Shown here: in pieces, positions 1 through 32,000 of the stretch
Layout: every line of letters begins with the position of its first letter
Numbering within the stretch: the stretch's first letter is position 1
Assembly: GCA_003345555.1 (NCBI GenBank)
Contig: PRDJ01000006.1
Location: 12,136 to 44,135, forward strand
DNA: 32,000 nucleotides
Direction: 5' to 3'
Origin: Candidatus Thorarchaeota archaeon
GTDB lineage: Archaea; Asgardarchaeota; Thorarchaeia; Thorarchaeales; Thorarchaeaceae
Notes under the pieces: generated by a model
Told to the model about the DNA's origin: nothing
What the model saw: the letters and a program-made list of their open reading frames with translations, nothing else
Databases searched by the model: none
Made by a program: the position numbers and the translations under genes

Positions 1-1260
1 GGCAGTGCCGAAGAATATCTGCAGAACGGTTGCGTATGTCAGTGTACCCAACGCAAGTATCAACCAGAAGTACAGGGAGATGTGTGGTACGTGGTACTTG
101 GGATGAACGCTTGCGAACATCTCAGGACAGAACCGGTCCATAGCCATTGAGTGGAATGGCCTTGTCACCCACAGTGCGTTGCTTGGCGAGTCAAGGACGC
201 TTGCATAGATTGGGCTTAGGATTATGAACCAACCAGCTGCACCACCCCTCAGAGCTACAGCAGCGAAGTTACCCCAGCCTGGGAAGACACCACCAGCCCC
301 CGCCATGTTGGCGAGGTTGTTCTGGTAGAGGAATCCGCCCATGCTGCTTTCGACTGCATAGCCTGAGAGAATGAAGAATACAGCTATGCCCAGCCAGCCA
401 CCTAGGTTGCTAAGCGGGATGTTCCTGCTTGGCTGTGCAACCTCACCGGCAACTGGCATGATCAAGTAGGGCCACATCATTCCTACAGTGAGGATGAGGG
501 CTGGTCCAACTGAACCCCAGTTGAAGGTCGTCCAATTAGCCAGAGTTGTTCCTGCAGGGAGGGGTACTGCTTGAATGGCCGCATAGTTTCCTGCCCCAAA
601 GACAGCGTCCCAGTTTGCCTGGCCAGTTGCACCTACGCCTATATTCGTGCTCAGCAGGGCTGCATCAGCGACCACGATGGCCAAGATGTTGATTATACCG
701 AGGATAATCACAAACCAACCTAGCCACTTAACACTCAGGTAACCGAAGATGAACCCCACGAAGATAGTTGCGGCTGCGAATACGAACAGAGGCACTGGCT
801 GGGCCATAAAGGCTGCTAGACTGACAAGGCCAGCGTCGTTGCCCGCTTTGCCCATGACGTAGAGTCCTCCTGCGAATACCTGTACAGCTAGGAAGCTTCC
901 AGTTCCTCTGAAGACAGGGTTTGTGATTACGCTTCGCCAACCTTCCATGACACCGAAGATTGGTGATAGGCCTCTTCCTGTAAAGTAGTAGGAAGCTCCT
1001 GACCTCGGCATTGAGAGCATCAGGCACATCAGCGCGATTGCCTCAAAGAATACAGCGAATGAACCCAAAGCGAACATCGCTGTCAGATGCGCACCCGCGA
1101 ACCACGTGGAGATCTGTGGTCCACCATAGGCGAACCACGGACCCAACGTGAGTGCAATGGGAAGCAACAGGGCGAACCCTGTGTTTACTTCCTTGACTAG
1201 ACCGGAGCTCTCTCGCACGAAGAGGAGTTTGCTTTCGCTCATCTTGCGCGTTTTCTCCAT
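1..1260 (-). CDS. APC-family amino acid/polyamine permease, partial (runs off the window's left edge)
   Basis: Translated by hand; absent from the ORF track because it has no stop in the window. It reads MEKTRKMSESKLLFVRESSGLVKEV...LSMPRSGASYY...VAGEVAQPSRNIP...MDRFCPEMFASVHPKYHVP, with many hydrophobic helices and typical APC motifs. Alternative ATG at 1242. Confidence 0.9.
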   Translation of the reverse strand, partial: MEKTRKMSESKLLFVRESSGLVKEVNTGFALLLPIALTLGPWFAYGGPQISTWFAGAHLTAMFALGSFAVFFEAIALMCLMLSMPRSGASYYFTGRGLSPIFGVMEGWRSVITNPVFRGTGSFLAVQVFAGGLYVMGKAGNDAGLVSLAAFMAQPVPLFVFAAATIFVGFIFGYLSVKWLGWFVIILGIINILAIVVADAALLSTNIGVGATGQANWDAVFGAGNYAAIQAVPLPAGTTLANWTTFNWGSVGPALILTVGMMWPYLIMPVAGEVAQPSRNIPLSNLGGWLGIAVFFILSGYAVESSMGGFLYQNNLANMAGAGGVFPGWGNFAAVALRGGAAGWFIILSPIYASVLDSPSNALWVTRPFHSMAMDRFCPEMFASVHPKYHVPHISLYFWLILALGTLTYATVLQIFFGTA

Positions 1261-1483
1261 TTTTACTTTCACGAACTCATGGTTCGAGTACCGTGATAGA
1301 ACCCGTCTGTGCAACTACTGGTACTTAAAGCTTAGGACCGACCGCGGATTAAAGCACTAAATGGGTCCTTCATCAGGCCATAACATCAAAGCCGCGCTCT
1401 CTACTCACCGGTTAGGCGCAAACACTCAAGCTGCCCCTCTGTTCTTGGATACAGAGTGCAGTATTGGAAAGGCTTTGTTTGTG

Positions 1484-2254
1484 TTATAGATTCTCGAAGA
1501 AATCAGTGTCTAGGACCAAGACTTCGACCCGCTTTGTTCTTACGCCTGTTCTGCTCTCAAGTAAAACGTTCAGCAGGATATCTATATCCATCAGATGAAT
1601 CGGGTAAACTGACACTTTCTTGTCGTGATTCGAATAACCAAGTGCCGCCTTGCGGGCCTCTTCACTGACACGACCGTTTGTGATCAATACTCCTTGGTTC
1701 GCTTCGTAGATGGGGAGAGCTCCCCTAATCTGAAGAATGGTACTTGGCTCAATCTCCTCATCAAGTTCACACTTAATTGCGTATACCAATACTGGGGACC
1801 GTCCTCCATCATCTCGCCACGAGATTTTCATCATGACAGTGTTTCCGTCTCGTCCGACGATCTCCAACTCCTCGACCCTAGCGCGAATGTTGATCAGAGC
1901 TATTTTCGCCAGATTCTCGAATGCCTTGACATCCAGTGCGGCAATGGCTTCTCTCATGTCCCTTCGTGTTGCGGCGTTGAAATCCTCCGCCCTGTCTCTC
2001 ACCTCTGCGATGAGGTCTTCATCTACTGCCCCCTCACAGATGTCGTTGTACCGGTACAAGCCGGGGGCAACTCTTAGGAAGTACGCAGGACGCTTATCTA
2101 TCTGGGCCTGCTTCCCCTCGATTGAAAGAGAGGCAGACACAGAAGCAGGGTCTCTTCGAAGCGCCCCCGCTATATCCTTGTAATGGACTGGTTTCACTCG
2201 GGCATTCTCTGCTAGCCATTGCTTGAGGGTTCGTCTTTGCTCTCTTGCTTCCAT
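1484..2254 (-). CDS. HARE-HTH (HB1-type) domain fused to an Mrr-like restriction-endonuclease-fold domain with degenerate catalytic motif
   Basis: N-terminal PVHYKDIA...SVSASLS...FLRVAPGLY resembles HARE-HTH. The C-terminal LDVKAFENL...IRGAL...QGVLITNGRVSEEARKAA...IHLMD...GV...LDTDFF follows the Mrr_cat pattern. Confidence 0.75.
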   Translation of the reverse strand: MEAREQRRTLKQWLAENARVKPVHYKDIAGALRRDPASVSASLSIEGKQAQIDKRPAYFLRVAPGLYRYNDICEGAVDEDLIAEVRDRAEDFNAATRRDMREAIAALDVKAFENLAKIALINIRARVEELEIVGRDGNTVMMKISWRDDGGRSPVLVYAIKCELDEEIEPSTILQIRGALPIYEANQGVLITNGRVSEEARKAALGYSNHDKKVSVYPIHLMDIDILLNVLLESRTGVRTKRVEVLVLDTDFFENL

Positions 2255-2467
2255 TGGGCGACACCACAGATCTCTGTTTCTTCACCTTCGGCCAAAGGTG
2301 ATACTGCTGATTCACTTCATGCTATTGCACTTGTCAGTGACCCCGAGGGTGATCTCCGTCAGTTCGTTCTCACCAAGCGACATGCACTTCTTGGCGAGTT
2401 GAGCCTCGTTCTCCGATCACTTAGTGATGATTTGGCGCATCACGGGGGTGTTAATTCTCACCAAATG

Positions 2468-2487
2468 CTTAATATAAACTTTAAGAA
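2468..2487. promoter_or_regulatory. Candidate bidirectional BRE/TATA element
   Basis: AT-rich CTTAATATAAACTTTAAG between divergent genes; reads AAAGTTTATATTAAG on the minus strand. Confidence 0.5.
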
Positions 2488-2521
2488 CGCATTACACAAC
2501 AGTGCGGGAGCGCCTAGAGAT

Positions 2522-2812
2522 ATGGCTCAGGTCTTTGTGAAACTCATGGCGAGGGGGCTAAAGTCCAGTGAGCATGACAAGTTTCCTCTTCAGACCAGAC
2601 CAGACGCAACAGTCAGAGACCTGATTGACGAGCTTTGTGAAGAGCAACCGCAGAGGTTCAGGATTTACCTCAGTGACCCTGAAAAGAGGCAGCTGAGAAG
2701 AGATGCCATAGTGATTGTTAATGGCATGAATATGGTAGCACGTAAGGGCGAAAAGACGAGACTCTCTGACGGAGACCTCATTGTTTTCATGATTGCGGCT
2801 GTCGGCGGGTAA
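2522..2812 (+). CDS. MoaD/ThiS/SAMP-like ubiquitin-fold protein with C-terminal di-glycine (96 aa)
   Basis: MAQVFVKL...TVRDLIDEL...IVIVNG...LSDGDLIVFMIAAVGG*. The beta-grasp pattern begins at ATG 2522, not at the track's 2219. Confidence 0.85.
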   Translation: MAQVFVKLMARGLKSSEHDKFPLQTRPDATVRDLIDELCEEQPQRFRIYLSDPEKRQLRRDAIVIVNGMNMVARKGEKTRLSDGDLIVFMIAAVGG

Positions 2813-2908
2813 CATTCTCTCTGCCGACATTCGCATCTCAAGCCGCCTAGACAGTCTGAGTGTTCAAGGCATGCTCGGGCACTCTGTGTGTGACACATCC
2901 GGGAATTC

Positions 2909-4105
2909 TCAGTCATCAGAGATATAGTCCGGCTCAAGGATTGCCTTGTCTGCCAGCCCTGCCGATACTGCTACAATCTCAGCAACGTCTGCTACTTTCA
3001 ACGGAGCATCGGTCTTGTACGCCGCATGAGTTAGATTCAGTTCGCACGCTGGACACATGGTGGCAAGCACAGAGGCTGTTGTCTGGAGAGCGTCTCTTAG
3101 CCGTTCTTCGGAGACCTGCTGCGAGTAGTCGGGATACATAATCTTCAAGCCGCCCCCACCACCGCAACAGAATGCTTGTTCCCGGATACGAGACATCTCC
3201 TTTAGTTGAACACCTGGAATCGCTGTCAGTACTTTCCGACCTTGGTCGTACATTCCTCTGTAGCGACCGATCTCGCATGGGTCGTGATATGTCACGACTT
3301 TGGGTACACTCGTCTTCAACGGAAGTCGTTTCTGAGCTACAATCTCCTCAAGCACTTGACTGCTATGTCTCACCTTGAACGGAGGTTCTTTCAACCCAAG
3401 GAGCTGTGGGTACTCTTCATCGAACGCTCTGAAGCAGCTTGGGCATGGTGTGATTATCTCTTTGACTCCGCGTGCCTTCAGCTTCTTGACATAGTCTTGG
3501 GCCCATTGCTTGGCCGCCCTAACATCACCAGTGACCCACATCGGTGTGCCACAACATCTCTGGTCGTCCCCAAGGAAATCGAGCTTGTAACCTGCTGCCT
3601 GCAAGACTTGAACGAGTATGCGAGTCTTCTCCTTGAATCTGTGGCTGGCGAGACAACCAGGGAAGAACAAGGTGCCAGATCCTTTCTGGAACTTGATGCC
3701 CTGGGCCCATTTCGTATGTTCTGAGGTTGAATCGGCAAAGATGTTTCCTTTCTGGGCCATGGTGCTCGTCATCTTGCCCCCTTCTTCCGGTGCTCCCACC
3801 CCGCGGTCGACAAAATCGGCACGCATCGCTTTCGTTATCGCAACGATGTCTATCTTGGCGGCCTTCTTGCACTCCTCTCTGCACCGTCCACAGAGAAAAC
3901 ATCCGAAGACTCGCTCTCTGAGGTCTTTTGAATAATCGAGCTTACCCTCGAGAATGGCGCGAGCGATGGCCATTCGTCCTCGAGCTGTCGAAGACTCCCA
4001 TCTCTGAGTGAAAATCTGTGGGCACCTATCACTGAACTCTGTGCCCCGGCAGAACTCACATCTTCCACAGGCGTAGATCATGTCACGATACTGCTCGATT
4101 TTCAT
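2909..4105 (-). CDS. Fe-S oxidoreductase subunit with 2x[4Fe-4S] and two CCG domains (GlcF/GlpC/HdrD-like)
   Basis: CGRCEFC..CP and CFLCGRCREEC ferredoxin motifs, then FPGC, RCCG, CPSC, YHDPC, CCGGGGG and CPAC. Confidence 0.9.
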   Translation of the reverse strand: MKIEQYRDMIYACGRCEFCRGTEFSDRCPQIFTQRWESSTARGRMAIARAILEGKLDYSKDLRERVFGCFLCGRCREECKKAAKIDIVAITKAMRADFVDRGVGAPEEGGKMTSTMAQKGNIFADSTSEHTKWAQGIKFQKGSGTLFFPGCLASHRFKEKTRILVQVLQAAGYKLDFLGDDQRCCGTPMWVTGDVRAAKQWAQDYVKKLKARGVKEIITPCPSCFRAFDEEYPQLLGLKEPPFKVRHSSQVLEEIVAQKRLPLKTSVPKVVTYHDPCEIGRYRGMYDQGRKVLTAIPGVQLKEMSRIREQAFCCGGGGGLKIMYPDYSQQVSEERLRDALQTTASVLATMCPACELNLTHAAYKTDAPLKVADVAEIVAVSAGLADKAILEPDYISDD

Positions 4106-5484
4106 ATCAAGTCCTCCTTTCGGACGAATATGCCGCGCTGAAGAATGTCCTTTGGATCAACCGCTTTCTTAATCGTCTTCAGAAGACGATAGTATCCCGT
4201 GTCTCTTTTTTCTAAGAATGGGCGAAGACCATCGCGGCCACCGATACCGTATGGAGCGACGGGCCCATTCAGGACAATCTCGTTAATCTCATCTGAGATC
4301 CTGATGATCTCTTCCCACTCTGCGGGCTCTCTGTAGTTGGTGACCATGAAGGCCAACCAATCTCTGGGTAACACTTGCCCACCGAATCCTGCTTTCTTAT
4401 ACCCCCTTTTCTCTATGAGCTCCTCACGCCACACGCGATAGAGGAATTTTATGTCGTCGATTCTCAGGGAGCCTGAGCCGAAGAAATGCCAGACTCCGGC
4501 AGTGAAAATATCTGTCAGTCCAGTGAGGATTCGGCCGTAATAGTCATCGGCTGGAGCTCTATCGCCGAGCGTTCCCCCAAGTTCTTTGATCTTTTCTAGG
4601 ATGCGCGTCTTCCTGTAGTCGACTATCTCTCTCTCATAACCAAATACATCCATCATTACTAGGAAAGTCTCCGGCGAATTCGGATCCACCCAGAGGTAGA
4701 ACCCTTGAAGATACTCGTCACCCACACAGCGGTTGACGAAGTGACCTAGTTCGATAACATCGTCAAGGGTTTTCATCACTGCAACCATTCTTTCCTTGAC
4801 ATCTGTTGCTGGACGAATCCTTAGGGTGATTTCAGTGCATATGCCCAGAATCCCTTCTGCTCCTATGAAGAGACCAGCAAGATCGGGCCCGACACACTGC
4901 CGCTTGAACTTCCCGGCTGATGGCCATGCAGCAGACCCTGTTTCCACGATGTCTCCATTAGGCAGCACCATCTCCAAGGTTATGATGTCTTGATTGCCAT
5001 GAAACCCGAACTTGGCAGTGCTATGAGGTCCGCCGCCGGCCTTCATCACAGAACCTCCGATTGTCATCGCCGGACCGCCAGCCTCACTGCACAGATAGGT
5101 CAGTCCCTTCTTTCTGAGCTCTTGGTCCAGTTTCGCCCAAGTGCAGTTGGGCTGGATGGTTGCTGTCAAATCCCTATCATTGATTTCGAGTATCTGATTC
5201 ATCAGGCTCATGTCGAGTAGAATTCCCGGCTCCTGAGGGAGATATGCGTCCCAATGTGAGGTTCCTCCCCCTCGTATATAGACGGGCACATTGTTGTCTG
5301 ATGCAACTCGAAGAATCCCACGGACTTCCTCACGGCTTTCGGGCATCACAATATGCGTGGCCATCTTCTGTCTGGCAGGACTCAAATCCCTGCTATATGC
5401 CACGATGTCAAAATCTCTGTCCGTGACGCGTTTCGGATCCACCGCCTGTTTGAGCAACTGGGTTACTTTCGGAACATCAACCAT
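4102..5484 (-). CDS. FAD-binding oxidoreductase (GlcD/D-2-hydroxyacid dehydrogenase/VAO-PCMH family)
   Basis: P....EEV..IL..A......V..RGGGTS, LEMVLPNGDIV, GLFIGAEGILGI and DPKDILQRG motifs. 4-nt overlap with the downstream Fe-S gene. Confidence 0.9.
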   Translation of the reverse strand: MVDVPKVTQLLKQAVDPKRVTDRDFDIVAYSRDLSPARQKMATHIVMPESREEVRGILRVASDNNVPVYIRGGGTSHWDAYLPQEPGILLDMSLMNQILEINDRDLTATIQPNCTWAKLDQELRKKGLTYLCSEAGGPAMTIGGSVMKAGGGPHSTAKFGFHGNQDIITLEMVLPNGDIVETGSAAWPSAGKFKRQCVGPDLAGLFIGAEGILGICTEITLRIRPATDVKERMVAVMKTLDDVIELGHFVNRCVGDEYLQGFYLWVDPNSPETFLVMMDVFGYEREIVDYRKTRILEKIKELGGTLGDRAPADDYYGRILTGLTDIFTAGVWHFFGSGSLRIDDIKFLYRVWREELIEKRGYKKAGFGGQVLPRDWLAFMVTNYREPAEWEEIIRISDEINEIVLNGPVAPYGIGGRDGLRPFLEKRDTGYYRLLKTIKKAVDPKDILQRGIFVRKEDLI

Positions 5485-5640
5485 CGCATATCGCTCCAGA
5501 TGAGGCTCTCCATGCTTGGGATAATGCTGGACGACCTTGGAGAGCTTCCTATTATTAAATCCGCGGGAATAGTCTTGTTAAAGCGTGGGATTGTTTCGCA
5601 TGCAGCTCTTTTAATAGTGGATTTCCGTGAGGCCTTATTG

Positions 5641-6768
5641 ATGAAGCCTCGAGAGAGATTCTACAGGATAGTCGAGCATGAGGAGTCAGATAGGGTTCCA
5701 CTCGACTTCTGGATTACCCCCGCCGCATACGCAAATGTCCGCGACTATCTCAAGATTACAGCCCCTGAGACTCAAGAATGGGGCATAATGAGTTCTTGGA
5801 AGATATCGGAGGAAATGCTGCGTCGGCTCCATTTGGATTTCAGACGGGTCTACATGAAGGAGGCATCATCCTTCAAGTCGAAGACCTATCCAGATGGCAC
5901 AACTGATAGCGAGATGGGCTTCAGGGGCAAATGGTTTGGCCCATATTGGGAGGTCGTGCACTACCCTTGGGCTGACGCCACAGAGATGAAGCAGATAGAG
6001 GAGTATGAATGGCTGGACCCTGACGACCCCTCAAGGATGGAAGGCGTTGTCGAATGGGCTAAGCAGCTCCACGAGAAGGGCGACTACGCAGTCATCGGAA
6101 TGGTCGGAGGGCCTTGGGGCGTCTTTGAGATGTGTGCTCATTACATGAGAGGCTTCGACAAGTTCCTCGTGGACCTAGTCGAGCACACAAAGCTCGCTGA
6201 GGTCATGATGGACAAGTGCATGAATCTAGCGTTGGAGATGAATCGTGCCTTCCTCGACGAGGTAGGTCAGTACATAGATGTTGTGCAGGTGGGCGACGAC
6301 CTTGGGCACCAGAATGGGCTTATTATGAGTCCGGCCATGTACCGAAGATTGGTGAAGCCTAGGCACATGCGGATATACCAAGACATTCACAGGAGAGCAC
6401 CTAATGTCAAGATTCTCTATCACAGCTGTGGAGCAATAGAGCCGATGATTAACGATCTCATAGAGGTCGGTGTTGACATCCTAAATCCAATTCAGCCTCT
6501 CGCAAAGGGCATGGATTCTGCAGAGCTCAAGAAGAAATATGGCAGCAGGCTTACTTTCCATGGAGGAATCGATCTTCAGCACACCATGTCGACACAAGGT
6601 ACAAAGAACGACCTCCGAGCGGAAGTGGATAGAAGACTCAAGGCTCTCGCACCCGGCGGCGGATACATACTGGCGCCGGCCCACAATATTCAGGATGACT
6701 CTACACCCGAAAAGATAGTGTACCTGTATGATTACGCTGAGAAGAAGGGCAGGTATCCCATATCCTGA
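5641..6768 (+). CDS. Uroporphyrinogen decarboxylase (URO-D)/MtaA-CmuA superfamily protein
   Basis: MKPRER...DRVP, MRGFDKFLVDL, GDDLGHQNGLIMSP, YHSCG, LNPIQP and GGGYILAPAHNIQ. ATG 5641 follows GAGG at an 8-nt spacing. Confidence 0.85.
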   Translation: MKPRERFYRIVEHEESDRVPLDFWITPAAYANVRDYLKITAPETQEWGIMSSWKISEEMLRRLHLDFRRVYMKEASSFKSKTYPDGTTDSEMGFRGKWFGPYWEVVHYPWADATEMKQIEEYEWLDPDDPSRMEGVVEWAKQLHEKGDYAVIGMVGGPWGVFEMCAHYMRGFDKFLVDLVEHTKLAEVMMDKCMNLALEMNRAFLDEVGQYIDVVQVGDDLGHQNGLIMSPAMYRRLVKPRHMRIYQDIHRRAPNVKILYHSCGAIEPMINDLIEVGVDILNPIQPLAKGMDSAELKKKYGSRLTFHGGIDLQHTMSTQGTKNDLRAEVDRRLKALAPGGGYILAPAHNIQDDSTPEKIVYLYDYAEKKGRYPIS

Positions 6769-6857
6769 GTCGTCATGTTCCTGGATCGGAGCAACATTCC
6801 CGTTGATGCGTCCACGATGAAGCGACGCTCTACTGTCTATATTTGGAAAGAATGGTA

Positions 6858-6880
6858 GCAGGCCCATCACCTTGGCCTGC
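6858..6880. terminator. GC-rich hairpin between convergent genes, possible terminator
   Basis: Perfect 7-bp stem GCAGGCC/GGCCTGC with a 9-nt loop; no clear U-tract. Confidence 0.3.
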
Positions 6881-6901
6881 AACCTGCGGCAGAGCAGCGG
6901 C

Positions 6902-7567
6902 CTATGGGATTGGTTTCTGTTTGTGAAGTTCTTGTGGGTCCTTGCCTTGGTCGAGCATACTTCCCCACCATTTGTCGGTTGCAACCACACGTTCAGCTGC
7001 TGTCAAGACCTCTTCTATTCTGCTCTCCGGAATCACAACAATGCCGTCTCCATCTCCGAAGAGGAGATCCCCCGGGTGCACTGTAACACCCCCGCACACT
7101 GTTGGCTCGCCGATGGATTCGATATCTAGCCGTGCCCGTATGGTTCCCGGATGACGACCCCTGGCAAAGACTGGGAATCCTATCTTGTCGGTCTCGTCCA
7201 CGTCTCTGACCGTACCATCCAGAACAGCCCCGCGCAGCCCACGGGATGCACTGATCTTAGTCATTATCTGACCCCAACCAGAACAGTCTGTGGCTCCAGC
7301 CATCTGGATGACCACCACGTCATCTTTCTTAGCTTCTGTGGCTATCTTCATGAAAGCCTCTAGCTGAGTCTCGTTGTACGGAATCCTCACGGCGGACTGC
7401 ACAAGCTTGGCCGGTCTAGCAAAGCCTATGACAGTCCTGTTCTTCGTCACTGGTGCGATTCTGCTATCCATGCAGACGTTCCGGAGACCGATTTCGTCCG
7501 AGCCATCTGACAACGCGGCCACATACATCTTCTTGCATCGGTCGATAATGCTTGCTCTCTTGCTCAT
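6902..7567 (-). CDS. RraA-like / HMG-CHA aldolase family protein
   Basis: ALSD, WGQIMT, GAVLDGTVRDVDE and VTVHPGDLLFGDGDGIVVIP motifs. Confidence 0.85.
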   Translation of the reverse strand: MSKRASIIDRCKKMYVAALSDGSDEIGLRNVCMDSRIAPVTKNRTVIGFARPAKLVQSAVRIPYNETQLEAFMKIATEAKKDDVVVIQMAGATDCSGWGQIMTKISASRGLRGAVLDGTVRDVDETDKIGFPVFARGRHPGTIRARLDIESIGEPTVCGGVTVHPGDLLFGDGDGIVVIPESRIEEVLTAAERVVATDKWWGSMLDQGKDPQELHKQKPIP

Positions 7568-7601
7568 CGATTGTTATCTCCAAATCAAAACCACACAGTG
7601 G

Positions 7602-8072
7602 TTACTTTGAGTACCGATATACGCAGTACTCGTCGCCGCGCATCATGCATTTCGGCAGAGTCATCTTCACCTTAGGGTCAACTGCTTGGCCAATCCCTTC
7701 GTCCATCTTCGTGACCCAATCACAGATATCTTGTCCTGCATGCTCGGCCCTGAATGTCTCTATCCACGGGCAGTAAGTGACTTTCATCTCGAGTTCCTTG
7801 TCCGTTGCCTTCTGAAGCTCAATTTCAAAGCCAAAGTAGGGATGTGCTCCAACAAAGAACTCCACGATTGACTTCAAGTCGCTCTTGCGAAGACCGCCTT
7901 GCTTGATTCCGGCCTTCCCGAGTTCGAGGCCATGAAGCCGATTAGCTTCGCCTATGGCAACCAAGCCCTTCTGACCAACGGCTTTGCGAACTGCTTCCAC
8001 ATACACTGCGTGAGCACTAGCCAGAGTGGCCATACTCGATCTTCGCACATCATCTGCGGTTGGAGACGTCAT
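7602..8072 (-). CDS. V4R-like / L-2-amino-thiazoline-4-carboxylate hydrolase-like family protein
   Basis: YCPW...ICD...MDEG...KCMMRGDEYC cysteine pattern typical of this family; the function is not established. Confidence 0.65.
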   Translation of the reverse strand: MTSPTADDVRRSSMATLASAHAVYVEAVRKAVGQKGLVAIGEANRLHGLELGKAGIKQGGLRKSDLKSIVEFFVGAHPYFGFEIELQKATDKELEMKVTYCPWIETFRAEHAGQDICDWVTKMDEGIGQAVDPKVKMTLPKCMMRGDEYCVYRYSK

Positions 8073-8248
8073 AATGCTTCACCATGTGGTTGTCTTTTGC
8101 ACTATGAGTTCTCGGCTGTCTTAAAACTGCTATGGAATGAATGAGGTACCAGTGGTCGCGGCATAACTCGCTGCAGTTATCACAATCGAGTATCTTTAAG
8201 AGGGCGTTGAAAGCGGGCTCTCACGTCAATTCTAGGTTGGTATGAGCC

Positions 8249-9418
8249 GTGCTCGCAGACAGAACCAAGCTGGTACCCGCTTCCGAGATTCGCAAGATGT
8301 ACAACATGGCCCGGGGCCGGTCGAACATCCTCGACCTAACAGTAGGCCAACCCGACTTTGATACACCGGATTTTATTAAGGTCGCAGCCAAGAAGGCCAT
8401 AGATGATGGCTACACCAAATACACGCACAACGCCGGTCTAATCGAGGTTCGGGAAGCTCTTGCGAAGAAAGCCAAACGGGAGAATGGAATTGACGCGAAT
8501 CCCGAGAAGGAAATCATCTGTACTGCCGGTGGCATGGGCTCTCTACTCCTCGCCAATCTTGTCCTAGTCAATCCGGGCGATGAGGTCATCTATCCCGATC
8601 CCGGCTTTGTCAGCCATTACGCTCATATTATGCTCTCAGGCGGAGTTCCGGTGCCTGTTCAGCTCAAGAGGGAAAACGGCTTCGCTGTACGTGCTGAAGA
8701 CATTGAGAAGCTCATCACTAGGAAGACCAAGCTGCTTGTCATAAACTACCCTAACAACCCTACTGGAGGTGTAATCTCCAATTCGGAACTCAAGAAGATA
8801 GCAGAGCTGGCAATCGCAAGGAACATCTTCGTGCTTGCTGATGAAGCCTACGAGAAGTTCAGGTATGGAGGAGAAAAGCCTCTCAACATAGGTTCTTTGC
8901 CCGGGATGAAGGAACGAACTATCACGCTTTTCTCGTTCTCTAAGAGCTACGCCATGACAGGTTGGAGAATCGGATTCGCAATTGGTCCGGAGGAAATAGT
9001 GGCTGCAATGGTAAGAATACAGGAGCACATTCTGTCGATGCCGACAGCGATTTCGCAGAAAGCTGCTGAGGCCGCAGTAACCGGACCTCAAGATTGCATT
9101 AAGATAATGCTCGATACTTTCAGAAAGCGAAGAGACGTCATCACAAAGGGTCTCCAGTCAATCGAAGGTATCAAGGTCGACCCTCCCGGGGGTGCGTTCT
9201 ACATCTTCCCGGACGTTTCGGCCTACAAGATGAAATCCTTCGACTTGGCAGTGAAGATTCTTGATGACACGGGCGTAGTCTTGGTGCACGGTTCAGGTTT
9301 CGGCAGATATGGCGAAGGATACCTGAGACTGTGTTATGCAGTGTCTACTGAGGTAATTCAGGATGCTCTGGGGCGACTCGACTCTTACTTGCCCAAGCTG
9401 CTCAAGAAGAGCAGATGA
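8249..9418 (+). CDS. PLP-dependent class I aminotransferase (aspartate aminotransferase-like)
   Basis: GQPDFDTP, INYPNNPTG, DEAYEKF, SFSKSYAMTGWRIG (PLP lysine) and GEGYLRLCY. Confidence 0.93.
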   Translation: MLADRTKLVPASEIRKMYNMARGRSNILDLTVGQPDFDTPDFIKVAAKKAIDDGYTKYTHNAGLIEVREALAKKAKRENGIDANPEKEIICTAGGMGSLLLANLVLVNPGDEVIYPDPGFVSHYAHIMLSGGVPVPVQLKRENGFAVRAEDIEKLITRKTKLLVINYPNNPTGGVISNSELKKIAELAIARNIFVLADEAYEKFRYGGEKPLNIGSLPGMKERTITLFSFSKSYAMTGWRIGFAIGPEEIVAAMVRIQEHILSMPTAISQKAAEAAVTGPQDCIKIMLDTFRKRRDVITKGLQSIEGIKVDPPGGAFYIFPDVSAYKMKSFDLAVKILDDTGVVLVHGSGFGRYGEGYLRLCYAVSTEVIQDALGRLDSYLPKLLKKSR

Positions 9419-9429
9419 CCACATGATGA

Positions 9430-11814
9430 ATGATATATAGTCTCCACGCGCCTGTCGTTCCTATGACCTCCCGCACAATGGCGATGCGAGACCGTATGCT
9501 GAACTCCCGCCCGACCATATCCTCAGAAAGAGCTTACCTATTCACACAGTGCCTACGCCGGCACGAGGGCGAGCCGACGAAGGAGAGGATGGCAAAGGCA
9601 TTCGCCTATGTCATGGACAATATGACAACCCAGATTCATCCAGAAGAGCTGATAGTTGGCAACATGGGTCCAACTCCAAGATCCTGCCAGATTTTTCCCG
9701 AATACAGCTGGACTTGGATTGAGAAGGAGTTGGACAGATTCGATAAGAGGCGGACAGAGAAGTTCGATTTGATGTCCGAAGACAAGGAGAGACTACGAGA
9801 GGTTTTCAAGTACTGGCGAGGCAAAAGCACAGCTGAGATTTGCGCTCAAACAATGCCTCAGGAATCTCAGCAAGCATCTCAGGCAGGTCTCTTCACCATA
9901 GGTGCTCCGGGCACGGGAATAGGCCACGTTATTGTTGATTACAAGAGGGTAATCCAAACAGGTCTCGAATCCGTTTTGGAACAAGTGGCACGGCAGCGAA
10001 GACAGACTCCAAACAATCCTGAGAAGACTTCCTTCTACAATGCCGTTGAGATCGAGATCAATGCTATTGACCGGTTTGCTAGAAGATTCAGCGACCTTGC
10101 GACAAAGATGGCGAAGGAAGAAAAAGACCCTCAGAGAAGGAACGAACTCCAAGAAATCTCCCGGATATGTGGCAGAGTGCCAATGAAGCCAGCATTGAGC
10201 TTCCACGAGGCATTGCAGTCTTTCTGGTTCATCCAGCTTCTTGTTCAGACGGAAGGCAACGGCCACTCAATCTCCACAGGTCGCTTTGATCAGTACTTGT
10301 ACCCGTACTACGCTGCTGATGTCAAGTCGGGGAGACTCACGAGAGACCAGGCGCTGGAGCTTCTCGAAATGCTGTGGTTGAAGTTCTCTTCTTTGATTAA
10401 ACTTCGAGACGAGTACTATAGCATTGCTTTCGCCGGGTTTCCAATGTTCCAGAACCTGACGATTGGTGGACAGGACGGACGCGGAAATGACGTATGCAAC
10501 GAGGTCACCTATCTTGCTCTTGAAGCAACGATGAATATGAGAGTCACTCAACCTACAGTCTCATTCCGCTGGCACAGAAAGACGCCGAAGAGTGCGAAGC
10601 TGAAGGTTGTCGAAGTTGTATCCAGAGGCCTCGGCATGCCCGGTCTGTTCAACGACGAAATCATAATCCCAATGATGAAGAAGAAGGGCGTTGAGGCCGA
10701 GGAAGCCTTTGACTACTCCATCCTCGGTTGTGTCGAACCAATAGTCGAGGGGAAGGCAGATGTGAGGCCCAACATCGGTTTCGTCAACTTTGCCAAGGTC
10801 CTTGAAATCACTTTGAACAATGGTAAGGATCCGAAGACCGGTGCGAAGGTTGGAGTCGAAACTGGGGATCCTCGTTCATTCAAGAGTTACGACGAGCTTT
10901 GGGCTGCGTATAGAAAGCAGCTCGACAATACCGTTGACCTTCTCACTAAGGCAGACCGCGTTGCCGCTGAAGTCCACGCAAAGCTCGTGCCTACGTCCTT
11001 CATCTCATCCCTCCTCGCAGGATGTGTCGAAACAGGCCGGACAATGCAGGAGGGCGGAGCGAAGTACACCGCGGGAGGAATCCAGGGTGTTGGCATTGCG
11101 ATTGCCACAGATTCGCTATCAGTTCTGAGAAAGCAGGTCTTCGAAACCAAGAAGATGAAGATGGAGCAAATCCTGAATGCTCTGTCTAAGAACTATGAGG
11201 GCTTTGAGGAACTGAGGGGTCGATTCGAAAACGACCCTGACAAGTACGGCAATGACATCGAGCGTATCGATTTGATTGCTCGTGATATCGGAAAGGCATT
11301 CTGCGAATCCGTGCAGAGCAGGATGACGACCCGCAACGGTCCCTATCATGCGGCGCTGTTTTCTGTGTCTATGTACATTCCTCAAGGAGAATCCGTGGGC
11401 GCTACACCCGATGGTCGACGTGCCGGAGTCATGCTCTCGGATGGAGTCTCACCAGCTCACAGCAGAGATGTTCACGGTCCAACAGCTGCCATGAAATCCG
11501 TAGCCCGGCTGGATCACGGTCTATGCTACAATGGAACCCTTTACAACATGAAGTTTAACCCTCAGGTTTTCTCATCTGCGGCCAATCGGGACAATTTCAT
11601 AGGACTAGTCGATGCCTACTTCAAGCTTGGCGGATTGCACGTCCAGTTCAACGTTCTCTCGAGAGAGACGCTTGAGGATGCAAAGGTTCACCCTCTCCAG
11701 CACAGAGACTTGATTGTTAGAGTAGCGGGCTATAGTGCCTACTTCATCGAACTGGATCCGTTTGTTCAGGACGAGGTGATTGCTCGTACCGAATTCAGCA
11801 GTGGCTCAGCCTAG
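9430..11814 (+). CDS. Glycyl radical enzyme, eliminase/dehydratase (PFL2/diol dehydratase-like) class, substrate unknown
   Basis: Gly loop RVAGYSAYF, single-Cys loop LGCVEP, NGHSISTGRFDQY, FQNLTIGGQ and TPDGRRAG...SDGVSP; 794 aa. Confidence 0.93.
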   Translation: MIYSLHAPVVPMTSRTMAMRDRMLNSRPTISSERAYLFTQCLRRHEGEPTKERMAKAFAYVMDNMTTQIHPEELIVGNMGPTPRSCQIFPEYSWTWIEKELDRFDKRRTEKFDLMSEDKERLREVFKYWRGKSTAEICAQTMPQESQQASQAGLFTIGAPGTGIGHVIVDYKRVIQTGLESVLEQVARQRRQTPNNPEKTSFYNAVEIEINAIDRFARRFSDLATKMAKEEKDPQRRNELQEISRICGRVPMKPALSFHEALQSFWFIQLLVQTEGNGHSISTGRFDQYLYPYYAADVKSGRLTRDQALELLEMLWLKFSSLIKLRDEYYSIAFAGFPMFQNLTIGGQDGRGNDVCNEVTYLALEATMNMRVTQPTVSFRWHRKTPKSAKLKVVEVVSRGLGMPGLFNDEIIIPMMKKKGVEAEEAFDYSILGCVEPIVEGKADVRPNIGFVNFAKVLEITLNNGKDPKTGAKVGVETGDPRSFKSYDELWAAYRKQLDNTVDLLTKADRVAAEVHAKLVPTSFISSLLAGCVETGRTMQEGGAKYTAGGIQGVGIAIATDSLSVLRKQVFETKKMKMEQILNALSKNYEGFEELRGRFENDPDKYGNDIERIDLIARDIGKAFCESVQSRMTTRNGPYHAALFSVSMYIPQGESVGATPDGRRAGVMLSDGVSPAHSRDVHGPTAAMKSVARLDHGLCYNGTLYNMKFNPQVFSSAANRDNFIGLVDAYFKLGGLHVQFNVLSRETLEDAKVHPLQHRDLIVRVAGYSAYFIELDPFVQDEVIARTEFSSGSA

Positions 11815-11906
11815 AGCGGGTGCAGATGAAAGCAACACTTCGACAAGTTTAACATTGACCGATAGCGTGTCTCTTTCAGTTAAACAAGTCACGCGAGCGT
11901 GATTCG

Positions 11907-12899
11907 ATGGGATACGATGTTGTCACTTTCGGAGAGGTGATGTTGAGACTCTCGCCTCCCAACTTCATGCGCATTGAGCAAGCAAATAGCTTCAATGCCA
12001 ACGCGGGCGGCGCAGAGATGAATGTCGCGGTTGCCTGTGCGAGAATGGGCTTGAAGACTGCATATGTGACGAAGCTGGGGGACAACTCCATTGGTCATTT
12101 CATTCGCAACAAAGCAAGAGAGCAGGGGGTCGATACGTCCTACATCCTATGGGACGCAAATAGCCGCTGTGGGACTTACTTTTTGGAGTTCGGTTCTGCC
12201 CCAAGGGCTCAGCGAGTAATCTATGACAGGGAGCAGTCTGCCATTAGCAAGATCAAGCCCGGAGAAGTTCACTGGGCAGAGATACTGAAGGGCACGAGGC
12301 TCTTCCATACCAGCGGAATAACCCCTGCTATCAGTCCTTCCTGTGCAAAGGCAACAGAAGAAGCCATGAGAACGGCACGAGAACAGGGCTGTAAGGTGTC
12401 CTATGACATCAACTACAGAAGCAAACTCTGGAGTCCTGAGCAGGCTCGGGCATTCACTGAGCCGGCGTCGAAACTGATTGACATCCTGATTACGACTGAA
12501 GAAGACACGAAGGTTGTTTACGGCATAGAAGGCAAAGACTACCAGGACGTAGCAAAGAAGCTTGCAGAGAAGTTCGGTTTCGAAGTCGTTCTCATAACAC
12601 TTCGCAAGACTCCACTGGTATGGCTGAACAAGTGGTCTGCCTTTGCCTACTCGAAAGGCAAGATCTACTCCAGTGCAGAATACGATGTTGAGATTGTCGA
12701 CAGGCTGGGGGCGGGCGATTCATGCAGTGCCGGTTTTATATACGGGTATCTTGAACTAAAGGACATCCAGCAGGCAGTCGACTATGGTGCTGCTTTATCC
12801 GCATTGAAGCACTCAGTGCCCGGTGACCTAGCATATGTCTACAAGTCAGAAGTCGAAGCGCTCGCAAAGGGCGGAAAGGGGCTTCGTGTTCAGAGGTAG
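11907..12899 (+). CDS. kdgK: PfkB-family sugar kinase, 2-keto-3-deoxygluconate kinase-like
   Basis: VVTFGEVMLRLSPP, GGAEMNVA, SYDINYRSKLW and IVDRLGAGDS; lies directly upstream of an Eda-type aldolase. Confidence 0.85.
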   Translation: MGYDVVTFGEVMLRLSPPNFMRIEQANSFNANAGGAEMNVAVACARMGLKTAYVTKLGDNSIGHFIRNKAREQGVDTSYILWDANSRCGTYFLEFGSAPRAQRVIYDREQSAISKIKPGEVHWAEILKGTRLFHTSGITPAISPSCAKATEEAMRTAREQGCKVSYDINYRSKLWSPEQARAFTEPASKLIDILITTEEDTKVVYGIEGKDYQDVAKKLAEKFGFEVVLITLRKTPLVWLNKWSAFAYSKGKIYSSAEYDVEIVDRLGAGDSCSAGFIYGYLELKDIQQAVDYGAALSALKHSVPGDLAYVYKSEVEALAKGGKGLRVQR

Positions 12900-12911
12900 G
12901 CGATATCAATC

Positions 12912-13565
12912 ATGTGGGATAAACAAGACGCAATGAAGCTCGTTCGTGACACTGCTCTCATCCCAATCATCAGAGTAGAATCTGCTGATATTGCGATGAA
13001 GGTTGCAGATGCCTTCCTCAATGGTGGCGTCAACATTATTGAGGTGACCTTTAGTGTGCCCGGAGCTACTGACGTTGTCCAGAAGCTGACGGAGAAGGTG
13101 GGCGACAAGGTGCTTGTCGGCACAGGGACTGTGCTAGACCCCGAAACAGCTCGCAGAGCGATTCTGGCGGGCAGCGAGTTCATCGTGGCTCCTTCGTACT
13201 CCAAGGATCTCATAGAGATGGCGAGAAGGTACTCCAAGCCTTGCTTCCCAGGAGCCATGACTCCGACAGAGATACTTCAAGCGTATACATGGGGTGCCGA
13301 TGCTGTCAAGGTGTTTCCATGCGGTGAACTGGGCGGAGCTGCTTACATCAAAGCTGTTCGAGCGCCTCTGCCGCACATACCATTGATTCCTACCGGAGGA
13401 GTCGACTTGCAGACCGCAGGACCAATGCTTGAAGCAGGGGCGTTCGCTCTAGGCGTAGGCAGTGCGATTGCAGATGCGAAGGCCATCAAAGACGGTCGCT
13501 ATGAAGTCATTACCGAGAACGTCAGGAAGTTTCTCGAGATAGTGAGGAAATACAGAAAGAAGTAA
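12912..13565 (+). CDS. eda: KDPG/KHG aldolase
   Basis: IEVTF, VGTGTVL, FIVAP, PGAMTPTEI, VKVFP (Schiff-base Lys) and IPTGGVD. Confidence 0.92.
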   Translation: MWDKQDAMKLVRDTALIPIIRVESADIAMKVADAFLNGGVNIIEVTFSVPGATDVVQKLTEKVGDKVLVGTGTVLDPETARRAILAGSEFIVAPSYSKDLIEMARRYSKPCFPGAMTPTEILQAYTWGADAVKVFPCGELGGAAYIKAVRAPLPHIPLIPTGGVDLQTAGPMLEAGAFALGVGSAIADAKAIKDGRYEVITENVRKFLEIVRKYRKK

Positions 13566-13846
13566 ACGCCCGCGATGAGTCCAAGTTGTGAAGCGCACTG
13601 ACATAGAAATCGCAATAACGCTTGAGGATTTGGTGGGGTGAATTGCCGGTTCCGCCCACTCGGCAAGGAGAAAGACCGCCCGACCTCTCCTACTGTCTTG
13701 TGCTACCATACATTGTTGGACTTGTAGTGCTCGATTTTGTATCCCGTTCGGGGTCCGATTCGGTGACTGTCGAAGGGCCATCCATACTGAAGGGAAATAA
13801 CTAAAACGGGCGCGCAGCGGCGTCTATTATCGGAGAGAACGAACAA

Positions 13847-14173
13847 ATGCCTGATGACTTGCTGGAAGTAATGAGAAAGAGAATCATTGTCGGACTTGAG
13901 CGTGAAAAGACAAAGGAAGCCATACAGGGCTGGGAAAGGTCAGCATCGCTTACTCTGAAAGATGGCCGCCAATTCAACTTTCTCGTCAAGAACAACAACA
14001 TAACAGTGAACGAAGGTGCCATTGATAATCCGGACATGAGGATTGAGAGCGACGCCGATACGATACGCAAGCTCTTCATGGAAGAGATGAGCGCTGCAGC
14101 GGCCCTCCTTACCCGCAAACTGAAAGTAAAAGGATCCGCGAGCGACCTGATGAAAATTCGCCATATCTTCTAG
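13847..14173 (+). CDS. SCP2 sterol/lipid-binding domain protein
   Basis: EGAIDNPDMRIESDADT...AALLTRKLKVKGSASDLMK matches the SCP2 C-terminal pattern. Confidence 0.8.
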   Translation: MPDDLLEVMRKRIIVGLEREKTKEAIQGWERSASLTLKDGRQFNFLVKNNNITVNEGAIDNPDMRIESDADTIRKLFMEEMSAAAALLTRKLKVKGSASDLMKIRHIF

Positions 14174-14198
14174 ACCGAATTCTGAGGAGGTCTTCGAA

Positions 14199-15605
14199 AC
14201 GGACCAGAGGATTGTCAAGCAGCTAGCCGAGATTGTCAGTAGCGAATACGTTTCGACTCGCAAAGATGTTCTGCTTACGTACTCGGCATCAGCATCCACC
14301 GGTTATGATTCAGTGACGCCGGGTGCCGTCGTCCGTCCTGCTAGTACCGAAGAAGTCTCTAGGATTCTGAGGTTCGCCAACGATGAAGCAATCACCGTCA
14401 TTCCCAGGGGTGGTGGTTCAAGTCTGCAGGGAGAGGTCATTCCGAAGGCTGACAGCATTGTTGTCGAGCTTATGCGACTTGACAGGATGGCCCTGCATGA
14501 GAACCTCAGGTCTGTCACTGTCGGAGCTGGGGTTACCTATGGAGTGCTTGACAAATTCCTTAAACCGAACGATTTGTGGGTTCCCATCTATCCCGAATCT
14601 TCCCTTGTCTGCACGGTGGCTGGAAATGTTGCTGTTAATGGTGCAGGTCCTGGTTCGAGCACCTACGGATCTATTGCAGAAATGGTGCTCGGACTGGAGG
14701 TCGTCCTTCCCAACGGAGAGATCATCCAGACCGGGTCAGAGGCGAATCCGAATGCTCCTGGTCCATTCATGAGGTACGCCTTCGGTCCTGATATCACCGG
14801 CTTGTTCATCGGTTCTTTAGGAAGTCTGGGAATCATAACCAAGGTCTCGCTGAAAGTATTCAAGCGAATGCATCATTTTGACTACAACACATATGGGTTT
14901 GATGACTCTTCCAAAGCAGAGCGGTTCCTGCTTGAACTTAGAAACAATGATGTCAACGCTCTGTTCGCCACGCTTTACGAGGGACGAATCCTGAACTTCT
15001 TCATGGATATGCTGGGGGATGAGTATGGCATACCTAAACACGAATGGCCCGCCTACACGGTTTCAGTGACTATTGGGCGAACGAGAGAGGACCAGCTCAT
15101 TAGCGATGCCGAGGAGGCGAAACGCATCTGTTCTGAACTGGGCGGTGAAGTCATTGGCGTACGTGAGCTTCCTCGGGGTGAATGGACAGACCGTATGTGG
15201 GTATTCGCTAGATCCTCATATGCACACGGGTGGCACTGGAGGATACTCTACCATCACCAGACTCCCATCAATTGGCATAAGTCCATCGACGAGATTTGGA
15301 AGGTCATGGATAAGTATGGGCTGTTGGGCCACACAGCAGGATTCTTGACCGACCATTCTTCGTACAACCTGTACCCCATGATTTTCTTCGATCCTGCTGA
15401 CAAAGAGGAAGAACAAAAGGCGCGAAGGGCACACGCAGAACTTGCCCTTCGTTTGTATGAGACGGGTGCAGTCCCCTTCAAGCTGGCACCATATTGGGTA
15501 GATGGCGTCAAGGACCTTGAACGATACATCGAGTTCGTCAAGTCCGTAAAGAGACTTCTCGACCCTAAGGGAATCATGAACCCGGGTGTGATGGCAGGGG
15601 TATGA
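14199..15605 (+). CDS. FAD-binding oxidoreductase (GlcD/VAO-PCMH family), paralogue of 4102-5484; probable ACG start
   Basis: RGGGSS, LEVVLPNGEII, GLFIGSLGSLGII and DPKGIMNPG. The frame stays open upstream of the track's GTG 14313 and encodes DQRIVKQLAEIVSSEYVSTRKDVLLTYS, which aligns with the paralogue's N-terminus. GAGGAGG at 14184-14190 is 8 nt before ACG 14199. The start coordinate is inferred. Confidence 0.85.
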   Translation, partial: TDQRIVKQLAEIVSSEYVSTRKDVLLTYSASASTGYDSVTPGAVVRPASTEEVSRILRFANDEAITVIPRGGGSSLQGEVIPKADSIVVELMRLDRMALHENLRSVTVGAGVTYGVLDKFLKPNDLWVPIYPESSLVCTVAGNVAVNGAGPGSSTYGSIAEMVLGLEVVLPNGEIIQTGSEANPNAPGPFMRYAFGPDITGLFIGSLGSLGIITKVSLKVFKRMHHFDYNTYGFDDSSKAERFLLELRNNDVNALFATLYEGRILNFFMDMLGDEYGIPKHEWPAYTVSVTIGRTREDQLISDAEEAKRICSELGGEVIGVRELPRGEWTDRMWVFARSSYAHGWHWRILYHHQTPINWHKSIDEIWKVMDKYGLLGHTAGFLTDHSSYNLYPMIFFDPADKEEEQKARRAHAELALRLYETGAVPFKLAPYWVDGVKDLERYIEFVKSVKRLLDPKGIMNPGVMAGV

Positions 15606-15606
15606 C

Positions 15607-16770
15607 ATGACTGGTGTGGACATTGAAGAACTAAGGGAGAACCTCCTGCAATGTCGCAGATGTGGTATATGCCGCAATGCAGTATACGAAGACGAAGGGT
15701 TCAACGGTGTCTGTCCTGTATGGAAGGCCTCGAGCGGCTTTGAGACCAGCTTCATGAGAGGCAAAGTCCAGGTTGCTCTTGCTCTTCTTGATGGTCAGCT
15801 GGAAAGGACCCCTGAGAATGCGGAGTCTCTCTACACCTGCACCCTTTGCGGGAACTGTTCTCAGATATGCGCCGCAGAGTTCAATGCGAAGGATTGCCTC
15901 GAGAAAGTGCGAGAGGTATTTGCGGATATTCCAAATGAGATCCGCGATTCTCTTGCCCGAGCGATTGCGCAGACGGGGAATCCCTATTCGGAGAAGCCCT
16001 CAGCTAAGCGAAGCTGGATCCGCCAGATGGGTTTCAAGGTACCGACTCGCGGCAAGACTCTATACTATGTCGGCTGTACTACAGGACTAAGATTGCCTGA
16101 CGTTGCCAAGTCGACAGCACGGATCTTGAAAGCCGGAGGAGTTGAATTTGCCGTCATGGAAAGTGAACCGTGCTGTGGGTCAGTGATGCTAAGGACCGGA
16201 CGAACAAAGGAAGCAAACGAAAACGCGCAAAGTGTTGCCCAGAGCATTACTGACAGTGGTGCGGAGAGAGTTGTTGTGTCTTGCGCCGGGTGTTTGAGAG
16301 CCTTGAGGAAAGACTACCCTGAAAGGTTTGGCATTGACCTGCCGCCTGTCCTGCACATAACGGAATATGCACAACAGCTAATTAACGAAGGGCGTCTCCG
16401 ACCAAAGGGTTACCCGAAAGTTACGAGAATTGCCTATCACGACCCGTGTCACATGGGGCGCGAACTCGGAATCTATGAAGCTCCAAGAGAAATCCTTCGG
16501 TCTATACCAGGCGTGGAGCTGGCCGAGATGGATCCTAGTCGAGAGGCAGCCATGTGCTGCGGAGCCGGTGGTGGTCTCAGGTCGTTTGCCCCTGATCTAT
16601 CAAGAAGAATAGCAGCAGACCGAGTCCGAACGGCAGAATCCGCCAGAGCTAGAATTTTGGCTAGTTCTTGCCCGTTCTGTGAGCACAACCTCGCCGCAGG
16701 AAGGGATCTGAGCGGGAGCAGCATTGATGTTGTCGATGTCGCAGTTCTGCTTGCCAGCAGTCTCCCATAA
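15607..16770 (+). CDS. Fe-S oxidoreductase subunit with 2x[4Fe-4S] and two CCG domains (GlcF/GlpC/HdrD-like)
   Basis: CRRCGIC..CP, CTLCGNCSQIC, YVGC, CCG, CAGC, YHDPC, CCGAGGG and CPFC. Confidence 0.9.
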   Translation: MTGVDIEELRENLLQCRRCGICRNAVYEDEGFNGVCPVWKASSGFETSFMRGKVQVALALLDGQLERTPENAESLYTCTLCGNCSQICAAEFNAKDCLEKVREVFADIPNEIRDSLARAIAQTGNPYSEKPSAKRSWIRQMGFKVPTRGKTLYYVGCTTGLRLPDVAKSTARILKAGGVEFAVMESEPCCGSVMLRTGRTKEANENAQSVAQSITDSGAERVVVSCAGCLRALRKDYPERFGIDLPPVLHITEYAQQLINEGRLRPKGYPKVTRIAYHDPCHMGRELGIYEAPREILRSIPGVELAEMDPSREAAMCCGAGGGLRSFAPDLSRRIAADRVRTAESARARILASSCPFCEHNLAAGRDLSGSSIDVVDVAVLLASSLP

Positions 16771-16831
16771 CGCCGAACGGGTGCATAGCTTCTCCTTGGT
16801 CGAGCACTGGACAGCCAACTATTCTATATCC

Positions 16832-16845
16832 ATAAAACTTTAAAG
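16832..16845 (+). promoter_or_regulatory. Candidate BRE/TATA upstream of the Ino1-like gene
   Basis: ATAAAACTTTAAAG about 50 nt before ATG 16896. Confidence 0.4.
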
Positions 16846-16895
16846 GAAAGCCCTCTGCCCAAAGCAGAATGTCATTTGAGCCAGAGGTATAGCCA

Positions 16896-17963
16896 ATGGA
16901 TGGAATCAAGGTGGCCCTATTCGGCATAGGTAACTGCGCCAGTGCGCTGGTTCAAGGGGTTCAGTACTACAAAGATGCCAAGAACAATGGAGGTATCGTA
17001 GGTCTGAGCCACCCTGACTTCGCCGGTTACCACGTTAGGGATATCAAGTTCGTTGCGGCGTTCGACGTTACCGACCGAAAGGTGGGTGCCGATCTTGCAG
17101 GTGCAATATTCGCTGAACCGAACAACGTAATCCACTTCGCCGAGGTACCGAAGACTGGAGTCAAGGTCCTAAGAGGGCCTCTGCTTGATGGTGTTGATGA
17201 TAACCTCAGAACTCTCGTCAGGATTTCTCCTGCTCCAGAAGTTGATGTTGTAAAGGCTTTGAAGAACTCCGGTGCAGAAATAGGAATAAGCCTGTTACCG
17301 GGCTCCGCTCAGCAGGCCACCAGTTTCTATGCCAACGCTTGTCTGGAGGCCGGTTGTGCATTCATCAACGGCACCCCTGTGTCTATTGCATCGGACCCTG
17401 AGTGGGGCAAGAAGTTCAAGGAAAGAAAGCTCCCACTAGTGGGAGACGACATCCAGGATCAGATGGGGTCGACTGTACTTCATCGTAGCATACTACAGCT
17501 GCTAGTAGCTCGAGGAGTTCACGTGGACAAAAGCTATCAGCTGGACGTTGGTGGAGGTGCAGAATCACTCGATTCTCACTATCGTGGCCGTATGAGAAAG
17601 CGTGAGGTAAAGACTGCCGCGATTAGTCAGGACCTTCCGTACGAAGCACCGATGGTCGCCGGGTCATCAGACTACGTCAATTTTCTGAACAATGGTCGAG
17701 AGTCATACTTCTACATCACTGGGAAGCAGTTCGGAGGAGCCCCCATTACCATTGACATCCGCATGGAGGTAACAGACGGCCCCAATGCAGGTCAGGTACT
17801 GATGGATGCTATACGAGGTTCAAAGCTAGCACTGACGAGGGAAATCGGCGGTTCTCTTGAGTCAATATCTGCTTATGGATTCAAGAAGCCTCCAGTACCC
17901 ACAACAATGCACCAAGCCGAACGCTGGGTTGAGGAGTTCCTACTTGGGAAGAAGCGGCTCTGA
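16896..17963 (+). CDS. myo-inositol-1-phosphate synthase (Ino1/MIPS) family protein, divergent in catalytic-domain motifs
   Basis: GIGNCASALVQG, YHVRDIKFVAAFDV and IASDPEW match the short archaeal/actinobacterial MIPS; the C-terminal motifs deviate (see findings). Confidence 0.85.
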   Translation: MDGIKVALFGIGNCASALVQGVQYYKDAKNNGGIVGLSHPDFAGYHVRDIKFVAAFDVTDRKVGADLAGAIFAEPNNVIHFAEVPKTGVKVLRGPLLDGVDDNLRTLVRISPAPEVDVVKALKNSGAEIGISLLPGSAQQATSFYANACLEAGCAFINGTPVSIASDPEWGKKFKERKLPLVGDDIQDQMGSTVLHRSILQLLVARGVHVDKSYQLDVGGGAESLDSHYRGRMRKREVKTAAISQDLPYEAPMVAGSSDYVNFLNNGRESYFYITGKQFGGAPITIDIRMEVTDGPNAGQVLMDAIRGSKLALTREIGGSLESISAYGFKKPPVPTTMHQAERWVEEFLLGKKRL

Positions 17964-18365
17964 TTCGGAAAGCCAATGGTTTCCGATATAGTTGTCAATG
18001 AGCTTTCTTAGTTCATTCAATTCACTGACGACTCGGAACTCAGTCTCCTTCCCTACTTCCTCGAAGATTTCATTGTAATGTATCAGAGTATCGTACTCCT
18101 TTCTCAATGTTTCCTTTGCCTGAGCTGTCGTGGCTGACGGATCAAAAAGGACAATGAGACTCTCTGGCTCGAAATTCACCACCAGAGCGCGATCGACATA
18201 TGTGACCTTCTTGCACTGTGGACACACTGCTCGGTTCAACTTCCCCGACTTGACTTGGGGTGCCATCTTTCCGTCTTCTGCCAGGTCAATGTGCTCAATG
18301 ATCACCGCTTCGAAGATCTTCTGGCACTTTTCGCACTTTATCTCAATCAGCGTGGTCCCGGGCAT
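17940..18365 (-). CDS. CpXC-domain (zinc-ribbon-like) protein
   Basis: IKCEKCQKIFE...GKLNRAVCPQCKK pattern; GGTGAG precedes ATG 18365. Confidence 0.75.
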   Translation of the reverse strand: MPGTTLIEIKCEKCQKIFEAVIIEHIDLAEDGKMAPQVKSGKLNRAVCPQCKKVTYVDRALVVNFEPESLIVLFDPSATTAQAKETLRKEYDTLIHYNEIFEEVGKETEFRVVSELNELRKLIDNYIGNHWLSESEPLLPK

Positions 18366-18407
18366 TTAGCTCACCAGAGTCTAGTGGCCTATCACTTCTA
18401 TTGTCAC

Positions 18408-18995
18408 TTAAGAATTATGACTGTCCCCTGACTTGTCTTCCTTGCTGTCGTATCTTCTTTTCAGGAGGAAGCCCATTATGAGAGCTGTGAGTACAAGGGA
18501 CGCTAGGATTACCGGCGCACCCTCAAGAAGACCGCCGGCAACGTACCCAATTAATGCCCCAGCCGAGGTGACTGTGACTTTGCCTGCGAAATAAGTGAGA
18601 ATAAACTTGACAATGCTATACCTTGTGAGTGCTGTGTAGACAACGACTGGGTCGTCTGGGAAAGGTGATGCAGCAGCAAGGAACAATGCGAGCCCGCCCC
18701 ATTTTTCTGCTCGTGCTTTCTCCAGATCCACTGATTTCAGCAGTCTCTCAGACATTGCTTTTCGAGAGAACCGCACGATTCCATAGTGTACTGTCTTTGC
18801 TAGGGTTGCTGCCACCGCAACGATGACCCCAATTGCCAACCACACCATCGAAGGCATCAATACTGCTGCAACCCCAGCAAGAACCATGTTGCTTGGGCTG
18901 AGGAATGGAATCATGTTGATTATGAAACAGGCCAAGAGGAGTCCAAGGTACCCCTGAAGTATCAGCTGTGTTATTATCTGGAAGAAATCCTGCAT
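18408..18995 (-). CDS. DedA/VTT (SNARE-associated) family membrane protein
   Basis: Several transmembrane helices, IPFLSP and AASPFPDDPVV...RYSIVKFILTYFAGK motifs. Confidence 0.75.
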   Translation of the reverse strand: MQDFFQIITQLILQGYLGLLLACFIINMIPFLSPSNMVLAGVAAVLMPSMVWLAIGVIVAVAATLAKTVHYGIVRFSRKAMSERLLKSVDLEKARAEKWGGLALFLAAASPFPDDPVVVYTALTRYSIVKFILTYFAGKVTVTSAGALIGYVAGGLLEGAPVILASLVLTALIMGFLLKRRYDSKEDKSGDSHNS

Positions 18996-19099
18996 TTTGC
19001 TCTCGCTCAGGCACTCTTTTCGGGCATGGTCGAGCCAGAGGTAATGGACTCGTTCAAGTATACGGACACAATCGTCTATGCTGCATGTGACTGGAGTGA

Positions 19100-19519
19100 C
19101 TACGACGGGACTTTCTCTATGACGACGTTCTTCACGCCCTCGAGGCCCTTAAGGGAGCTACGCAGTTCGTCGAGCCCAATTGAGAGCTGCTTCGGCGAGA
19201 AGTAACACTCATAGAAGCACTTCGTTCCTCGGAGGCAGACGCCAGTTGAGTACAAGAGGTCCACTAGCCCTGACTTCTTGAATATCTGCGATAGCTTTGT
19301 CAGAAAGTCATTGGTTAGCTTTCCGATTTCAAGTGAAAGAAAGCTCACCTCATCCGTTTCCAGAGGATAGATTCTGATCAATCGGTCCTTGTGTGCCAGA
19401 ACCATTAGTCCCTTGCTCGTACCTAAAGCTGTCTTGAATGCCTTGGGGAATCGAACAGTGTCGCTTTCGTCAAAAACCAGTACCCGGCCGGATGTGGCGC
19501 CTTCGTAAGTGCTTGGCAT
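19100..19519 (-). CDS. AbrB/SpoVT-like N-terminal domain + ACT-like C-terminal domain, putative regulator
   Basis: DESDTVRFPKAFKTALG...IRIYP resembles an AbrB repeat, and the C-terminus ending LKGLEGVKNVVIEKV is ACT-like. ATG 19519 follows GGTGA; the track's TTG at 19576 is an alternative. Confidence 0.55.
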   Translation of the reverse strand: MPSTYEGATSGRVLVFDESDTVRFPKAFKTALGTSKGLMVLAHKDRLIRIYPLETDEVSFLSLEIGKLTNDFLTKLSQIFKKSGLVDLLYSTGVCLRGTKCFYECYFSPKQLSIGLDELRSSLKGLEGVKNVVIEKVPS

Positions 19520-19585
19520 CTTATCACCCGTATCAGTGCCCGTGACATGGCGGATGTAATTGTCTAAACCTACCAACTATGTTAG

Positions 19586-19602
19586 TCCAATATAAACAAA
19601 GC
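19586..19602. promoter_or_regulatory. Candidate divergent TATA element between the AbrB-ACT gene and the split Cas4 locus
   Basis: CCAATATAAACAAAG, sharing the AATATAAAC core seen at 2471. Confidence 0.45.
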
Positions 19603-19694
19603 GCCACTGGACTCACGTCTAGGCCTCAATAACAGCCCGAGTATGGTGCCCCTTTTCAGAGTTCGCGCCGAACGACAAAACAGGAGTTGATTGT

Positions 19695-19985
19695 CTGTCC
19701 GCTCCAGAATCATCCCGAGCCGAGCACGAATGGCGAGACGTTACACAACTCAGAATCCAATTCCTCTGTGAGTATCGCCTCCACCTGGAACAAATGCATG
19801 GTGAGATTCAGACGAAAGCCGCTTCAGTTGGATCTTGGTTACATGAGACGGACGACAGAATGCCCAGAGGGCGTCTCGGACTTCGCTTTGTTCTTGCCTT
19901 TCTGCTTATTGTATTGGCTCTCGTTGCACTGATTATGTTCTTGAGGTGGTGGCAATGGTGGCTATCGATCTGCTCGCTACTCTGA
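19695..19985 (+). CDS. Small protein: Cas4-like N-terminal segment plus C-terminal transmembrane helix; probable CTG start
   Basis: The frame of the track's 19794 ORF is open from 19623 and reads ...WRDVTQLRIQFLCEYRLHLEQMHGEIQTKAASVGSWLHE...RFVLAFLLIVLALVALIMFLRW. This matches the Cas4 N-terminal C...G..xH motif followed by a TM helix. AGGAG at 19682-19686 is 8 nt before CTG 19695. Confidence 0.7.
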   Translation: MSAPESSRAEHEWRDVTQLRIQFLCEYRLHLEQMHGEIQTKAASVGSWLHETDDRMPRGRLGLRFVLAFLLIVLALVALIMFLRWWQWWLSICSLL

Positions 19986-20626
19986 TTCTCCTGCTTCTTA
20001 CTGCCGGAGCATCTATCTTGCTGCTCTCGTCTTCAGACAGACGACTTCCGAGATCGTGCACACGAATTCTCAGAGAATCTGCGATTGTTCAGGAGCGCAT
20101 CGACGACTTTCTCAGAAACGGAGCTAGAGAAGGATGTACTGACAAACATTACTTGCTGAGAGAACAGATGGTCTACTGTCCGAGTCACAGCTTCAAGGGC
20201 CGATTCGACCAAGCCATTTTCCGTTTTGATGAGACGCCCACCCTTGAGCTGCTGATTGAAAGGAAGTTTCCGACGCGGCACTTGCTAAAGAAGGGTAGAC
20301 CTGAGGATTTCTTTCAGGCCGCACTCTACTCACTGGCATTGGCTAGCAAAGGTGTCAATTGTGAACCCACTCTCCTTCTAATCATATACTGCAAGCAGAG
20401 AGATGCCTCTGACTGTGCAAGAAGGCTGATTCCGTCAGAATGTGCGGCCTGCAGGAAAGGCCGTACGTTCTCCAGAAGGTACAATCCAAGAGAAGTGCTA
20501 AAGGCACTGCGGAGGCTTGATGAGATATGGTATGAGGGCCGATCGCCTCGTGCATCTCCCGCGGCAGATAAGTGCGCCGGATGTCCCCATGGAAAGGCGG
20601 GACATTGCGAATATTCGGCCGCCTAG
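19955..20626 (+). CDS. Cas4/RecB-like PD-(D/E)xK nuclease core with N-terminal transmembrane helix (solo, non-CRISPR)
   Basis: Hydrophobic N-terminus, KGRFD (motif II), IERK (motif III), FQAALY (QxxxY) and C-terminal KCAGCPHGKAGHC. GAGGTG at 19943-19948 precedes ATG 19955. Confidence 0.82.
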   Translation: MVAIDLLATLILLLLTAGASILLLSSSDRRLPRSCTRILRESAIVQERIDDFLRNGAREGCTDKHYLLREQMVYCPSHSFKGRFDQAIFRFDETPTLELLIERKFPTRHLLKKGRPEDFFQAALYSLALASKGVNCEPTLLLIIYCKQRDASDCARRLIPSECAACRKGRTFSRRYNPREVLKALRRLDEIWYEGRSPRASPAADKCAGCPHGKAGHCEYSAA

Positions 20627-20663
20627 CAAAAGAGTCATCTTGGTGAGTTGTGTCAGCGAGACT

Positions 20664-21092
20664 ATGCATGAACTAGCAGGCTTCCTTACACGTGTTATCG
20701 AATCAAAGAGGCGGCTGAAGGAGGTCTACTACACGACTAGGGACGAGGATACAAAGGCAGATGTGAAGGAGCTCGTGGCAGCTACAATATCTGCTCAGAA
20801 GGCTGCCGAGACTCTCCTTAGCGAGTGTGGCAAGGCTCGGCTGGCACGGAAGGCCCTTGAGGACCGAAAGGCGGAACTGGTCCTGAGGATGTGGTCGACC
20901 GGCCTGCCTGAACGAGTAACCGATTACGCGTCCAGACAGAGGAAGCTTGAGCAGCAATACGTGCACAAGTACCAACAATCTCTCATGGAGTACATTCAGG
21001 ATCTTGTGAGAGAAATGACAAGCTGGCTGGACGACATCAAGACGTTGAGTAGTCTTCCGAGAGTCCCACGAGAACAGAAAGCAAAGCAATGA
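20664..21092 (+). CDS. Hypothetical all-helical protein (about 142 aa)
   Basis: Long charged helical ORF 37 nt after the Cas4-like gene. The track's upstream extension overlaps the Cas4-like gene, so the start is uncertain. Confidence 0.65.
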   Translation: MHELAGFLTRVIESKRRLKEVYYTTRDEDTKADVKELVAATISAQKAAETLLSECGKARLARKALEDRKAELVLRMWSTGLPERVTDYASRQRKLEQQYVHKYQQSLMEYIQDLVREMTSWLDDIKTLSSLPRVPREQKAKQ

Positions 21093-22178
21093 CTACCAGC
21101 GTAGCGTGGCCGCCATTCCGCCCAACCCACGGAGCTGTGCTCCTGATTCCGTCTGACTTGAAAAGACCATCAGTTCAGTTCCGAAGTTGGAGACTTCCTG
21201 CATGAGATTATCTGTTAAGTCTGGGCTATCTTCGAGTATCAACAGCTTCTGTACCCGACCCGCTTTGAGGGCTTCTAGGACTTCATTCTTCCCGTAGGTG
21301 ATTGTTGACGAGCCTTTCATCAGGTTTTCAAGAAAGCTGTCCCAAGCCTGCCGTTCCGCGTAGATTTCCGTCTCTCTCAGGATTCTTGAAGCTTCTTTCA
21401 TGGCTTCGTACAATCCAAGCTCATCGATCTGGCTCACCGAGATTACGGTCTCTGCAACCTTCTGTCTAAGACGGTAGTCTAGTTCGCCTTTTTCTAGGAA
21501 CTCCTGAGCCCTAATGGTGTTGCCACCGACGACGATGGCGTCAATGTTTGTGATATTCGGCAGAAGAAGCTCATTCAATAGGCGACCCACATGTTTGAAG
21601 AAATCAAGCATCAATCCATCTCGGATATGTTCGTATCTTCTTGCACTTTGCCCGCCTGCCCTTGTTTTCCCGATGATATAGTAGTCCTCATCTCGTACGA
21701 GCTCCATATGCTTGCCGCGCAAGTATCCGATGGTGACCTTTCCTCCTTCAATAAGCACAATGACAATGAGGCTCTTCGGCTGGGTCATTGCCAGGAGCTC
21801 ATCGACCACAAACTCTCGACCACATATGTAGACGAACTGTGTGAGGGGGGCCGGAGGCACAAGGATCTCTCTGATTTCGTGAGCCGTTCCTCCTCCCTCG
21901 GCTTCTTGGATTCCATAGAAGAAGGCAATACCGTTTGGCGGAACTGAGAACTGACGCTTTGTTAGCTCACTGAGAATGGCCGTCAGATTGTCAGCAACAT
22001 TCCTCCTGTTGACTCTGCTCTTGATGTTCTCACATCCAGCAAGCTCTGCCCTCACGAAGCTAATAACATCTGCAAGGGCCTTGGTTGGAGGAATCGTAAG
22101 AGTTGTGAATGAGCTCTGCCTTCCCTTGTATGCCTTCAGTTCTGCGAGTTTACGTTTCAGTTGGTACCGGTCAACCAT
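21093..22178 (-). CDS. prf1: Archaeal peptide chain release factor aRF1 (eRF1 family), divergent
   Basis: NIKS, YICGREF and AGGQSARRY motifs plus a C-terminal L7Ae-like domain ending GGMAATLRW. MVDRYQL at ATG 22178 is the likely start. Confidence 0.9.
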   Translation of the reverse strand: MVDRYQLKRKLAELKAYKGRQSSFTTLTIPPTKALADVISFVRAELAGCENIKSRVNRRNVADNLTAILSELTKRQFSVPPNGIAFFYGIQEAEGGGTAHEIREILVPPAPLTQFVYICGREFVVDELLAMTQPKSLIVIVLIEGGKVTIGYLRGKHMELVRDEDYYIIGKTRAGGQSARRYEHIRDGLMLDFFKHVGRLLNELLLPNITNIDAIVVGGNTIRAQEFLEKGELDYRLRQKVAETVISVSQIDELGLYEAMKEASRILRETEIYAERQAWDSFLENLMKGSSTITYGKNEVLEALKAGRVQKLLILEDSPDLTDNLMQEVSNFGTELMVFSSQTESGAQLRGLGGMAATLRW

Positions 22179-22565
22179 CAATAGACATCCACTTCCTGCC
22201 TTGTCGGATGGCAGAACCACGAAGAACAAGGAGGCGCATCCAAGTGCTCATAGAGAGGTCGCGGGGGCACTCTATTTTAACGTTATGCCACTGACTTACG
22301 CGATGTACCGTGGAGATTGGTCTGCATGGTCTGAATAGGGGAGCAGATGCCGAATACATCTTGAAGATAGTTCCAGTGTTTTGGTCCCGAGCATGATAAG
22401 GTTAAAAAAGGGCCTGTCACACTCCCCAAATCAAGGGTGCGAAAGGAATGTGGCCCTGCCAATTTACAGCGGTCTCATAGGATACTTGTTCTCAGCTGGG
22501 AATAGGCTTGGTAGGGTTTACTACTCGCACTACTGGCGAAAGGAGCCTGGGGTTCTGGTTCACAT

Positions 22566-24074
22566 ATGAGCGAACACTTGACAGAAGGAGAACGATCAGT
22601 TCTTGCTGAACTGATATCGGCAAACCGGATAGTCACGGTGGCTGAGCTTGCTGAGCGATTAGGTGAGAGCGAGCCACGCATTGTCTCAATCTTGATGTCG
22701 CTATCTGTGAAAGGTCTCGTAACCATCGACACCCAAGAGTCCACTGTCCTCTCGCTGACAGAGGAGGGCCGCGGCTATGCGAAGGATGGTCTACCTGAGG
22801 TACGGCTCTTCAATGCAGTCAAGAACCTGGGCGGAAAAAGCGAATTGGAGAAGGCAGTAGCAGCCGCGGGTCTCACACCCGTGTCGAAAGGCATAGCTGT
22901 TAACTGGGCTAGGCGGAATGGATGGATTAAGGTATACCGAGTCGGCAGTGACTCCGTTCTCGAGACCCTCGTTGCCAAGGCCGTGTCACCTGTCATCGAA
23001 GTGCTCAGTCTTCTTCAGAGTGGCCAAGACCAAGTGCCTTCGCATCTTCAGCAGGGTCTTGATCAGGCTACGGAACGGTCTCTGGTCACGCCCAAGACCA
23101 TCAAACGCCATGCGTCGCAGGTCCGGGGTGAAAGCCAGAAGCTTGTTCAGGATTTGTTGGCACAGCAGCACGAAGGGATTGGGGACCTTTCTCCTGAGAT
23201 TCTGGCGAGCGGTACTTGGAGAGGTAAGTCCTTCAAGCCTTATAATGTCGAGATCGAGCCTCCGTTCTGCAACTACGGCAAGAAACATCCGTATGCGGAG
23301 TTCACCGACTGGCTAAGAGAGATTCTCGTCGGACTCGGTTTCTCAGAATGGTATGGGCCTTATGTTGAGACAGAGTTCTGGAACAATGATGTTCTGTTTG
23401 TACCGCAAGACCACGTGGCTAGAGATGTGCAGGATCAGTTTCGTGTGACACAGCCATTCGACCATGGCCTAATCCTCGACAAGGGATACTACGCGCAAGT
23501 AAAGGCAGTCCACGAGAATGGAGGCGACACGGGGTCTAAAGGATGGGATTGGCCGTTCAGTAGTGAGGTATCATCTAGGCTTTGCCTGCGCTCTCATACT
23601 ACTCCTGTCTCAATGAGGTTCCTCAGTCAGCATCGGGAGTCTCCGCAAAAGATGTTCATCGTCGACAGGAACTTCAGGGCCGAGAAGATAAACCCGCGAC
23701 ACGCGCAAGAGTTCGACCAGTGCGAAGGTATCATTATGGACAAGCGTCTGACCCTCCGAGACTTGATGGGATATCTGACTGAGATATGCAGAAGAGCCGG
23801 CGTGGAGAAACTGAAGTTCAAGCCGGGACAATTCCCTTTCACAGAACCAAGTGTTGAGACCTTCGCCAAACATGAGACTCTCGGGTGGTTCGAAGTGGCC
23901 CCTGGAGGGATATTTAGACCTGAGGTGACCCGGCCACTAGGGATCAAGGATTCTGTGCTAGCTTGGGGGATAGGTGCCATGAGGTTGTACATGGCATCTA
24001 TGCAGATATCCGACATTCGGGAAGTCCTGTCGAAAGACCTCAGCTGGCTTCGTCGACAGTACTTTGTGAGGTGA
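22566..24074 (+). CDS. pheS: Phenylalanine--tRNA ligase alpha subunit (archaeal type)
   Basis: N-terminal winged-helix region, QDHVARDVQD, LRSHTT, HAQEFDQCEG, FPFTEPS, GIFRPEV and AWGIG. Confidence 0.97.
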   Translation: MSEHLTEGERSVLAELISANRIVTVAELAERLGESEPRIVSILMSLSVKGLVTIDTQESTVLSLTEEGRGYAKDGLPEVRLFNAVKNLGGKSELEKAVAAAGLTPVSKGIAVNWARRNGWIKVYRVGSDSVLETLVAKAVSPVIEVLSLLQSGQDQVPSHLQQGLDQATERSLVTPKTIKRHASQVRGESQKLVQDLLAQQHEGIGDLSPEILASGTWRGKSFKPYNVEIEPPFCNYGKKHPYAEFTDWLREILVGLGFSEWYGPYVETEFWNNDVLFVPQDHVARDVQDQFRVTQPFDHGLILDKGYYAQVKAVHENGGDTGSKGWDWPFSSEVSSRLCLRSHTTPVSMRFLSQHRESPQKMFIVDRNFRAEKINPRHAQEFDQCEGIIMDKRLTLRDLMGYLTEICRRAGVEKLKFKPGQFPFTEPSVETFAKHETLGWFEVAPGGIFRPEVTRPLGIKDSVLAWGIGAMRLYMASMQISDIREVLSKDLSWLRRQYFVR

Positions 24075-24079
24075 ACGCA

Positions 24080-25729
24080 GTGATAGTCGAATGCAGATTG
24101 GACAACTTGCTCCAGCTGATTGGTCAGAAGCTGACACCCCAGAAACTTGAGGACACACTGTTCCTTCTGAAAGTCGAAATAGAGAAACTCGAAGGCAACA
24201 TCATAGAAGTCGAGGTCAATCCTGACAGACAGGATATGCTCTCAGCCGAAGGAATCGCAAGAGCAATCAGAGCATTCCTAGGCATTGACACTCGTCTGAA
24301 GACATATTCTGTTAGAAAGTCTGGAAAGCAAGTCGTTGTCAAATCAGGTCTCGAAAGAATCAGACCATTCATTTCCTGTGGCATTGTCAAGGGCGTTCAA
24401 ATGAGTGACGATCTGCTGAAGGACTATATGCATCTTCAAGAGCTACTTACAACGACTCACGGAAGAAATCGGAAGAAAGCCAGCATCGGGCTTTACGTAT
24501 TGAATGACATAGAGTTCCCGATTCTATACGTCCCCGAGAGACCAGATTCAATCAAGTTTGCCCCCTTGGGTCAAGAATCTGCAATCGACGGTCCGACTAT
24601 CCTCAATACACACGAGAAGGGGCTGCTTTATGGTCCCATCATCTCCGGCTTCAAGAAATGGCCCCTGCTGAAGGACTCAAGGGGCTGCATACTGAGCCTT
24701 CCACCTGTAATCAACAGCAACGACTTGGGACGTATCACAGTGGACGTTCATGACTTATTCGTGGAAGTCACGGGGACCCAGAAATCGTGTGTGGATCAAG
24801 CGCTCAACATTGTTCTCACGTCGCTCGCTGATAGGGGCGGCAAAATCGAATCCGTGACAGTCGTCTACCCCGACGGGACAGAGACTGAAACACCTGATTT
24901 GACGCCCAGTAAAATGATACTGACAACTGATGAGGTCGTACAGTTAACAGGGTTGGTGCTCAAAGACCAAGATGTTGTTGATTGCCTCAAGAAGATGTGC
25001 TATGGAGCTAGAGTATTAAGCAAGGGAAAAGTTGCAGTCGGAATCCCTCCGTTTAGGACGGATATACTCCATCCTGTCGATGTGATGGAAGACGTAGCCA
25101 TCGGCTATGGTTTTGACAAGATACAACCCACCATGCCTGTCACCACAACAACTGGTCGGCTCCTTCCGAAAACTCGATTCAAGAACAAGGCTCGCGATTT
25201 GATGGTGGGATCTGGTTATCAGGAGGTAATGACTTACGTGATGAGTTCACCCGACGTCATGAACTCCAAGATGATGCGAGACAACCAGCTTGTTACGACA
25301 GGCAATCCAAAGAGTATCGATTACTCGGTTCTTCGCAATTCTCTCCTCCCCGCTCTCCTTGACTTCACGAGTCAGAACCAGCATGCTGACTGCCCCCAGA
25401 GAGTATTCGAAGTGGGCGACGTGGTGATTCCTGACGAAAGGTCGGAAACTCAATCTACGCAAAGGACTTCGGTGTGCGGACTGGTGTCAGACGGTCGTGT
25501 CAACATCACGAACGTAATTGCAGAACTCACATTTGTGCTAAGGAATCTGGGCCTCGATGGCAAGTTCAAGTTTGTCTCAGCAAGGAACCCCTCGTTTGTA
25601 GAGGGACGAAGTGCTGACATTCTACTCGGTCAGGCGCGAATTGGCTCGTTCGGCGAGGTGTCACCAGAGGTGCTTAGTCGGTTCGGGATAGGAAACCCAA
25701 CAGCGGCTTTCGAGTTCTCGCTGCCCTGA
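24080..25729 (+). CDS. pheT: Phenylalanine--tRNA ligase beta subunit (archaeal type)
   Basis: NPDRQDMLSAEG, THGRNRKKASIG, LSLPPVINS, RTDILHPVDVMEDVAIGYG and LRNSLLP. GTG 24080 follows GAGGTG; GTG 24071 is an alternative. Confidence 0.95.
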   Translation: MIVECRLDNLLQLIGQKLTPQKLEDTLFLLKVEIEKLEGNIIEVEVNPDRQDMLSAEGIARAIRAFLGIDTRLKTYSVRKSGKQVVVKSGLERIRPFISCGIVKGVQMSDDLLKDYMHLQELLTTTHGRNRKKASIGLYVLNDIEFPILYVPERPDSIKFAPLGQESAIDGPTILNTHEKGLLYGPIISGFKKWPLLKDSRGCILSLPPVINSNDLGRITVDVHDLFVEVTGTQKSCVDQALNIVLTSLADRGGKIESVTVVYPDGTETETPDLTPSKMILTTDEVVQLTGLVLKDQDVVDCLKKMCYGARVLSKGKVAVGIPPFRTDILHPVDVMEDVAIGYGFDKIQPTMPVTTTTGRLLPKTRFKNKARDLMVGSGYQEVMTYVMSSPDVMNSKMMRDNQLVTTGNPKSIDYSVLRNSLLPALLDFTSQNQHADCPQRVFEVGDVVIPDERSETQSTQRTSVCGLVSDGRVNITNVIAELTFVLRNLGLDGKFKFVSARNPSFVEGRSADILLGQARIGSFGEVSPEVLSRFGIGNPTAAFEFSLP

Positions 25730-25811
25730 TGCCGTACCACGATGGGCGGGTTGATCCGTTATCGCAATACCTACGGATGATAGTGGTGGTAGCAAGACCT
25801 TCTGACCGGAG

Positions 25812-25823
25812 AAAAGATATAAG
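25812..25823 (+). promoter_or_regulatory. Candidate BRE/TATA for the first small GTPase
   Basis: AAAAGATATAAG about 60 nt upstream of ATG 25884. Confidence 0.45.
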
Positions 25824-25883
25824 GCCACAGGCGAGCGGTGTTCGTCACACTAGAATGCTAGATGAACTAGGAGTAGATGCCGA

Positions 25884-26486
25884 ATGACCGAGAAAGCGGG
25901 GTGGACTGGAAGAGAGAGTGCTACAGACGACTCCTCTTTCGAAGGTCACAAGTTCAGAATCGTCCTTCTGGGCGAGGCATCCGTAGGCAAGTCATCGCTG
26001 CTCCGTCGATTCACCGAGAACAATTTCGATGATGAGTACAAGCAGACAATAGGCAGTACTTTCGCAACCAAGGACGTGAAGGTGATCGACAACTCCGGAG
26101 TTTCTAGGCCTGTGCGTCTTGTCATCTGGGATATGGGCGGGCAGTCGACTTATAGAGAACTGAGAAGACAGTTCATGAAAGGTTCTGCGGGAGCTGTTAT
26201 CGTGTACGACGTGACGCGCCCCGAAACATTCATGGCAATGAACACATGGTTTGAATCATTCCGTGAAGTCTGTTCTGATGCACCTGTCGTGATATGCGCG
26301 AACAAGATAGACCTGGAGTCCAAGAGGATGGTTCCTCCGCAGCCTGGACTAATGCTCAAGAACTGGTTCCAATCTGACTATTTCGAGACATCCGCAAAAG
26401 TGGGTACTGCAGTCTCAGATGTCTTCACACGGATGGCGCAGATTGTATTGGCAAAGGTGATTTCAGAACATTCACCAAGAATATGA
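25884..26486 (+). CDS. Rab-like small GTPase (Ras superfamily)
   Basis: G1 GEASVGKS, G2 TIG, G3 WDMGGQ, IVYDVT, G4 NKID and G5 ETSAK; no C-terminal cysteine. Confidence 0.93.
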   Translation: MTEKAGWTGRESATDDSSFEGHKFRIVLLGEASVGKSSLLRRFTENNFDDEYKQTIGSTFATKDVKVIDNSGVSRPVRLVIWDMGGQSTYRELRRQFMKGSAGAVIVYDVTRPETFMAMNTWFESFREVCSDAPVVICANKIDLESKRMVPPQPGLMLKNWFQSDYFETSAKVGTAVSDVFTRMAQIVLAKVISEHSPRI

Positions 26487-26524
26487 GTCGTGCTTCATGA
26501 TAATCACTCGCGAGAGGCATTAGG

Positions 26525-26929
26525 ATGCGCGTCAAAGAATTCATGACCTCTGTGATTGTCACTGCAGACGCAGCCACCCCTGTCGTTGAAGCTGCAAAGA
26601 TAATGGCAGTTGAAGATGTAGGGAGTGTGATTGTCACTAAGAACGATGTCTTGGTGGGTCTAGTCACTCAGAAAGACATCATCGCAGCGCAATTGATGTC
26701 CGAGGGTGTATACCATCGCCTGACATTGGAAGACATAATGAGCAGTCCTGTCGTGACGATTAGTCCTGACGCCGACCTTGGACAAGCAATAGCGTTGATG
26801 CATCAAACCGGAAAGAGGCACATACCCGTAATCGAAGGTGACGACATTATTGGAATTGTCACCTCAACCGATGTCTTGCGGGTGGTGGCTACTCTGAAGC
26901 TGTTTGCCAAGGGCGTTCCTACTGCCTAG
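26525..26929 (+). CDS. CBS-domain pair protein
   Basis: VKEFMTS.VIV...DVGSVIV...LVGLVTQKDI and EDIMSSPVVTISPDA...HIPVIE...GIVTSTDV. Confidence 0.92.
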   Translation: MRVKEFMTSVIVTADAATPVVEAAKIMAVEDVGSVIVTKNDVLVGLVTQKDIIAAQLMSEGVYHRLTLEDIMSSPVVTISPDADLGQAIALMHQTGKRHIPVIEGDDIIGIVTSTDVLRVVATLKLFAKGVPTA

Positions 26930-27570
26930 GCCGGCTGGTATTTCGCAATTTCGGCTTTGATTTCCTGCTTGAGTTTGAGTATGTCCTTGGCCTGAAGTTC
27001 GTTTCTCTTCGGATATCCTGCGACCATTCCAATCCATCGATCAATCTTGACCATTATGGGGTCACTAGGTACAATCTTCATGATATCAGTCTTCGAGTCA
27101 GCCAGCGTCTGGGCAACATCGCCAGCGAGGCAACCCATCTTGAGGGACTTGATAATGCTTTGGAGGATATCTGCCACCTGCATGGCCCTGTCCGCAGGCA
27201 CTTTGCTGGCTGCGGGTGAAGCACCAACAGTCGCAACGGCGGGTTCTGCCTCGTACACCGGAGCGCCGACCTGTATGTTTTGAATGGACTGGGCAACCTC
27301 GTCCCTGAGTCGCTCTATTGCCTCCGTTAACGAGCTTTCAAGTCGCTTGAACTCTTCTCTGACGACGCTACTCGTTTCGTCAGTTGCTGCGGGAGCACGG
27401 GTCTGGGCTTGTTTGCTCAGGGCGTCGAGTATCTCCTGCTTGGTTACTTTTAGTTCTGACTTTATCTCTGTCACTGACGTGAGGATTGTGATCATGCGTT
27501 TTAGGGTTTCACCCAGTGTGGCAATACTTGCTTCAATCTGTGACAATCGACTTAGGAACTGCTCAGCCAT
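26926..27570 (-). CDS. Hypothetical protein: N-terminal coiled coil, Ala/Pro-rich linker, C-terminal helical domain
   Basis: 214-aa ORF with heptad-like N-terminal half and linker GAPVYEAEPAVATVGASPAASK. Confidence 0.8.
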   Translation of the reverse strand: MAEQFLSRLSQIEASIATLGETLKRMITILTSVTEIKSELKVTKQEILDALSKQAQTRAPAATDETSSVVREEFKRLESSLTEAIERLRDEVAQSIQNIQVGAPVYEAEPAVATVGASPAASKVPADRAMQVADILQSIIKSLKMGCLAGDVAQTLADSKTDIMKIVPSDPIMVKIDRWIGMVAGYPKRNELQAKDILKLKQEIKAEIAKYQPA

Positions 27571-27743
27571 ATGCGCTCATCACTGTACCTGAATGACACC
27601 ATGGGATGATATTCTGAAGAAAAGGATTTGTCCGACAGTTAGGGGATAAGTCCCAGATATACCAATATGGTTTTTCTAGAACCGTTAAATGGCGTTCTGC
27701 CGTAGGTGTGACCACCTAGCATACGCTATAGGAAGTATAGAAC

Positions 27744-28352
27744 TTGTCTTCTGAGCCTGTTTCCCACATGTTCAAACTCGTTGCCCTAGGTGACGGTGCC
27801 GTGGGAAAGACTAGTTGTATCAAGAGATACACAGAAGACAGTTTCAGCGAGCGCTACATAGCAACCATCGGCACCACTTTCGCGCTGAAAAGCGTGGAAG
27901 TACAGGGACCTAACGGGTCTAAGATTAGCGCAAGAATAGTGCTTTGGGACCTTGCCGGCCAGCCTACCTATAACGAGTTGAGACGTAGGTACATGGCCGG
28001 TGCGTCGATGGCTGTTATCGTCTACGATGTGACAAGGCCGCAGACATTCTTAGACGTCGGTGAATGGTTTACCAAGTTCATTACAGTCTGCCCCAATGCA
28101 GTAGTTGCTGTTGTTGCGAACAAAATCGATAGGCCAGACCGACTTGTGCCGCCCGAAGCTGGGCTAATGGTTAAGAGGTGGCTTGATGTCTTGCACTATG
28201 AGACATCAGCCAAGACCGGCGAGAACATCAACAGGATGTTCACGGATTTGGTGATGCGCTCCATGGAAAAGCAGCGCGAACTGGGACCGGCCAGTTCCAT
28301 CGATTCCGCGCAATCTAGTATTCACGCAACAAGACCGCCCAAGACGACCTAG
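27744..28352 (+). CDS. Rab-like small GTPase (Ras superfamily), paralogue of 25884-26486
   Basis: G1 GDGAVGKT, TIG, WDLAGQ, IVYDVT, NKID and ETSAK; Ser/Pro/Thr-rich tail without cysteine. TTG start 8 nt after GGAAG. Confidence 0.93.
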   Translation: MSSEPVSHMFKLVALGDGAVGKTSCIKRYTEDSFSERYIATIGTTFALKSVEVQGPNGSKISARIVLWDLAGQPTYNELRRRYMAGASMAVIVYDVTRPQTFLDVGEWFTKFITVCPNAVVAVVANKIDRPDRLVPPEAGLMVKRWLDVLHYETSAKTGENINRMFTDLVMRSMEKQRELGPASSIDSAQSSIHATRPPKTT

Positions 28353-28372
28353 CTCTCTGGCAGGTGTAAGTG

Positions 28373-28918
28373 ATGACAGCAACGGCCAAACATACTCAGT
28401 ATGTCAAAGGCGTCTTTAGTCACATTGGCTTGTTCTTTGTGAACTTTTGCGTATTAATTGGTCTAATCCAAGCCATCAACGTCTACCAGATGCCACAACC
28501 GTTGTTGAACACGATTCTTCTAGCGTACATGATCGTTCATACAATCATGCTGCTGTCACTTCAGCTCGGAATCCAAGTGCTTGAGCTCATTAGACTCAAG
28601 ATGCCATCATTCCTCATTAGCTACTACTTCCGTTTCAGTGATGAGGAGCTCATTCCTCTCCGAATCTTGGATCCTACTAAAAGCAAGCTAGCTGTAATCG
28701 TCCTGCTGCTTGTTATTACCGGGGGGCCTGTGCTCTATCCCATATTTGCAGTCTATGGCTTCGTGTTCATCTCTGGAGACCTGTTGATAATTGCATTCGA
28801 CCCGAATACGATACTGCATTATTTTACGGTGTTTCTGAACTGGATGCCACCCGTAATTGCTCTCATAGTCATCGTCACCATTGTGTCCGTTGTGATTGTT
28901 GAATTCAAACATGTCTAG
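28373..28918 (+). CDS. Hypothetical integral membrane protein (about 4 TM helices)
   Basis: Long hydrophobic stretches; AGGTG precedes ATG 28373. Confidence 0.75.
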   Translation: MTATAKHTQYVKGVFSHIGLFFVNFCVLIGLIQAINVYQMPQPLLNTILLAYMIVHTIMLLSLQLGIQVLELIRLKMPSFLISYYFRFSDEELIPLRILDPTKSKLAVIVLLLVITGGPVLYPIFAVYGFVFISGDLLIIAFDPNTILHYFTVFLNWMPPVIALIVIVTIVSVVIVEFKHV

Positions 28919-29043
28919 AAGACGCAATCTGGAAATGTCGCCTAAGGCCCGGAACCAGTCAGTTCTGGCACCGTCTCAGACAAACAAAGTCTTCTGTCCC
29001 TAGGTCGGGGTTTATATTGCGACTGTATTCTACTCATCCAACA

Positions 29044-30399
29044 ATGAACTCGACCGTTGATGTTGCAGTAGTTGGTGCCGGGTCCGCGGGATGTTCTGCT
29101 GCTCGCCGATGCGCGGAGATGGGTCTCGAGACCATTATGCTCGACAGAAAGCCAAGACAACTCGTCGGGCAGAAGGTTTGTGGTGATGAGGTAAGTAGGT
29201 CACACTTCGATGCCACCGGGATTGATTACCCGCAAGAAGCAGAGATACTAAACACAATCCATGGTGCTGACATATACCCGCCAGGAATAACCAACGAAAT
29301 GAAGGTCAGGGGTTGGAAGGAATTCGATGGCTGGATCCTGCATCGGCTGAACTTTGGCCAGCGGCTACTCAATGAAGCGATTCGGGCCGGAGTGACTTTC
29401 CTTCCGGAGTGTCATGTGACCGGTCCTACACTCAAAGATGGACAAGTTGTCGGTGTGAAATACAAGGCCAAGGAAACGGGCGAGACAAGAGCAGTCCAGG
29501 CGAAACTTGTGGTCGATGCATCTGGTCTTGCCGGAGTGGTCAGGACGAAGGTTGATCACCCGCTCGTCGAGAAGCAAGTCGACAAGAATGACATTGCCCT
29601 TTGTCAACGTGAGATTCTGCATCTCAGAGAGCCGCTTCCTGAGCCGAATGTCGCTCGAGTATTCCTAGGAAGAAGAATCGCGCCCTCAGGTTATGCTTGG
29701 CTTTTCCCACGGGGACCAGAAGAAGTGAATGTGGGGGTCGGGGTAACCGGCGGGGAAGGCAAATCCTCTCCCAAGTCGTATCTTTCGAGCTTCAAAGAGC
29801 GCTATGAGGTTCTTCGTGGAAGTGATGTGATCGAGAGTGCTGGTGGTGCAGTGCCGGTCCGGCGTCCACTAATGAGCTTGGTTGCTGACGGCATTGCCTT
29901 TGTTGGTGATTCGGCGCTCCAAGTGAATCCCATTCACGGCGGAGGAATAGGAGCAGGCATGCGTGCGGGAGTGATTCTTGGGGAAATCGCCAAGCAGGCG
30001 ATAGCGAGAGAGGACACATCAGCAAGAGGACTGTGGCAATACAACACAGCCTATCTGAGAGACTTCGGAAAGCGTCTTGCATCACTTGAAATCTTTCGCA
30101 GATTCCTTCAGGATGTAGGCGATGAAGACATCGATTTCGGCTTTGAGAAGCGCGTCTTGGAACCAGAGGATCTTATGCGTGCCAACCGGGGCGATGGCCT
30201 GTCTCTTGGTCTGGTCGACAAACTGCGTAGAGTGGGAAGGTCTGTGGGGCGGCCTGGTCTATTAATCAAACTTCAGAGGGCGGCAAGCCTCATGAAGATG
30301 GTCAGCAAGGCGTATGCCCAATACCCGTCTCGGCCTGAGATGTTCCAAAAATGGTGCCTCGACGTGGCGTCTATATTGGATGAAGCTCACTTCACGTGA
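29044..30399 (+). CDS. Geranylgeranyl reductase family protein (digeranylgeranylglycerophospholipid reductase-like)
   Basis: VVGAGSAG, KVCGD, VVDASG, GYAWLFP (YxWxFP) and GDSALQVNPIHGGGI. Confidence 0.9.
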   Translation: MNSTVDVAVVGAGSAGCSAARRCAEMGLETIMLDRKPRQLVGQKVCGDEVSRSHFDATGIDYPQEAEILNTIHGADIYPPGITNEMKVRGWKEFDGWILHRLNFGQRLLNEAIRAGVTFLPECHVTGPTLKDGQVVGVKYKAKETGETRAVQAKLVVDASGLAGVVRTKVDHPLVEKQVDKNDIALCQREILHLREPLPEPNVARVFLGRRIAPSGYAWLFPRGPEEVNVGVGVTGGEGKSSPKSYLSSFKERYEVLRGSDVIESAGGAVPVRRPLMSLVADGIAFVGDSALQVNPIHGGGIGAGMRAGVILGEIAKQAIAREDTSARGLWQYNTAYLRDFGKRLASLEIFRRFLQDVGDEDIDFGFEKRVLEPEDLMRANRGDGLSLGLVDKLRRVGRSVGRPGLLIKLQRAASLMKMVSKAYAQYPSRPEMFQKWCLDVASILDEAHFT

Positions 30400-30445
30400 C
30401 GTCTGGATGGCTGTGTCTTCAAGCGGTCAGCAAGTTCACGAGGCG

Positions 30446-31498
30446 CTATATGTCTCTGATACCATCTTTCACAACTGTGAAGATAGCTTCGCCTTCGGGC
30501 AGGTTTGGCGAATCAACTAGCCGGCAGATTCTTCGCTCACCCTTCGACTTCCTGATGTAACAGCGGACCTGTGGGACGTGCGCCAAGACGTGGCCACCTA
30601 CCGGGGTGGTTGGGTCTCCGAAGAAGGCATCTGGACGCGCCATTACCTGATTCGTGATGTACACTGCCATGTTGTTGATTTCTGCACCCCTCTGCAGATG
30701 GTGCAGGTGCTTGTTCAGTTTCTGTTGTCTCGGAGCGAGAGTGCCTCGTCCGGTGTATTCCGCTCTGAAGTGACTGGTTGCTGAATCTAGTACCAAGAGC
30801 TTTGCGTTCTTCTCTTGAGCCATTTCCATGGCTTGGTCACACAATAGTATTTGATGGTCAGAGTTGTAGGCCCGTGCCCACACTACGTTCTTCAGGACTG
30901 TCTCTATGTTTAGACCCAGAGCCTCTGACATGTCGACAAGACGTTCGGGTCTGAAAGTGCCTTCAGTGTCAACATAAATCGCAGTTCCGCCCAACCCTCC
31001 TTTGTCGGGAGGAAGTTGGACATTCACGGCGAGCTGGTGGGCGATTTGCGTTTTCCCGGACCTGAATGAACCATACATTTCAGTAATGCCTTGGGTCTCG
31101 ATACCTCCACCCAGCAAATCGTCAAGCGCTTTGGAACCGCTCGTAATTCGACCTGCGTTTCTTCTTCGTTCCAACAACAAGTCAGCAGTCTCGAATCCGA
31201 TGTCTAGCATCTCTCTTGCTGCTTTGATAATCTTCGTTGCGGTGGTCTCGCCTATTGAGCCTGCTGCGGCCAGCTCAGGAGGAGATGCGACAGCAATTGC
31301 TTCGACACTTCTATAACCTGATTCAGAGAGGCGCTTGGCAATCGCAGGACCAACCCCCGGAAGATCGGTCATGTCAAGACCTGTCACGCTTGTTCCAGTA
31401 TCTGGTGCCTCGCCGACGGCTTCCTTCGGTGCTTCGCCTTCGAATTCCTCGTAGTCTGGTTCCTCGACGTCCTCTTCTGGTTCCTCTTTCTTCGGGAT
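30446..31498 (-). CDS. radA: DNA repair and recombination protein RadA with acidic N-terminal extension; probable ATC start
   Basis: DLPGVG HhH domain, Walker [41 protein letters not shown] and [10 protein letters not shown]. The frame is open upstream of the track's GTG 31387 and encodes (M)[36 protein letters not shown], with GGAGG 8 nt before ATC 31498. The start coordinate is inferred. Confidence 0.95.
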
Positions 31499-31576
31499 TT
31501 TGGTCGCCTCCCTTGATTGCTCGGCTATCTCGTGCGAGTAAATGGAGAGTATGGTTATGATTCTGTCGCTTTGACC

Positions 31577-31586
31577 GATATAAAAA
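31577..31586 (-). promoter_or_regulatory. Candidate TATA box for radA
   Basis: TTTTTATATC on the minus strand, about 80 nt upstream of the proposed ATC start. Confidence 0.5.
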
Positions 31587-31605
31587 CAGCACTGAGATTC
31601 AGTGC
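31582..31605 (-). terminator. Hairpin plus T-tract downstream of the ABC permease gene
   Basis: Perfect 7-bp inverted repeat GCACTGA-N3-TCAGTGC (31589-31605) followed on the minus strand by TGTTTTT; could instead be an operator. Confidence 0.4.
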
Positions 31606-31734
31606 CAAATGACTGGTAACTTGCCAGTTTTGTCTACTGCGAATCAGGATTCTGCTAGACAATCGATCTCGTCTGTTTATATGGGCACGCTACGGGGCTT
31701 GTGGCCGCGCACTGATCCGCGTGAGAATCTCCGG

Positions 31735-32000
31735 TTATGACAAGTCCTTGCGATGGAAAAGCAGCACTGCCAACAGAAGGGAAACGACGAGAATCGCCAA
31801 CAGCACGATTGTCGAAGATGCCGGGGTCCATGACGGGATTACGTAATTGAAGGCCAAGAAGAAGTTGCCCATGTTGCTCATGTGAGCAGAAAGGGAGTAC
31901 GGGAGACCCCCAATGAACGAGAAGACTGCGCCCAGAAGCTGCTCGTACAGCACCACGAACACTCCCCAGAATAGCGGTCTCTTCAGTGCGATACCTAGTA
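31735..32000 (-). CDS. ABC-2-type transporter permease, C-terminal part (start lies beyond the window)
   Basis: The frame is open to the window edge: ...LGIALKRPLFWGVFVVLYEQLL...VSLLLAVLLFHRKDLS*. The terminal F.RKDL is typical of ABC-2 permeases. Confidence 0.7.
   Translation of the reverse strand, partial: LGIALKRPLFWGVFVVLYEQLLGAVFSFIGGLPYSLSAHMSNMGNFFLAFNYVIPSWTPASSTIVLLAILVVSLLLAVLLFHRKDLS

Follow-up and report, generated by a model that had tools for sequence, protein, structure and literature searches.

Probable near-cognate translation starts behind strong Shine-Dalgarno motifs in a Thorarchaeota genome

Introduction

To our knowledge, archaea are usually said to start translation only at AUG, GUG or UUG, and common gene finders accept only ATG, GTG and TTG. 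The genome studied here (G000) is a metagenome-assembled genome (MAG) of an uncultured Asgard archaeon (Thorarchaeota), with 82 contigs and a completeness of 93%. Within a window of 32,000 nucleotides, the whole stretch of DNA that was analysed, an initial annotation placed the starts of three genes at an ACG, a CTG and an ATC codon, each behind a purine-rich Shine-Dalgarno (SD) motif. Are these codons genuine starts, or do they reflect errors in the sequence or in the assignment of the N-termini? The evidence presented below makes it likely that near-cognate starts behind a strong SD motif are genuine biology and not error, in these three genes and in others. Among the papers we searched, none reports near-cognate starts of this kind.

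Results

Position and spacing of the candidate start codons

The three near-cognate codons and their purine-rich SD motifs were re-read in the sequence, and all coordinates and spacings were as annotated, as were two canonical starts given for comparison (GAGG followed after 8 nt by ATG 5641 and GGAAG followed after 8 nt by TTG 27744). The claim of a spacing of exactly 8 nt holds for the first and third sites; at the second it depends on how the motif is cut, and in the common GGAGG register this site reads GGAGt followed by 7 nt. A spacing of 7-8 nt, present at all three sites, is the peak for canonical starts of this genome. All three codons are one base away from ATG, and orthologues carry a canonical start there. 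Each N-terminus was also correctly described as preceding any ATG, GTG or TTG, and it lies at the orthologue start position. The canonical codons downstream (GTG 14313, ATG 19794, and GTG 31387 or ATG 31375) have no SD motif. Between the near-cognate and the first canonical codon the DNA evolves as coding sequence, as judged from substitutions at the first site and at radA, and from a conserved motif at the second site. No RNA family in the window reached the Rfam gathering score.

ACG 14199, probable start of a FAD-linked oxidase gene

The first site comprises the following features:

14184..14190, plus strand: SD motif GAGGAGG, read directly; a GGAGG-type motif lies at about the same distance in most of 17 related copies
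14199..14201, plus strand: ACG, proposed start of the FAD-linked oxidase, 8 nt after GAGGAGG
14199..15605, plus strand: coding sequence of the FAD-linked oxidase (GlcD / D-lactate dehydrogenase-like, 468 aa), assigned by Pfam and structure homology

The frame is closed upstream by an in-frame stop (TGA 14151), and no ATG, GTG or TTG occurs in it until GTG 14313 (codon 39). When orthologue N-termini were aligned, the codon opposite the ACG was ATG, GTG or TTG in all 17 orthologues and paralogues; it is TTG in the sister species G003 (87% identity) and ATG in G001. Pfam placed FAD_binding_4 from residue 41 and FAD-oxidase_C at the C-terminus. The alignment with a solved structure, D-lactate dehydrogenase 8jdc, spans residues 3-221 and begins at residue 16 of that enzyme; the segment before GTG 14313 is therefore homologous to a solved enzyme. 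Substitutions in this segment relative to the sister species are distributed over the three codon positions as 3/5/13. The ACG lies 25 nt past the stop of an upstream ORF. An ATA at 14163, considered as a start further upstream, was rejected, as it has no SD motif and no orthologue counterpart.

These alignments mark the ACG as a change of recent origin, and one that is at the least tolerated. As it is restricted to this species, it may represent a new and mildly harmful start mutation and not a selected feature.

CTG 19695, probable start of a small membrane protein gene

The features of the second site are:

19682..19686, plus strand: SD motif AGGAG, read directly; an identical AGGAG is present in the sister species
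19695..19697, plus strand: CTG, proposed start, 8 nt after AGGAG
19695..19985, plus strand: conserved small protein of 96 aa with a C-terminal transmembrane helix, assigned by family conservation

The small protein matched no Pfam family, and it is present in 16 of the 18 other genomes of the family. Its conserved motif, R-x-V-[ST]-[DE]-L-R-x-Q-x-x-C-E-Y-R, precedes the earliest canonical codon of the frame, ATG 19794, so that a canonical start would delete it. In the sister species a CTG occupies this position too; an in-frame TGA directly precedes it, and the 8-nt spacer after AGGAG differs by one base. In G001 and G002 a GTG lies within one codon of the CTG position; in other genera an ATG or TTG precedes the motif by 10-20 codons. 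The TTG at 19687, directly after AGGAG, lies out of frame and could serve as a start only with a frameshift; since the sister species keeps this arrangement, the TTG was rejected.

ATC 31498, probable start of radA

The third site lies on the minus strand:

31578..31586, minus strand: A/T-rich TTTTTATAT, read directly; it lies about 80 nt before the ATC and may be an archaeal TATA box
31507..31511, minus strand: SD motif GGAGG of radA, read directly
31496..31498, minus strand: ATC, proposed radA start, 8 nt after GGAGG
30446..31498, minus strand: radA coding sequence (350 aa), with an acidic N-terminal extension (IPKKEE...DYEEFE...) followed by HhH and Rad51

If the TATA box is real, radA would have its own leadered mRNA, with no coupling to an upstream gene. 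Pfam found HHH_5 at residues 42-96 (2e-14) and Rad51 at residues 112-349 (5.5e-93), an order of HhH domain and Rad51-type ATPase core that marks the protein as RadA, and relatives align with it from residue 2. The first canonical codons, GTG 31387 and ATG 31375, would leave the HhH and ATPase domains intact, and a shorter RadA isoform could be made from either of them in this genome.

The start position was surveyed in 63 distinct radA loci, nearly all from Thorarchaeota. A GGAGG lies 8 nt before it in 58 of these, and the codon at that distance is ATG in 22, ATT in 18, TTG in 10, GTG in 4, ATC in 3 and ATA in 2; near-cognate ATT, ATC or ATA thus accounts for 23 of the 63 loci and ATG, TTG or GTG for 36. 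In four ATT/ATC loci (L027, L039, L110 and L111) the whole stretch ahead of the HhH domain is free of canonical codons. The ATT in the radA of G030 has an in-frame ATG six codons upstream and was not taken as evidence of ATT starts beyond the order. On the RadA tree the ATT/ATC/ATA trait requires about 4 changes, against a mean of 18.9 when shuffled. The 27-48 codons that follow the near-cognate start evolve as coding: in disjoint pairs of ATT/ATC/ATA loci, the substitutions in the extension fall on the three codon positions as 5/5/34, which indicates that the extension is translated. By its distribution on the tree, the ATT/ATC/ATA start of radA is old and inherited by whole multi-genus clades.

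Proposed near-cognate starts across the genome

The genome-wide comparison covered 558 orthologue pairs of this genome and the sister species, as stop-to-stop ORFs. Filtering for third-position substitution bias and SD position was needed to set candidate starts apart from shadow frames and from upstream DNA under other kinds of conservation. About 12 of the 558 orthologous genes (∼2%) have near-cognate starts in this genome. All strong cases are one base from ATG (five ACG, three CTG and four ATT/ATC, with no AAG and no AGG), and ACG is the commonest non-canonical start. The genes cluster among those with a perfect GGAGG and include the one for ribosomal protein eS25. The sister species has ACG starts of its own where this genome has ATG.

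A second analysis was confined to GGAGG motifs that have a long open frame but lack a canonical start within reach. At a spacing of 8-10 nt, 12 of 45 codons were CTG, ACG or ATH; at control spacings the count was 7 of 168 (Fisher p = 3e-5). A scan without the SD filter gave many false columns and was taken for codon-class enrichment only. The start of eS25 is ATC or ATT in 11 of 17 family genomes, and ATT/ATC/ATA starts occur at C16 and C60 besides radA and eS25. The old near-cognate starts of radA and eS25 look, from these comparisons, as if they were maintained by selection.

The proposal of a relaxed, SD-driven start choice in this lineage is borne out by these dozen or so starts and by the radA clades that inherit theirs, and it can be refined. 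The genome-wide rate is about 2% of genes, compared with roughly 10% in the window, with a concentration in perfect-GGAGG genes; and, going by the relatives, the ACG is recent and species-specific, while the CTG, shared with the sister species, and the ATC, with its ATT/ATC/ATA counterparts in the radA of other species, are inherited. Near-cognate starts behind an SD motif appear to be used widely in the family of this genome, on some of its strong-SD mRNAs.

Accuracy of the start codons

The letters at the three codons were compared with Logan contigs from four public wetland-metagenome runs of two studies (2018 and 2022). No differing letter was found at any of them, although most of the runs that hold this DNA may be source samples, so that their independence is partial. 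The public runs listed as holders of this DNA include no RNA run. The ACG has the same letters in contigs of runs X2 and X5, and the CTG in a contig of X1. In strain variants of radA in runs X1 and X5 the spacer is changed (at 31502) and the ATC is kept.

aIF1 and the translation machinery

In 17 genomes of the family, the gene for initiation factor aIF1 starts with CTG in 9, GTG in 7, ATT in 1 and ATG in none. In this genome and eight others the arrangement is AGGAG, 8-10 nt and CTG. In most other Asgard families searched, aIF1 starts with ATG. Archaeal 30S complexes bind AUU mRNA in the absence of aIF1 and reject it in its presence, and Sulfolobus aIF1 discriminates against AUU (PMC4705826). 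The initial annotation suggested inspection of aIF1 for fidelity-residue changes. At the equivalents of Pyrococcus R31, Y32 and K34 the thorarchaeal loop 1 reads RKWGR, a motif also present in other Asgard families, and no lost contact was seen at these three positions, where the basic and aromatic character is kept; the unusual feature is the CTG start of the aIF1 gene itself. By analogy, this weak start may be that of an autoregulated fidelity factor.

Aragorn recovered 15-17 tRNAs from the MAG, with and without intron search, and no initiator tRNA among them; a pattern search of the MAG that required an initiator-type anticodon stem but left the anticodon free returned nothing tRNA-like. 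The 3' end of the 16S rRNA is absent from the MAG and from contig C3 of the sister species, and the anti-SD sequence is assumed.

Alternative explanations

The three proteins might instead be translated from the next canonical codon, behind a coding-like leader. Standard ORF calling yields just these short forms, and a RadA beginning at ATG 31375 would look like the short RadA that more distant members of the phylum have (for example G025), whose start adjoins the HhH motif. Against this, 38 residues of the oxidase, conserved throughout the orthologues and with homology to solved structures, would be missing, and so would the one conserved motif of the small protein. For radA, the 5/5/34 pattern of the extension and the ATT/ATC loci with no canonical codon before the HhH domain argue against it, as does the lack of an SD motif at the downstream codons in general. 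We consider such downstream initiation improbable. Errors of sequencing, assembly or binning, or minority alleles, at the start codons could be suspected in a fragmented MAG, but here they are scarcely credible. Separately assembled contigs of two studies agree, the CTG and the ATC are found again in independent MAG assemblies of other species, strain variants keep the ATC, and random errors would not target one-base neighbours of ATG at SD-spaced positions. The original argument that three random errors are unlikely gains from each of the first two observations and from the orthologue alignment.

The remaining explanations accept the codons and change how they are read. In plant organelle genes, ACG starts are edited to AUG, and a similar C-to-U editing would turn ACG into AUG and CUG into UUG; a single such change suffices for both, and ACG is the commonest non-canonical start here. 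The ATT, ATC and ATA starts of radA, eS25, C16 and C60 cannot be converted in this way, and we know of no mRNA editing in archaea; we give editing very little credence. A non-standard initiator, either a second, initiator-like tRNA whose anticodon differs or an elongator tRNA used after termination-reinitiation, would place Thr, Leu or Ile first. Coupling is conceivable for the oxidase, 25 nt past an upstream stop, and the tRNA set of the MAG was recovered in part. Against this, radA and the small-protein gene each seem to lead a transcript of their own, with a divergent neighbour at one and an A/T-rich box upstream at the other, and the pattern search found no initiator-stem tRNA with a CGU, CAG or GAU anticodon. 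In other systems Met-tRNAi tolerates one-base neighbours of AUG except AAG and AGG, and the codon set found here, which lacks both, fits that tolerance. A non-standard initiator is accordingly very unlikely, and initiation by the standard tRNA at the near-cognate codons remains the preferred reading.

Discussion

The sequence comparisons establish where the codons lie, how they are spaced and how far they are conserved, together with the absence of a usable canonical start and purifying selection on the DNA that comes after them. As the most likely mechanism we regard one in which SD pairing brings the initiator tRNA onto a codon with one mismatch. The SD motif would pair with the 3' end of the 16S rRNA and put the codon 7-8 nt downstream in the P site, where Met-tRNAi would be accepted with two of three base pairs. 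We infer that the near-cognate codons are read by the initiator tRNA, with Met as the first residue. The outcome would be a full-length protein made at lower efficiency, and such a weak start would possibly tune expression. Since aIF1, which rejects start mismatches, itself appears to begin at CTG or GUG and never at AUG in the family, this arrangement would allow feedback on stringency. We tentatively raise the possibility, doubtful as it is, of a tunable start-stringency circuit in Thorarchaeia, perhaps in Asgard archaea more widely, in which aIF1 made from a weak CUG or GUG sets the acceptance of near-cognates. If it exists, genes with ACG, CUG or AUH starts (radA, eS25, oxidases, membrane proteins) would vary with aIF1 activity, and regulated stringency of the eIF1 type, so far a eukaryotic trait, would predate eukaryotes and would have been combined with SD positioning.

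For annotation, the systematic N-terminal errors that were foreseen follow directly: because gene finders use only ATG, GTG and TTG, the N-termini of ∼2% of the genes are cut or misplaced, in this genome and in the lineage. Among the proteins concerned are RadA, which loses its acidic extension, eS25, which loses its KKKWGK motif, aIF1 and several enzymes, and shortened Asgard proteins affect structure prediction, phylogenies and heterologous expression. The ATT/ATC/ATA starts of core genes kept by multi-genus clades suggest that near-cognate initiation can persist as a stable state under selection in an archaeon whose initiation factors are of the eukaryote type. With a weak start on the gene of the proofreading factor itself, the origin of eukaryote-like stringency control becomes testable in the closest archaeal relatives of eukaryotes.

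Parts of this pattern have counterparts in known systems. NCBI translation table 11 lists ATT, ATC, ATA and CTG as starts, and ACG is absent from it; ATC and CTG are therefore already listed as possible prokaryotic starts, but the cases behind the table are rare bacterial exceptions and not a lineage-wide archaeal habit. As in plant organelles, the ACG sits at a conserved AUG start position; unlike there, no editing is known here, and editing does not explain the ATT/ATC/ATA starts. Bacterial infC, encoding IF3, has an AUU start and is under translational autoregulation (PMC4705826). Both systems have a conserved, weak near-cognate start behind a ribosome-binding site, and in both it belongs to the fidelity factor's own gene, here aIF1 with CTG/GUG. 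They differ in that aIF1 is a homologue of eIF1 and unrelated to IF3, and in that weak starts extend here over many unrelated genes (∼2%) instead of one or two, with feedback that would be presumed by analogy. In eukaryotes, near-cognate initiation at CUG, ACG, AUU and other codons is policed by eIF1 (PMC4705826, PMC6412873). The codon set, the one-base neighbours of AUG, is the same, the proofreading factor is homologous, and the archaeal lineage is the closest one to eukaryotes. Eukaryotes select the start by scanning and Kozak context, whereas here SD pairing would act at a fixed distance of 7-8 nt, and the near-cognate codon would be the only start of the main protein and not that of an alternative isoform or a uORF.

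Geometry and accuracy of the three start sites

The initial annotation had placed three near-cognate start codons (one base away from ATG) upstream of any ATG, GTG or TTG, each exactly 8 nt after a strong Shine-Dalgarno (SD) motif. Direct reading of the sequence confirmed their positions:

14184-14190 (+), SD GAGGAGG, 8 nt, then ACG 14199: FAD-linked oxidase (site 1)
19682-19686 (+), SD AGGAG, 8 nt, then CTG 19695: small membrane protein (site 2)
31511-31507 (-), SD GGAGG, 8 nt, then ATC 31498: radA (site 3)

The frame of site 1 opens past TGA 14151 and its earliest canonical codon is GTG 14313; the earliest in-frame canonical codons are ATG 19794 at site 2 and GTG 31387 and ATG 31375 (-) at site 3. 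All of these downstream codons lack an SD. The 8-nt spacing was also verified at the comparison starts ATG 5641 and TTG 27744. At the three sites the figure of exactly 8 nt holds for the motifs as they were cut and hinges partly on motif boundaries, because site 2 reads GGAGt + 7 in a common register; all three lie within the 7-8 nt peak of canonical starts after GGAGG in the source genome.

The source metagenome-assembled genome (2.28 Mb, 82 contigs, 93% complete; window at bases 12136-44135 of contig C6) was compared with relatives G001-G003 of the same genus, G004-G018 of the same family and, for the remainder of G001-G030, other families in the phylum. The lineage, Candidatus Thorarchaeota, is an Asgard group. 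Logan contigs from four wetland-metagenome runs of two studies (2018, 2022) were aligned to window positions 14000-31600. Long contigs spanned 14199 (runs X2 and X5), 19695 (X1) and 31496-31498 (X1 and X5), and no letter differences from the three start codons were found in them. Strain variants occurred at 31502, in the spacer, and at 31525, with ATC 31498 unchanged. Most of these runs may be source samples, with separate assemblies; the conservation of start codons across species is evidence independent of them. Elsewhere, the X2 and X5 contigs carried a three-letter variant at 18304-18306 (ACC to TGA, + strand). This multi-nucleotide difference between strains lies close to the 5' end of ORF 17940-18365 (-).

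An inherited isoleucine-codon start in radA

RadA proteins of the family aligned to the window RadA from residue 2, and the acidic extension (IPKKEE...DYEEFE) is therefore conserved in the RadA of Thorarchaeota. Sixty-three distinct radA loci, almost entirely from Thorarchaeota, were compared, and in 58 of them GGAGG lay exactly 8 nt ahead of the start position. The codon at that position was ATG in 22, ATT in 18, TTG in 10, GTG in 4, ATC in 3 and ATA in 2; four further loci were read at another codon by the script, and their start was not assigned. The N-termini were alike across start codons (M/L/V/I, then S-P-K-K). Four loci (L027, L039, L110, L111) lacked canonical codons throughout the stretch from the upstream stop to the HhH domain, and in L111 a stop stood one codon ahead of the ATT. 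In disjoint pairs of ATT/ATC/ATA loci, substitutions in the extension numbered 5/5/34 by codon position, which reads as the signature of translated sequence. On the RadA tree the ATT/ATC/ATA state required about 4 changes versus a shuffled mean of 18.9; it filled whole multi-genus clades, the source genus among them, and was seen too in G019, the one genome of the sister family. These comparisons indicate that ATC 31498 is one case of an old, stably inherited Ile-codon radA start.

The extension itself (31376-31498, -) is conserved in Thorarchaeota, very acidic and 27-48 residues long, with a D-Y-E-[ED]-F-[ED] motif ahead of the HhH domain. As guesses, it might be a DNA mimic or a partner-docking segment.

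A recent ACG in the FAD-linked oxidase

Pfam FAD_binding_4 begins at residue 41 counted from ACG 14199, two residues past GTG 14313. The family holds 17 related copies, orthologues or tandem paralogues, which aligned to the oxidase from residue 2, and opposite the ACG all 17 had ATG, GTG or TTG (TTG in G003, 87% identical; ATG in G001), in most with a GGAGG-type motif 7-8 nt upstream. Residues 3-221 aligned with the solved structure 8jdc, a D-lactate dehydrogenase, beginning at residue 16 of the latter, and the disputed N-terminal segment is therefore homologous to a solved enzyme. In the 37 codons after the ACG, substitutions relative to G003 were 3/5/13 at codon positions 1/2/3. The alignments place ACG 14199 precisely at the ancestral start codon and point to a recent change specific to the source species; this start is young and may be just tolerated. 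The oxidase is tandemly duplicated in two family genomes (loci L009, G006:C39, and L014, G013:C40), where each copy begins at a canonical codon preceded by a GGAG-type motif.

A shared CTG in a small membrane protein

Site 2 begins the following feature:

19695-19985 (+), small protein of 96 aa: motif R-x-V-[ST]-[DE]-L-R-x-Q-x-x-C-E-Y-R and a single C-terminal transmembrane helix

A Pfam search matched no family. The protein is family-specific and present in 16 of 18 other family genomes, starting with ATG or TTG 10-20 codons ahead of the motif in other genera and with GTG, at most one codon from the CTG position, in G001 and G002. The CTG is common to two separately assembled species, because the G003 orthologue (53-60% protein identity) carries the same AGGAG, an 8-nt spacer with one base changed, and CTG, with an in-frame TGA directly upstream. 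In the source genome the earliest ATG falls past the conserved motif, and no start other than CTG 19695 would retain the conserved part. The motif, as R-x-V-S-D-L-R-x-Q-x-x-C-E-Y-R, may loosely resemble the cysteine motif found at the N-terminus of Cas4/RecB-type nucleases.

Near-cognate starts across the genome

Orthologue start codons were tabulated by comparing the source genome with the entire 916-kb contig C3 of G003. Filters on third-position substitution bias and overlap left 558 orthologous pairs (median identity 82%). Perfect GGAGG occurred at just 12 of 214 aligned canonical starts (ATG 125, GTG 47, TTG 42), and where both genomes had an SD, the aligned columns included 76 canonical/canonical pairs. 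Strong near-cognate cases amounted to about 12 in the 558 genes (about 2%), concentrated at perfect-GGAGG genes; those near-cognate in the source genome and canonical in G003 were also required to lack a canonical codon nearby.

Table. Start codons in the source genome/G003.
ACG/TTG: window oxidase (site 1)
ACG/ATG: C39:51755
ACG/ATG: on C52
ACG/ATG: on C76, dsrH-like gene
CTG/TTG: C36:67692
ATC/ATC: radA
ATT/ATC: C16
ATC/ATC: C60, further FAD-oxidase paralogue
ATC/ATT: eS25
CTG/CTG: C36:79364
ACG/ACG: C66:1896
CTG/CTG: small membrane protein (site 2)

The strong cases were ACG, CTG or ATT/ATC without exception, with no AAG, AGG or unrelated codons. Some G003 genes begin with ACG where the source genome has ATG; one is the orthologue of window gene 7602-8072 (-), whose ACG lies 6 nt after GGTGA and aligns with the ATG used here. 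The source genome gave the same signal when scanned alone for GGAGG without a canonical start: CTG, ACG or ATT/ATC/ATA accounted for 12 of the 45 codons found at spacing 8-10, and at control spacings for 7 of 168 (p = 3e-5).

More candidates with GGAGG, 8-9 nt and ACG/CTG/ATT/ATC lie at C41:16209, C68:22453, C68:32980, C10:78207 and C58:6869 (0-based) of the source genome, whose sequence alone suggests plausible N-termini, e.g., nucleotidyltransferase-like VVFAGTFDHL and oxidoreductase-like IVAGVGGQG.

Starts of eS25 and aIF1

Two core genes outside the window also have near-cognate starts:

G000:C39:58958-59764 (source genome; locus L219:259-...), ribosomal protein eS25: ATC, 9-10 nt after AGGAG(A)
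G000:C57 ~100298-100600 (locus L215), aIF1, single SUI1-domain gene: CTG, 8 nt after AGGAG

The hallmark eS25 N-terminus, x-S-[KR]-K-K-W-G-K, starts with ATC/ATT in 11 of 17 Thorarchaeaceae genomes, with ATG in 2 and TTG in 2; in G001 and G002, a GTG precedes this position by one codon. Starting at a canonical codon instead would remove the KKKWGK motif. An Ile-codon start is thus compatible with a ribosomal-protein gene.

The aIF1 gene begins a few codons ahead of its zinc knuckle. Across 17 family genomes the start was CTG, 8-10 nt after AGGAG, in 9 (the source among them), GTG in 7 and ATT in 1; none used ATG, which was the start in most of the other Asgard families searched. In loop 1 of Pyrococcus aIF1, R31, Y32 and K34 contact the 30S subunit and mRNA (PMC6237735). 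At the equivalent positions Thorarchaeota have RKWGR, as do other Asgard families, and no loss of these contacts was seen.

Interpretation

Near-cognate initiation is the best explanation of the three sites. SD pairing would bring the codon lying 7-8 nt downstream into the P site, where Met-tRNAi would be accepted despite a mismatch at one base. This reading is favoured because it fits the codon set, the need for a strong SD and the literature report (PMC4705826) that AUU mRNAs are bound by archaeal 30S complexes as long as aIF1 is absent. Translation from the downstream canonical starts is contradicted by conservation, by codon-position patterns and by loci without any canonical codon. Sequencing or assembly error at the start codons is likewise contradicted, as separate assemblies and other species disagree with it. 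C-to-U editing could restore canonical starts from ACG and CUG, but would be unable to rescue ATT/ATC/ATA. That a non-standard initiator tRNA reads the near-cognate codons is very improbable in our estimate. Orthologues, separate assemblies and the genome-wide pattern thus support SD-driven, relaxed start choice, as first proposed, over three random errors.

The likely consequence of near-cognate initiation is lower, possibly adjustable output; the radA, eS25 and aIF1 cases are old and appear selected. The literature searched on archaeal initiation, incomplete in coverage, yielded reviews and aIF1 work and no report, for Thorarchaeota or any other Asgard lineage, of systematic ACG/CUG/AUH (AUU, AUC or AUA) starts. 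Near-cognate starts behind an SD are of a known kind; what stands out here is their frequency, age, presence in core genes and lineage. By analogy with bacterial infC and eukaryotic eIF1, a thorarchaeal aIF1 gene on a weak start could plausibly form a similar feedback loop.

Follow-up and report, generated by a model that had tools for sequence, protein, structure and literature searches.

The window analysed here is a stretch of 32,000 nucleotides from a Thorarchaeota genome, on the forward strand of which two small genes, ORF A and ORF B, are encoded in different reading frames with an overlap of 31 nt (19955-19985). They lie between housekeeping genes at a locus that is syntenic across the family, and this neighbourhood therefore gives no hint of their function. 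The features of the locus are as follows:

19645..19661, + strand: conserved upstream motif GGTGCCCCTTTTCAGAG, 33 nt 5' of the CTG
19682..19686, + strand: AGGAG, Shine-Dalgarno-like, 8 nt 5' of CTG 19695, read from the sequence
19695..19985, + strand: ORF A, 96 aa if begun at the CTG, N-terminal nuclease half with a C-terminal tail-anchor membrane helix
19767..19769, + strand: Cys25 of ORF A, invariant in 21/21 sequences, aligning with the invariant Cys55 of single-chain relatives
19830..19844, + strand: motif G46-x-x-L49-H50 of ORF A, with G46, L49 and H50 invariant, aligning with the invariant G76/H80 of single-chain relatives
19887..19943, + strand: predicted membrane helix of ORF A, residues 65-83, Kyte-Doolittle 19-mer score 3.36, followed by a 13-aa tail
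19943..19946, + strand: GAGG, putative ribosome-binding site of ORF B inside ORF A, 8 nt 5' of ATG 19955, read from the sequence
19955..20626, + strand: ORF B, 223 aa, catalytic core and C-terminal Cys cluster preceded by an N-terminal membrane helix
19970..20026, + strand: predicted membrane helix of ORF B, residues 6-24 (6-26 in the structure model), with a hydropathy score of 2.62
20207..20266, + strand: motifs II and III of ORF B, D85 (GRFD) to E102-x-K104 (IERK), with G82, D85, E102 and K104 invariant in 21/21
20315..20329, + strand: QxxxY motif of ORF B (QAALY, Q121-Y125), invariant, matching the EXO5 QxxLY in a PDB profile search
20390..20452, + strand: extra four-Cys insert of ORF B, C146/C154/C163/C166, all four invariant
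20573..20608, + strand: C207-x2-C210-x7-C218 of ORF B, invariant, aligning with the CxxC..C of human EXO5 and of single-chain relatives

The initial annotation had described ORF B as combining an N-terminal membrane helix with the GRFD, IERK and QAALY motifs and three C-terminal cysteines, and had recognized a segment resembling the N-terminus of Cas4 in ORF A, in another frame, upstream of the start listed for that ORF and followed by a membrane helix of its own. All of these elements are present where they were described. The first position given for ORF A, 19682, is on the other hand the beginning of the AGGAG sequence and not a codon. The frame of ORF A is open from a stop codon at 19620-22 to the TGA at 19983-85 and contains no ATG, GTG or TTG ahead of ATG 19794 or ahead of the conserved part, so that the Cys helix can be translated solely from a non-canonical start. 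Among the candidates, CTG 19695 is most likely this start, and all residue numbers of ORF A, including those of its helix, are counted from it. The arrangement GGAG-N8-CTG recurs in the closest relative (L002), in which a TGA stop lies immediately 5' of the equivalent CTG, and the differences between the two sequences in 19740-19793 are mostly synonymous. The orthologues of ORF A are 75-98 aa long and start 15-18 codons ahead of the motif. Because a canonical start is lacking both here and in the closest relative, translation of ORF A rests on an unproven CTG start. Two other readings of the region were rejected: ATG 19730, in the ORF B frame, as the start of one gene with two compensating frameshifts is not kept in L002 and is followed by a stop at 19769-71, and an 81-aa ORF beginning at TTG 19687 is out of frame with the conserved peptide and runs into a stop in L002.

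ORF B extends from ATG 19955 to TAG 20626, with GTG 19946 as an alternative start. Its AF2 model (mean pLDDT 84.6) has the PD-(D/E)XK core fold (alpha-beta-beta-beta-alpha-beta; VIA-align Z 10.7, 9.0 and 8.4) and matches Cas4, EXO5 and MGME1 with a Foldseek probability of 1.00, AdnAB and Dna2 being also among the Foldseek and VIA-align matches. Structurally, the Cas4 domain of 7mi4_A comes closest (Z 10.7, rmsd 3.6, 136 residues aligned), and since this alignment covers chain residues 54-195 only, the Cas4 N-terminus has no counterpart in ORF B. Human EXO5 aligns over 148-149 residues (Z 7.7-8.4) and is the best PDB sequence match in a profile search (E 0.0016).

ORF A was found to have conserved homologues, in which L19, Q22, C25, G46, L49 and H50 are invariant (21/21 sequences); the initial annotation had made its reading of the locus dependent on such homologues and on the conservation of the cysteine and the histidine. 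The catalytic residues D85, E102, K104, Q121 and Y125 of ORF B are invariant in the same number of sequences, and G82/D85 and E102/K104 align with the invariant G125/D128 and E142/K144 of single-chain relatives. The one-plus-three cysteines of Cas4 are present as well, distributed over two chains and close together in a model of the complex: C207, C210 and C218 of ORF B are putative ligands of a Cas4/EXO5-type [4Fe-4S] cluster, Cys25 of ORF A is its predicted fourth ligand and His50 of ORF A is a predicted metal ligand of the active site. The four further invariant cysteines C146, C154, C163 and C166 of ORF B come in addition to those noted initially. This insert is probably a Zn site or a second Fe-S site and is found at the same position in some soluble relatives (P0029, P0030, P0048, P0065) and is missing from others.

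The invariant residues bear on the possibility that the fold has been kept for a job other than DNA cleavage, for example that of an Fe-S redox sensor bound to the membrane or of an anchor that binds DNA. A nuclease that is anchored in the membrane and has two separate Cys clusters is unusual, and for A-B there is no functional context to go by; against this, H, D, E-x-K and Q..Y are invariant across about 80 genomes, which is unexpected in an inactivated enzyme, and we consider a non-nuclease role improbable.

Comparisons of the orthologue profiles support the proposal that A and B cover complementary parts of one Cas4/EXO5-type Fe-S nuclease domain. In hhalign, columns 14-54 of A fall on columns 33-73 of soluble single-chain relatives (probability 96.9, E 1.6e-10) and columns 83-231 of B on columns 108-260 (probability 99.5, E 2.3e-23), and a six-frame HMM search of the organism's own genome with the profile of these relatives matches window positions 19719-19850 (model 27-70) and ORF B (model 110-256). 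In searches against family profiles, as had been proposed, the window's own A and B have no match in Pfam (to E 10) or NCBIfam, and ORF A alone has no meaningful match in the family libraries. The identity of ORF A hence rests on hhalign and on the genome-wide HMM match, and the Cas4 likeness of the window's ORFs on motifs, orthologue profiles and structure.

The designation as Cas4-like stands with respect to fold, motifs and the one-plus-three cysteines but requires a qualification, in that the profile matches of the nearest single-chain relatives point to EXO5 (PF09810) and not to canonical Cas4: Pfam Exo5 is matched by 12/12 of them (best E 9.2e-12). The cas4 model TIGR00372 is matched by 15/21 B orthologues (best E 6.8e-6), under its 65-bit cut-off, and PF01930 by 2/21 (best E 0.023), and neither the window ORFs nor the B orthologues reach a curated Cas4 cut-off. 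PF09810 itself is matched by neither of the window's ORFs and by 1/21 B orthologues at E 0.23, and the tie of A and B to EXO5 is therefore transitive, through the hhalign alignments to relatives that do match PF09810. In a profile search with B the next relatives are all soluble proteins, and a language-model search returned clusters of about 190-aa PDDEXK_1 proteins of Chloroflexota and Pseudomonadota as look-alikes.

Co-folding of A and B, suggested at the outset as a check, gave a complex score of 0.91, compared to 0.02 for the best of three controls; the mark applied to this score is reached by 58/80 solved complexes and by 2/110 mismatched pairs. The runs agree in at least 92% of contacts, with a partner pLDDT of at least 84. 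In the model, helix 19-32 of A, which carries Cys25, contacts residues 198-201, 206, 210-212 and 217-218 in the C-terminal Cys region of B, residues 45-46 and 49-50 of A are part of the interface, and the membrane helices share a single confident contact, B16-A75. This outcome may stem from a likeness to the solved single-chain Cas4/EXO5 folds; it indicates that the two halves fit together as they do there and is not proof of binding in the cell. As for the membrane, one hydrophobic helix is predicted in each of A and B, which spans about 19-23 residues and shows a positive-inside bias (hydropathy scores in 21 orthologues 2.2-3.5 for A and 2.0-3.1 for B). The 21 A orthologues have 51 K/R in the 15 aa before the helix versus 2 after it, where the tails are 0-13 aa long (median 1); the N-tails of the B orthologues contain 2 K/R and 16 D/E, and the 15 aa past their helix 60 K/R and 11 D/E. 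A is accordingly predicted by this charge distribution to be tail-anchored and B to be N-out/C-in, with both soluble parts in the cytoplasm, in line with the membrane tethering initially envisaged.

An alternative to a composite enzyme is that ORF B on its own suffices as a membrane-anchored nuclease, ORF A being either its regulator or a small membrane protein unrelated to it. B has the whole catalytic triad, QxxxY and seven invariant cysteines; in two MAGs in which an IS element has removed the Cys helix of A, B is intact; and some Cas4 proteins are described as active without the cluster (LinCas4, PMC8610317, and the M. mazei Solo-Cas4, as cited in PMC13621843). On the other side, A aligns to the single-chain N-terminus with its cysteine and histidine invariant, the structural matches of B begin only after the N-terminal 50-150 residues of Cas4/EXO5, and the C-terminal Cys segment of B, which is modelled at low confidence alone (pLDDT 42-59), touches the Cys helix of A when the complex is modelled. 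We therefore hold this explanation to be quite improbable, and favor two halves of one domain.

Within the phylum, the pair is practically confined to a single Thorarchaeota family, where it was found in 49/59 genomes. Two family genomes (G014 and G017) have lost A and B together and cleanly, and in a third (G006), which has a remnant, the pair is decaying. In genomes without A-B, the flanking genes U and C are 70-170 nt apart or have a remnant of ORF A between them.

That the nuclease could be a CRISPR adaptation Cas4 encoded away from its array is hinted at by the weak matches of orthologues to TIGR00372 and to Cas4-Cas1 fusions, and by the Cas4 domain being the top structural match. However, neither cas1, canonical cas4 nor any other Cas4-family gene was found in the organism's own genome (93% complete), the locus keeps its place between housekeeping genes, EXO5-like proteins are the closest relatives, and Cas1 occurs in 18/61 family genomes with no correlation to the pair, being absent from whole genera (g1, g3 and g6) that keep it. 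No association of A-B with CRISPR or cas1-cas2 was found, as had been remarked for the immediate surroundings, and an adaptation Cas4 is very improbable; A-B does not work in CRISPR adaptation.

The arrangement of the two genes is the same wherever ORF A is intact: in 78/78 such loci, which comprise the window, 20 that were analysed in depth and 57 more from Thorarchaeota, A and B are individual ORFs coupled through stop and start codons, each product has a predicted membrane helix, and none of the 78 has a fused form. The stop codon of A overlaps or adjoins the start codon of B (TGATG, TAATG, ATGA or a gap of 4-10 nt). Both halves are kept in 20/21 other family genomes examined in detail; by these alignments their conservation is far beyond chance, and both show clear signs of purifying selection. 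The two-gene layout is real, conserved and unrelated to CRISPR, and the separate ORFs are no assembly error.

A single polypeptide could nevertheless be made by programmed frameshifting or stop-codon readthrough at the junction, for which one could cite that the stop of A is TGA in 49/55 loci and that in a few loci (L010, L021) A and B are in the same frame with a lone TGA between them. The frames of A and B are related by +1 in roughly half of the loci and by +2 in the remaining ones, apart from a few with 0, and one recoding event could not serve them all; in addition, a conserved slippery sequence is absent, six loci use TAA, and a start codon for B is invariably located only a few bases from the stop, making recoding highly improbable. 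We give practically no credence to the idea that the two ORFs reflect an artefact or a gene in decay, i.e. one Cas4-like gene with an inserted membrane hairpin that was frameshifted in the assembly or the lineage, because the overlap in different frames, the missing canonical start of ORF A and the dispensability of the pair, with its losses and IS disruptions, are set against 78/78 split loci in three frame relations, a proper A stop adjoining a proper B start, purifying selection on both halves and the absence of any fused membrane-bearing relative among 1.84 billion representatives, read without length limits.

In total, we suggest that A and B are likely to form a conserved, translationally coupled two-gene operon, the products of which together make up one EXO5/Cas4-type PD-(D/E)XK nuclease that is assembled at the membrane. 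Given one predicted membrane helix on each product, the enzyme would have to be put together from two pieces at the inner membrane face. In this model, (i) the tail-anchored A would contribute, with its cytoplasmic N-terminal part, the first beta-strand, the Cys25 helix and the GxxLH histidine; (ii) B, with a very short outside N-terminus and one membrane helix, would contribute the cytoplasmic core with D85, E102-x-K104, Q121..Y125 and Cys207/210/218; and (iii) the soluble parts would dock on the cytoplasmic face of the membrane, where one cysteine of A and three of B would ligate one [4Fe-4S] cluster and His50 of A would complete the metal site. As the four further invariant cysteines of ORF B could bind a cluster of their own, the Fe-S content of B alone is not decisive on the shared cluster. 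The ancestor would have been an EXO5-like protein that was soluble and consisted of one chain; in Thorarchaeota its linker from the GxxxH helix to the first core strand would then have turned into two membrane helices, with the gene cut between them.

Based on the conserved catalytic residues, A+B is probably a metal-dependent DNase acting on ssDNA 5' ends or flaps, in keeping with the 5'-3' ssDNA exonuclease or endonuclease activity of Cas4/EXO5-type nucleases. Among its conceivable roles, the likeliest in our view is the processing or destruction of DNA ends at the membrane, such as those of incoming viral, conjugative or imported DNA. Among more specific roles, defence is possible though doubtful, the same can be said of repair or housekeeping, and processing during uptake appears somewhat unlikely. 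Speculative, and in our estimate unlikely, is the scheme of an obligate two-chain nuclease in which the cluster bridges two separately inserted membrane proteins and which, gated by assembly or redox state, would be active only at the place and time at which the halves come together and the cluster forms, and would serve as an innate membrane barrier that degrades entering foreign DNA while the chromosome is out of reach.

In Cas4, EXO5, AddB and Dna2 an Fe-S cluster joins the two ends of one nuclease domain, and in AddB and Dna2 this 'staple' ties the N- and C-terminal parts together. AddB/AdnAB, Dna2 and MGME1 share the nuclease fold with A-B and, except for MGME1, the staple, but are domains of large soluble helicase-nucleases or mitochondrial enzymes; no member of this group is known in a form divided between two membrane proteins. 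In A-B the domain appears to be cut exactly between the parts that the cluster ties, each part being fixed to the membrane. EXO5/DEM1 (PF09810; human EXO5 7LW7-7LWA) has the same PD-(D/E)XK core with D, ExK and QxxLY and one N-terminal plus three C-terminal cysteines as [4Fe-4S] ligands, and some single-chain EXO5-like relatives even share the extra four-Cys insert of ORF B. In contrast to A-B, with its two genes and a membrane helix on each product, EXO5 is one soluble chain, and A-B is confined to one archaeal family. Cas4 (TIGR00372/PF01930/COG1468; SSO0001 4IC1, type I-C 8D3L, Geobacter Cas4-Cas1 7MI4) is likewise similar in fold, motif set and one-plus-three cysteines, and the archaeal solo-Cas4 proteins (Hudaiberdiev et al. 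2017, PMC5704561) resemble A-B in their vertical inheritance and in a chromosomal location apart from cas genes. Compared to Cas4, A-B is below cut-offs, split, membrane-anchored, equipped with the extra four-Cys insert and without a Cas1/Cas2 partner. The 2017 survey (PMC5704561) mentions no transmembrane forms, the word 'transmembrane' occurring 0 times in it, and a limited full-text search of the literature found no description of a split or membrane-anchored Cas4/EXO5.

If the proposed architecture is correct, A-B would show that this nuclease class has a naturally heterodimeric version, in which two membrane proteins have a cluster in common, and that an Asgard archaeon has a nuclease for DNA ends on the inner face of its membrane. 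This bears on what solo-Cas4-type nucleases do outside CRISPR and points to DNA that enters or touches the membrane. Should the gated barrier exist, it would represent both a new nuclease architecture and a new principle of defence or DNA entry in the archaeal relatives of eukaryotes. The pair also illustrates a problem of annotation, as neither half matches Pfam and the non-canonical start of the small half is likely missed by gene callers.

The surroundings of the pair add a few observations. Rfam and tRNA scans of the window gave no matches. Nothing indicates that the upstream gene U is a regulator, and U is also retained without A-B. The downstream coiled-coil gene C (20667-21092) is present in 24/24 family genomes and in one sister-family genome; as an obligate third subunit it was rejected, since it persists without A-B in three family genomes and in the sister genome. 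The core GTG....TTTT of GGTGCCCCTTTTCAGAG is absent from the U-C intergenic region in the two genomes that cleanly lack A-B and is kept in an alignment of 21 upstream regions, and the motif is possibly a promoter element of the A-B operon.

Because their profiles fall on separate columns of those of soluble single-chain relatives, and because the HMM of that single-chain family finds both halves, ORF A and ORF B are the two complementary parts of one EXO5/Cas4-type domain, with the cut falling after the GxxxH helix and ahead of the first core strand. The two genes and their main elements are as follows.

19695-19985, + strand: ORF A, in a frame that differs from that of ORF B and is open from the stop at 19620-22 to the TGA at 19983-85
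19955-20626, + strand: ORF B, 223 aa, from ATG 19955 to TAG 20626, with an in-frame GTG at 19946
20390-20452, + strand: second four-Cys motif of ORF B, YC-x7-C-x8-C-x2-C, inserted after the strand following the QxxxY helix

ORF A overlaps ORF B by 31 nt; in its frame a second hydrophobic helix comes after the peptide WRDVTQLRIQFLCEYRLHL...GSWLHE. ORF B starts with a strongly hydrophobic helix (residues 6-24), after which come the nuclease motifs GRFD (D85), IERK (E102, K104) and QAALY (Q121, Y125) and the C-terminal cysteines C207-x2-C210-x7-C218. The initial annotation had read the TM helix, the motifs and the three cysteines of ORF B in this way and had placed the Cas4 N-terminal segment in the upstream ORF, in another frame and ending in a TM helix; both readings stand, and the residues concerned are conserved. 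In alignments of 21 orthologues each, L19, Q22, C25, G46, L49 and H50 of ORF A are invariant, as are E70, G82, D85, E102, K104, D118, Q121, Y125, C207, C210 and C218 of ORF B. Likewise invariant are C146, C154, C163 and C166 of ORF B, which are probably the ligands of a Zn ion or of a second cluster; this four-Cys insert also occurs in some of the soluble EXO5-like relatives.

Pfam gave no match to either protein, even with the threshold relaxed to E 10. Among the 21 B orthologues, 15 touch TIGR00372 cas4 (best E 6.8e-6, under the cut-off), six PDDEXK_1, two Cas_Cas4 and one Exo5, and the best solved relative of the B profile by sequence is human EXO5 (E 0.0016, via QxxLY and the C-terminal CxxC..C). 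The nearest relatives outside the Thorarchaeota family of this genome are soluble single-chain proteins of 250-280 aa (HMMER, E 3e-9 and weaker) in which the hydrophobic helix is absent; all 12 that were aligned match Pfam Exo5, and some carry the JGI label Cas4 (RecB family). Profile-profile comparison placed the two halves on complementary stretches of these relatives: columns 14-54 of A align to their columns 33-73 (probability 96.9, E 1.6e-10) and columns 83-231 of B to their columns 108-260 (probability 99.5, E 2.3e-23). On six-frame whole-genome translations, the single-chain HMM matched both halves separately in ten further genomes besides the own one. Type I-C Cas4, EXO5, MGME1, Dna2, SSO0001 and AdnAB are structural matches of the AF2 model of B, which has a pLDDT of 84.6 and low values over the last 20 residues; given that the VIA-align matches begin at chain residue 54 of the Cas4 domain of 7mi4_A (Z 10.7) and at residue 147 of EXO5 (Z 7.7-8.4), B is without exactly the N-terminal segment of Cas4/EXO5.

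The ORF B query matched 21 of 24 same-family genomes and none of 16 genomes from other families of the phylum. Besides the window, 21 loci were cut out for comparison, and in 20 of these the start of the B orthologue lies a few bases from the end of a short ORF that has the same N-terminal motif and, C-terminally, a hydrophobic helix. The two either overlap (TGATG, TAATG or ATGA) or are separated by 4-10 nt; in the window's own genus the overlap is 28-34 nt, and the frame relation varies by genus (+1, +2 or 0). The 21st locus has lost the N-terminal portion of A to an IS (TnpB-like) insertion. Scanning species-representative genomes for the pattern yielded 60 more loci, all labelled Thorarchaeota/Promethearchaeota or unnamed MAGs (the submitter title of one record reads Hermodarchaeota), of which 57 are split, none is fused, two carry an IS element within A and one is truncated at the contig end. 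Over every protein of 1.84 billion representatives, of any length, a profile search found the close family in ~22 clusters and no fused membrane-bearing form. A frameshift in the assembly, a pseudogene of recent origin and recoding programmed across the junction are each excluded, since the frame relation varies and the stops and starts are proper. Thus, these comparisons show that the split is real, and the survey of gene-pair conservation called for at the outset finds A and B as separate genes.

In the ORF A frame, read from the stop at 19620-22, there is no ATG, GTG or TTG upstream of ATG 19794, which falls after the Cys. CTG 19695, 8 nt past AGGAG, appears to be the only plausible start, and three observations support this prediction: (i) in L002, the closest relative, the GGAG-N8-CTG arrangement is identical and a TGA stop immediately precedes the CTG, so that its ORF A cannot start further upstream, (ii) over the 18 codons at 19740-19793 the window and L002 differ by seven purely synonymous codon changes and five replacements, and (iii) ORF A orthologues with canonical starts begin 15-18 codons ahead of the motif, as the CTG does. 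Position 19682, initially annotated as the start, is the AGGAG box and not the start of ORF A. Non-canonical CTG starts recur in the lineage: besides ORF A of the window and of its closest relative, each with the CTG 8 nt after GGAG, the B orthologue of locus L011 has a CTG (CTGA overlap) exactly at the TTG position of L016 from the same genus.

The predicted A+B complex scored 0.91, with 0.02 for the best of three controls; among solved complexes 58 of 80 reach the mark, and among mismatched pairs 2 of 110. Runs share at least 92% of contacts, with a partner pLDDT of 84 or higher. The contacts predicted with confidence correspond to those within an intact Cas4/EXO5 domain: residues 13-16 of A run alongside the GRFD strand of B, the C25 helix of A packs against the QxxxY helix and residues 198-201, 206, 210-212 and 217-218 of B, and the interface includes G46 and H50 of A and residues 85, 103 and 105 of B at the catalytic site. 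The model indicates that A and B fit together, from which binding in vivo does not follow, and its pass may reflect likeness to solved single-chain structures, the two being halves of one domain. Its membrane part has one confident helix-helix contact only. Across the orthologues, the 15 residues that precede the A helix contain 51 K/R and the tails past it (0-13 aa, median 1) contain 2; in B the stretch ahead of the helix contains 2 K/R and 16 D/E, compared with 60 K/R and 11 D/E for the 15 residues that follow. In both chains this charge distribution agrees with the positive-inside rule, which predicts a tail anchor for A (N-in) and an N-out/C-in orientation for B, a topology that would resemble a membrane hairpin cut in its outer loop, with both nuclease parts facing the cytoplasm.

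The B profile finds the pair in 49 of 59 family genomes; over 191 other genomes of the phylum its only matches are four weak ones, all C-terminal. The layout of the locus is constant: a CpXC protein, a DedA/VTT protein and protein U on one strand, then A, B and protein C, aRF1 on the opposite strand, and PheS/PheT.

19100-19576, - strand: protein U, 158 aa, no Pfam match, divergent from ORF A, position kept across the family
19589-19602, adjoining the start of divergent gene U: TATA-like GAATATAAA(T/C)AAAGC, kept in nearly all loci
19645-19661, ~30-45 nt upstream of the ORF A start: motif GTGC(C/T)CCTTTTCAG(A/G)G, conserved across genera
20667-21092, + strand: protein C, 141 aa, helical or coiled-coil, no Pfam match, tail-to-tail with aRF1

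Protein C is not tied to the nuclease pair; all 24 of the family genomes searched contain it, as does one genome of a sister family. In two related genomes, G014 and G017, U and C are adjacent (70-170 nt apart), and in a third, G006, a remnant of ORF A alone remains (L028 2907-3011). Given the constant locus and these absences, the pair is vertically inherited yet dispensable. A TnpB/IS605-like element (CxxC...HADxNAA motif) lies in ORF A of MAGs of one genus (L004 1-560, L037 600-950, L040), to which G006 also belongs; the element deletes the Cys helix of A and spares ORF B.

Based on established knowledge of Cas4, EXO5, AddB and Dna2, we suggest that (i) one [4Fe-4S] cluster with the ligands C25 of A and C207, C210 and C218 of B would staple the halves together, (ii) the catalytic metal would be bound by H50 of A and D85, E102 and K104 of B, and (iii) the enzyme would act on DNA ends, probably 5' single strands or flaps. 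Confinement to the membrane would hold the enzyme away from most of the chromosome and near DNA entering the cell. For A+B, the start at CTG, the binding of an Fe-S cluster, activity, insertion into the membrane and function are all predicted. The enzyme takes no part in CRISPR adaptation: cas4 and Cas1 models have no match in the own genome (93% complete), no other Cas4/EXO5-like gene is detectable there with A3, the profile of the 12 single-chain relatives, and Cas1, present in 18 of 61 family genomes, is absent from some genera that retain the pair, in agreement with the early remark that no CRISPR lies nearby. Repeated loss and IS disruption fit an accessory function and, together with membrane confinement, lead us to favor a role in which incoming DNA would be processed or destroyed, either in defence or in uptake. 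Alternatively, the enzyme could serve a membrane-linked repair task, which we consider about as likely as defence.

A+B shares fold, motifs and cluster pattern with the Cas4/EXO5 branch of PD-(D/E)XK nucleases; it falls below the curated model cut-offs of both Cas4 and EXO5, and its closest relatives are EXO5-like. What is new is the architecture, i.e. two genes, two membrane anchors, and predicted cluster ligands and active site spread over both chains. No published description of it was found in the literature searched, and a 2017 Cas4 survey (PMC5704561) does not mention transmembrane forms.

The CCTTTTCAG-containing motif, which was not found in the U-C spacer of the two genomes cleanly without the pair, may be the promoter or operator of the A-B operon. 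The TATA-like element is probably the promoter of U, because it is also conserved in loci without A-B. The annotated TTG start of U probably lies too far upstream, since relatives start near a conserved EYEGATxG. Similarly, for a 191-aa TTG ORF (20517-21092, + strand) that overlaps the end of ORF B, conservation backs only the stretch from ATG 20667.
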